Positions 1-64,000 of a stretch of 64,000 bases of DNA are shown here, one piece after another. The notes under the pieces were generated by a model. That model made no database searches. It worked only from the letters and a program-made list of their open reading frames with translations, and was not told where the DNA came from. The stretch is from Haliotis cracherodii (taxonomy: Eukaryota), in the NCBI RefSeq assembly GCF_022045235.1, contig NW_027266282.1:5332001-5396000 (forward strand). Direction: 5' to 3'. The position numbers and the translations under genes were made by a program. Positions within the stretch are counted from its first letter, which is position 1; each line of letters starts with the position of its first letter.

Positions 1-232
1 AGATACAACGGACATCTACGTCCTGATCGGGCAAGATCGTAAACGGTTTGTGTTTTTTGCGGAATCTGTATTTCAATTTACTAATTACAGACTGTGACAC
101 ATGTGTATTGACTGCATGTGATAAATAGCCTTGTACCAGTATGAACCATGTTATTTGTCATGGTGTATAGACAACGCATTATTGTTTGGACACCGAACGA
201 TGCCATAACATATGTTTTCATAGTTGTATGAG

Positions 233-277
233 TCACACACACACACACACACGCACGCACGCACGCGCGCGCGCGCG
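233..277. repeat. (CA)n(CGCA)n(CG)n alternating purine-pyrimidine tract
   Basis: Direct reading. Confidence 0.9.
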
Positions 278-1604
278 GACTGTGACCCCTTATTATTTAT
301 TAATAATATAAAAACATATTTTGTTTTGAATGTAATTTTGTTGTTGATTCTGAATCATATGTAGTGTTCAAATTGACAAATACTTGTATGTTATGTATTG
401 AAATGAAATCCGTATATTTATTTAACATTACAATATATCTGCAGGAGGTAACACTCAGATACTTGGGATTGGCGAGTGGTATGGTCGGTCAAGTTCCTAA
501 GGATCCTCAATTCGCTGTGCAGAGTTGCGTTTTCGTATGCATGACATCTAAAGATCCCGAGTTCGAATCCCAAATTAGCTATGATGATGATCCTTGATTG
601 ATGGGATCACCAAACTGGTAAACGTTTAAAGACCCGCATCAATCTTACCACGTGCACGTATGGTGAAATGCTGTTCAAGGCGATTAAAATGCAGCTCACA
701 TACTCTGTGTCAAAAAATGTGAATATAAAAGTAATGAATTATCCTCACTTAGGGATACTATCAAACATAATATGTACATGACAAATATACTTGGCATATC
801 AGGACAAACCCAAAGTCAAGAAACTTCAATAAAGTGCAAATAAGAATGTATTTATATATTCTGGGATAACAAGCCTTGTGCCAGTATGAACCATACTATA
901 GCCATAAGACATTTGTCATAATGTAGACACCGTATTGTCTACTGGACATCGAACGATGCCATAGCATGTGTTGTCATAGTTGTATTAAGTGTCCATGGTT
1001 GTCCGAATCACTAAAATCGGCTGTATTCACGTTCTATAAAAGTCATGCGAGTTAGGGGGCGATATTGAAATAATTCAGTATAACAATTTGCGGATTACAA
1101 AGCACGGACCGGGAGCTATGATTTCATTTGGTGTCAACGTGCAGCATTTTTTTGTTCGAATCCTACGTCATATCAGATCAATGAGCAGTCTACGCAAATG
1201 GATTGGCGACTCTAGTCACGTGATCGTTTCAGTGGCCTTATAGAAACGCGTTAAGCTCGCAACGAGCACACAAAGTGGATTGTTGCGCACCTGTGCAGGT
1301 GAGCCCCGGACTACTCCAGGATGTAAAGGTATGTGACTCCTGGTATCGTTCCACAGAGTGACGTTAGAGCCACGACTGTCGAAGGTTTATGTTTAAGTAT
1401 GGGCGTTAGTCTAAGTATCGCTCTACTGAATTACGCCCTTGACCATATTCCACTTATCGAGTCTATTGACACTATTTTGACAGATACAGTGACAAAGTCA
1501 CGCAACAGGTGTCCTACTTCTCTACTTACTCAATGGTTATCGATGCGTGTCTACTTTGCCATTTTGCAACTGCACAAAGTCATGACGGGGTCCTATTTAT
1601 AGAT

Positions 1605-1728
1605 GGGAATTTCCAAGCGCGCGTTCAATGGGTATTTTTAGCACATGGAATTTCCATGACTTGTTTGTATTGTTAGCTATTGGTTGTGTTCTTCGCTGTG
1701 GATAAAGAGACTGCAGTGACAGGTAAGG
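1605..1728 (+). promoter_or_regulatory. Candidate promoter / non-coding first exon with two kappaB-like sites
   Basis: GGGAATTTCC at 1605-1614 (NF-kB consensus GGGRNNYYCC), TGGAATTTCC at 1646-1655, reverse CCAAT near 1679, donor-like ACAG|gtaagg at 1722/1723. Motif match only. Confidence 0.3.
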
Positions 1729-2910
1729 TCCCGTGTGAAACTGTATCCATTTCAAGCATTCATTAACTTAATTTAAATGGTTCGGGTAATAAAACTTGGT
1801 TGACTGTATATGTCATAATATACCCCGGCGGTGTATGGTTTTGCTCATTATATTAACTACAGGTTTGTCTGGCCAAGACTCGTTAATTTAAGGCCACCGT
1901 AACATATATAACGAAAGATATTTGTGGCAACAATAAACAAGCAAACAAACAAAGAAATAAACAAATACATAAATATAAATATAAAAGATTTAATGGAAAT
2001 CCGTAAAATGTAACAAATCTCACTGAATTTGACCATGCGGTTATACATTCTCATTACTCTATACCACTATTTATAAAAAAAAACTGGCTCCCACAGGGGA
2101 TATCGCTTGGGTGAGATCAAGCGATATCTATATTGTGTCTTTTGATATCAAATAGATCAACACCCGTTGATACAAGTGAAAAAAATCCTCGGCAAGCATC
2201 AACTCGTGTTGATCTATTTAATAAAAAAACCTCATACGGATGACATTCTCTATTTCTCAGCTGACATCACCATGCCAATCTCATTTAGTGTTCCTGTAAA
2301 CAACATGGCAACTTCTACCATGTAACATAACTCATGGTATTACTTCAGGATCGGTTGGTCATGATCGGGCTCGCTGCCTTGGTTTCATGCATGTCATCGT
2401 ATCCTAAATGCTTAGATCGATCTCATGATGCCAATCACTTGATTATTTGGTCCAGACTCAGTTATTTACAGACTGCCGAGTGCGGCGTTAAACAACAAAC
2501 AAACACATTATGATATACTTTGGCACAGATGTTTTGCGTAGGTATTTTGTGGATGCCGCAATTCCTCAATTAAATGCTGGGCATTTGCTACTCTTGTGTA
2601 AACAGGTCAGTAAACAATGAATAAAACTTTTTTCGTTGTACATGCATGTGTGTTGTGATACGTATCTGATAATTTTTCTATGCATCTTGCATATTTTCAT
2701 CCGTACATACGCCGATACGGCCTTGTATCTTTATCTGGAGCCCTGCTGGGTATCGATTAAACGCCTGGGGTAAAGAGTGTCGAGGAAGTAGGGTACCTAT
2801 GCCATTGTCGAACTGTCCACGGGGGACCGGGGAAAATATGTTAATGGATCAAACATAACAATTAGTCTGACGTTAGTTCCTTCCCAGTTTTTTGTTTACC
2901 AGTCACATGA

Positions 2911-3176
2911 TTTGGTTGATTGGTTTGTTGTTTAACGCCGCATTCAGCAGTATTCCCGCTACATGACGATGATCTGTAAATAACCGAGAGTGGACCAGAC
3001 AATCCAGTGATTGATATGAGCATCCATCCAGGCAATTAGGATCGATAACATGCATCAACCAAGTCGGGGAGCCTGACCACCCGATCCCGTTAGTCGCCTC
3101 TGATGACAAGCATAGTCGCCTTTTAGGGCAAACATGAGTTGCTGAAGACCTATTCTACCCCGGATCTTCACTGGTC
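2911..3176 (-). mobile_element. Short retroposon family A, full length
   Basis: 13-bp TSD ACCAGTCACATGA (2898-2910, 3177-3189). Body shared with other copies. Confidence 0.9.
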
Positions 3177-3745
3177 ACCAGTCACATGAAACGTGAAGCA
3201 GCAGGATCAGGATATTAACTTCTTTCAATTCCATTTTCAGGCCAAAATGATACAATCAGGACGTTGTTGGCGGCATTCACAGCAATTATTTGTTTATATG
3301 ACAAGTAGATGATGAGATTCAATGGGGTTATACATCGCACTCAAGATGAGTGCACTTCTATAGCGACGTGTGAGCTCATGTGTGTGTGTTTGTGTGAATC
3401 GTTTGTCTTACCAATGTATGTGCTTTTGAATTTGTCTCTTTAACGCAATATCAATATTCCAGTCGGACTCTGGGTTGTGTGGACCAGACAGTCCGGTGTT
3501 TGACATCATGAAATGCACTGTGACATCCATCAAAGAGGTCACCTGACCACTCTATTTAATCAGTCGCAAGTTGCGACCAGCATTGGTTGCTGGAGACCTA
3601 CATTCTTACCCGAAATCTAAACCTTTGAAAGAGTTGGCCGTGTAGCGATTTTCTCCATACCACTTTTGTCTTTCAAGATAATTTAATATACCTTTTTGCC
3701 TTTCTTTCGTGTTTTTAACAGAACAAACTATGAACCCGGGGCACG

Positions 3746-5270
3746 ATGCCATACCAGTACAGCGTGACGTCCTTCACCTCTCGCGAGGTGTTGGACATAC
3801 TCCACCGCCCCGACTGGTCGAGGGTGATCCGAGAACCGCCCGTCAAGCCCAGGGCGGGGGAGGTGTTTCTTTTCCACTACCAGGATGACGGCAGGAAAGG
3901 TAAAAATACAACTAGCCGTGACCGAATGGCTTTCAAACATGTCGGTGTATTTAATTAAACATTGACTTCAATAATGTTTACCTCTATGGAGGTATATAAG
4001 ATACGTATATATATGCGATAAATTGCAAAGAACAAAGATGAACGAAGCGTTGTTCGTTTCACGATAAAACAATGTTCTATCATGACGTCATTTCTGGAAC
4101 ATGCGACCGCAACTTGATGACGTAAATTGGACGGCGTTATTTTTTGGAGGGAATTAAGTGTCAGGTAAGATGTAGCTGGACAACGTAGATGAACGCAATA
4201 GCTGACGGATCACACTCAAAAGTGGGAGAGATTATGACAATCAGTAGTGGGAGAAAAGGTGCAGATAATCCACGTTAACATTGTGAGAATACCAAACTGA
4301 ACCCCACTGTACATAAAATGGACTTTTCCGACACTGCCGAGGTCGGATGGTATTCTGGGAGTCATCATCATAGTATAAATACGGATAGAAGTTTCCAAAG
4401 CTTGTGCATTTTACTGACAATTGTGAAAAGACTGTACAAAATGTTGATATCTCATATATGAAATAAACGTAAAAACAAGGTGTGCACATAGTGTATATCT
4501 GCGTATCTCAATAAACTAATGAACGCAATATATGTATATTGCTTAACGAATCAGATACAACAGAAGTACTTTTAAATTAGTTGTCAAGGCTTCTCACTTC
4601 TTGGGATTTACCTTTTCTTTGATATATGAAGCTGTGCCTTTAACGATTTTACTCTGTCTTTTATTCTCGCCTGCAACGCTTTGATCACACCAGCAATAGA
4701 CGGACATAAAAGATATAATTGAAGTACCCCAATAAAAGACAATATTTCAAACATCCTGACATTATGTAATATTAGACAGAGGGTTTGTTGTTCATGACAG
4801 TGTTGCAAGTGTTAATTTGCACATATGGCATACTTTTATGATCTATTTTCTCCTTTCCAGATGACTGGAGATGTGATCAGTATCACTTTCAACATGATGG
4901 CATACGTAAGCAGCCCAGAGCTGATCCTAAATTTTACAAAAACTTCTTCGTACTGAGAACCAGTCGAGGCAAGGACAAACGATTCAAGAAACATGCTTAC
5001 GTTTTGATGGGAGACCACAATAACCTGGTCCTGTTTCAATATCTCGGGGATGAAAGTGTTGCTGTGGATCTTCCTCATGGCAATTCAAAGAATGCCTCCA
5101 ATTTATATACACGTCTCTGTCCTTCGGTCATCCAGGCTATTAAGGACATCACCATCAAACCAAGAGACATTCTACAACAGCTCCAGGATCAGGCACAGAC
5201 GTCTGCTGTTTCTAAGGTAAAGACGCCCCGATCATTGTCCCAGATCAGCAACACCAGGTGTCGGGAGAAG
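3746..5270 (+). CDS. CG-1-like / MULE-transposase-type N-terminal DNA-binding domain (exons 1-2)
   Basis: Spliced translation PPVKPRAGEVFLF..RKD|DWRCDQYHF..FKKHAYVL..LVLFQYLGD..PHGNSK..YTRLCPS..TPRSLSQISN. This resembles the CG-1 pattern (PPSGSLFLF..RKDGHNW..FQRRCYW..IVLVHYL), judged by eye. It is followed by a basic NLS (KKVKEKRRKKKKKR). Confidence 0.6.
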
Positions 5271-8200
5271 GGGAGACCCAAGAAAGTTAAGGAAAAAAGG
5301 AGAAAGAAGAAGAAGAAGAGAGTTTGTCAAGAGTTGGAACAAGACAACCCTACTGCCGCTTCAAATAATCTCACTCAGGAAAATCTAGTGTCTTCAAACC
5401 ATGGTACTGAAGGTGACATTCCTCAGGCAACCGATGTCATGTCTCCACAATCCAAATTAAATGAACTTGCGGAACTGTGTGAAACAATTTACCAAGAAAA
5501 CATGGCAAGGCAACCTAACAGAGTGGCTAGTTGTGATGATAGGATGTGCATTGATGAGGGAAATGTTTCAGGGACTGAGAGTCAAACATGCAGCTCTATG
5601 CAGTCTGCACAGTCAAACACAGGTCATGTGTTCTCTGGCAGCACTCAACAGTCCTCTCAGGATCCAGCAACAACTTCGCTGATGGAAATTGAAAACGCTG
5701 ACTGTGTTTTACCAGCAAATAATGTAAACATTGATATGGCAAACCTTAGTAATGTGGTTGAAATGGAAGCACCACAGAATATTTGTCTGATCATTCAAGA
5801 TGGCGGGGTATCCTCATCCGGTACAGTGGAATGTGATGGTGTCACAGATTCTGTTGAAAGACAAACACTTGATAACATTGCTGAAACAGTTGTGATGGAC
5901 GTAGATTTGCAGGCCACTGGTTCTAACGGTGATACTCTTCAACCACTAAAGGTCAGTTCTGTAGCTGAAACCACACATGGCTCCATGGAGTGCTTCTTTG
6001 AAACTCAAAACACTGGGCAGCTGACTGATGTCATTGCACTGATGAAAGAAACCTTGAAGACGGAAGTGGAGTTTGAAAACAAGGAGTTAACCTCTTCATC
6101 AAGCTCAGAATCTGCATGTTCTCAAACTTTACCTGTAATATATACTGGCAAGTCAACCTCACAAGACAAGACACCCCTACCAGAAACAGCTGTTTCTCTT
6201 ATTGCACAAGTATCCAGGCTGTGGGCAAGAGACTTTAAAGGGGCACGACAGTTAATACTCAAATCAGATTTCCCAGGAAGAGACATCCTAAATAATGTTT
6301 CACTGATGGAAGCGCTGGCAGCAGTTATTGTTGGCGCCTATGAAACCAAATCTGATTGTTTAACATTTCTGGAGACCTTGAAGGTTTATCCATGTCATCT
6401 GCTTAGGACATGGATTGAAAAGAGAGCTACAGACGTTGATCCTGATGCTCGGTACCGGATTGGTAACTACACAATCTCTGGAAGTGACATCCTGAGATTA
6501 GAGGGCACATCCTGGCTGGATGATAGTGTGAGTATGATGGCCTGTGGATACAAATAATCATACAGGTACTGGATCTCATGTTTCATCATTCATGTTTGCG
6601 GGTGGTTAGAGTGACTGTTTTGATGAAATGTTTTGATGAAATGAAGATTGCAAACCTTGGAATCAGCTACCTTATCAGCTGATTTTAAGAAGTCAGTTAT
6701 CTTGTACAAATTCATTTCCTGGGGTGTCCTAGCAATACAAACAGTTATAATCCACTCGTGATTATACGAACAGCTCTCGATATTAGGTTTTAATGTTGGT
6801 AGTGTTTTGGCCGTGTTAACATTTCAAGTCCTAAGACCATTTCAATGTGAATGAGTGGGTGGGTGAGAGAGTATATTTCTGCTATGAACAACTTTTCAGT
6901 ATCAGTTTATGTTGTTCTCCATTTGTACTCATTTAATTAATTAAGTTTTTTTTCACAAAGACTTGTGTTTGGTGTTGCAGGTCATCCATGCGTATCTGTA
7001 CCTGGTCCAGAAGCAACACAGCGATGCCAGGACACGGGATGTCAGGATATTGGAATGTTTCCACTATAAACTCTGGGAAAGGCAAAACTACTCTGAGTGG
7101 TTGTATGAACAGGTATAGAGACTCAAAGATGGCTGATAAGAATATGAAATCTGAATAAGTACTAAGAAACATCAAGTATGGGAGTCCATCTTAGGCCCAG
7201 TTAAATACAACTACACTTCTATAAAGGAAAAGGTCACGAAACTGTTAAATGTCAGAGACTTCTATTATTTTAAGCCTTTATCCCTCCCATTTAACTGACA
7301 CACATGTAATGATGATGATCATTATTATTTCCTTTCCACATACACTTAAACAACTGCGTTACAGATTCAGCTCAGGAAGTGCGACCTGGTGCTGATGCCC
7401 ATCTGTATCAACAGTCACTGGGTCTTGTTGGCAGCCAATGTACTGGATAGAACAGTGTGTGTCATTAATTCTAAGCCTTCAAAGGATCTAGAAACGGAAG
7501 TTACTCAGCACTGGATGTAAGTTGACACATTCATAACAATCATGTTGGTCTTGTATTCATGGTACATTTGCAAGAAAATGAATGTGGATGATAAAAGTGA
7601 GAAGTGTCTGGTGTACCCTAGTATTTTGAACATTGTACTTGCATTCATTATAATTTCACAGGCATATTGAATGTGAGTGATAACATTTACTTTTGCTCTT
7701 CACGTAGGAAGTATATGGAGTACCGGAGTCAGGCGGTAGAGGAAGAACTCAGGTCGTGGAAGCTGGTTCATTGCCCAGTGTTCCCACAGACTGACGGCAG
7801 CAGCTGTGGAGTGTTCGTTCTCATGGTGACAAGATCATATACTGTCTAAGTCAATGGGGACCATGTACTCACTATACTCACTACTATGTTTGTCAGGACA
7901 ATATACTCCAAATTCTTTAAATGTTTAGCAATAATTTAACATATTGAACATATAAAACTAATGAAAACAATAAACTGATGCGTACACCTACAAATTCCCC
8001 AGACTGGTAGTAAAGGTAGTTTTACAATAGAAAGATGAGCAGCACCAAATCACAACAACCCTTGAACATATTGAAATAAGTCAGTTTGTTATTTCATCAC
8101 TTCATGACTTGAGACTTCAAATTAGCATTACTATATAAATTATCCACAATTTCCACAAACATTTTTAGTCATTTAACTTTTTAATGAGTATGTTATTCTT

Positions 8201-11200
8201 ATACTTATTCTTAGTGTTGTTGTTGTTATCAACAATTCAGTTGCACACAAATACAAGATGTTTAGTTTGTTCATATTGTGTGAAAAAAATGTGCATGTAC
8301 AAAATATATATGACAAAAATCTGCATGTACAAAATTTATATGACAAAAAATCTGCATGTACAAAATTTATATGACAAAAATCTGCAAGTACAAAATTTAT
8401 ATGACATTGTCAATAAGTGATATGTCAAACGAGGTTTGTTTGTTTGTTTGTTGTTTAACGCCGCACTCAGCAATATTCCAGCTATATGACAGCGGTCTGT
8501 AAATAATTGAGTCTGGACCAGATTATCCAATGATCGACATCATGAGCATCAATCCACGCAATTGGGATACAATGACATGCATCAACCAAGTCAGCGAGCC
8601 TGACCACCCGATCACATTAGTCGCCTCTTACGACAAGCATAGTCCCCTCTGACGGCAAGCATGGATTGCTGAAGACCTATTCTACCCCTGGATCCTCACA
8701 GGTCTGTCAAATGAGTGTGGGTTTTGCAACTACACATATAATAGTATGAGCAAAAAAAAATATCAATAAAATCTAATTAAACAAAAAACTGTGGTATAAA
8801 CAGATGAAGGGTGACTAGCAGACCTGGCAAAAAGACGATTGTATAACCCTGAATATCTCCCTTTATCACTGTGAAAACTGTCACTTTCTACTGCTTCTCT
8901 TCATTAATTCTGTCCTGCAAAACTAGTATCTGTCAAAGCTATAAGATATCCGTGCTGTTAAGATGATTAGCGTTGATCCGGGGCAGTAAGTTCTGTCTTC
9001 CAATGGACGTTTTTACCTTGGACATTATTCCACCTGGAAATCTCCAGGTGGAATAAATATCCTTTTACACAATGCACAATATCATTTTGAGGGGAGTATA
9101 TTATGACAAATGGTATATTATACTAAACAGGAAATAGAAATGGTTAACCCACCAGCATGGTTATTTTCCTGATTTGTGATTCTGTGAACATGTTTCAGGC
9201 TGCAGAGGCTCTTGCTGCAGGAGTGGCGCCAGGCGTGATGAGGAACTGCCATGTGGCGGGGTACCGACAGTATGTGAAACAGAGACTGATGTCAGCTGCA
9301 GAGACGACACGCGCGGTGGAGGCCCCTACTGGGGCTGCAGGTGAGAACGCAGACCCTGAGATGCTGATGGTAGTCTCCCAGGCAGAGGACCAAGCACAGA
9401 CATCGACTGATGTGTCTGGCAGGGAGCCATCTATCATTGATTGTGAAATGAATGAAGATGAAAATGTGAAATCTTCAGAGGAAATGCTATGTGTTTCATT
9501 ATCTAGAGGTCAGAATGTAGATCCTTCAGTGGGTGAACTTGATCAGGCTGCTTTAGATGCCACTGGACTTGACGAGGTAGAGAAAACTGGAGACAGGAAC
9601 GTGAGTGTTGACAGTAGCATCCAAAGTGTTGATGAAACTGAGGCAGGAGAGGAAGATATGAAGGTCATCACAGCAGACGATAATGCACAGGATCAGTCAG
9701 GGCCCATGGAATCAGGAACTTTCGTTGATGATTCAACCATGTCTTGGGAACACCCACTTGGTGAGTTATCTTTGAGTGAAGTGTTTTTAGTGAGCAAAAT
9801 AGTTTTTCAATATTTAATAGATAATATCTCAATGTTAGATCTTTTGAAATGACAATATTTTATGTGATAATGGTCAGAATGGTATAAACGAATAATGGTG
9901 TAATAAGTCGCTAACTTAATTCACTTTTACACTTGCCATCATGACAAGGACACATGGCTTACAATGGTTCATTTTCTAGGGCATTGACTGGTGATGGTTT
10001 AATGGGTTAATCACAGGTCAGGTACACTCAGAATAGCAATGATGTTACAGTTGTTATTACAGTGAAGACACAAGGTGTTTGGGAAGCAGTGAGCACTACC
10101 ATTAGTACCCTTCTTGTGTCTACTTAGAAGTATTTACTGCATTTACTGGACGTGAAGTCCTGCATCCTGTACGCATACAAATGTAAAATGGATGCAGAAA
10201 AAAATACAGAGTGTATACACTGGGATGTAGAAATTGTGTATGCATGTTGAGAAAAAGATGCGATTTCATAATTTGTTACCACTAAAGATTAATTTCCAGA
10301 CATTGTCATAAAATAAATACACGACAGTCAAATGCTTCATGATCTTGTAAAACTTGTATATGATATTACGTATTTGATAAAATAAAAAAAACCCGAGCAA
10401 ATAATAAAGCTCCACCTGTCATGAAAACATGGACTTTGTCAAGTCACTCTATGAGAAGTACATGTTCTTTGAAAAGAATATATATATATACATCCTCAAT
10501 GTATTCAAATTCTAACATTTCTCTGGAACCTCCATTTAAAAAATAAATTGCGACCCCAGCAATTAACTGCTGAGAGACCCATGAAGATTCTGGGGTAGAA
10601 CATATAGTCCAGGCCCTTAGGGAGCCATTATGAGGTATTGTGCAGATGTGTCTACAAGCACCAAATTTGGCACAGGTGTAGACCAGAACATAATTAATCC
10701 ATTTTTGGAGGGCGCCAAAGCCGACGCTCACTGGGGCGGCCATATTGGCAAAATCCAAGATGGCCGCCAATCCCTATTTGATTTTTCCTAACTTCATACC
10801 CAAAAGTCATAGGATCCTGAATTGAGGCTCTTTTTGTAGGTTTTTTACCTCAAGGCTTCCAAATGTGATCTTTGTTTTGATGTAGAAGTGCTTTTTGGCC
10901 AATTTAGTGGTTGAAAACATATTTTATTCAAATCAAATATCTTTTTTATGGTCATTTTACCTCACAGAAAAAGTTCACAAATGAGAACAACATAAGAAAT
11001 ATAAAAAAAACAACATAACAAACTGTGCTTTGTTTTGACATACAAAATATGCTTTGGACAATTTAATTGTCAGAGTATTGAGGGCAAAAACTTCCTAGTT
11101 CAGGCTTAATTTTGATGCGACACAGTAATGTTATTTTCTGGTCTGCAAATGAGATGATGCACTGCTTGGTGGTTGATGGTTTATATTATTGAACACAAAA

Positions 11201-14200
11201 AGGTCACATAAATTGTTCCTTGCATGTATTTTGTTCTTCTTCCAGAAACGCTGAGAAAGGTTGTCATGACTAATTGGACATTACTCACACATAGGTGGCC
11301 TATATGGTTACTTGTCCAGTGAATGTGTTCATATTTTTCCATCTTTGAATTTGTGTTTAGCTGAATTGGCGAGAACAGTGGTGCTGGTGAAATAATAGTA
11401 AATTGTACCTGTGATATTGCGCCAACAATGGAAAGTTTCAATTGGGAACTTTGCTGTCTTTGCCAGTCAGATAAAAGTGGACAGTTGCAAACACCAAAAG
11501 AAGGAAGGACTTTTGACTCTTGACAGAGACCTGACTGACTTTAAGAAAATCAATGCCGTTCCGTCTGGTATTACAGTCGCCTTTGATCAACTAAATGATG
11601 GATCAGGTATTGCAGCAACACTCCGATCCAATAATGCTAAGTATCACAAAACGTGTAGGAGCTACTGTAGTAGTTCTCGTGTAGTTCTCGTTCTCAAGCA
11701 CCATACGACATGGACAAGCGCATGAGACACCATTCCCCCTTTACCAAGGCCTTAAGATGCACGGAGATGCACGACTTAAGAAACAGATCGAGAATGCCCA
11801 CGAATTCGGCCTATCAGTGTCCTATAGCCGTGTTATGGAGGTGAAACAAGCTATTGCACAAGCAGTCTGCAAGCACCATTCTGAGGATGGAATTGTTCTG
11901 CCAACAGTTGGACAACTTGGATAGTCATAACAAGGGAAACTTTTCACAGGATGAGTTTCATGGCACTGCTTTGAGTGCAACGAACCATCTATCTTGGGAA
12001 AACCAAGGAGTAGAGCGAGCTCCTATTCAACTGGATACTCTGATACTCTCTGATACATCTGTGCCCCAACTTCCAGAATCATATGCTATCATACATCCAG
12101 TTAAGTTACACAACACTCCCTTGTTTGTACCTAGAAGCATCAACAGCCAAATTCGACCATGTCATGATATGGTGCAGAGGACCAAGACGAAGGACGAATC
12201 CTGGATGGCACATGTCACCACAGTGCTCCAGCAGTGCACTTGTTCAGAAGAAGACATCACATGGTCAGGGTACAACTCTCGGCTCATGAGTGAGGACTCT
12301 CTGAAGCCTCAGGCAGTGATAGGGGTTTTTCCTCTCTTTCCAGACAAAGCAGCATCTCCATCCATGATAAAACATACAATGGAACTCACCATGCAAGGTA
12401 CAGAGTTCCTGAATCCCGGTCAGATGGGTGTTCTGGGTGCAGATCAGCCTATTTATGCTATAGCAAAGCAACTACAATGGACATTTCCAGACATTTTAGG
12501 AGAAGATAAGTTGGTTCTGATGATGGGAGCATTGCATATTGAAGACAAAGTTCATCATATGATTGGAAAGTTGTTGCGTGATTCAGGTTGGACTACAGTA
12601 CTTTCTCAGGCACAGGTTCTAACATCTGGCCGTGCTGAGTCAGTTCTTAATGAGCAGCACATCAAGCGCACACGTTATGCCCACCAAGTATCTGTAATGT
12701 CTCTTCACCTCCTTAAGCACAAGGCATATTCTACTTGCTGCTTGAATGTTCATGGACCACCTGAGTCACAGGAGATGTGGGATCAACGCTCCAGAACACA
12801 AAATCCGCAGTTCAAGTTCTGGTTTACCATCATGGAGCTTGAGCTATTGATGTATCGCTTCATTCGGTCTCTACGTGAGGGAGATTTCCTTCTCTATGTC
12901 CAAGTATGTGATGAGCTCTGCCCATGGTTTCATGTGATGGACCACACAAACTATGCAAGATGGCTACCAATACATGTGCGGGATATGGTCCAGCTGTCAG
13001 AGAAACACCCGAACATACATGCTGAATTTCTCAAAGGGAACTTTGTCGTTCAAAAGTCACCACACAAGTTCAGCCTCATTGGAAAGGATCAGTCACACGA
13101 ACAATCCAATAAGAGTCTACAGGCACATGGCGTAGCAGCAGGACTCTATGAGAACCCTGAAGCACTAAGACTCTTCATGTTGATAGGTCCAGACTGCTCG
13201 AGATGTGTTGCAGAGTTTGAAGCTGTCCTAGACACACCAAAGTCTAGCACTGTTCATCACGAAGAAGCACATAGCTTGCAAGTTAAGTATAGGAAGGATG
13301 TCCTGTCATTTGTTGAGATTGTTCAGCAGCTAGGCAATCCCTTTACTAGTGGTCAAGAACTTGTAGCACTCGACACACAAGAAATTATGGAACAGGAAGT
13401 CGTTACATCTCTCTCTAGGGTTCATGAAGTTGGCAAAGACCTTCATGCACAATACGCTTCACAGACACTTGATAAGGTGACAGTGCCAGTGTCAAACACT
13501 ATCCGACGTAATAAAATCCTGACATTCGCCAATCGTCCTGTTCTGACCAAAAAAGGAAACAAAACCAGTGGTTTACAGAAGAAAAATATGACTCTGATCA
13601 CAACACTCTTCCTTTCACTGCAATCACGACCAGATGTAGATATGGAAGAGTTTTTTCGTTTTGAAAATCAAAGGGAACCACCAAGTTTGGCTGATCGTGG
13701 TTCACTTCGACTCGGCAAAAAGTCTGATATTCTGGAATGCACCAAAGCGCCTTTAGTCGAGCACTTCCAGCCAAATTAGCCACAGTTGTTGTGCTTGACA
13801 TGGCAGCTGTTGTTAACATGGTGCGGCCCACATCAGCGAAGACATTTGCTGAGTATGTTACACAGCACATTGTGCCATTCCTGGAGTCCCAGATAACCGA
13901 AACAGTTGCACTTTTAGATGCCATATGGGATAACTACCCAGAAAACAACCTCAAATCCCTCACACATCAGCGTCGTGGTACAGGTCCACGGACTAGGATT
14001 GGGAATGGCCACACACGAATCCCAAAGCATGACTGGAACAGTGGATTTCTCAAAAACGTGGATAACAAAAAGGAGTTATTCTCTTTCCTCAGTGAGGAGC
14101 TTGTCAAAAAAGATTTGGGTGGGAGACTCCTTCTCAGTACCAAATTTGAGAGTGTTCTTTCCAATGGACCATGCGATGTATCAGCTCTCCAACCCTGTAA

Positions 14201-17200
14201 CCACTCTGAAGCAGATACAAGGATATTCTTTCATCTGGCACATGCTGTAGCAGAGGGGCATCAAACAACTTATGTCCGTACTGTTGATAGTGATGTGGTA
14301 GTTCTTGCCGTACGCTTCTTCTCTACACTTGGTCTCTCAGAGCTGTGGGTGTGTTTTGGTAGCGGGAACAAAATTCGCGATATTCCCATCCATGATATCT
14401 GTTCTCATCTTGGGCCTTCAAGGTCTCTGGCATTGCCGCTTTTCCATTCCATCACAGGGTGCGACACGACATCACAGCTCCTTGGGTGTGGCAAGAAAAC
14501 TGCCTGGGCATCTTGGCAAAACACACCAGGACTCACTGAAACACTGGTGACACTAACCAATCAACCAGAACTGTTCAGTCTTGAGTCTCTTCACATGCAG
14601 AGGCTGGAACGATTTGTGGTTATCATGTATAGTAAGGGGTGTGGTTTGGCTAAAGTCAATGAAGCCAGACATCATCTTTTTACAACTGGTAAAAGAACGC
14701 TTGAGAATATACCACCCACTCAGGCAGCCTTGTTTGAACACATAAAAAGGGCACTTCTTCAGGCAAGCTTTTACTGGAATCAAGCAGCCTCAGTTCACCA
14801 GGAAATCCCGGACTTTGGTGAATGGGGGTGGCAAAAGGAAGACGGTGGTATCTGGTCACCATACTGGACACCTCTCGAGGATGCCAGTAAAGCATGTTCC
14901 TTCCTTTTGCATTGCGGTTGTGAAAGGTCTTGCACTGGAAACTGTAAATGCAGTAGAGCTGGAGTCCGCTGCACGGGGTTATGCAAATGTGAAGGTGGAT
15001 GTGTGAACAATCACGATACCTCGATCAATTAGATTAAACCTTGCCACAGTGATGTTTAACTTACACTAGAAATATTTAGGCTTGCTAGTATTTTTAAATT
15101 TCTCATGTTGTTCTCAGTTGTGAACTTTTTCTGTGAGGTAAAATGACCATAAAAAATATATTTCGTTTGAATAAAATATGTTTTCAACCACTAAATTGGC
15201 CAAAACGCACTTCTACATCAAAACAAAGATCACATTTGAAAGCCTTGAGGTCTAAAACCTGTGAACAAGCCTTAATACATGATCCTATGACTCTTGGTTT
15301 TGAAGTTAGGACAAAATCAAATAGGGACTGGCGGCCATCTTGGATTTTGCCAACATGGCCGCCCCAGTGAGCGTCGGCTTTGGCGCCCTCCAAAAATGGA
15401 TTTAGTATGTTCTGGTCTACATCTATGCCATATTTGGTGCTTGTAGACACATCTGCACAATATTCCCCTAAGGTCCTGGACTAATAGGTCTTCAGCAACC
15501 CATGCTTGCCGTAAAAGGTGACTATGCTTGTCGTAAAAGGCGACTAACGGGATCAGGTGGTCAGGCTCGCTGACTTGGTTGATGCATGTCATCGATCCAA
15601 ATTGCGTGGATCGATGCTCATGATATTAATCACTGGATTGTCTGGTCCAGACTCGATTATTTACAGACCGCTGTCATATAGCTGAAATATTGCTGAGTGC
15701 GGCGTTAAACAACAAACCAACCAACCAACCAACCAACCAACTGCTGAGAGTTGGACCCCAAATTTAATATTTAACCCCAAACATTCCTGGTAGTGTCATG
15801 GTATAAGAAGATAAATGTCAAGTTTCACAATTGTGTTTTGCAGATCATGTTCCACTACAGTCACAGTGTGAGGCATTATTTAAAAATCAGAAGTCAAACT
15901 TTACAGCTCTAACACTACTTTGTTTGGAGAAAGGAAAACTGATGTTGTCAGACTTGGATGGTCCAGCTGAAGACTGTTCTCTACAGATGCACATGAAGTG
16001 GGCATGTCAGTTGACCAGGACAGATGAAATGAGTGGGGATCAGTTCAGACAGTGCTTGCATAGCCTGAGTGGATCATTACTCAGATCACAGGGTTCAGCA
16101 GTACAGCTCAGGCATGAAGAAACACAATCTCATATAGAAGAAATCCTCATGACTACTGCTGTTGAATACATCCATGATGTAGACCCCCTGTTTATCTACA
16201 GACATGTGAAGGTGCAGGGTAGCAGGGATTCTTTGAGCAATGGTAAAGGACTCACCCTTTACCTAGATAAGAACAGACAGAAGGATTTGGGGCTACGCTT
16301 TGTAGGGGAGATAGAAAAACACAACTTTGCTTTTACTTTGACTCATCAAGCCTGTGGAAAGCATACTTTTGCTTCAACGTTGATTAGAATGTGTACTGCC
16401 ACAGGAAATGTGAAAGAACTTTTTAAGATATGTGATAAAATTCATGGTGGTAACTTCCTAAGCTGGATGTGTTTTGGAAAAAATGCTGAATTATACAAAG
16501 TGCTGTCGAGCTACATACCAGAGGAGGAGAGGAAAGATTGTGTCATACCTTGTTGTGTGAGTGGCAATTCAGAAATACTGCAACTGCTCCTAGAAGACAT
16601 GGAACTGGATGGACTGCTGTCATCGACACCCAGGTTACAAGTAGTCCATGGTATTGACAGTTGTCAGGGGCAACCAGAGTCTCTCCCATCTCACCATCTT
16701 CCGCCACTGCATCTCGCCTCCTACTACGGACACACAGATATTGTTCAGCTGCTCCTCCAGCATGGATGTGATGTGAATCTCCAGCTGCAACCTCAGGGTG
16801 ATGAGGCAGGACAAGTTGCTGCGCGATCCACACCAGCTGCCGTAGCAGCACAGAGAGGACATACAGGAGTACTGAAGTGTCTGATGGAAAGCAATGCTGA
16901 TCTCAATCTTGTCGACTGCAAATTAAAGACTCCGCTACACTTAGCTTGTGAAGCAGGCCATGGAGGCATTGTTTTGATACTAGCAAATGTGTGCAAAATC
17001 TCTTCCAGGAATAAAGATGGAAACACACCTGTCCACCTAGCCTGCCAAGAGGGAAGGGCAGATGTTGTGGATATTCTACTTAATAGAAATGCAGATCTCA
17101 CAATGCTAAATTTTGACAACTGTTCGCCAATAGATGTTGTATGTAGCAATGGTTATTCCAGTGTTTTACAGTTGTTGCTTGATAGAATATCCTATCCATT

Positions 17201-18627
17201 GCCGTGTGATGGTTACAAAACTCCTTTACATACAGCATGCAAGAATGGATACCCAGAGATTGTGAACATACTGCTGCAGCATGATGCTGGTAGATCAGTT
17301 TGTGCTGACAGAAACACACATTTTGAAATGGCTGTGAGAAATAACTGTACAAACATTGTCAGTGCCTTGTTCGGGTCAGGAACAAACAATTATATCAATA
17401 CGCAATTATTTAATTCAGCCTGTATGGAGGGTCATACAGATATTGTCAAACTGCTGATAGAGAAAGGGGCTGATGTATCTGCTGCTGCTGCTGCTGCTGG
17501 TTACACACCTCTGTCATGTGCCTGTAGGGAGGGTCATACTGACATTGTCAAACTGCTGATAGAGAAAGGGGCTGATGTGTCTGCTGCTGGTGGTGGTGAC
17601 ACACCTCTGTCATGGGCCTGTAAGAATAGTCATACTGATATTGTCAAACTGCTGATAGAGAAAGGGGCTGATGTATCTGCTGCTGCTGCTGCTGCTGGTT
17701 ACACACCTCTGTCATGTGCCTGTAGGGAGGGTCATACTGACATTGTCAAACTGCTGATAGAGAAAGGGGCTGATGTGTCTGCTGCTGGTGGTGGTGGTGA
17801 CACACCTCTGTCATGTGCCTGTAGGGAGGGTCATACTGACATTATCAAACTGCTGATAGAGAAAGGAGCTGATGTGTCTGCTGCTGGTGGTGGTGGTGAC
17901 ACACCTCTGTCATGGGCCTGTAGCTGGGGTAATACTGACATTGTCAAACTGCTGATAGAGAAAGGAGCTGATGTATCTGCTGCCTTTAATTATGATGATG
18001 ATGATGATGATGATGATGATGGTTACACACCTCTGTCATGGGCCTGTAAAAATGGTCATACTGACGTTGTCAAACTGCTGATAGAGAAAGGGGCTGATGT
18101 GTCTGCTGGTGGTGGTTGTGACACACCTCTGTCATGTGCCTGTAGGGAGGGTCATACTGATATTGTCAAACTGCTGATAGAGAAAGGGGCTGATGTGTCT
18201 GCTGCTGGTGGTGGTGGTGGTGGTTACACACCTCTGTATTGGGCCAGTGGCTGGGGTAATACTGACATTGTCAAACTACTGATAGAGAAAGGAGCTGATG
18301 TATCTGCTGCCTTTAATTATGATGATGATGGTGACACACCTCTGTCATTGGCCTGTAGCTTGGGTAATACTGACATTGTCAAACTGCTGATAGAGAAAGG
18401 AGCTGATGTGTCTGCTGCTGCTGCTGGTGGTTACACACCTCTGTCAGGGGCCTGTAGGGAGGGTCATACTGATATTGTCAAACTGCTGATAGAGAAAGGA
18501 GCTGATGTGTCTGCTGCTGGTGGTGGTGGTGACACACCTCTGTCATGGGCCTGTAGCTGGGGTAATACTGACATTGTCAAACTGCTGATAGAGAAAGGAG
18601 CTGATGTATCTGCTGCCTTTAATTATT

Positions 18628-18666
<39 letters not shown>

Positions 18667-21600
18667 GTTACACACCTCTGTCATGGGCCTGTAAAAATGG
18701 TCATACTGACGTTGTCAAACTGCTGATAGAGAAAGGGGCTGATGTGTCTGCTGGTGGTGGTTGTGACACACCTCTGTCATGTGCCTGTAGGGAGGGTCAT
18801 ACTGATATTGTCAAACTGCTGATAGAGAAAGGGGCTGATGTGTCTGCTGCTGGTGGTGGTGGTGGTTACACACCTCTGTATTGGGCCAGTGGCTGGGGTA
18901 ATACTGACATTGTCAAACTACTGATAGAGAAAGGAGCTGATGTATCTGCTGCCTTTAATTATGATGATGATGGTGACACACCTCTGTCATTGGCCTGTAG
19001 CTTGGGTAATACTGACATTGTCAAACTGCTGATAGAGAAAGGAGCTGATGTGTCTGCTGCTGCTGCTGGTGGTTACACACCTCTGTCATGGGCCTGTAGG
19101 GAGGGTAATACTGACATTGTCAAACTGCTGATAGAGAAAGGAGCTGATGTGTCTGCTGCTGCTGCTGGTGGTTACACACCTCTGCCATGGGCCTGTAGGG
19201 AGGGTCATACTGACATTGTCAAACTGCTGATAGAGAAAGGTTCTGATGTATCTGCTGCTGCTGCTGGTGGTTACACACCTCTGTCATGTGCCTGTAGGGA
19301 GGGTCATACTGATATTGTCAAACTGCTGATAGAGAAAGGAGCTGATGTGTCTGCTGCTGGTGGTGGTGGTGGTTACACACCTCTGTCATTGGCCTGTAGC
19401 TTGGGTAATACTGACATTGTCAAACTGCTGATAGAGAAAGGAGCTGATGTATCTGCTGCCTTTAATTATGATAATGATGATGATGATGATGATAATGATG
19501 ATGGTTACACACCTCTGTCATGGGCCTGTAAAAATGGTCATACTGACATTGTCAAACTGCTGATAGAGAAAGGGGCTGATGTGTCTGCTGCTGGTGGTGG
19601 TGGTGACACACCTCTGTCATGTGCCTGTAGGGAGGGTCATACTGACATTATCAAACTGCTGATAGAGAAAGGAGCTGATGTGTCTGCTGCTGGTGGTGGT
19701 GGTGACACACCTCTGTCATGGGCCTGTAGGGAGGGTCATACTGATATTGTCAAACTGCTGATAGAGAAAGGTTCTGATGTGTCTGCTGCTGCTGCTGGTG
19801 GTTACACACCTCTGTCATGTGCCTGTAGGGAGGGTCATACTGATATTGTCAAACTGCTGATAGAGAAAGGAGCTGATGTATCTGCTGCTGCTGATGGTTA
19901 CGCACCTCTGTTATGGGCCTGTGAAAATGGACATATTGATTTTGTCAAACTTATTAAAGATAGGTTAAACATCTCTGTAGATTGTTTTCACTCTATTTTA
20001 GAGAAAGTGAGTACCGAAGGTAAGAGAGAAATTGCATCTGTGGTGCTAAAAGAAGTGTTGCCTAGACTCATAGCTCCTTTTTCAAACTATTGCCACACAT
20101 TAATTGAGTGGTGTTCCTCTTCTGAACATCTAGATATAGTGAAAGACATATGTGATAAATCTGATGTGGAAACTTTCCCAGGCATGCTAATGTCGTCTCT
20201 ACTGGAGAAAGCTGTTGCCAATGGCGATGCATATGGTGTTGAGTTGCTCAAAGAATGCATGACAGGAGTGGTCTCAAATGATCGCCTGTTGAGTCTGATG
20301 TCGAAAGCTATAGAAAATCGTCACATTGCAGTGTTTCAGATATTGCATGGCATCCCACATGTTCATGATTCCTGTGATAACTTAGTAAAAAAAGCATGTC
20401 ATTATGGATTGGTACAAGTCTGTAATGTCCTGCTAAGATGTGGCTGTACTCACTCTGGAACATGTCTGACTGAAGCACTCAAAGTGAAAAATGTTGTTCT
20501 TGTAGAGTTGCTTCTTAGCCACGGTGTAGATGTGAATGCACGTGATGATGATGGCAACACATCACTGCACTTGGCATGTGAAGTAGGGGAGTGGAGCTTA
20601 GTTGAGACATTTATTGCCAAAGGTATTGATGTATCACAAACCAACAAACAATTGGAAACACCTTTGTTTATTGCATGTCGTTATGGATATGTCAACATTG
20701 CCAAACTGCTGTTAAGCCATGGTGCGGATATAACAAAACAAGATATCAATGGAAACACAGTTCTACACTCTTTGTCTATGCCTTGTCATGAGGTATTACT
20801 TCAGCTGTCTCTACATTATATTTGGATGAAAACAGACAACGGATATCATGATCAAGAACAAGAACACTTTCTTAATTGTAAGTGTGTTCGTGATTTTCTT
20901 CATTATCGAAATAATAATGGAGAAACACCTCTTCATGTTGCATGTAGAGAAAAACGTACAGGAGTTTTGAAATCACTACTTCAGTACAAGGCTTCAGTAT
21001 TTGTGACTGATAATGATGGACACACACCTGTCTATCATGCAATGAAAGTGAAAACATTTTTCCGAGTTCTTTGTACAGTGACACATGACATAAATGGGAT
21101 GGATTCAGATGGAAATACTATTCTGCATATGGCATGTATGAAGGGTGATGTGGAAAGTGTAGATATACTTTGTGGAAGAGGAGCAAGTGTGCTGGCTTGC
21201 AACAAGAATCAGGAGTGTGCACTTCATAAATCAGCAGAGAATGGAAATGAAGACATCATGAACATTCTTTTGGCACAGGAAGCTGATGTAAATATGACTG
21301 ACATAGACAAGCAGACACCGCTCCATATTGCATGTGCTGAGGGTCATTTGAAAATAGTTGAACTCTTGGTTAAAAGTAAAGTGGATGTAAATGTGCCTGA
21401 TAAACATTTACTAGTTCCCCTGCATCTTGCATGTAGAGATGGACAAAGAAACATTGCTGACGCTTTGATAAAGTCATCAGCGGACATTGCACCACGTTCT
21501 GAGAAGTGTGACACACCACTTTCATATGCATGTGAAGGAGGGCATATTGGCTGTGTCGCACTCCTGTTGGAGATTGGAGCTTGTGCCAATGTAGCAGGAT

Positions 21601-24600
21601 ACCGAGGCAATACTCCATTACATAAAGCATGTGTTGGGGGTCACAAAAATGTTGTGAGATTATTGCTTTCTTGTGGAGCTGATCCAATGAAAGTAAATAA
21701 CAATGGGAAGCTTCCATTACACCATGCCGTTCTATGGGGCAACCTTGCTATTGTCAACGAGTTACTACACAAAACCAAACAATTTCTTGATAAAACCGAT
21801 AACATTGTGTCATTGCTTGAACGGGCATGTTCAAGGGGTCATGCAGACATAGTGAAGAGGTTGATAGATTTTATCCCAGACAATTCTATGTCATCTCCTT
21901 CCATGACTTCTCTTGTCACAACTGTCATCAGTGTAAAGCACTCTGAACTTCTACCTGTACTTGCAGATAATGGGTTGAATATCAAATTGAAAGATGAATT
22001 TGGAAGGAATGCATTGCACATATTATGTGAAATGGAAGATTGTGAAATGGACACATTAGAGACAGTTTTAGATTTAGGATTTGATTTATCAGAGACAACA
22101 GAACAAGGAGGAACAATGCTTCATGTTTTAAGCAAAATAGGGAATATTGAACTCGTTAATTACTTGATTGGTAAAGGAATACATGTCCAGGCTAAGGACA
22201 CAGCGGGAGATACAGCTCTCCATGCAGCATGTGCACATGGACACTTTCAAATAGCCCAGGTGCTGATCAAGAAGGGACTTAGTATCAATGAAAAGAACAT
22301 GAGAGCAATGAGTCCACTTGATCTTGCTATAGTTAATAAGCACTATGGAGTGACATGCTTGTATGACCTCTGGTGTGCAATGACGAAAAGTCGTCCAAGA
22401 ATAAGCATGACATCTCTTCATCATATTTGCCGGGACAACAAAATACAGTTACTTTCAAATTCTGAGGTTATATTTGCTGAAAAAGACCGTGATGGAAATT
22501 CTGCTCTTCATATTGCCTGCATTGAAGGATCAGAAGAGATAGTTCAGCTACTGATAATAGCTGGAGCCTGGTTGCTTGTGGTGGATACTCGGGGAGATGC
22601 ACCAGTGCATGTGGCTTGCCGTGGGTCATCGCCTTGTCTTAAAGCTATGATGGATGCAATTCTGAACAAAGACGATTTAGCCCAGGTTTTATCGCTGCGT
22701 GACAAAAATGGAAATGTTCCACTTCACATTGTAACATTCGAACAGAATCTACAAAAAGTGTGTATTCTTTTGGATAAAGATGTTGATGTTGAAATAGTCA
22801 ACAGCTTTGATCAAACTGCTCTGCACATTGCATGCTATAGTGGAAATGCCGACATAGTTGCACAACTCTTAGGAGCTGGAGCTAGTATTTTAGCTGTTGA
22901 TAAAGGTGGTAATACCCCTCTTCATATTGTATGCAAGGAGGGCAACCTACCATTGTTAATGCTCATAAACAACTCAGATGCAGCGATCACTGCAAAGAAT
23001 TATGAAGGAAGAACGCCTCTCCATGAAGCAGTCAACCATGAACACTATGACATGACCTATTACATGATGACAGCATACTGTCACTTTCCTACCATGGACC
23101 TGTCTGTGCTGCGTCTTCAGCAGTTTATCAAACAGGTTGGCAGTGAAGACTTTATAAGACTGATCATGGCTGAAAAGATTGATGTTGATCAATATGGTAA
23201 TACTCCCCTACACTACGCAGCTGAAACCGGGAGCTTAGATTTTGTAAATACCTTGATCAGAAGAGGGTACAACTGTGATTCCAGAAATAGGCAAGAAAGG
23301 ACACCATTGTTTAATGCATGTTCAAGTGGTAGTACAAACATTGCAAGACTGATTTTGCAAAGAGGATCACCTTCAAGTGTGCGTGATTCTAACAATATGA
23401 CACCTTTGCATACAACCAGTGAGAGGGGACACGTGGATGTCGTGAAACTCCTGCTAGAATATGACCATAATCTCCTGGCTGAAACCAACGAGGGACAAAC
23501 AGCACTTCATTTGTCATGCCTGGCAGGACAAAAAGATGTCACTGAAGTTTTGTTGAAGGCTGGCTCAGATATGAATGCATTAGATAATGGTTTAGAAACA
23601 CCTTTGCATTTGGCGGCTAGATCAGGTGCAGGTGATGTCATGGTTCTCCAGGCCAAGTGGGGAGCAAGGGACACACAGTGCAATGTTCATGGTAATACTG
23701 CTCTTCATATAGCATGTGGTGAGGGACATGCTGATGCCGTCAAGGCACTTCTCAACATGGGGAGTGATATCCTATCAACAAACAAACTGGAAAAGACCCC
23801 ACTTATGCTGGCCTGTGAACGACAACATGGGTCTATTTTGGAGTTATTGCTTCACAGATCATGGGTGCAAATACAATTTCAGTGTTTACAGGACAAGAAC
23901 CAGGGTGACTTGCGGAAGAAAACATATGTCAGCAATCTAAATCACTGTCTTCGTGTGGCTTGCAAGTACAACTACCTCAACACAGTGAAGGTATTACTCA
24001 AGTATGATGTTAATATTAATCATGGAACCAGCGAGTCTGATACAAGCAACATAACTAGAGACATGCCAGAGGGCAGTTGCACAAGTCATACTGACAGAGA
24101 CAAGACAGAGGGCAGTTGCACAAGTCATACTGACAGAGACAAGACAGAGGGCAGTTGCACAAGTCATACTGACAGAGGCCAGATGGAGACAGAGAGTAGG
24201 GGTCAGCTACAGACTCCTTTACACATCTCCTGCTATGAAGGACATGCCGAGTGTGTTGCTCTTCTGATACAAGCCGGGGCTCTGCTGGAAGCTAGAACTG
24301 GCAGTGGAGACACCCCCCTGCATGTGGCATGTGAACAAGGAAAAGAAGGTCCTGTGGAGTTGTTGATAGCGAATGGGGCCTCGCCATCACCTGTGAATGC
24401 CAATAACAGTACACCGCTACACTATGCATGTCAAGGAGGTCATGACGGTATAGTGTGGAGACTGTTGGAGGCAGGAGCAGATCCTGACATCAGATATGTC
24501 CATGGGAAATCACCGCTGGAGGTGTGTAGCAGCCAAGGGGTGAAAGACGTCATCCTTAAAAGGTAAGTAGACAGGAGTGTGTCCGAGTGATCCAACAACT

Positions 24601-26204
24601 CTTTGTATAACAGATACATAACCTTGAATCTTGAATACGCAAATCTTGAATTCTTCACAATATGATATGTCCCACAAAGAAATAGCGCAGGGATATTAGT
24701 TTGACAATTATTTGTGGAAACTGCTATAGGATGCATAAACTATTAAGGGAAACACGGCATCACAAATTAATATTTTAAATATGTTTAGGATGCATTTGTT
24801 TGGACACAGTCAATCTCATTAAGATCAGACCTTAATTCTCGCTGACGCTGAACAAAGATCTGAAGACATCCCATAAGGGGTTGTGTCAGAACGACCTTTC
24901 ATCCGACAAATCAGAGCGTCGCTTACCAGATTATGAAAGTGTCAGTCGGAATGTGATTTCTACCTCAAAATGCATAACAAGTGGTATTCTGAACAATACT
25001 TACGGGTTTAACGACTGAATCCATACAATCTAGATCATCTATTAGCCATTCCAGAATGTTCTTTTGTTCAGGTTTCAAATTTGTAATTGAGAATTTGTCA
25101 AAATATGTTTCGAAACTTAGTCGCCAATTTGAAATTGGTGCCGTAAAGAACAAGAAAGCTCCCTGCTGATTGGTCCATCCATTGGTCGGTTAAAGTTCGC
25201 CCAATGTCGGTCTGACGTGACCCGTGATGGGATGTCCTCAGATCTTTGTTTAGCGGTAGCGAGAACAAAGATCTGATTTTAATGAGATTGGGACATAGTA
25301 GACTGTACCCTCAAATATGACACATTTTCTCGGAAACAGCTAAGGACAAAAGGAAGACATTTTTTCTACATTATCATGTGATACTTTCAGCGAGTTTGCA
25401 AACCAATATGGAAAAAAAATATTTTACAGAGTTATGGGACTTTGATCTTTTGACATGGTGCACATTATCACCATGGGGACATGGAAAAAACTTTCGTACC
25501 AGGGTCCTACTCAGTACCCACCCGACCCGGGTACCCACAGGACTACCAGAACCCTTGGTTAGTCACGTGATATATTGTTTAATGACAAAAATTATCTTGA
25601 ACTCTATGGTTACACTAAAGTCAATAATGTTCGCATTTCTATCTGGCAATGCACCCATTCCTTCTGATTTTTCATATGGTTGAATAAAGATATAACATAA
25701 TTCAACTTTAGTGTATGAGTGACCAGATTGTTTCATACAAGTAGTTTTGCCAGGGCTGTGCTAAAAATGTTCCCAACCAGACATTTTGAGACATCTCCTG
25801 TGACCTACAGTGGGTACCCGGGTAGTAAATGAAAGACTTAAAGAATCAAATACCTTACTGCCCCGTGGGGATGCTGGGACAGAGGCGACATAATGGATCG
25901 GGTGGTCAGACTCGGTGACTTGGTTGATGGCGTGTCATCGCAATGGTGTGGATTGTAGCTCATAATATCAATCCCTGGATCGTCTTGTCAAGATACTGTG
26001 ATCGCCTTGGAGGTTGCCACTGTATAACTGATATACTGCTCAGCATTGCATTAAACAAGAAGCAATGAAACAAACTATACATTGCCATCAATCGTTGTAA
26101 GTTCCACTTATTTGTTGTTATTTGTCCACAGGTGTGGAAGAAAAAGAAGACAGGAAAGCTCCCAGGAAGCTGAGGCAACCCCACACAAGTTACCAAGAAA
26201 ATAA
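3746..26204 (+). CDS. Predicted ~3,858-aa protein: CG-1-like DNA-binding domain + NLS + Ulp1/SENP-family (C48) protease + very long ankyrin-repeat region
   Basis: Manual splice model: join(3746..3899,4861..6527,6981..7112,7365..7516,7708..7825,9199..9760,15844..24562,26132..26204). All introns are GT..AG with matching phases (1,0,0,2,0,1,2). Total 11,577 nt is divisible by 3 and I found no internal stop. ATG 3746 follows an in-frame TGA at 3731. The joining of exon 6 to exon 7, and the use of exon 8, are inferred without transcript data. Confidence 0.7.
6460..9300 (+). CDS. Ulp1/SENP-like cysteine protease domain (exons 2-6)
   Basis: Motifs across exons: WLDDS|VIHAYL, MPICINSHWVLL (catalytic His), PQTDGSSCGVFVLM (oxyanion Gln and catalytic Cys), and the C-terminal helix AAEALA..YRQYVKQRL. 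Confidence 0.85.
8284..8405. repeat. ~29-30-bp tandem repeat x4 (intronic)
   Basis: aaaaatctgcatgtacaaaatttatatgac units. Confidence 0.85.
8434..8704 (-). mobile_element. Short retroposon family A, full length
   Basis: TSD TGTCAAA(C/T)GAG (8423-8433, 8705-8715); (AAAC)n tail. Confidence 0.9.
10605..15483 (+). mobile_element. AcademX-type DNA transposon, decayed
   Basis: Imperfect TIRs of about 390 bp (TAGTCCAGG.. at 10605; ..CCTGGACTA ending at 15483) and a 3-bp TSD ATA (10602-10604, 15484-15486). Internal frameshifted ORFs encode a DDE-type transposase, an XPG-like nuclease and a Cys-rich tail. TAG termini, short TSD and XPG domain are characteristic of AcademX. Confidence 0.85.
11428..15032 (+). 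pseudogene. Frameshifted Academ transposase / XPG-like nuclease / CXC polyprotein
   Basis: Fragments: MESFNWELCCLCQ (ATG 11428); NAKYHKTC (ORF 11411-11725); DNLD..ADQPIYAIAK..GALHIE..DQSHEQSNK (ORF 11854-13779); then a frameshift near 13745 to HSEADTR..VDSDV..GCDTTS and CGCERSCTGNCKCSRAGVRCTGLCKC (ORF 13737-15032). Confidence 0.85.
15844..24562 (+). CDS. 8.7-kb single exon encoding dozens of ankyrin repeats
   Basis: ORF 15831-24566 (2911 aa) with recurring TPLHxACxxGHxxIVxLLL motifs. Acceptor ttttgcag| ends at 15843. Strong donor AG|gtaagt at 24562/24563; read-through stops at 24566. Confidence 0.95.
17417..19950 (+). repeat. Coding tandem array of 24 near-identical ankyrin repeats (~96-140 bp) with (GCT)n/(GGT)n/(GAT)n loops
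   Basis: 24 units of ACxxGxTDIVKLLIEKGADVSA-loop-TPL counted in the translation. Units 5-10 are re-duplicated as units 11-16. Confidence 0.95.
24068..24178 (+). repeat. In-frame 39-bp tandem repeat x3 (EGSCTSHTDRDKT)
   Basis: Three copies of agagggcagttgcacaagtcatactgacagag inside an ankyrin loop. Confidence 0.9.
24811..25290. mobile_element. Non-autonomous TIR element, probably AcademH-derived, with RecQ-like helicase remnant
   Basis: TIRs of about 65 bp (CAATCTCATT..AATGAGATTG) and a 9-bp TSD GGACA(C/T)AGT. The - strand remnant [23 protein letters not shown] resembles an SF2/RecQ Q-motif region. A partial second copy lies at 55835-56160. Confidence 0.7.
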
Positions 26205-26624
26205 TCCGGATTCTATCCTGTTCATGAGAAGACAATGCATGTGCAGCTCTCTTTCTTTCTTGTCTGCTGACACCAACCCAGCAGAGAGTCTGATTGATCT
26301 AAACTGTGTTGTTCCTGGTACATGATCTGTTCAGGCAATAAGTGTACCATTTACATCAAATGTGACTGCTTATATGCAGACTGATACGTTGATATTTTCA
26401 ATGTATATATATGTATAGAGGAAACATGTAACTTTGAGTTTAGATGTACAAGTGTACAATACAGTTGGTTCCGTCTATGATACAGGTACAAAGCTTGTGT
26501 TCCGAATGTAGAGCATCATGTCATGTACCCAATATGTGTAGATATCTACTCAGTATAACTATGTATACCGCATTCACAGTATACAGCGCCCTGCTCCTAT
26601 AAACAACGCCTCCTGACCAACTTC

Positions 26625-27135
26625 CATCTTCCTGAGGCAAGAGAGTTAACTGACTATAAAAGTCCAGTTTCCACCCTTGCCAAACCTGGCTGGTATTATG
26701 GAGTTACATTTTGGCTGGGCTAACAAGTCTATGCATAGTCCAATCAAAATCGCGTACCGAAATCGAAATCCTGTTCGTTAATTGTTGTGCAGATTTCGGT
26801 CGATTGCAGGATTTGCAAAGCATGTGCACAGCCAACCCGTTCCAAATCTTTTCATGTTTTTAATCAAGGTGCTCACGTGATTTGATGCATTTCGCGATGT
26901 AAGACCTGTTTTATCACAATATAGATCTTGATTATCGATCAGATCATCCTGACTCGGCACCACCCAAGTGATATGAGAAGTGGAATCTGATTAGTCCATA
27001 GGAGAGGCTTAGAAGGAACATAACTGTTGATAGCCACTGTTGGCGCTACAATCAAACCCAGTAATTCCAGCCTAGTTCGGCAAGGGTGGAAACTGGACTT
27101 TTAAAATCAGTTAACTCTCTGGCCACGGGAAGATG
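26625..27135. mobile_element. MITE with 9-bp TSD
   Basis: TIRs CATCTTCC..GGAAGATG (about 60-80 bp) and a perfect TSD ACCAACTTC (26616-26624, 27136-27144). Partial copies at about 50010-50566 and 55510-55834. Confidence 0.85.
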
Positions 27136-27833
27136 ACCAACTTCTAGACAAATCTGTAAGTAATTATATAAGTGCCCCCAAGCTAAGACAGAAAATTTAC
27201 ACAACAGGCCATATATTTTCTTTTGTATATTACACATTTTATTAACACAGGAAACAACAGGGTAGAAGGGATAATGTGAAAAACATGTTAGTTTCACCGA
27301 CCTTTCGAATTAAGTTTGCTAGTTTTGACTCAAAATGGAACTCGATATGTATGGTTTTAATAATTGCCCCCTTTGTAAATTTTCAAAGCACCCAGGGCGC
27401 TTATTATGGCAAATAGTGTATTGTTATTGTGGATGGACGATCTTTGATATTGTAATTTATGTTATTATCACACATGTTTTTGCCGATGTGCTTTGCTAAT
27501 GACAGCTTGATTTATCTCTGCCGTGATGGTAGATGGTAGAAGTATCCATGGAAATGTTTTCTGTGTCACTTTGGGAGATGTATTTCATGAGAATTTTTAA
27601 GGGTTTCTTTTGTGTTTTTTAAACATTTGGCAAAATTGTATGGCCATATATATATTGTACTTTGCAGTGTTGTACAGGTAGATATAGAAATATTGAGGTA
27701 ATTTAGTTACTTGTTTCAAATGTGTTTTAGACCCCAGTATTTTTGCAGAAAATATTTGAATAGTTATCTATTTTTATTTAAAATGGTGCTGTTTTTGTAG
27801 ACATTTGGAACGGTTGACTACATATCCTGTATA

Positions 27834-28137
27834 CCGTATTCGACATAATAAGCGCCCAGGGCGCTCTCAAAATTAGAAATAGGGGGCTCTTATTAGAATA
27901 TATATTTTTGAGTTCAGAGAGCGTAAATTTCGTGGTTTATGCTGAAATGTTTATAAACGACAGATATATTTTTCCAGAAATTAATTGCCCATAATTAAGG
28001 GTGCATATAACAAACGTATTATGCACGAATAAATAGCCTTGTGTACATTTATCAATCAGAAGGGGTGCTAATTGGAATTGTTCACTAGCCAGTATATTAG
28101 CAAATATCGCCGTGGGCGCTTATTACGTCGAATACGG
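27834..28137. mobile_element. Tc1/mariner-type MITE
   Basis: TIRs CCGTATTCGACATAATAAGCGCCC / GGGCGCTTATTACGTCGAATACGG, flanked by TA on both sides. Confidence 0.8.
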
Positions 28138-28279
28138 TATATACATCCTGTAGTTAGAAGTAGACCTAGTGTACACTACATACATACAGGATGTTGGCTG
28201 TTTCTTGTCAATAACATGTTCTAATACAAGTTGCAAGGAGAATTCTGTAGTAAAGGTAAAAAAAACAACAGATCACTAT

Positions 28280-29070
28280 TTAATTACTGTATATATTTGA
28301 CAAGACTCTCTGAGCCATTACTGTATATATTGGACAAGACTATCTGCACCATTACTGTACATTAAAAATAACTGAGTCATTATTGTATATATTTTTTATA
28401 CTTTCTAAACCATTACTGTATACATTTTACAGGACCAATTAAGACATTACTGTATTTTTTAAAATATTTATGAGCCATTACTGGATATATTTGCTGTGAC
28501 TGTCTATGCTATTATTGTATATATTTAATATAACTATCTGAGCCATTACTGGATATATTTGCTGTGACTGTCTATGCCATTACTGTATATATTTGACACA
28601 ACTATCCAAACCATTACTGGATATACTTACTGTGACTGTCTATGCCATTACTGTACATATTTGACACAACTATCCAAACCATTACTGGATATATGTACTG
28701 TGACTGTCTATGCTATTACTGTATATATTTGATACAACTATCTGAGCCATTACTGGATATATTTACTGTGACTGTCTATGTTATTACTGTATATATTTGA
28801 TACAACTATCTGAGCCATTACTGGATATATTTACTGTGACTGTCTATGCTATTACTGTATATATTTGATACAACTATCTGAGCCATTACTGGATATATTT
28901 ACTGTGACTGTCTATGTTATTACTGTATATATTTGATACAACTATCTGAGCCATTACTGGATATATTTACTGTGACTGTCTATGCTATTACTGTATATAT
29001 TTGACACAACTATCCAAACCATTACTGGATATATTTAACAAAAACTATTTGAGACATTACTGTATTTATT
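28280..29070. repeat. AT-rich satellite, ~34-bp monomer with 68-bp dimers
   Basis: gagccattactgg recurs at 28744, 28812 and 28880. Confidence 0.9.
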
Positions 29071-29599
29071 ACCTACGGGGGCAAACATATCAGGTTGATA
29101 AAAATGTTATGTGCCCTAGGGTCACATCTCGTCATGATACTGTCTATTGTTTCAGTCTTCCGGACGGCAATGTTTACGTCATTTGAATCTTATTGTGATG
29201 TGAGGTCGGAATGTCACACTATAAACAAAGTAATAGCTGAAGATTGTCAATATCATTTGACAAATTGTGGTTCCGCTACTGTTGCAACTTGCTGTCCTTA
29301 TACTGGTAAACACTAAATTCGGCTCTGTATGTAGACATCTTCCTCGGTAATAAACAGAACATTCGATTCGCGTTATGTCATACAATGTCTCGTGTCGTTA
29401 ATATTGTATGATATGAACACTCAAATAACATCCTCTATATGTTATTAATAACTATTTAACCATTACTGTACAAGATCATCTGACCCATTGCTGCATATAT
29501 TTGACAAGACTATCTGTGACTTGCTCTCCAGCTTTCAGCCGTACAACACATAGTTATATTCGAGCATTCATCTAGAGTTCGTTGCAATTACCATTAAGA

Positions 29600-30850
29600 A
29601 TGCCACCAAAAAGACGGGCCGCCTTAAATCACCGCCTCGTAAGGAGCGGGAAAATTGCCAGGAGGGAACCAAGTGTCCGGCAAGCGACATCGGCTACTGG
29701 TAAGTCACGGAGATCAGCTAGATCTCCATTGCACGGACCCCCCTTGCCAAGTGTACAAATAGCTGCTAACTTGCTAGTTGAAGCAGATGATTCGGACAAT
29801 TCAAACGTTCTCCCGCGAGTCGATCACGGAGACATCGAAGAGCCCCAACAAGTGGTGTCGCCCGTTCCGTCGATGCTAGCTATATCGAGCCAACTCAACA
29901 GCATACTGGATATGCTAGGCAAACGGATGGCCCAAGATACTTCTCGGAGCTTTACTGGCATGCGAGGGGTAAGTACAAATGATCTGGGGGTAACGGGGTC
30001 GGTGGTATCAAGAAATCCCGATGTGTTGTCATTTAGCAGTGCACACTCGGGCGAGCCGGGAGTTTCCCGTGACGTCACACCACGTGCAGAGGCAGGAGCG
30101 GGGTCAACCAATCAGGGAACAGGGGATTCCCTGACCTTCCAGGCGGATGCTATCAGCGCTCACGTCCGTCAAGTTGTACGGGAGAGAGTATGGAGAGGGG
30201 AGTTTGTGGAGTTGACTACATTGTTGCCAGGCGCACAGTCGCATGACGATGACGATGCATTTAAGATGCAGATGGATTCGTCGGGTAATCTGCGATTCTC
30301 GCCGACCAAGCCGGCTAACGCCAGGGCATTAAGCATAGGCCAATGGACGTCAGCTTTCCACATATATATGAGCATTTACGTGGTGAAACATTTTTGTCAG
30401 TCCACCATACAGGGCATGTTGGCATACATGGAAACAATCCGTAATGCCGCAGTCCGCTCCGGGGGTTTTGGCTGGTCAAACTACGACCAGCAATTCCGAC
30501 ACCGTATGGCACGAGACCCAATTCGGGAGTGGGGCAAGATAGACGGTGAATTGTGGTTGAAGCACATGACACCGACTATGTCCCGTGTTCAAGAAAATAA
30601 GACTGAACGCTTTACAGTGCCTTTCAGCAGGGGCCGTGACTTTACAGTCAACGCATGCTGGGACTACAACAGGTCAAGGTGCGCCAGGCCAGAATGCAAG
30701 TTTATTCATAAATGCTCCAATTGTGGCGAGCAACATCCCGCCTATTCTTGCTTTCGCGCAAAGGGGGGTCGTAGACCCTCCAAACAACTTAACTCCACAC
30801 AGGCGACCCATGCTAAAGGCACTGGCCCCAACTCCACTCATACTCACTAG
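29600..30850 (+). CDS. Gag-like protein of YR retrotransposon
   Basis: ATG at 29600; VWRGEFVELTTLL..W..YDQQFR..W..ID..LW core; C-terminal zinc-finger CWDYN..C..C..H.C..C...H....C. Confidence 0.85.
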   Translation: MPPKRRAALNHRLVRSGKIARREPSVRQATSATGKSRRSARSPLHGPPLPSVQIAANLLVEADDSDNSNVLPRVDHGDIEEPQQVVSPVPSMLAISSQLNSILDMLGKRMAQDTSRSFTGMRGVSTNDLGVTGSVVSRNPDVLSFSSAHSGEPGVSRDVTPRAEAGAGSTNQGTGDSLTFQADAISAHVRQVVRERVWRGEFVELTTLLPGAQSHDDDDAFKMQMDSSGNLRFSPTKPANARALSIGQWTSAFHIYMSIYVVKHFCQSTIQGMLAYMETIRNAAVRSGGFGWSNYDQQFRHRMARDPIREWGKIDGELWLKHMTPTMSRVQENKTERFTVPFSRGRDFTVNACWDYNRSRCARPECKFIHKCSNCGEQHPAYSCFRAKGGRRPSKQLNSTQATHAKGTGPNSTHTH

Positions 30851-32453
30851 ATTAAAGCGACATTTGCAACTGTACAAGCATTCTAACCATGCCCATGCCA
30901 TTTATTTATTACAAGGTTTGGAATCAGGTTTTCAACTGGAATATAGTGGGGCACGCCTAAGTCGTTGGTCTGAGAATCTACGCTCAGCCAGGGATCCCAT
31001 TTTACAAGAGATAGTAGCTGCCAAATTGAAAAAGGAAGTACAATTAGGTAGGGTGGCAGGTCCTTTTGAAACGCCGCCCCTGCTGAACCTACAAGTTTCA
31101 CCCATCGGTCTCGTACCCAAAAAGCAAACGGGTAAGAATCAGTCCTTGCTGGAGACAGACGATTTTCGTTTAATACACCACCTTTCTTATCCTCAAGGCA
31201 GATCAATCAACGACAACATAGACAGCGAAGCATGCTCCGTGTCATATGCACGGTTCGACGAGGCTGTCAGTATGGTACAGCAACTTGGTCCAAATGCTCT
31301 ACTTGCAAAATTTGATGTGAAATCGGCTTTCAGGATTATGCCGGTACACCCTCAGGACTTTGAGTTGCTAGGCTTGTGCTTTCAAGGTAAATACTACTTT
31401 GATAAATGCTTGCCGTTTGGCTGTTCCATATCATGCTCAGTGTTTGAAAAATTCAGCACCTTTTTGCAATGGTGTGTCCAGCAAAAGTTGCCTAACGGCC
31501 AACTCATGCATTACCTTGATGATTTTCTCACAGGCGGAACTGCAGGAACGAAAGACTGTGGTGACAACCTTGATACATGTCTCAGTACTTTCCAGGAGCT
31601 GGGCGTACCCGTAGCACATGAGAAGACAGTAGGTCCAGCATCCTGCTTAACATTCCTAGGTCTTGAAATCGACACAGTCAGGATGCAGGTTAGAATACCA
31701 CAGGAAAAGATTGTAAATATCAACGCCATCATACACGATATGCTGGCCTCAGGTAAGCACAAAGTGACCCGTAAAGCTTTGCAGTCTCTGGTGGGTAAGC
31801 TAAATTTCATGTGCCGGGCAATACCCATGGGTAGACCGTTTTGCCGCAGACTGATTGACGCCTATACAAAGGTAAGTCATCAAGCACACCGTGTTCGCAT
31901 CACGCGGGGAGTTCGGGAGGACCTAGAGGTTTGGCTCGGGTTCTTGGGGGAATTTAACGGTGTGTCGGTTTTTCAGAATAAAGAGTGGGCTGACAATACA
32001 TGTCTACAGCTGTTTACTGACGCAGCCAGCACTGTGGGGTTCGGCGCATACTATAACGGGAACTGGGCAAACGGGCTCTGGTCCCGTGAGTGGGTGGAGG
32101 ACGGTTCGACTCGTGACATGACACTGCTGGAGTTGTTTCCGATTGTGCTGTCAGTTTGTCTGTGGGGGACAGCCTTTGCTAACAGGAAAGTACTTTTCTT
32201 TTGTGATAACCAAGCGGTAGTGTCAATAATAAATAAACAGTCTTCAAAGGCACCCAGAATCATGTCACTGATTAGGCAGCTAGTGCTGCAGTGCCTCAAA
32301 CACAACATTTTGTTCAAGGCCAGATATATAACAACACACGACAATATTATCGCAGATGCACTGTCGAGATTTCAGTGGGAACGATTCCGCAATGCAGCTC
32401 CATCAGCCAATCTGCATCCCACACCACTTCCAGACAATCTCTGGCAGGGCTAA
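30810..32453 (+). CDS. Reverse transcriptase / RNase H
   Basis: FRLIHHLS, AKFDVKSAFR, LPFG, HYLDDF, FLGLEID; RNase H FTDAAS..LLELFPI..CDNQAVV..IADALSR. The ORF is open from 30585; first ATG is 30810. Confidence 0.95.
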   Translation: MLKALAPTPLILTRLKRHLQLYKHSNHAHAIYLLQGLESGFQLEYSGARLSRWSENLRSARDPILQEIVAAKLKKEVQLGRVAGPFETPPLLNLQVSPIGLVPKKQTGKNQSLLETDDFRLIHHLSYPQGRSINDNIDSEACSVSYARFDEAVSMVQQLGPNALLAKFDVKSAFRIMPVHPQDFELLGLCFQGKYYFDKCLPFGCSISCSVFEKFSTFLQWCVQQKLPNGQLMHYLDDFLTGGTAGTKDCGDNLDTCLSTFQELGVPVAHEKTVGPASCLTFLGLEIDTVRMQVRIPQEKIVNINAIIHDMLASGKHKVTRKALQSLVGKLNFMCRAIPMGRPFCRRLIDAYTKVSHQAHRVRITRGVREDLEVWLGFLGEFNGVSVFQNKEWADNTCLQLFTDAASTVGFGAYYNGNWANGLWSREWVEDGSTRDMTLLELFPIVLSVCLWGTAFANRKVLFFCDNQAVVSIINKQSSKAPRIMSLIRQLVLQCLKHNILFKARYITTHDNIIADALSRFQWERFRNAAPSANLHPTPLPDNLWQG

Positions 32454-33352
32454 CAATCGAGGCAGAGAGGCTCCTTCAGCGATCATTGGCGGCAAACACG
32501 TGGGCAACTTACCAGGCAGGAACCCAAGCATTGCAAGCATTCAGGGCATCACAAAACCTGGGAGATGTCTGGCCGGTTCCAATAGCTCATCTGGTACATT
32601 TCATTGCTCACCTGTCAGTGTCAGGACATGCACCGAGTACGGTAAGAACGTATATGGCCGGTATCTCAACGTACCATAGGCTACACAGCATGGAAGACCG
32701 CACCGGCCACTTTATTATTACTAAAATGATTACGGGGATGCAAAAGTGTCAGGGGAGGCAGGATCACAGAAAACCAATAACAATAGACCTGCTCAAAGTA
32801 ATTGTAAACAACCTGCAATTTGTCTGCTCTTCTACCTATGAAGTAAGATTGTTCAAAGCAGTATATTGCTTGGCCTTCTTTGGTTTCTTTCGGGTGAGTG
32901 AACTCGTGCAAACCAAACTTTCTCAGCCAGGGTGCGCTTTCTTGGACCTAGAAGTCCAAGACACGTCTAAGACAGTAACAGTCGCTCTAAGGCATTCAAA
33001 AACGGACAGGCACTCACATGGCATAGTTGTTTCCATTTCCGCCATACCTGGCCACAATCTGTGTCCAGTGGCTGCAGTTAAAGCATACCTAATAGTTCGA
33101 TCACAGGGTCAGACTCAAGCTTTCGTACACTTTGATAAATCTCCCCTGACCAGGTATCAATTTCAGGCCGTGCTAAAAAGAGCACTGGCGCATAGCGGCA
33201 TCTGCACAGCAGCATACTCTTCGCATTCCTTCAGGATTGGCGCAGCAACAACAGCAGCCGGTAACGGAGTGAGTTCAGATTTGATACAGCACTTTGGTAG
33301 GTGGGGGTCAGAATGTTATAAAAGCTATATACGCATACCTGCAAACATTTAA
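32291..33352 (+). CDS. Tyrosine recombinase
   Basis: AFFGFFRVSEL (R), HSKTD (K), SHSFRIGAAT (HxxR), GRWGSECYKSY (W, Y). Overlaps the end of RT; true start uncertain. Confidence 0.93.
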   Translation: MPQTQHFVQGQIYNNTRQYYRRCTVEISVGTIPQCSSISQSASHTTSRQSLAGLTIEAERLLQRSLAANTWATYQAGTQALQAFRASQNLGDVWPVPIAHLVHFIAHLSVSGHAPSTVRTYMAGISTYHRLHSMEDRTGHFIITKMITGMQKCQGRQDHRKPITIDLLKVIVNNLQFVCSSTYEVRLFKAVYCLAFFGFFRVSELVQTKLSQPGCAFLDLEVQDTSKTVTVALRHSKTDRHSHGIVVSISAIPGHNLCPVAAVKAYLIVRSQGQTQAFVHFDKSPLTRYQFQAVLKRALAHSGICTAAYSSHSFRIGAATTAAGNGVSSDLIQHFGRWGSECYKSYIRIPANI

Positions 33353-33392
33353 ATCGCCAACCATACAAGAACGGTTTTCTTCCTATTGATTC

Positions 33393-33941
33393 ATGTTTTC
33401 AGTATGGTTGATTGGGTCCAGCTTCCTGACCCGGGCGAGAGAGCACCTACAGGACAGTGACTTCGGTATTCCAGGGGGATGTCTCTGGTTGGCAAGGGGC
33501 GGCATGAGGTGGGAGGAGCTGACCGAGCTGATAGATGCCCAGGTCAAAGCAATGCAGACACCACCAAAGGCGGTGGTGATTCACCTTGGTTCGAACGACC
33601 TGGGAAAGGTAACCACGTGTCAGCTATATCATGAGATCAAGCTGGCACTCCTGAGGATACACCTCCTCCTACCTGGTGCGGTCATTCTGTGGTCAGACAT
33701 GCTGCCACGAAGGTACTGGCATGTAGCCAGCCGTGCCCGGGACCTGGACGGGGCCAGGCAGAAGCTGAACAGACGAGTCGGGAACAGGGCCCGTGAGCTT
33801 GGGGGGATACGGGTTCCCCACACAGTGTTCAACCGGCAGGAGCAGCAACTGTACCTGCGTGACGGGGTTCATTTGTCACCGGCCGGACTTGATCTTTTCA
33901 CACAAAATATTGGCAGCTCCCTTTCCGCGGTATGCTTGTAG
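33393..33941 (+). CDS. SGNH/GDSL-like hydrolase carried by the retrotransposon
   Basis: Blocks IGSS, RGG, HLGSND and DGVHLS in canonical order. Confidence 0.88.
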   Translation: MFSVWLIGSSFLTRAREHLQDSDFGIPGGCLWLARGGMRWEELTELIDAQVKAMQTPPKAVVIHLGSNDLGKVTTCQLYHEIKLALLRIHLLLPGAVILWSDMLPRRYWHVASRARDLDGARQKLNRRVGNRARELGGIRVPHTVFNRQEQQLYLRDGVHLSPAGLDLFTQNIGSSLSAVCL

Positions 33942-34024
33942 GAAACATTTTCAGTATAGGATAACACGGTGGGTGTACATGAGCGCGAATGGTCGTGGTT
34001 GTGGGGAAGCACCTTGGTGCTTGT

Positions 34025-34579
34025 GGCGGGGTGCTGGTGGACTGCATTACAAGTTACATTTGGCGTCTTGGGATACATCCCAAATTATAAATTATTTAGG
34101 ATAGGGTTACCCGCTTTACAGCAGGAACCAATTTATCCATTCTGCTTTACAGCAGATGGCTTAGCGTCCGCTTTACAGCGGATGGTCAGCTTGGCAACAA
34201 TAGTTGCCCTCGCTCATGGTTTGGCAATGGTACTTGCCTGGCAGCGATAGCTGCATAGCAACATGGGTTGCTTGGCAACGGTAGTTGCAGGGCAGCGGGC
34301 GCTGCATTGGTAAGCAACATGGGTTGCTTGGCAACGGTAGTTGCAGGGCAGCAGGCGCTGCATTGGTAAGCAACATGGGTTGCTTGGCAACGGTTGTTGC
34401 AGGGCAGCGGTTGCTGCAGTTGGGGTTGCTTAACAGGGGTTAAGCTCATTGCTGTAGTCCACCAGTACCTCCACATCCGCGACCATTTCATCCAATAATA
34501 TCTCTTGTCTTAATTTGAAGCTCCGCTATCATGCATGATGGCGGAGCCTGTCATAATGGAGCCATGTCCTTATATAATA
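34025..34579 (+). repeat. Split direct repeat B1 (555 bp)
   Basis: Identical by eye to 34985-35539; contains three 56-bp tandem units. Confidence 0.95.
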
Positions 34580-34984
34580 GCATTTAGTGATTAGAACTAA
34601 ATGCCTTTATGTTAGGCTTGGCACAGTTGCTAATAATATTACAGCGAAATACCTTCATTCCGTGCGGCTACGTGCCGTTTTGCATGGTGCCATCGTCTCT
34701 GGCCTAGATCCGCTCTTGGCACGTCCGGTAAAGGAGCGTTTGTTTATATTTTCTATGACCTGTTGTAGCGTGACATCAGCTCACGCAGCACTTGCTCTCC
34801 AGCTTTCAGCCGTACAACACATAGTTATATTCGAGCATTCATCTAGAGTTCGTTGCACCCACCCACCCACCCTGTTATCCTTAATTCCAAGTTATTCAAG
34901 CTTTGCAGTTGTCAATTGGTGGAATTTTACTGGAGCATAATGTTTGTATATAATGATGTTGTCATGAATAAAATGTTGCGGATG

Positions 34985-35539
34985 GGCGGGGTGCTGGTGG
35001 ACTGCATTACAAGTTACATTTGGCGTCTTGGGATACATCCCAAATTATAAATTATTTAGGATAGGGTTACCCGCTTTACAGCAGGAACCAATTTATCCAT
35101 TCTGCTTTACAGCAGATGGCTTAGCGTCCGCTTTACAGCGGATGGTCAGCTTGGCAACAATAGTTGCCCTCGCTCATGGTTTGGCAATGGTACTTGCCTG
35201 GCAGCGATAGCTGCATAGCAACATGGGTTGCTTGGCAACGGTAGTTGCAGGGCAGCGGGCGCTGCATTGGTAAGCAACATGGGTTGCTTGGCAACGGTAG
35301 TTGCAGGGCAGCAGGCGCTGCATTGGTAAGCAACATGGGTTGCTTGGCAACGGTTGTTGCAGGGCAGCGGTTGCTGCAGTTGGGGTTGCTTAACAGGGGT
35401 TAAGCTCATTGCTGTAGTCCACCAGTACCTCCACATCCGCGACCATTTCATCCAATAATATCTCTTGTCTTAATTTGAAGCTCCGCTATCATGCATGATG
35501 GCGGAGCCTGTCATAATGGAGCCATGTCCTTATATAATA
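34985..35539 (+). repeat. Split direct repeat B2 (555 bp)
   Basis: Copy of 34025-34579 at offset 960. Confidence 0.95.
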
Positions 35540-38500
35540 ACTATTTAACCATTACTGTACAAGATCATCTGACCCATTGCTGCATATATTTGACAAGACT
35601 ATCTGAGCCTTTACTGTGTATTTGACAAGAACATCTGAGCCATTATTGTATATATTTGACAAAAACTATATGAGACATTACTGTATACTTGTATTTGACA
35701 GGGCTATCCGATCCATTACTGAATATATTTGACAAGACTATCTTTGTGATCACTGTATTAATAATATTTATCTGAAACACTTCTTTATACTTGACAAGAC
35801 CATGTGAGCAAATAGAGTATATGATTGAAGGACATTTTGAGCCATTATTGTACATATTTGAAAAGACTATATGAGTCATTATTGTATACATTTGACAAGA
35901 TTTTCCGAGCCAGTACTATTTAAACAATTACTGTACAAGACTATCTGATCCATTACTGTCTATATTTGACAAGACTATCTGTGCAATGTACCAAGACTGA
36001 ACCATCACTGTATGTTAATAATATTTATCTGTGCCATTACTGTATATATTTGACAAGACTATCTGTGCGATGTACCAAGACTGAGCCATCACTGTATATT
36101 AAAGATATTTATCTGAGCCATTACTGTCTATATTTGACAAGACTATCTGTGCAATGTACCAAGACTGAACCATCACTGTATATTAATAATATTTATCTGA
36201 GCCATTACTGTATATATTTGACAAGACTATCTGTGCGATGTACCAAGACTGAACCATCACTGTATGTTAATAATATTTATCTTATCCATTACTGTCTATA
36301 TTTGACAAGACTATCTGTGCAATGTACCAAGACTGAGCCATCACTGTATATTAAAGATATTTATCTGTGCCATAACTGTCTATATTTGACAAGACTATCT
36401 GTGCGATGTACCAAGACTGAACCATCACTGTATATTAATAATATTTATCTGAGCCATTTCTGTATATATTTGACAAGACTATCTGTGCAATGTACCAAGA
36501 CTGAACCATCACTGTATATTAATAATATTTATCTGTGCCATTACTGTATATATTTGACAAGACTATCTGTGCAATGTACCAAGACTGAGCCATCACTGTA
36601 TATTAAAGATATTTATCTGTGCCATAACTGTCTATATTTGACAAGACTATCTGTGCGATGTACCAAGACTGAACCATCACTGTATATTAATAATATTTAT
36701 CTGAGCCATTTCTGTATATATTTGACAAGACTATCTGTGCAATGTACCAAGACTGAGCCATCACTGTATATTAATAATATTTATCTGTGCCATTCCTGTA
36801 TATATTTGACAAGACTATCTGTGCGATGTACCAAGACTGAACCATCACTGTATATTAATAATATTTATCTTATCCATTACTGTCTATATTTGACAAGACT
36901 ATCTGTGCAATGTACCAAGACTGAGCCATCACTGTATATTAATAATATTTATCTGTGCCATTACTGTATATATTTGTAAAGACTATCTGTGCAATGTACC
37001 AAGACTGAACCATCACTGTATGTTAATAATATTTATCTGTGCCATTACTGTCTATATTTGACAAGACTATCTGTGCGATGTACCAAGACTGAGCCATCAC
37101 TGTATATTATTAATATTTATCTTATCCATTACTGTCTATATTTGACAAGACTATCTGTGCAATGTACCAAGACTGAACCATCACTGTATATTAATAATAT
37201 TTATCTGTGCCATTACTGTCTATATTTGACAAGACTATCTGTGCGATGTACCAAGACTGAGCCATCACTGTATGTTAATAATATTTATCTGTGCCATTAC
37301 TGTCTATATTCGACAAGACTATCTGTGCGATGTACCAAGACTGAGCCATCACTGTATATTAATAATATTTATCTGATCCATTACTGTATACTTGTATTTG
37401 ACAGGGCTATCCGATCCATTACTGAATATATTTGACAAGACTATCTGTGTGATCACTGTATTAATAATATTTATCTGAAACACTTCTTTATACTTGACAA
37501 GACCATGTGAGCAAATAGAGTATATGATTGAAGGACATTTTGAGCCATTATTGTACATATTTGAAAAGACTATATGAGTCATTATTGTATACATTTGACA
37601 AGATTTTCCGAGCCAGTACTATTTAAACAATTACTGTACAAGACTATCTGATCCATTACTGTCTATATTTGACAAGACTATCTGTGCGATGTACCAAGAC
37701 TGAGCCATCACTGTATATTAATAATATTTATCTGAGCCATTTCTGTCTATATTTGACAAGACTATCTGTGCGATGTACCAAGACTGAACCATCACTGTAT
37801 ATTAATAATATTTATCTGAGCCATTACTGTCTATATTTGACAAGACTATCTGTGCAATGTACCAAGACTGAACCATCACTGTATATTAAAGATATTTATC
37901 TGTGCCATTACTGTCTATATTTGACAAGACTATCTGTGCGATGTACCAAGACTGAACCATCACTGTATATTAATAATATTTATCTGAGCCATTACTGTAT
38001 ATATTTGACAAGACTATCTGTGCAATGTACCAAGACTGAGCCATCACTGTATATTAATAATATTTATCTGTGCCATTACTGTCTATATTTGACAAGACTA
38101 TCTGTGCGATGTACCAAGACTGAGCCATCACTGTATATTAATAATATTTATCTGAGCCATTTCTGTATATATTTGACAAGACTATCTGTGCAATGTACCA
38201 AGACTGAACCATCACTGTATATTAATAATATTTATCTGTGCCATTCCTGTATATATTTGACAAGACTATCTGTGCGATGTACCAAGACTGAACCATCACT
38301 GTATATTAATAATATTTATCTTATCCATTACTGTCTATATTTGACAAGACTATCTGTGCAATGTACCAAGACTGAACCATCACTGTATATTAATAATATT
38401 TATCTGTGCCATTACTGTCTATATTTGACAAGACTATCTGTGCGATGTACCAAGACTGAGCCATCACTGTATATTAATAATATTTATCTGAGCCATTACT

Positions 38501-39330
38501 GTATATATTTGACAAGACTATCTGTGCAATGTACCAAGACTGAGCCATCACTGTATATTAATAATATTTATCTGTGCCATTACTGTCTATATTTGACAAG
38601 ACTATCTGTGCGATGTACCAAGACTGAGCCATCACTGTATATTAATAATATTTATCTGAGCCATTACTGTATATATTTGACAAGACTATCTGTGCGAGGT
38701 ACCAAGACTGAACCATCACTGTATGTTAATAATATTTATCTGCGCCATTACTTTATACTTGACAGGACTACCAGAGCAGATAGTGTTTATGATTAAGGAC
38801 ATTCTTAGCCTTAACTGTAAACTGGTATATTTGCTGGGCCTATCTGAGCCATTACTGTATAGATTTTATGTAACTATCTGAACCATTTCTGTGTATATTT
38901 GACAAGACTATCTGATCCATTGCTGTACATTTAAAATAACAAAGTCATTACTGTATATATTTTATAAAACTATCTAAAACATTACTGTATATATACTTTA
39001 CAGGACTATCTGAGACATTACTGTATTTTTTTAAATACCATCACAACTATCTGATCCATTGCTGTATATATTTGACAAGACTATCTGTGCGATGTACCAA
39101 GACTGAGCCATCACTGTATATTAATAATATTTATCTGAGCCATTACTGTATATATTTGACAAGACTATCTGTACGATGTACCAAGACTGAGCCATCACTG
39201 TATGTTAATTTTTTTTAATCTGATCCATTACTGTATATATTTGACAAGATTATCTGTATATTTCAAATAATTATCTGTGCCATTACTGTATATAAAGACC
39301 ATCAGTCATTGTTGTATATATCTGACAAGA
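35540..39330. repeat. 84-bp satellite array built from the same monomer, with a ~1.7-kb higher-order duplication
   Basis: gtaccaagactg at 35988, 36072 etc. Spacer at about 35680-35960 is repeated at about 37383-37663. Confidence 0.93.
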
Positions 39331-42300
39331 TTATCAGATTATTTATTATTATTGTAAAGGACATACTCATTCATTTCTGTGTATGTGTGTGTGTGTTTTG
39401 AAAATAAATGAATGTCCATTTAGATGTTTGAAGCAAAGAATCTATTAACAAGGAAATAAATGAATATTTCCATGAATATATATATAATGAAGTAAGGCTT
39501 GATAACAGCTGAGATATCTTGACATACTTCACGATATTCATCCATGATGAAAATGTAAAGAATATATCAATAGCTATCTATATCAGTCTATCTGAGCCAT
39601 AACTGTATATCTAAGATAACCGAGTCATTATCGTATATATTTGACATGACTATCTGATCTATCATTGTAAATAGATTTAACATATCGACTCGAGTGAATA
39701 CTGTATATATGTTATATACCTATCTAAACCAGTAAGTCTTTGTTTCTGGCAGAGGTTCCTAATGAATATGGTAACTATCAAAACCATTAGTGTATATATT
39801 TTATATAACTACCAAAACCGTTACTGTATGTATTTGACAAGAAGATCCATGCCATTACTCAAAATTTGACAAAACTGTCTGTATACTTTATACTGGGCGC
39901 TTATTACATGCAGTGAAGCTAGATGAGATATCTTGACATACTTCACAATATGTCATCCATGATGAAAATGTAAAGAATGAGGTTCATAAACAGATTGCAT
40001 ATGGCAGAGTTCATGGAGCACACATGCTGTTCCTGGCTTCATTAGAAGTCTTCTATATCTTTGTCTTAAATGTCTGATATATCGGATCATGCGTACACTA
40101 CAGGGATACATGCTATTGTTGTTCAGGTGTGCCGGGGGCAGTCATAAGGTTGTATATATGTGCCTGCTTGGAATTGATAACAACACGAAATACATTCAAT
40201 CAATCTTGTACCTGGAGCAGCAGTTATCTAAAAAGTTTGCCTCTTTTTACATCTTCTTTCAACTTCTGAATCCCCATGTTTATTTTGGGAATCATACTGA
40301 TCATTGACATGTTTAAATGCTTTTGACGTTTTCTGTCTCAGCAATAGAAACTAACACTCTCAGTCCGCTAATCCTTATAATGACACATAGCAAAACCTGT
40401 TAAAAGGGAAAAATTCTACTCGTCCTGACAATACTTGAACTAGTGGGCATTTTGGCAAGGACTACATGACTATTGCCAAATCTATTGCTAATGCAAATGT
40501 TATTTACTCAAAAATCAATGTGGTACATTCTGTTGTCGAGTTGGATGTGTCGAATCATGGATAAGTCACCATTTTGTCTTGTCCTCAGATCACGACTATT
40601 AACTATTATTGATATACATATATGTAGATGTCAACCTGACATTGTTATAATTTTTTATACAGTCAACTACGAATGTATCATTGTTCAATATGCTTAAACT
40701 GCAAAATGGGCCTCATCCTCTGCATCCCTTGATCAAGATGTATGTTGTTAGTACATTACTGTCAATTTCAGAAATATAAACTGATAAAAAACTACTAGAA
40801 CAATTCCGGCACTTGCATCCATCTGCGTCCTATCCATCTGGTTGCACTGATGTCAGTAAATATTGTCAGCTAATACCAAGTGAGAACTGTTGATACCAAC
40901 GTGTATCAATGTAAATAAAGTTCTTCCATTGTCCTATCTTCATCCTTCCAGTGTCTTTGTGATGAGTTGTGAGATACATTGTTGAGGCAATAACTTTATC
41001 ACTCCAATCATTCGGGATTTGATTGAAAGGTGCATTGAACAATATTTCAGTTATATCACAGCATGTCAGCTATCCGTCACACTTTGTAACCAACAAGACT
41101 TCACCAGTACTATACTATTTCGGAGAAGTTAAGGACCACCCGATTCTTTCATATTAGTATTATGGTTAGCAATATTCCAGCAATGTCATGGCGGGGGAGA
41201 CAAGAAAAGGGCTTCACACATTGTACCCATGTCATGAATCGAACCCGGGTCCTCGGTGTGACGAGCGAACGCTTTAACCACTAGGCTACCTGGCCGTCCC
41301 TTATTACCTTGACAGATTAACTATAGTAATATGAAAGCATAAGGTGGTCTTTTAACTTCTTTTGAGTAGTATATCTTAAAACAGAGATGCTGAGGAGGGA
41401 TACTGTCCCTGAACCCCCACCAAGTGGTCTTGATGTCTGGAGAATCACAACAACACAAGACTACAATAAGCGTTTTTACTGTGGCATCAAAAGACCATGT
41501 GATGTATGTACAATGAACAATAGTAAACCGTGGCAAAATAGATATAAAATAGACAGCACAGCTGCATGATTCAAAAACATCATGTTTACAGGGAAGAGAC
41601 AGCACAATTTATTCTCACATCCGTCCATTTCATTTTGCTATTACACCCAAGGGGAAATACATCGAAGACAGGATTGCAGGTTTCACAAAATAATCACTTC
41701 CACTCACTGTTCAACCTGACATACAACTGGCACACCTCACAGAACTGTGGCTGATGCTACAAGACAGACACATATGTATATACTAGCACTCTGATATAGA
41801 ACACATCAACAGCATCTTGGATGTTTACATGATTTCATTTGTGATTTACTGGAGACCTGATGCGATAAATCGCCCCTTCTCTTTGGATCAATGACTCTCA
41901 CCTTTGTCTAGTGTACCAAACATGAGAAAGCCTTTCCCCTACTCTCATGTTCCAGACATCAGAAAGGATTTCTCATAGCTTGCCTATCTGGACATGAGAA
42001 AGTCTTTCACTTCCCCTAGGCCTGCGTTCCTGACAACAGGCAACCTTTTATTTAGTTTTGTGGTCCATACACAAGAAAGCCTTTCCCTTATTTTAGGTTC
42101 TGGAGAAATGAAAGCCTATCCCTTGGTTTTTGTAATCTGGACACGAGAAAGCATTCCCTCACAGTGATGGTCCCGACAACGATAAGCATTTTCCTTAGCT
42201 TTTGTTTTCCACACAAGAGAAAGACCTTCCCTTCCCTCGGGTGCATATTTTGGAAAAACAGAAAGCTTCTCATTTAGTTTAGTGTTCCAAACAAGAGAAA

Positions 42301-42507
42301 GCCTTTCCTTTCCCCTAGGTTCATGTTCTGGATAACAGAAACACAAAAATTTCCATAGTTTTGTGTTCTGGATATAATAAGTCCCTCGCTTAAGTTTGCA
42401 TTCATCTTCAGACAAGAATACATCCAGTTGTTTGTTGTCCCTGCTGACAAGACAAAGTCTTTCTGGTTCTTCCTTTGTGTACATACATGTTTTCCTTTCT
42501 TAATTTT

Positions 42508-45500
42508 TCAGTCATGTGAGCTGTCACCTTGTCGCTTGCTCTGTTTTCGTTTCCGCTTGTGCCTTGTCTGCAGGTACCGTTTCTGATGAGCCAATATTGG
42601 GAACAATTCTGCAAAACGAAAAAAGGACTTATTAACGCATACAAGATGAAGAATGTATGATCATTGCAGGCAAAAATCTTAAGGATGGATTTACCCAAAA
42701 TCTATTCACTAATTTCACAGTAGCTTTCAACATCTTAATACAAAATTCATGTAGAAAAGTTTCCATTAAGGTATCACATAATAGGGGCTCGGATGGGATC
42801 TAAAAAGTCATTGGACCCTTAATATAGATTTTTAGCCATACCACAAGAGACATTATTGATTTAGATATCGGTAACCGGATGTGTCATTAATAATTATAAA
42901 CAATGTACAATTTATTCACAGTCTCTCACAGTTGCAAAACTCCCAATAGTTTCACACACATAGAGGGCTATGCTGTGAAATGAACTTGTAAAGATGACGA
43001 ACATAAAACTAGGGGTTAATGATTATCACTTCACCAAGCACTAATTAAAACCTCGTTCTAAAATTGAGTACCTATTCATGAGTGATAGTCACTCGATTAT
43101 CGCAGCAGTCAGCAGTATTCCAGTTATAAAGGAAGCCTGAAAGGTCTCACAGTCAGTCAAGTCTCACAGCAGTCAGGTCAGGTCTCACAGCAGTCAGGTC
43201 ACACAGCCAATCAGGTCAGGTCTCACAGCAGTCAGGTCACACAGCCAATCAGGTCAGGTCTCACAGCAGTCAGGTCACACAGCCAGTCAGGTCAGGTCAC
43301 ACTGTCAGGTCAGGCCACACAGCCAGTCATGTCAGACAATCAGTCAGGTCAGGTCACACTGTCAGGTCAGGTCACACAACCAGTCATGTCCGACAATCAG
43401 TCAGGTCAGGTCACACAACCAGCCATGTCCGACAATCAGTCAGGTCAGGTCATGTCACACTGTCAGGTCAGGTCACACAACCAGTCATGTCCGACAATCA
43501 GTCATGTCAGACAATCAGTCATGTCAGACAATCAGTCAGGTCAGGTCACACTGTCAGGTCAGGTCACACTGTCAGGTCAGGTCAGACTGCCAGTCAGGCC
43601 ACACAGCCACACAGGTCACACAGCCACACAGGTCACACAGCCACACAGGTCAAACAACCAGTCAGGTCACATAGCCACACAGGTCACACAGCCACACAGG
43701 TCACACAGCCACACAGGTCAAACAACCAGTCAGGTCACACAGCCATTTAGGTCACACAGTCAGTCAAATCACATAACCAGTCAGGTGAGGTCACACAACC
43801 AGTCAGGTCACACTGTCAGGTCAGGTCACACTGCCAGTCAGGTCACACAACCAGTCAGGTCACACTGTCAGGTCAGGTCACACTGCCAGTCAGGTCACAC
43901 AGCGAGTCAGGTCACACTGTCAGGTCAGATCACACAACCAGTCAGGTCACAGAGCCAGTCAGGTCACACAGCCAGTCAGGTCACACAACCAGTCAGGTCA
44001 CACAGCCAGTCAGGTCACACTGTCAGGTCAGGTCACACAACCAGTCAGGTCACACAACCACTCAGGTCACACTGCCAGTCAGGTCACAGAGCCAGTCAGG
44101 TCACACTGCCAGTCAGAACACACTGCCGGTCAGATCACACTGTCAGGTCAGGTCACACAACCAGTCAGGTCACAAAACCACTCAGGTCACAAAGCCAGTC
44201 GGGTCACACAGCCAGTCGGGTCACACAACCAGTCGGGTCACACTGCCAGTCAGGTCACACAGCCAGTCAGGTAACACTGTCAGGTCAGGTCACACTGCCA
44301 GTCAGGCCACACAGGTCACACAGTCAGGTCACACAACCAGTCAGGTCACACTGTCAGGTCAGGTCAGGTCACACAACCAGTCAGGTCACACAACCACTCA
44401 GGTCACACTGCCAGTCAGGTCACACAGCCAGTCAGGTAACACTGTCAGGTCAGGTCACACTGCCAGTCAGGCCACACAGGTCACACAGTCAGGTCACACA
44501 GCCAGTCAGGTCACACTGTCAGGTCAGGTCACACAACCAGTCAGGTCACACAACCACTCAGGTCACACTGCCAGTCAGGTCACACAGCCAGTCAGGTCAC
44601 ACTGCCAGTCAGGTCACACAGCCAGTCAGGTCACACTGCCAGTCAGGTCACACAGCCAGTCAGGTCACACAACCAGTCAGGTCACACAGCCAGTCAGGTC
44701 ACACAACCAGTCAGGTCACAGAGCCAGTCAGGTCACACAGCCACACAGGTCAGAAAACCAGTCAGGTCAGGTCACACAGGGTAACCGCTCTAACCCCACC
44801 AGTCTGCTCTTCCCACATGCCTGGGGTACCGGGGCAGACCGCACTCCCACAGGGAACACAAACCCTTCCTTACCTGCTCTATTCTGCAAAGCATTAGTGG
44901 CTGCCTTCATCTCTGCCCGCTGGATGCTGTGACCCATGCCCGTGGCTAGCCGCTCGCCCCGGAAGTACACTGCCACCACGTACTGCCTCGTGTTGGTCGG
45001 ACCACGAGACTCTATGACCCTGTGGAGAAATTGTGATAATGATGACACGTGTTCCACATATGCCTGATCAACATGCTCACAAGCTCTTGAGGGCAGATTA
45101 TGCATGTATAATATATATATCAATTGTGTAGGATTTCTCATGTCCTTAGGGAGACCACATAGATTGGAGCTTTCTCTAAAGCCTGCCATAGTTTTTGGGT
45201 CAGACAACACTTATTTAGGTATGTCTGTCTCTCTCACTGTCAGACAAAACTTACTTACAGTGAGTGAGTTGCTTTCAGCAGTATTACAGTTATGTCATGG
45301 CTTGTCAGCATAATGTGGGAGGAAAGCCTAAAGTGATGCAGGTCTCAGATGTTTACCACTTCGGTGAAACCCACGAGCACAGGGATGCAACTCTGCACAG
45401 CAAATCGCGGCGCACTTACTTACAGACAGGTATGTCTGGCGCTACACCATCCAGCTCTCAGGGTCAGACAACACTTACTTATAGACAGGTATGTCTTGGT

Positions 45501-48500
45501 GAGTGAGTGAGTATGGTCTTACACAGCTTTTAGCAATATTCCAGCAATATCACGGTAGGGGACACCAAAAATGGGCTTCACACATTGTACCCATGTCGGG
45601 AATCGAACCCGGGTCTTCGGTGAACGCTTTAACCACTAGGCTACCCGACCGCCCCTAGGTATGTCTGGCTCTCTCAGGGTCAGACAACACTTACGTATAG
45701 ACAGGTATGTGTGGGTGAGTGACTGAGGATGGTTTTACGATGCTTTTAGCAATATTCTAGCAATATCATCTTGGGGGGACACCAGAAATGGGCTTCACAT
45801 ATTGAACCCATGTCAGAGTCGAACCCGGGTCTTACGCTTTAACCACTAGGCTACCTGACCGCCCCTAGGTATGTCTGGCTCTCTCAGGGTCAGACAACAC
45901 TTACTTATAGACAGGTATGTCCGGCTCTCTCAGGGTCAGACACCACTTACTTATCGACAGGTATGTCTGGCTCTCAGTGTCAGACAACACTTACTTATAG
46001 ACAGGTATGTCCGGCTCTCTCAGGGTCAGACACCACTTACTTATTGACAGGTATGTCTGGCTCTCAGTGTCAGAGAACACTTACTTATAGACAGGTATGT
46101 CAGGCTCTCCACCGTCCAGCTCTCTCAGTGTCAGACAACACTTACTTATAGACAGGTATGTCCAGCTCTCTCAGGGTCAGACAACACTTACTTATAGACA
46201 GGTATGTCCGGCTCTCCACCGTCCAGCTCTCTCAGGGTCAGACAACACTGCTGTAACTGAGACTTGGGGTCATTCCAGTCCTGGTTCATGATGAACATCT
46301 GGAAGAGCAATTTGGTTTGCTTTTATTATCATATCTGACATATCAATAAGGCTACTTTCTTTTTTTCTTTCTATAAAATCAGGACAGTTGTATAGCTTAG
46401 TGGTTGAGGCATTTTCTCCTTACACTTAGGCCTGGGTTTGGTTCTACCATATGGGTACTACAGATAGTCACAGACACAACATTTACACAAGACTTCCCTG
46501 TCATTCCTTGTATACATCAGGCCACACTTTTTAATCTTATGTTTCACAGATATATTTCAGCTTTTCCACACATGGTCAGTTGAAATAAAATAAATGTCAA
46601 TTAATTATTTATTTATTTATATGAAAGTCATTTTGCTGTAGACTTAAAACTGCAGGTGGCCCTTTGAATCAGTGGAAGTAGACATGGACTATATATAAAA
46701 TTATAACAGGGTTATCATCTAAGAGGGTTTGTATTTCTAGCGGGAGACATTCTTAGACTGGCTGCTTTTCAGTAGGGGCAGCGAGCCTGTAAAACAAAAA
46801 TATAACAAATGTGTAGCCTAACCTATTCAAACATCAAAACAATAGGTATCATTGTTATGATTCTAAGAAACTATCTCTGTTACATCATTTCCATGGCTGT
46901 CATCACACTAAATAAATCTTCAAATTTTCAACAGAAGTCCTCTTCACTGTCACCTATCAATAATCAGTTGTGCAAGTAATAGTATCTTGCTGCTTGAGCC
47001 TCTTCCTGTGTACTAGTGTCAACAACGAACTTTGTTGCCACACTATGATTAAATCTTCTCTACGAACATTAAAGTTATTGTTCTCAGAAGCTTATTGGAG
47101 ATTGAAAACAAACAACAACTTGTTTCTCAAAATTTGACTTTAATTGTTATATCTAAAACAATTATTCCACACAATATGGTAAGAAGTATAATTTCCAAAG
47201 TTGTACTTAATCATGTTAACATTGTTTTTTATTCTTGATAAATGATAATAATAGACGTTTTTGTGCTCGTTGCAGACATCTGTAGTCTACTGACTTGCAG
47301 TCACATGTACAAGTGACCCTGTCTTGGGCAGTACTCTACTGTCCCATTTGCTGTACTTGTTTGGCCTGCTGATACATAGCTGGAATACTGTTGCAGCATC
47401 AGCAAACCTAAAAAGCATGGATCACAATGCGGGCTGCATCCTGGCACAACGAAATTCTGTCAAGTGAACTGCAGATCTTTCGATGACTATTTTAATAACG
47501 CAAGTAAATGGAGGTTTTTATGAATGTGATGCATATCTAGGTGGCCATTTCTTTATTTGGAAGGGCAGTACAAAAACCTAAATGTTGGAGTTTCAATATT
47601 GATCACCTTGGTAAAACAAAGGGCACAACTCTGCACAGAGCTTTCCACTGAGCAAGATTTGTCCTACCTTGAGGTTATAATTGGTAGGAGTGAGTGAGTT
47701 GGGTTTAAGCCGCTTTTAGCAATATTCCAGCGGGGGACACCAGAAATGGGCTTCACACATTGTACCCATGTCGGGAATCGAACCCCGGTCTTCGGCGTGA
47801 CGAGGGAACGCTTTAACCACTAAGCTACCCGACCGCCCTGTTAATTGGTAAGAATGACTTCAGTTAAACTGACCTTCAGCCTGGGGAAGAAGCAGACATT
47901 GCAGAACACCTCACAATACTTCAGATCTTTGTCCACAAACAGGGCCCCCAGCAAAGCTAAAAAACAAATCAAGGCTATGAACACAGGAACAATGATTGTC
48001 CAAATAAAGATATCGATATACAAAGGTCATGCTTGATAAAAGTTGTCAAAACGAAGAGGATGTCTTAATGTTTTTGTCTGCTCATACATATTATTTATGA
48101 ATCTTTGGGTGTAAAAACAAGTTTTCAAGTTAAAGGTCGCACAAATGTTGAAGCAAAAGTTCACGACATGAAAAACATCATTTTTCAGAAAATACACAAA
48201 TCATAATCAAACTTTACACTGCTGTTCTCCTATTAGTATAGAAACTGTTCCCTAAACTTGAAAAGAATCCTAAAATGTCTGGAGGAAGATGGTGCATAAA
48301 ACACAGCAAAATATCACAATGATCAAAAAGGGACCTAATAAAGATTTCACTATATATTTTGCTACCCTGACCTTTGACCTTTGACCTTTGACCTTTACAT
48401 GACATGTGGCAAAAGACATAAGAAAAGTCACCGGTGATCGTGGTCGATTCACTAAAAAACCTTGAAGTAGTCCTATTCACCGGGCTGCTAATCATCAATG

Positions 48501-51500
48501 TTGCATCTTAAACACACACAATCATGGCATTATGTGAAGCCTAGAACTTAACAGACTAGCCCATCTTTGAGTTGTTTACACAGCAAACCTTTTGACTAAA
48601 GTAGGTTGATTCTGGTTTGATGTGTTCTTGGGTTGAAGTGAAAGTCCCAGTTCCAAGTTTCTTTCCCTTTCAAACTGCGTTCCTTTTTAATAGGTAAATA
48701 ACCAGACAGTTGACCATGAAAACAATACAGAAATCACAAGCTACATACCTTCCAAGAGATCAGCTTTCTCCTTTGTTTTCATCTCAATCTTCTCTCGACC
48801 CTGTTTGTCGTAGATGACGTACGCTGGCATGCCGAGGTCGTCACAGACGATAGACTGGGTGCGGTTGTTTACAAGTGAGCTTCTCAGCAGCTGCAGAGGA
48901 CACATACAAACATATTTAACATCTCAGCAGCTGCAGAGGACACATACAATCGTATTTAACATCTCAGCAGCTGCAGAAGACACATACAGACGTATTTAAC
49001 ATCTCAGCAGCTGCAGAGGACACATACAGACATATTTAACATCTCAGCAGCTGCAGAGGACACATACAGACTTATTTAACATCTCAGCAGCTGCAGAGGA
49101 CACATACAGACATATTTAACATCTCAGTAGCTGCAGAGGACACATACAGACTTATTTAACATCTCAGTAGCTGCAGAGGACACATACAGACGTATTTAAC
49201 ATCTCAACAGCTGCAGAGGACACATACAGACGTATTTAACATCTCAGCAGCTGCAGAGGACACATACAGACGTATTTAACATCTCAGCAGCTGCAGAGGA
49301 CACATACAGACGTATTTAACATCTCAGCAGCTGCAGAGGACACATACAGACGTATTTAACATCTCAGCAGCTGCAGAGGACACATACAGACGTATTTAAC
49401 ATCTCAGCAGCTGCAGAGGACACATACAGACGTATTTAACATCTCAGCAGCTGCAGAGGACACATACAGACATATTCAACATCTCAGTAGCTGCAGAGGA
49501 CACATACAGACTTATTTAACATCTCAGTAGCTGCAGAGGACACATACAGACGTATTTAACATCTCAACAGCTGCAGAGGACACATACAGACTTATTTAAC
49601 ATCTCAGCAGCTGCAGAGGACACATACAGACGTATTTAACATCTCAGCAGCTGCAGAGGACACATACAGACGTATTTAACATCTCAGCAGCTGCAGAGGA
49701 CACATACAGACGTATTTAACATCTCAGCAGCTGCAGAGGACACATACAGACGTATTTAACATCTCAGCAGCTGCAGAGGACATATACAGACGTATTTAAC
49801 ATCTCAGCAGCTGCAGAGGACACATACAGACTTATTTAACATCTCAGCAGCTGCAGAGGACACATACAGACGTATTTAACATCTCAGCAGCTGCAGAGGA
49901 CACATACAGACATATTTAACATCTCAGCAGCTGCAGAGGACACATACAGACGTATTTAACATCTCAGCAGCTGCAGAGGACACATACAGGACACGGATAT
50001 TTTCCAAAATCTTTTCATGTCTTTAATGAAGGTGCTCACATGATTTGATGCAGCCCGCGAGGTAGGACCTGTTTTATTACAATAGATGTTGCTTATCGAT
50101 CAGATCCTCTTCACTAGATGCTGTCATTTTGTTTTAATTGAGTGAGTATGGTTTGACGCCGCTTTTTGCAATATTCCAGCAATATTACGGCGGGGGACAC
50201 CAGAAATGTTTTAATTGAGTGAGTATGGTTTGACGCCGCTTTTTGCAATATTCCAGCAATATTACGGCGGGGGACATCAGAAATGGGCTTCACTCATTGT
50301 ACCCATGTCGGGAATCGAACCGGGGTCTTCGGCGTGATGAGCGAATGCTTTAACCACTAGGCTACCCGACCGCCCCATTTTGTTTAAAGCAAATGCAAGT
50401 GATATGAGAGTTTATATCTGAATAGTCAATAGGCGGGACACAGAAGGGACATAACTCATTACAGCCACTTGTGGCAATACGATTGAGCCACGAAATTCCA
50501 GCATAGTTCAGCCAGGGTGGAAACTGGACTTTTGTAGTCGGTTAACTCCCTTACCTCAGGAAGATGAAGGAGTTGTTATGTAGGAAACTAAAGACATATA
50601 TGATATACCTTTGGCAAAATAGGAAATGCAGCGAACAGGTTCATATCATGGCTATATCCCCAAAACAACCAAAAATCTATGTTGCATAAGAGCAGTCAAG
50701 TTTCACCCAAATCAGCGTAGTAATGTTATCAAATATCACAAGAGCATTAGTTTCAGTCAACTAGTCCTGATAATAACATGTAGCAAAACCCTTAAAAACG
50801 GCAAATTTCTACTCGTCCTTACAATACTTCAACAATTGGGCAGTTTGGCAAGGACGATATGACCAGTGGCAGTTTCTAATGCTGGCACAATAAGACACTG
50901 TTGTCAAACTTATTAAACAACAAGAACATAAACAATGGCAGATTGACAAAAAACAATAACTCCCTGAGGCTCTCTGACAATGATTCCTAGTGTCTTGCTG
51001 CCAGCCTGCATGTACAAATCTACCATAAATCTCGGATCAAATGACCAACTTCTGTCTCTATCAAAATACAGACTCAAGTCCTTCGGTGCTTGATCCTTCT
51101 CTCATGCTGGTGCCTCTCTATGGAACTCCCTTCCCTTCAGCCACAAAGGTGCACCTAGTATCACACTGTGTTTATGTCTGGACTTAAAACATACCTTTTT
51201 GAACGCTACAACTGAATGTGTATATTTTTACTATCTCACTGTCCCCTCTCTGTTGAATATACCTACATACAGTATGCTGAATTTGTGTAGTCATCATTAT
51301 TATTATTATCATCATCATTATCATTATTGTCATCATTATTATCATCATTATTATCATCGTCATTATCATTATTATTATCATCATCATTATTATCATCATA
51401 ATTATTATTATCATCATCATCATCATCATTATAATCATCACTTTTATCATCATCATCATCATTATTTCCAGTTCATGTTAGGGTTTGACGTACCGAGAGA

Positions 51501-54500
51501 TGACCTTCATGATGTTCGGGGAAGTGCCGGAACAGGTACTCCGATGCCACCAGTTGCAGGACAGTGTCTCCTAGAAACTCAAGTCTCTGGTTGTGACCAC
51601 TGTCAGAGAACAAACACAGTGAATTGTTTGATAGGTAGGCATGTCTAAGAAGTTGACAGTCTTGCTTGACAACGGTATAAGGATCTATAACGAAAACGTC
51701 GCCTTTACAGCAATTAAACAAGTCCATAAATTGTGTCTAGTTTGAGGAGAAACAGATTATAAATTTCTGATTCTCCTCATCTTCCTAATCCAAGTCTCAA
51801 TTTACAGCATACATACACAACAACTTGATTGGGTTTATTATGAAACACTTTGATCAATCTACCTAAATGACTGCTCATTTATCATAGCGGGTGGGGTAGG
51901 TCAACTTACAGTGTCAGCAGGTTGTAGCCCACGTTCCTCAGAGTGAAAGCCTTGGCCAGGAGACGAATGTGGGTATAGTTCACTCCAATGGACTCTTCAA
52001 ACGTCAGGAGTTTCTGAATACAGACAATACTGCATTTATGTGATGGATCAACGTTAGAGTGAGTTTGATGCAGTCCTGAACAATTACATGATGGATCAGC
52101 GATAGAGTGAGTTTGATGCAGTCCTGAACAATTACATGATGGATCAGCGATGAATGAGTTTGATGCAGTCCTGAACAATTACATGATGGATCAGCGTTAG
52201 AGTGAGTTTGATGCAGTCCTGAACAATTACATGATGGATCAGCGATAGAGTGAGTTTGATGCAGTTCGGAACAATTACATGATGGATCAGCGATAGAGTG
52301 AGTTTAATGCAGTCCTGAACAATTACATGATGGATCAGCGATAGAGTGAGTTTGATGCAGTCCTGAACAATTACATGATGGATCAGCGATAGAGTGAGTT
52401 TGATGCAGTCCGGAACAATTACATGATGGATCAACGTTAGAGTGAGTTTGATGCAGTCCTGAACAATTACATGATGGATCAGCGATAGAGTGAGTTTGAT
52501 GCAGTCCTGAACAATTACATGATGGATCAGCATTAGAGTGAGTTTAACGCATTCCTGAACAGTATTTCAAAGCAAATCTCAAAATCAGGACAAATCTTGG
52601 ATTCAAACCCATGATCAGCAGATCCTTGCATGAACAAGGGACACAACTCTAGAGACTAACAGAAACCTGTGCTCCCTTGTAACTACAGTAGAAGGCATGT
52701 ACCCTGATAACAACATAACTGAACGATGTCTCCTAATGGTTCATTTCACATTTTCTAGATAAGAAAAAACATTTCTTTCATTCCTTGTGTTTTCTTTTCA
52801 GCAGCAATATTCTCTCTGTCAGAAAGTGGCCTGTATATAATTGAGCCTGGGCCTGACAGTCCAGTGACTGATGTTACAAGCAACAATCTACACAATGCAA
52901 TCAACCAAGTCACAGTCACAGTGGTGACTCAGCATAACACGGCCGCCACAGGCTAATTTGCATATCATGTGACTGGACTTTTCTCTTGTTTGTAAACAAA
53001 CACACTTATTGTGAAATCAGAACAGACCGGGCTAATGCAACCCTTCGGGCTCTTTAGATACTGTTTTGAGTAATCTTATAGATATGCTCCTACAACTGCG
53101 ACAGTGAGTTGCATGACAATACATATTTACACATCACACGGACCGTATCGCTAGCTCTCCGTAGGGCTTCATGTCAGCATGTGGAGACGTACAACCAATG
53201 TAAACAATGGATAACTATGCAAATGGAAATAGTTTTTCATGTCTTAGGGTATTTCTCAATAAAAGTTAACCGTTCTATGACCATGTTTATCTAAACGTGT
53301 AGACTCGTGACAAAGTGAAACAGATTAAAAACAAATGCAATATCTTGAATGGACTGGATATGACGAATCGACACATGGCGCTGGCCTGTGACAGAGGAAC
53401 TATGATTGCTGCATGGAACTCTGGGTAGGAGGTGGCATTTGGCGTCTCCATCCAATCCATTAACTAACCTCAAACGGCCAGCTTAGGTGGCCGGAGACCA
53501 ATTCTACCCAGGAATCCCTAGAGGATCCTCACCTGTAGGATGAGAGCAATTCTACACTGGAATCCCCAGAAGATCCTCACCTGTAGGACCAGACCAATTC
53601 TACCCTGGAATCCCCAGAAGATCCTCACCTGTAGGACCAGACCAATTCTACCCTGGAATACACAGAAGATCCTCACCTGTAGGACGGGACCAATTCTACC
53701 CTGGAATACACAGAAGATCCTCACCTGTAGGACGAAGCTGGATTCAATCCAGTGTCTGTCACCATTCGGCTCCTCCTCCTGGAGTGGGTGCAAGGGGAGG
53801 TCATTCCAGACACTCAGCAGGTGCTCCTCCTCAAACAGGGTGCGTGCAAAGATCTGGTCAGCAAGCTCAATACCTCCATCTATGAACAGCGCCCCTGTCA
53901 GTATAGAAGACGTCATGCAGACAATTTCATCAACTGTTTCATGGGAATGAACATTAGTGAACATAAGGCGAACAGTATATGAACAGTAGGTGAACATTGG
54001 TGAAATGTAGGTGAATAGTAGGTGAACAGTAGATGAACATTTGTGAACTGTAGGTGAACAGTAGATGAACATTGGTGAACTGTAGGTGAACATTGGTGAA
54101 TTGTAGGTGAATAGTAGGTGAACAGTAGATGAACATTGGTGAACTGTAGGTGAACTGTAGGTGAACATTGGTGAACTGTAGGTGAACAGTAGATGAACAT
54201 TGGTGAACTGTAGGTGAACATTGGTGAACTGTAGGTGAACATTGGTGAACAGTAGGTAAACATTAGTAACAAAAGTCATCAGAAAGATGTCTGCAGCTGA
54301 TGAAAGATGTCCCCGGCAGCTGTGTGTAAAGTAGCCACAAGTAAATGTGCAATTCTGTATGTAATGAGTCAAGAGTTGAATGTTCTTGAAGAAGCATACA
54401 TTCTTTACCCACAAAAGATCCACCATGGTCGCATCCATATGAAATGGAAAGTAAAACAAGTGTGTTTCTGTGGGTTTTTTTTTAAGCAAATGACAAATTA

Positions 54501-57500
54501 CAAGAAACAATAACTAAACAAGCGTATAGTCAACAAAGTCATCTATATCCCCTGCCCATTTTAACAGGTTATGGTCCTAAACCAGGTAACTGAACCAACA
54601 TTTCTCTTAGCTCAGGTCAAAATAGCTGCAATAGAAATTCTAAAATAATTATTTCTAAAACTCCTTAATATCAAATGGCACCAGTTCAGTATGTGCTTTA
54701 TATATAGACATGCAATGTTTGGCAAGGAAACATTTAACAGTTTATTTGTTTATTTGTTATACTCCATAAGTGAACCCACCCTATATTAAAACTTAATTCT
54801 AACTTGTTGCCATGGAAACGTAAAAAAATAAAAATTTATAAAATTCCTAAACAGCAAAAGGCACCAGTTCAGCATGAGTCTGATAGACATGCAAAGTTTT
54901 GTTAGAAAGTTTTGAATGGGTTTTGAGTTATGCTCCGGAAACAAACTCTACCCTAGAGAACCTAAGTCCAACTTGTTGCCATGGATACATATTTTTTTTT
55001 TTTTTAAATTCCTAAATAGCAAAAGACACCAGTTCAGTATGTGCCTGGTAGACATGCAAAGTTTTGTAAGGAAGTATTTAACAGTTTTTGAGTTACGCTC
55101 CGGAAATGAACATCACCCTTATAGATCCTAAGTCCAACCTGTTGCCATGGAAACGTAAAAAAAAATTAAATTCCTATATAACAAAAGGCACAAATTCAGT
55201 ATGTGACTGATAGCCCCGGAAAAGGAAATGATTACAGACGTACAGACAGACTGGCTGATATTATATGCCGGGGGGATAAAAATTAGTGAAAATGAGTATG
55301 CTCCATGCTAAGCAGAATGTTTCACCTGAGGTGTGTTCAGGAGGGAGGGCACTCGCGATATTACGTGAGCGCAGTGTTGAACACGGCTGATGCATTGCCG
55401 CGAGAGCAAGCATACGCCTCCCGTTCAGAAAGACATCATATTGCCTTGCAGTACTCTTGTGGGGTCGCTCATCCTCCTGAACACTCCTCTGGCATCTTTC
55501 CCAGATGCAGCAGTCCAAGTCCAATCAAAATCGTGTAACAAAATCAACATCAAATTCGTAAATTGCCGGATTTGCAAACCATGTGTACCATCAACTTAGC
55601 GTCATGTGATTTTCTGCACTTTGAGAAGTAAGACCCATTTTATTTCAATATACATTATTGATCAGATCATCGTCACTGGGCGCTGCCATTTTGTTTGAAG
55701 CAAATGCAAGTTATATGGGAGGTGGAATCTGATTGTTCAATGAGGGACATAGATGGCACATAACTCATAATAGCCACTGATGGCGTTATGATTGACCCAC
55801 AAAATTCAAGCCTAGTTCAGCAAGGATGGAAACTCAATCTCATCAAAATCAGATCTTAGTTCTTGCTAAGCATGCTAAGGCTGAACAAAGATCTGAGGTC
55901 ATCCCATTACGGGTCACGTCAGACCGACCTTTTCACAAACTTTGACCGACCAATGGAATGACTGACAAGAAGCTGACATTAGCCACTCAGAGACAGCTTT
56001 CTCACGCTTTAAGACACTAATTCAAATTTGCGATTACGCTTTCGAAATGTATTATGACAAATTCTCGATCCAAAATTTGAAACCTGAACAAAAGAACATT
56101 CTGGAAAGACTAATAGATGGTCTGGATTGTATGGATTCAGTCATTAAGGCCGAATCATTCGTTCGGAATACCCCGTGTTAAAGTTTTCGAGGTTGCATGA
56201 TTAGAAATCACATTCGCATAAGTAACAGATGCACCTACCCATGAGTGCCTCGAAGCAGTTGGCCATCGCGTGGCGGAGATCGGACTCGTGACACAGGTCT
56301 GGTCCGTGGGCGTACAGCATGAAGTCTTGTAGGTGGAGTTTCTGTCAAACCAGTGGTTGACATCATGAGCAACATCACTTAAATACTTAAGAAAAACAGC
56401 TATTTGTGTGTTAGTTTTATTCCAAGAACATTGTGATTTGAGCATGACAAAAAGCAATTACCTTTGCTAGAACAGCCAGATGTTGATTCTGAACAATGGC
56501 TGTTCTATAAGTTGACAAGCCTCCCTCCTCAAGCCAGGGAAACATGTAAAACAGGTGCACACTGAAACAGACACAAAAATGCATTGCAATAAAACTCGAG
56601 GACTGGGGACATAAGTTTTAGCAGGATCACGACTGGTACACAGGGTTTTATGCATCCCATGTTAGGTTTTTATATTAGGTTAGCTATAAAACCTAAATAG
56701 GGACGCATAAAACCCTGCGTACCCTCATGATCCTGCTACAACAAGTTTTATTCTGACATTGTAAAGAATACAAACAAATTCAAAATTTATAGAAAACAGC
56801 TGTTTGATTGAACTGCGGATCAATAACTTATGCTATCCGACGTGACTTCCATTGACTCAGAAAAAGCGTGAGGCTTTTTGCTTTGAAGTTTGGAATAAGG
56901 GATCTATTCTGCCTCTCAGAGGTCCATGTGAAGCCTGACTTGCTCGTGGTGGGGTGTAAGAGATTTATTCCCCTCCAAGGCAGGATACACAGTATTTTAT
57001 CAAGATTACATGGACCAATATGATCTCATCATTCGGACATGTAGGTATGATAAATGTTTTTTATGAAATTCTGTAATAAGTGAGTGCATGGACATTAAAA
57101 AGCATCTTCACTATCATAACAATATCATAACAATATCATAGCACTTTCTTTGCATTACCTTGTTAATATGTTAGTAATATCATCGCATTATATCATCACA
57201 ATGTCTCAGCAATATCATTGCATTGTCTCAGCAATATCATAGCATTCACCATTCTCATCTCCCTGGGGAGTATACAACACAACCTGCCTTTTAAGGCTGT
57301 CAAAGTTTTTATTCACATTACCTTGTAGTATCTCAACCTACCGGGTACCCATTCACTGCTGAGTTAAGAGAGGCATATCTCAAACAAAGTCATGTGTCTG
57401 AGGCAACGGCACATGCTACATGCTGGGAGGGACAAAAGCCTGGACAGGAGTCAAGCTTGTGAACATCTACCCCGCTTTCCACGTTCACACAGGACCAAAG

Positions 57501-60500
57501 TCTGCAAGTGTTTCGTCAAACCAGTGGTTGATGTTGTGAGCATTGATCCCTCCATATGGGTATAATGACTCACTGCACAAGCCAGACCTGTGAAGTATCT
57601 CCAGACTGACCTGGACAAGAACTCGACGACGGCATCTCCGAGGAACTCCAGCCTCTCATTGTGTGGGATCATGGACATGGACTCCTGCTTGTTGCCCATG
57701 CGGGACATGATGTCGATCAGGATGTTGATTCCTGGAAACAGACAAAGGAGTAAACAAGCCTTGCACCCTTTAAAGTAGGCTTTTGTTTGTTTGTTGTTTA
57801 ACGCCACACTCAACAATATTCCAGCTATATGACAGTGATCCACGCAATTGGGATACGATCATGCATCAACCAAGTCAGCGAGCCTGACCACCCGATCCTG
57901 TTAGTCGCCTCTTACAACAAGCATAGTCGCCTTTTAAGGCAAGCATGGGTTAACCCAGATCTTCATGGGTCTTACAGTAGCCCACAAGGAGGTGGGATGG
58001 GGTGAAATGGGGTTTAACATTGCCTTCCAGTTTACAGCACATAGATTGCTGTGTGTGTGTGCGTGTGTGTGCGTGTGAGTGCATGAGTGAGTGAGTGTGT
58101 GTGCGTGCNNNNNNNNNNNNNNNNNNNNNNNNNNNNNNNNNNNNNNNNNNNNNNNNNNNNNNNNNNNNNNNNNNNNNNNNNNNNNNNNNNNNNNNNNNNN
58201 NNNNNNNNNNNNNNNNNNNNNNNNNNNNNNNNNNNNNNNNNNNNNNNNNNNNNNNNNNNNNNNNNNNNNNNNNNNNNNNNNNNNNNNNNNNNNNNNNNNN
58301 NNNNNNNNNNNNNNNGTAGTCCAGACAAAGGCCGGTTTTACAGTGCTAGCCCCCTGAGATACCAATCTTCAGTTTAACATGAATACCCCACTCAGACATA
58401 GTATACTGACTCTGAGCCGACCAGTCCTTGCCTTAGCCCCTTAACGCCAAGCACCAGGCAGGGTAACAACAAGTACCATCTTTTTAACTTCTTTTGGTAT
58501 GATGTGGCTGGGGGTAAAACCACCAACCTTCCTCATTCTGGTCAGATGTTATCCACTAGGCCATGGAGGCAGTCATCTCTATCTGAACCGAGGAAATAGA
58601 GAATCTCACCCGAGTGTCTTTTGGTATCAAATATATCAACACGAGTTGATAAAAGTGGAAAAATTCCGAGGCTTGCCGAGGATATTTGCCATTTTTATCA
58701 ACGAGTGTTGATATATTTGATATCCAAAGACACGAGGGTGAGATTTTATTTATCATCCAACATCATTCTTCCAACTTTTTCTATTCGTAGACAGTAATTA
58801 CCAGTGTCTAAGTGTAAAAAGTACTGCTAACAGCTTTAGCAGCAGAGCCATTAGTGATGTCATTTGATTGTGACGTCATGGTAACCAGTGACGTCACAAT
58901 GGTCTGCAAAGCATTGTGATGTAATTTCGTTGCAGCGATATCTACGTGTAGATATCGCTTGATCTCACCCAAGCGATATCTCCTGTGGGAGCCAGTTTTG
59001 GATGATAAACAATTTTTAATTTTTCTTGGTACTGCTTCACTTAAACGTCACCTCTCTTCCTGGTGTGGACGTAGTGTATCTTCCTGTCTCCGTACTCCAC
59101 CTGTCTCATTCCACAGTTGGCCAGGGAGTTGCGGGCGTGGTCCGGGTTGGTCCCGTAGTTCACGCGGTAGGAAGTGTGGGTCAACGCAAGCTGTAACAGG
59201 AAAAAAAAATAGTGACTATCAGCCAAGCGTGTTTATATATCATAAATATATCTTAGGATTACAAATGTATAATAAAAGCCTTAGGTGGGCATGATTCATA
59301 GTTGTATTTAGGATATATGATATATCATTGCAAATAACCAAAGATGTCATCATCAAACAATTTTTTCACAATGTCAGACAGTTTTTTGTCACATCGCTTC
59401 CAGCTAAAGATTCACCGAGATGATCTGACATTTGCAACTTCTTGCAACTAAGAATTCCATATTATCTTTCCCTCATGCCATAATGTTCAAGTCCCGTCAA
59501 GACTCAAGACTACAAACTTAATTCCCTCCGGCCAACAACCTGCAGTTCCTCGTCGGTGATGCTACAGCAGACGAAGTCTCACCTGGAGGAGGCCCCTGTC
59601 CTTGAAGTCATACTGGAGATGCTTCTCCAAGACTCCCAGACATCGGTGGAATCGCAGGTGGCAGAACAGGACCGGCAGCAACATCGCGTGCTGAAACAAA
59701 GCAAGGAGACCTCACACTGTAATAAACCTGTTTGTTCAGGCCAGGTTCACACAGTGCCGATTATGGCTCCCGTTTGAGATCAGACAGCACTACGACATGA
59801 AGAGTGAAAAAGTCTGATTACTATCCTAAATGATCTGGAATGTCCTATCATTGTCTGAACGCAATCGTATACGTTCATAACAGAGTCCTATGGATCAAGA
59901 GGTCCAGAGAAGTCGGCCTGGGACTCCCAACGGTATGGTGCGTCCCATAAAATTTGGGAAACTCAGCCGATTTTGTCGTGACTAGCATGCCTAAGGGACG
60001 CAACTCTACACAGCAAATAGTGGCACCTTAGGCCACCTGTGACCCCCATTGCCAAGACATAGCACACAATTATTAAGGACACATGATAATTAGCTCAAAA
60101 TATAACTACTGACAGGTCAGAAAGTGTCAATCATCCGGATATATCGGCAATCTTGGCATGATCCGATTTACATCCTGTTAACAACCTCCCTGACAGATGT
60201 CACATCTGATTCCTTCCCGTTAACAAACTACTTGACAGATTTTGGATTTGATTCTTTCCCGTTAACAACCTACTTGACAGATGTCAGATCTGATTCCATC
60301 CCGTTAACAACCTACTTGACAGATGTCAGATCTGATTCCATCCCGTTAACAACCTACCTGACAGATGTCAGATCTGATTCCATCCCGTTAACAACCTACC
60401 TGACGGATCTTATTCCATCCCGTTAACAACCTACCTGACAGATGTCAGATCTGATTCCATCCCGTTAACAACCTACTTGACAGATGTCAGATCTGATTCC

Positions 60501-62954
60501 ATTCCGTTAACAACCTACCTGACGGATCTTATTCCATCCCGTTAACAACCTACCTCACAGATGTCAGATCTGATTCCATCCCATTAACAACCTACTTGAC
60601 AGATGTCAGATCTGATTCCATTCCGTTAACAACCTACCTGACAGAGGTCAGATCTGATTCCATCCCGTTAACAACTACCTGACAGATGTCAGATCTGATT
60701 CCATTCCGTTAACAACCTACCTGACAGATGTCAGATCTGATTCCATCCCGTTAACAAACTACCTGAGAGATGTCAGATCTGATTCCATTCCGTTAACAAC
60801 CTACCTGACAGATGTCAGATCTGATTCCATCCCGTTAACAACCTACCTGACAGATATCGGATCTGATTCCTTCCCGTTAACAACCTACCTGACAGATATC
60901 GGATCTGATTCCTTCCCGTTAACAACCTACCTGACAGATATCGGATCTGATTCCTTCCCGTTAACAAACTACTTGACAGATATCGGATCTGATTCCTTGC
61001 CGTTAACAACCTACCTGACAGATATCGGATCTGACCCCCGTTAACAACCTACCTGACAGATATCGGATCTGAACCCATTAACAACCTACCTGACAGATAT
61101 CGGATCTGAACCCGTTAACAACCTACCTGACAGATGTCGGATCTGACCCCGTTAACAACCTACCTGACAGATATCGGATCTGATTCCTTCCCGTTAACAA
61201 CCTACCTGACAGATGTCGGATCTGACCCCCGTTAACAACCTACCTGACAGATATCGGATCTGATTCCTTCCCGTAATCAACCTACCTGACAGATATCAGA
61301 TCTGATTCCTTCCCGTTAACAACCTACCTGACAGATATCGGATCTGATTCCTTCCCGTTAACAACCTACCTGACAGATATCGGATCTGACCCCCGTTTAC
61401 AACCTACCTGACAGATATCGGATCTGAACCCTGTTAACAATTTACCTGACAGATGTCGGATCTGACCCCCGTTAACAACCTACCTGACAGATATCGGATC
61501 TGATTCCTTCCCGTTAACAACCTACCTGACAGATGTCGGATCTGATTCCTTCCCGTTAACAACCTACCTGACAGATATCGGATCTGACCCCCGTTAACAA
61601 CCTACCTGACAGATATCGGATCTGACCCCGTTAACAACCTACCTGACAGATGTCAGATCTGACCCCTGTTAACAACCTACCTGACAGATGTCAGATCTGA
61701 CCCCGTTAACAACCTACCTGACAGATATCGGATCTGATTCCTTCCCGTTAACAACCTACCTGACAGATATCGGATCTGATTCCTTCCCGTTAACAACCTA
61801 CCTGACAGATATCGGATCTGACCCCCGTTAACAACCTACCTGACAGATATCGGATCTGAACCCCGTTAACAACCTACCTGACAGATGTCGGATCTGACCC
61901 CTGTTAACAACCTACCTGACAGATATCGGATCTGATTCCTTCCCGTTAACAACCTACCTGACAGATATCGGATCTGATTCCTTCCCGTTAACAACCTACC
62001 TGACAGATATCGGATCTGACCCCCGTTAACAACCTACCTGACAGATATCGGATCTGACCCCCGTCCTGATGAATCCCTCACTGCTGATCTCGACCGTCAC
62101 TTCTCGCTTCATTGTGCTGGACAACAAACATTATGCGTAAGATAAAATATCTTAAAAAATCTGAGCCACATATTTACACAGATAATTTTTATTTTAATTG
62201 TTTGTTTGTGGTTTAATGCCAAACTCAGCAATATTCCAATTATATAACGCTGGCCTATAATCGACCAGACCATTGAGTGATCGATATTGAGAGCAATGAT
62301 CCATGTTGTAGGCCGCCTTTTGGTGATTATCAAGGCGAATTGGTCAGTTAAAGCAAAGTTATATAATTACATGCACTTTTCAGGGATTCTCAAACCTGAT
62401 TGGTCAGTTGAAGCAATGAGACAAGTGTAATTAGTGATTCTCAAACCTGATTGGTCAGTTAAAGCAGTGTAACACATGCTTTTCAATGATTCTCAAACCT
62501 GATTGGTCAGTTAAAGCAGTGTAACACATGCTTTTCAATGATTCTCAAACCTGATTGGTCAGTTGAAGCAATGAGATAAGTGTTGTCTGTGATTCTCAAA
62601 CCTGATTAATCAGTTAAAGCAGTGTAAAACATGCTTTTCAGTGATTCTCAAACCTGATTGGTCAGTTAAAGAAGTGTAAAACATGCTTTTCAGTGATTCT
62701 CAAACCTGATTGGTCAGTTAAAGCAGTGTAACACATGCTTTTCAGTGATTCTCAAACCTGACTGGTCAGTTGAAGCAATGAGACCCCCTATTTGTGCGTG
62801 AGGGCGTCAGTGAGCCCGGACTCACCTCTTCATCCTCAGCTCCTGCAGCTGCTGCACCTTCAGCTCCAGCTTCAGCTTGTCGTTGGCCGTCACCTTCGGC
62901 TTGGAGTTGAGCAGGTGCTTGTACTTCACATACTGCTTCCACGCCTTCTGGTAG
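42508..62954 (-). CDS. DROSHA: Drosha ribonuclease III, 3' part (15 coding exons; 5' exons lie beyond the window)
   Basis: complement join: 62826..62954, 62038..62116, 59583..59690, 59052..59190, 57611..57731, 56462..56561, 56239..56341, 53725..53894, 51910..52013, 51494..51599, 48749..48890, 47874..47956, 46192..46298, 44874..45019, 42508..42608 (TGA at 42508-42510). All GT-AG and in phase. Peptides [77 protein letters not shown] match Drosha RIIIDa, RIIIDb and dsRBD. Confidence 0.97.
43145..44780. repeat. Complex minisatellite of (CAGGT)/(CACAC) blocks in the last Drosha intron
   Basis: Variable units such as caggtcacacagccagt; source of the spurious 522-aa ORF. Confidence 0.92.
45197..46248 (-). 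repeat. Tandem repeat (~46-61 bp) containing a Drosha exon end plus 5' splice site, interrupted by SINEs
   Basis: Unit in transcript sense GTGTTGTCTGACCCTGAGAGAG..CCGGACATACCTGTCTATAA|GTAA, i.e. the exon 46192-46298 tail plus donor. Confidence 0.9.
47688..47838 (-). mobile_element. tRNA-derived SINE family B
   Basis: On the - strand: A-box-like TAGCTTAGTGG, B-box GGTTCGATTCC, GTC at the anticodon-like position, and an (ACTC)n tail. Other copies at about 41160-41300, 45498-45655, 45714-45865, 50138-50376 and 63418-63542. Confidence 0.85.
48883..49988 (-). repeat. 40-bp tandem repeat (~27 copies) containing a Drosha 3' splice site
   Basis: Unit in transcript sense TGTTAAATACGTCTGTATGTGTCCTCTGCAG|CTGCTGAGA. 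Confidence 0.95.
51291..51466. repeat. (CAT/TAT)n microsatellite
   Basis: Direct reading. Confidence 0.95.
52041..52560. repeat. 48-bp tandem repeat, ~11 copies
   Basis: tgatggatca at 52041, 52089 etc. Confidence 0.93.
53498..53732 (-). repeat. 48-bp tandem repeat (5 copies) containing a Drosha 5' splice site
   Basis: acctgtagga at 53531, 53579, 53627, 53675 and 53723, i.e. CCTACAG|GTGAGG in transcript sense. Confidence 0.93.
53947..54265. repeat. Short-period (10-11 bp) GTGAAC minisatellite
   Basis: gtgaacattg / gtgaactgtag blocks. Confidence 0.9.
54517..55279 (-). mobile_element. Helentron-associated non-autonomous element (HINE/pearl-like)
   Basis: AACAAG at one end and GGGGGATAA at the other, short subterminal inverted match (tatcccc), an (ACAG)n microsatellite, and about four internal tandem units of ~165-180 bp. 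Confidence 0.55.
56619..56738. mobile_element. Small fold-back MITE with TAG..CTA ends
   Basis: TAGCAGGATCA..CAGGGTTTTATGC is inverted to GCATAAAACCCTG..TGATCCTGCTA; no clean TSD. Confidence 0.55.
57781..57971 (-). mobile_element. Short retroposon family A, internally deleted copy
   Basis: Same head and tail as 2911-3176. More degenerate pieces lie at about 2347-2503, 3430-3610, 25860-26070, 52800-52910 and 62200-62325. Confidence 0.8.
58109..58315. other. Assembly gap (N run) next to a (GT)n tract
   Basis: Run of N. Confidence 1.
58595..59002. repeat. Interspersed palindromic repeat family (long hairpin plus short hairpin)
   Basis: Imperfect palindrome of about 155 bp (58595-58750) centred on CGAGGCTTGCCGAG. 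Hairpin GATATCGCTT..AAGCGATATC. A related inverted copy lies at about 2078-2256. Confidence 0.7.
60177..62063 (-). repeat. 39-42-bp tandem repeat (~45 copies) containing a Drosha exon end plus 5' splice site
   Basis: Unit in transcript sense ACGGGGGTCAGATCCGATATCTGTCAG|GTAGGTTGTTA (TGVRSDICQ + donor). Confidence 0.95.
62335..62782. repeat. ~52-bp tandem repeat, 8-9 copies
   Basis: gattctcaaacctgattggtcagtt recurs every 51-52 bp. Confidence 0.9.
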
Positions 62955-63132
62955 CTGTAGCAAGAGAGGCAATGTAGTCATCTCACAGCCAGCAATATTC
63001 AACCTATTTCAAAGGAGTCTCAAATCTGGGCCTGGCACCCAGTGACGTACACCAATGTCCCACTTTGTTTCAATGTTCACTCACATCAGCAAAGAAACAA
63101 ACATTTTTAGTCCACTAGTCCTTATAATGATA

Positions 63133-63406
63133 GGGGGCATGGGTGGTCAAGTTGTCTGAGGCGCCTTGCTTCGCTGTGCAGAGTTGCGTCCCTTGGGCAC
63201 ACCAGATCCTATGATTGTGGGTTCGAATCCCAGTTCACTCCGACTATGTTTCTAGGTTTGTCAGCACCATACCTGTGCTCATTGGTTTCACCAAAGTGGT
63301 AAACGTCTGAGACTTGCATCAAGTCGGGCTTTCCTCCCACATTAAGCTCACATGCTGCGAAATAACTGTAATACTGTTAAAAGCGGCGTTAAACCCAACT
63401 CACTCA
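63133..63406 (+). mobile_element. tRNA-derived SINE family C
   Basis: Head with A-box-like TGGTCAAGTTG and B-box GGTTCGAATCC, plus a tail shared with families A and B. TSD CCTTAT(A/T)ATGA. Related fragments at about 465-572, 45260-45410 and 59990-60055. Confidence 0.75.
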
Positions 63407-63757
63407 CCTTATTATGAGTGAGTGAGTTTGGTTTTACGCCGCTTTTAGCAATATTCCAGCAATATTACGGCGGGGGACACCAGAAATGGGCTTCACACAT
63501 TGTACCCATGTCGGGATTCGAACCCGGGTCTTTGGCGTGACGCACCTTATTATGATAACATATAGCAAAACATTTAATAATGGCAAATATCTATTAGTCC
63601 TTATGATACCTTAAACTAATAGGCAGTTGGGCATGGACTATAGGACAATTTCTAATGCTGAGTCTGCAGTGACTCCATTATACAATATATCATGTGACTA
63701 ACCATGGGTCCGGGTAGTCCTATTCTTTTTCTGCGTCCATTCTCAACATTTCTGTGA

Positions 63758-64000
63758 ACTGGACACACATAAGTGCTCCACATAAGACCCAATTTACTAC
63801 TGACGCAGGACCTGGACACACATTTGTGCTCCACGTAAGACCCCATTTACTACTGACGCAGGGCCTGGACACACATTTGTGCTCCACATAAGACCCCATT
63901 TACTACTGACGCAGGGCCTGGACACACATTTGTGCTCCACATAAGACCCCATTTACTTCTGACGCTGGGCCTGGACACACATTTGTGCTCCACATAAGAC
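63758..64000. repeat. 53-bp tandem repeat running off the window
   Basis: ggacacacat at 63761, 63814, 63867, 63920. Confidence 0.9.

What the first reader, a model, noticed from the sequence alone, without database searches (positions are those of the whole stretch)
3746..26204. Chimeric giant protein: transposon-type CG-1-like DNA-binding domain + SUMO-protease fold + ~2,900-aa ankyrin region
Seen: eight exons splice in phase into one ~3,858-aa frame, with basic NLS-like stretches at both ends (KKVKEKRRKKKKKR; KRCGRKRR..PRK). Known: CG-1 plus ankyrin occurs in CAMTA factors, and Ulp1 domains are recurrent cargo of Mutator-like transposons. I do not recognise CG-1-like + Ulp1 + mega-ankyrin, with no DDE core and no IQ motifs, as a described architecture. 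Inference: a domesticated MULE fragment fused to a rapidly evolving ankyrin sensor, making a nuclear 'sense, bind DNA, deconjugate' protein.
Basis: partly seen in the sequence, partly recalled or inferred. Interest (0 to 1): 0.82.

Follow-up and report, generated by a model that had tools for sequence, protein, structure and literature searches.

The report
Transposase-derived giant ankyrin gene, abalone
This is a real, expressed 3,858-residue abalone gene that joins the DNA-binding head and the SUMO-protease-like tail of a Mutator-type transposase (cutting core lost) to the ankyrin part of an immune-type receptor gene (ATPase lost), and it belongs to a family of at least 13 such genes.

Summary
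Eight exons (3746-26204, + strand) have GT-AG introns, are in phase, and sum to 11,577 nt, or 3,858 aa. Spliced transcript contigs from four runs confirm junctions 1-5 and use of the donor at 9760. The 9760->15844 join is supported indirectly. The genome is black abalone (Haliotis cracherodii). RefSeq models the red-abalone orthologue (LOC124124203, "uncharacterized") with the same joins.

- The N-terminus is a CG-1-type domain with a WRKY/GCM-like fold. Its closest relatives are the N-termini of MULE transposases.
- One such transposase (P0136) has the order CG-1, DDE, SWIM, Ulp1, PHD. The abalone gene keeps only the two ends.
- The ankyrin exon starts with the post-NTPase helical domain of nSTAND3 NLR-like receptors. 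The P-loop is missing.
- At least 13 paralogues share this order and these intron positions. The full architecture was found only in Haliotis.
- The Ulp1 domain keeps His, Gln and Cys, but the catalytic Asp is Asn here.

The "nuclear, DNA-bound deSUMOylase/sensor" function remains an inference. The resemblance to CAMTA is coincidental. The scan had not noted this family before; it had noted nSTAND3-ankyrin relatives in this genome. I class this as a new variant of known kinds.

The parts
3746..3899 (+). Exon 1: start ATG and the N-terminal third of the CG-1-type DNA-binding domain (helix and first strand)
   Evidence: A stop lies just upstream of the ATG. Pfam CG-1 scores 0.051 on this exon alone. 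The donor GT at 3900 is used in contigs of 4 runs. It is 92% identical to P0001 residues 1-51.
4861..6527 (+). Exon 2. It holds the rest of the CG-1-type domain plus the transposase-type PHGNSK (5073-5090) and CPSVI (5118-5132) motifs. It also holds the basic NLS-like run at 5280-5321, a disordered Ser/Asp/Glu-rich linker, the conserved pre-Ulp1 segment (about 6171-6527), and the first Ulp1 motif WLDDS (6513-6527).
   Evidence: 35% identity, E 2e-25 to transposase P0136 over 184 aa. Both ends of the exon are spliced in the RNA contigs.
6981..7112 (+). Exon 3: Ulp1/C48 domain, N-terminal helices
   Evidence: tblastn to P0001 residues 607-652. The joints are seen in contigs.
7365..7516 (+). Exon 4: Ulp1/C48 core with the catalytic His (codon 7416-7418, motif SHWV). 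The position of the catalytic Asp is occupied by Asn (codon 7467-7469, motif VINS).
   Evidence: Pfam Peptidase_C48 4e-7, 30.5 bits, above the 20.7 cutoff. Residues were mapped through the P0136/SENP1 alignment.
7708..7825 (+). Exon 5: Ulp1/C48 core with the oxyanion Gln (7787-7789) and the catalytic Cys (7805-7807) in the motif QTDGSSCG
   Evidence: Pfam C48 0.009. The joints are seen in contigs.
9199..9760 (+). Exon 6: last helices of the Ulp1 domain and an acidic disordered linker. The donor lies at 9760|GTGAGT.
   Evidence: Contigs of X1, X2 and X3 fit up to 9760 exactly and then continue with sequence that does not match the intron. It is 81% identical to P0001, with a 25-residue indel.
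10636..15462 (+). A 4.83-kb DNA transposon nested in intron 6 (9761-15843), with terminal inverted repeats of about 370 bp and two ORFs (11854-13779 and 13737-15032). It is not part of the protein, but it explains the 6-kb intron.
   Evidence: Inverted repeats 10636-11007 / 15091-15462 are 94-95% complementary. More than 100 copies or fragments exist in the genome, one of them 96% identical.
15844..16655 (+). Exon 7, first 270 aa: the 'pre-ankyrin' domain. It is a winged-helix plus helical module homologous to the part that follows the NTPase in nSTAND3-ankyrin receptors.
   Evidence: Alignment A2 with 14 loci of the same genome. Five of those loci carry PF20720 nSTAND3, E 1e-19 to 6e-28, just upstream in the same open frame. 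The model has pLDDT 88.4. Residues 1-107 resemble the winged helix after Cdc6/ORC ATPases (Z 7.2-7.6), and residues 143-262 are ankyrin-like.
16656..24562 (+). Exon 7, remainder: about 2,640 aa of ankyrin repeats. It includes 24 near-identical units (from 17439 to about 19950) with poly-Asp, poly-Gly or poly-Ala loops. The donor lies at 24562|GTAAGT.
   Evidence: Pfam ankyrin families score E = 0 with 42-49 stretches. Unit count and spacing are; red-abalone isoforms have 20-21 units.
26132..26204 (+). Exon 8: 23-aa basic tail (CGRKRRQESSQEAEATPHKLPRK) and the stop codon
   Evidence: The AG acceptor and phase 2 fit. It is 95% identical to the P0001 C-terminus.

Best explanation
This is an expressed host gene of black abalone and one member of a Haliotis-specific family. 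The family arose when the two ends of a Mutator-like (MULE) transposase gene were joined upstream of a truncated nSTAND3 NLR-like receptor gene. The transposase ends are its N-terminal CG-1-type (WRKY/GCM-fold) DNA-binding domain and its C-terminal Ulp1/SENP-type cysteine-protease domain. The DDE/SWIM cutting core between them was replaced by a disordered linker carrying a basic run. The receptor gene kept only its post-NTPase winged-helix/helical domain and its ankyrin array.

Shown here: the gene structure, its transcription and splicing, the homology of each module, the loss of the DDE core and of the P-loop, and the paralogue family.

Inferred mechanism: the two basic stretches take the protein into the nucleus. 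The CG-1-type domain tethers it to DNA, originally the transposon's own ends. The long ankyrin solenoid binds protein partners, and its array of near-identical repeats changes in copy number between species. The Ulp1 domain then acts on SUMO or another ubiquitin-like modifier on those partners or on nearby chromatin proteins, by cleaving it or at least by binding it. With no NTPase it cannot work as an ATP-driven NLR switch. It would be a constitutive tether that couples target binding to a chromatin-bound (de)conjugation module.
For: Gene model and RNA.

Orthologue and paralogues with the same joins: P0001 (six isoforms), P0003, P0004, P0009, P0010, P0011, and models in H. rubra and H. asinina.

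Transposase origin. Exon-2 relatives P0005-P0008 are CG-1 (29.7 and 32.6 bits, above the 23.5 cutoff) followed by MULE, Transposase_mut or SWIM. P0136 is CG-1 + MULE (33.2 bits, above 27.6) + C48 (49.4 bits) + PHD. It is 35% identical to the abalone N-terminus (E 2e-25) and 23% identical across the Ulp1 domain (E 0.004). P0129 is a MULE core plus the same pre-Ulp1 segment (E 1.5e-13). Related MULE copies reside in this genome.

Fold. The model of the transposase-type domain (pLDDT 86, one helix and five strands) matches SSR4 (Z 9.4), GCM (Z 8.1), WOPR (Z 7.4), WRKY (Z 7.3) and NAC (Z 7.1). Holm 2022 reports the same neighbours for the CAMTA CG-1 model (PMC9252788).

Selection. The CG-1 and pre-Ulp1 blocks are conserved across paralogues that are only 22-48% identical overall, while the linker cannot be aligned. 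His, Gln and Cys are invariant in all six paralogue proteins examined.

nSTAND3 origin of the ankyrin part. In the tree, the 7 fusion-linked domains form one side of a 95/97 branch. No NTPase remnant is present in the window.
Against: No experiment or localisation data exist. The catalytic Asp of the C48 triad is Asn here and in four of the other five paralogue proteins examined; Asp is kept only in the C80 paralogue and in the transposase. The protease may therefore be weak or dead. Pfam CG-1 is below its cutoff for this gene's orthologue (16.9 bits against 23.5), although it is above the cutoff in paralogues. The Ulp1 similarity to P0136 is weak (E 0.004), so a separate capture of the protease cannot be excluded. 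The fold-match Z scores (7-9) lie in the range the tool calls middling. The tree is unrooted and covers 15 sequences with two long branches.
Confidence: 0.6

Rival explanations
1. The architecture and origin are the same, but the Ulp1 domain is a pseudo-protease. It would have been kept as a SUMO- or ubiquitin-like-binding or protein-docking module. The protein would then be a pure chromatin-tethered ankyrin scaffold with no deconjugating activity.
For: Asp is replaced by Asn at the triad position in P0001, P0003, P0004, P0009, P0011 and the window gene.
Against: His, the oxyanion Gln and the nucleophile Cys are invariant in paralogues that share only 22-48% identity. That is hard to explain without catalysis. 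From general knowledge, papain-type cysteine proteases use His-Asn. One paralogue (P0010) keeps Asp.
Confidence: 0.25
2. The family is an NLR-type immune or genome-defence receptor in which the transposase-derived CG-1/Ulp1 module is an integrated bait or effector. It would monitor MULE transposons, or pathogen factors that attack DNA-binding or SUMO-pathway proteins, in the way the WRKY domain integrated in the plant NLR RRS1 does.
For: The ankyrin part descends from nSTAND3 NLR-like receptors. The family forms tandem clusters (C5:31.69-31.86 Mb). The repeat array varies in copy number. Death-domain genes lie next to the window (scan note s1-838006). The fold search also returned the RRS1 WRKY/PopP2 complex 5w3x among WRKY hits.
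Against: The NTPase switch that defines NLR signalling is absent. No expression or infection data exist. The link is by analogy only.
Confidence: 0.12
3. Two neighbouring genes, a CG-1/Ulp1 gene ending near 9850 and a separate ankyrin gene starting near 15831, were wrongly joined by the reader and by the automatic RefSeq models.
For: The 6-kb gap holds a transposon. The letters of the contigs beyond 9760 were not displayed. An in-frame stop follows at 9850 if the intron is retained.
Against: Three runs leave the genome sequence exactly at the GT donor at 9760 and continue for 215-1,604 nt. The X1 extension ends within 9 nt of where a k-mer assembler must break in exon 7. E6 ends in phase 1 and 15844 accepts phase 1. 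At least 11 paralogous loci keep the same order and strand, CG-1 exon then Ulp1 exon then pre-ankyrin exon. Without the nested transposon the intron would be only about 1.25 kb.
Confidence: 0.04
4. It is itself a mobile element or a transposon-borne accessory gene, not a host gene.
For: Both N-terminal domains are of transposase type, and there are many paralogues.
Against: It has no DDE core. No terminal inverted repeats flank the 22-kb unit; only scattered SINE-like copies are present. Seven conserved spliceosomal introns are shared by paralogues. The orthologue in red abalone is 91-98% identical module by module. The paralogues are 22-53% identical, which fits old duplications rather than recent copies.
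Confidence: 0.03
5. It is a divergent CAMTA-type transcription factor: CG-1 plus ankyrin inherited from the host CAMTA gene, with Ulp1 inserted.
For: CG-1 and ankyrin domains occur together in CAMTA. Pfam CG-1 matches paralogues above the cutoff.
Against: There is no TIG/IPT domain and no IQ motif. The CG-1 part continues into the transposase-specific PHGNSK..CPSVI..PRN motifs and is 35% identical to a MULE transposase. The ankyrin exon is homologous to nSTAND3 receptors, not to the 2-3 repeats of CAMTA.
Confidence: 0.02

Closest known systems
RefSeq models of the same family: H. rufescens LOC124124203 (isoforms X1-X6, 3,734-3,841 aa; orthologue), LOC124128376; H. cracherodii XP_071095704, XP_071097342, XP_071090384, XP_071097256; H. 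rubra and H. asinina models
   Same: The exon joins are the same and the domain order is the same (CG-1-like, Ulp1, ankyrin). Identity is 91-98% per module for the orthologue.
   Different: All are automatic predictions named 'uncharacterized protein'. No paper in the searchable library describes them. The black-abalone gene has 24 near-identical ankyrin units against 20-21, and a nested transposon in intron 6.
Mutator-like (MULE/MuDR) transposases that carry a Ulp1 domain: P0136 here; KAONASHI-type MULEs of plants; MuDR elements of hydra and lancelet (PMC2836005)
   Same: They have an N-terminal WRKY/GCM-class DNA-binding domain of the CG-1 type with the same PHGNSK..CPSVI extension, and a C-terminal C48 protease preceded by the same helical segment.
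   Different: The abalone gene has no DDE/RNase H-like core, no SWIM, no PHD and no terminal inverted repeats. It has seven introns and 2,900 extra residues from another gene family.
Domesticated MULE transposase genes (FHY3/FAR1, MUSTANG in plants; ZSWIM-type genes in animals). This comparison is from general knowledge.
   Same: These are host genes that keep the transposase's DNA-binding domain for a regulatory job.
   Different: Those keep the (inactive) core and the SWIM finger. This one discards them, keeps the protease instead, and is fused to a receptor-type repeat array.
nSTAND3-ankyrin NLR-like receptors of abalone (Pfam PF20720; scan notes s1-829554, s1-845429)
   Same: They share the post-NTPase winged-helix/helical domain followed by long ankyrin arrays in one giant exon, and they form clustered multigene families.
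   Different: The P-loop NTPase is absent here. The N-terminal position is taken by transposase-derived domains.
CAMTA transcription factors (CG-1, TIG, ankyrin, IQ)
   Same: They have a CG-1-family fold at the N-terminus with a nearby basic nuclear-localisation-like run, and ankyrin repeats downstream.
   Different: There is no TIG domain and no IQ motif. The CG-1 is of the transposase subtype, and the ankyrin part has a different origin and is about 30 times longer.
Ulp1/SENP SUMO proteases (SENP1 2ckg/6nnq, Ulp1 1euv)
   Same: Pfam C48 scores above the cutoff. The WLxD, HW and QxxGxxCG motifs are in the right order.
   Different: The catalytic Asp is Asn. The domain is embedded in a 3,858-aa protein. 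The substrate is unknown.

Membership tests
CAMTA | CG-1 DNA-binding domain (PF03859) at the N-terminus | tested here: inconclusive
   Exon 1 alone scores E 0.051. The orthologue P0001 scores 16.9 bits, below the 23.5 cutoff, but covers profile positions 8-114 of 116. Paralogues P0003, P0004 and P0011 score 25.4, 25.0 and 30.9 bits, above the cutoff.
CAMTA | TIG/IPT domain and IQ calmodulin-binding motifs | tested here: not met
   No TIG or IQ family appears among the Pfam hits of P0001, P0003 or the window exons at E <= 0.01.
MULE/MuDR transposase | DDE (RNase H-like) catalytic core, PF10551 / PF00872 | tested here: not met
   There is no MULE or Transposase_mut hit in the window exons or in P0001-P0004. 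The region between CG-1 and Ulp1 is low-complexity and cannot be aligned among paralogues.
MULE/MuDR transposase | N-terminal WRKY/GCM-class DNA-binding domain shared with family members | tested here: met
   It is 35% identical (E 2e-25) to P0136, which carries the MULE core. The fold model matches GCM, WRKY, WOPR, NAC and SSR4 with Z 7-9.4.
MULE/MuDR transposase | Terminal inverted repeats flanking the unit | tested here: not met
   Within 1-30000, the only inverted repeats are the nested intronic transposon and SINE-like copies.
Ulp1/SENP (peptidase C48) | Pfam PF02902 above the gathering score | tested here: met
   Exon 4 alone scores 30.5 bits against the 20.7 cutoff. P0001 scores 63.2 bits over residues 603-768.
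Ulp1/SENP (peptidase C48) | Catalytic triad His-Asp-Cys plus oxyanion Gln | tested here: not met
   His (7416-7418), Gln (7787-7789) and Cys (7805-7807) are present. The Asp position is Asn (7467-7469). Asp is kept in paralogue P0010 and in transposase P0136.
Ulp1/SENP (peptidase C48) | Isopeptidase or endopeptidase activity on SUMO or a related modifier | not testable with these tools
   This needs an enzyme assay.
nSTAND3 NLR-like receptors | P-loop NTPase domain PF20720 | tested here: not met
   It is absent from the window exons and from P0001-P0004. tblastn of five NTPase segments against the window gives a best E of 0.07.
nSTAND3 NLR-like receptors | Post-NTPase winged-helix/helical domain followed by an ankyrin array in the same exon | tested here: met
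   Alignment A2. Relatives at C13, C23, C9, C11 and C4 carry PF20720 immediately upstream. In the model, residues 1-107 resemble the Cdc6/ORC winged helix with Z 7.2-7.6.

The most novel reading that the evidence does not exclude
The family is a new class of NTPase-less, NLR-derived nuclear guard. In it, a domesticated transposase head (which recognises MULE ends or similar DNA) and a SUMO-type protease are aimed by a fast-changing ankyrin array at invading or mobile genetic elements. This would be an animal counterpart of plant NLRs with integrated WRKY domains, or a transposon-control system built from the transposon's own parts.
Probability: 0.15. Interest if true: 0.85.

Novelty: new variant of a known kind. 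Interest (0 to 1): 0.6.

Why it matters
This is a clear animal example of a Mutator-type transposase being taken apart and reused. Only its DNA-binding head and its Ulp1 protease tail survive, and they are welded to the sensor half of an immune-type receptor. The product then multiplied to at least 13 genes in abalones.

It also shows that CG-1, known mainly from the CAMTA transcription factors, is the DNA-binding head of a widespread family of MULE transposases in marine invertebrates. That extends the known link between WRKY/GCM-type factors and Mutator elements.

If the protease is active and the ankyrin arrays choose its targets, the family would be a lineage-specific system for chromatin-bound SUMO control or genome defence. 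That is testable in a commercially and conservation-relevant mollusc.

Tried and rejected
1. The joined 3,858-aa protein was not built or sent to any tool. Exons were searched by reference and the RefSeq orthologue P0001 stood in for the whole protein.
2. Pfam found nothing on whole exon 2, on exon 6 or on the pre-ankyrin part.
3. The PDB sequence search with the sponge transposase P0007 gave no CG-1 structure.
5. Read laying could not span 9760 and 15844 within the 6,000-letter limit. I laid 3800-9799. The loose letters at 9760 were not among the rows shown, so the join was argued from contig lengths.
6. P0181, a 516-aa Logan member of the orthologue cluster, reads through the exon-2 donor. 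It is therefore genomic, not cDNA.
7. Foldseek found nothing below E 0.001 for either model. Only the VIA-align lists were informative.
8. Papers: no hit for CG-1 with MULE or transposon, and none for Haliotis with ankyrin and Ulp1. A hit for 'Cg-1' in root-knot nematodes is an unrelated gene name.
9. The precomputed Pfam labels PF28018 and PF28177 on P0001/P0002 are newer than the local library and could not be resolved.
10. No dN/dS was computed, because no orthologue DNA was available. Protein identity to red abalone is uniformly 91-98%, including the disordered linker, so it does not separate constrained from free modules.
11. No black-abalone RefSeq protein for this very locus turned up in the length ranges searched.

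Full report
WHAT IS THERE. The window is contig C19:5,332,001-5,396,000 of a 1.18-Gb assembly. Three of its contig lengths equal those recorded for Haliotis cracherodii RefSeq proteins (C4 45,300,709; C5 41,868,944; C80 60,096,789). The genome is therefore black abalone, as earlier scan notes also say. A 2,911-codon open frame lies at 15831-24566, and shorter open frames lie upstream. Reading the splice sites gives eight exons: 3746-3899, 4861-6527, 6981-7112, 7365-7516, 7708-7825, 9199-9760, 15844-24562 and 26132-26204. All seven introns are GT..AG and the phases fit. The total is 11,577 nt, or 3,858 aa plus stop.

IS IT ONE TRANSCRIBED GENE? A word search with the first 270 residues of the big exon found four proteins, all from Haliotis. 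The best is H. rufescens LOC124124203 isoform X3 (P0001, 3,808 aa). tblastn places it on exactly the eight blocks, including the joins 'HPL|DHVPLQ' and 'KR|CGRKRR'. Module-by-module identity is 91-98%. The exceptions are exon 6 at 81% with an indel, and the post-array ankyrin part at 84%.

Runs X1-X4 come from two studies. Their assemblies are of transcriptome size, and their contigs lack the introns, so they are cDNA. They join 3899/4861, 6527/6981, 7112/7365, 7516/7708 and 7825/9199. All stop matching at exactly 9760, which is the GTGAGT donor, and then run on for 1,604, 791 and 215 nt in X1, X2 and X3.

I used an indirect test instead. If X1 continues at 15844 it ends at 17447. The first 31-mer of exon 7 that recurs elsewhere starts at 17439, which is where a k-mer assembler has to stop. 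Together with the phase match and the orthologue model, this makes the E6->E7 join very likely. It has not been read directly. If intron 7 is retained, the frame stops at once (TAA 24564-24566). The joined protein was never built or submitted.

THE N-TERMINAL MODULE IS A GUTTED MULE TRANSPOSASE. Pfam finds Peptidase_C48 on exon 4 (30.5 bits, cutoff 20.7) and on exon 5, and at 63 bits on P0001. CG-1 is sub-threshold on P0001 (16.9 bits, profile positions 8-114 of 116). It is above threshold in paralogues P0003, P0004 and P0011.

Proteins of 300-1,000 aa that resemble exon 2 are CG-1 domains (29.7 and 32.6 bits) followed by weak MULE, Transposase_mut or SWIM matches. One example is from the sponge Dysidea avara. 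The similarity runs past CG-1 into a PHGNSK..Y.RTCPSVI..PRN..Q..N stretch that CAMTA lacks.

I built a profile of exon 2 from eight paralogues (A1) and searched it against 1.84 billion representatives. It gave 654 hits. Matches over the full range came only from Haliotis. Most others are fragments of this transposase head, from mantis shrimp, annelid, sponge and unnamed marine assemblies.

Two hits are decisive. P0136 (1,034 aa, from a 15-member near-identical cluster, as expected of a repeat) is CG-1, MULE DDE (33.2 bits, above 27.6), a SWIM-like CxC..H, a basic run, Peptidase_C48 (49.4 bits) and PHD. It aligns to the abalone protein at both ends: 35% identity and E 2e-25 over 184 aa, and 23% identity and E 0.004 over the protease. 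P0129 is a ZSWIM1/3-type MULE core followed by the same conserved pre-Ulp1 segment (E 1.5e-13).

The abalone genome itself holds a few related MULE copies. The one at C4:35.13 Mb has MULE at 31 bits and an adjacent ORF with a weak C48/YopJ-like match. The literature already records Ulp1 domains in Mutator elements of hydra, lancelet and plants (PMC2836005). In the abalone gene nothing of the DDE/SWIM core is left. The interval is a basic run (5280-5321) plus Ser/Asp/Glu-rich sequence that cannot be aligned even among paralogues.

FOLD OF THE HEAD DOMAIN. I built a model from 27 sequences. The first row is transposase fragment P0079, and the abalone exons are included. It has pLDDT 86 and pTM 0.81, with one helix and five strands. 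Its best structural neighbours are SSR4 (Z 9.4), the GCM domain on DNA (Z 8.1), WOPR (Z 7.4), WRKY33 (Z 7.3) and NAC (Z 7.1). Foldseek lists the same set at E 0.004-0.1. Holm (2022) found exactly these neighbours for the CAMTA CG-1 model and placed CG-1 in the WRKY/GCM1 clan (PMC9252788). The MULE connection of that clan is long known (Babu et al. 2006, cited there). The Z scores are middling by the tool's own warning. The coherence of the list is the argument.

THE PROTEASE. Mapping through the P0136/SENP1 alignment, the abalone domain keeps His (SHWV), the oxyanion Gln and the nucleophile Cys (QTDGSSCG). The Asp position reads Asn (VINS). His, Gln and Cys are invariant in all six paralogue proteins examined. 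Asn is found in five of them, and Asp in the C80 paralogue and in the transposase. Conservation of three of the four catalytic residues across 22-48%-identical paralogues argues for function. The Asn leaves the level of activity open.

THE ANKYRIN PART COMES FROM AN NLR-LIKE RECEPTOR THAT LOST ITS SWITCH. The first 270 residues of exon 7 have no Pfam match, but they recur at 31 loci of the genome. At five loci checked (C13, C23, C9, C11, C4), the same open frame carries Pfam nSTAND3 (E 1e-19 to 6e-28) immediately before this domain and ankyrin repeats after it. The model of the domain (pLDDT 88) has two parts. The N-terminal part resembles the winged helix that follows Cdc6/ORC-type ATPases (Z 7.2-7.6). 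The C-terminal part is ankyrin-like. Foldseek gave nothing significant. The window holds no NTPase remnant, and the RefSeq family members carry none either.

A FAMILY, NOT A ONE-OFF. Searches of the genome with exon 2, exon 4 and the pre-ankyrin domain give the same order and strand at 11 of at least 13 loci that hold the CG-1 and Ulp1 exons. The order is CG-1 exon, Ulp1 exon, then giant ankyrin frame; no pre-ankyrin match was listed for C5:3.25 Mb, C5:9.99 Mb or C5:31.86 Mb. The loci are C19 (this one), C4:19.78 Mb, C80:13.97 Mb, C5:12.90, 12.97, 2.89, 3.25 and 9.99 Mb, and a tandem run at C5:31.69, 31.72, 31.76, 31.79 and 31.86 Mb. The intron before 'DDWRC' and the one after 'WLDDS' are at the same places in all copies inspected. 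In a tree of the pre-ankyrin domain, the seven fusion-linked copies sit on one side of a branch with 95/97 support against eight nSTAND3-linked copies. This is compatible with a single fusion followed by duplication. The tree is unrooted, has two long branches and covers only 15 rows. Family members are modelled in H. rufescens, H. rubra and H. asinina. Nothing with CG-1 plus pre-Ulp1 and no DDE was found outside Haliotis.

RIVALS.
- Mis-joined neighbouring genes, a mobile element and a CAMTA derivative are each contradicted by several tests. See the rival list.
- The live alternatives concern function. The Ulp1 domain may be an inactive binding module. The family may act as an immune or genome-defence guard with an integrated transposase-derived domain.

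VERDICT. It is untested for function. It does hold notes on nSTAND3-ankyrin receptors in this genome.

Noticed in passing
window 10636-15462: Intron 6 holds a 4.83-kb DNA transposon. Its terminal inverted repeats are about 370 bp long (10636-11007 / 15091-15462, 94-95% complementary). It has two ORFs, of 641 aa and 431 aa. The second ends in a Cys-rich CxC cluster, and neither has a Pfam match. More than 100 copies or fragments exist in the genome, including a 96%-identical open copy at C12:44.146 Mb. The superfamily was not identified.
   Followed up: partly
window 2912-3154, 8433-8681, 15483-15730 (opposite strand), 25880-25929: These are copies of one short SINE-like repeat. In the RNA-run contigs the copy in intron 5 collects a summed depth above 170,000 with many chimeric joints, so the element is extremely abundant in transcripts or assemblies.
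   Followed up: no
P0014 (Capitella teleta ELT95607.1), P0016, P0017, P0018: These proteins consist of two to five tandem CG-1 domains (Pfam 3.8e-40 with 5 stretches in the annelid protein). I do not know this arrangement from CAMTA biology.
   Followed up: no
P0136, P0007, P0005-P0008 and several hundred hits: A widespread family of MULE transposases in marine invertebrates uses a CG-1-type head domain. No paper in the searchable library links CG-1 to MULE elements. This bears on where the CAMTA DNA-binding domain came from.
   Followed up: partly
G000 C4:35131924-35134581 (L041), C10:9630111-9631740, C12:81363222-81364025, C10:9446239-9447561: These are resident low-copy MULE transposase genes of the CG-1 type in black abalone. 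The C4 copy has an open 644-aa frame (MULE 31 bits, SWIM-like) and a neighbouring 260-aa frame with HW...DS...NGSDC motifs (weak C48/YopJ match). They are possible relatives of the donor element.
   Followed up: partly
G000 C5:31.69-31.86 Mb: This is a tandem run of five family members with short linkers (exon 2 of 355-357 aa) and ankyrin frames of 1,041-1,886 aa. The Ulp1 exons at 31.72, 31.76 and 31.79 Mb scored identically, which suggests recent duplication or gene conversion.
   Followed up: no
window 17439-19950: There are 24 near-identical ankyrin units (33-aa periodicity; actual spacings 32-46 residues because of poly-Asp, poly-Gly or poly-Ala loop inserts), against 20-21 in the six red-abalone isoforms. 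The array changes copy number between sister species. It is the subject of scan note s1-834474.
   Followed up: partly
window 24563-24566: The exon-7 donor is followed at once by an in-frame TAA. Retaining intron 7 would therefore give a protein that lacks only the 23-aa basic tail. This could be a simple switch for the C-terminal NLS-like stretch.
   Followed up: no
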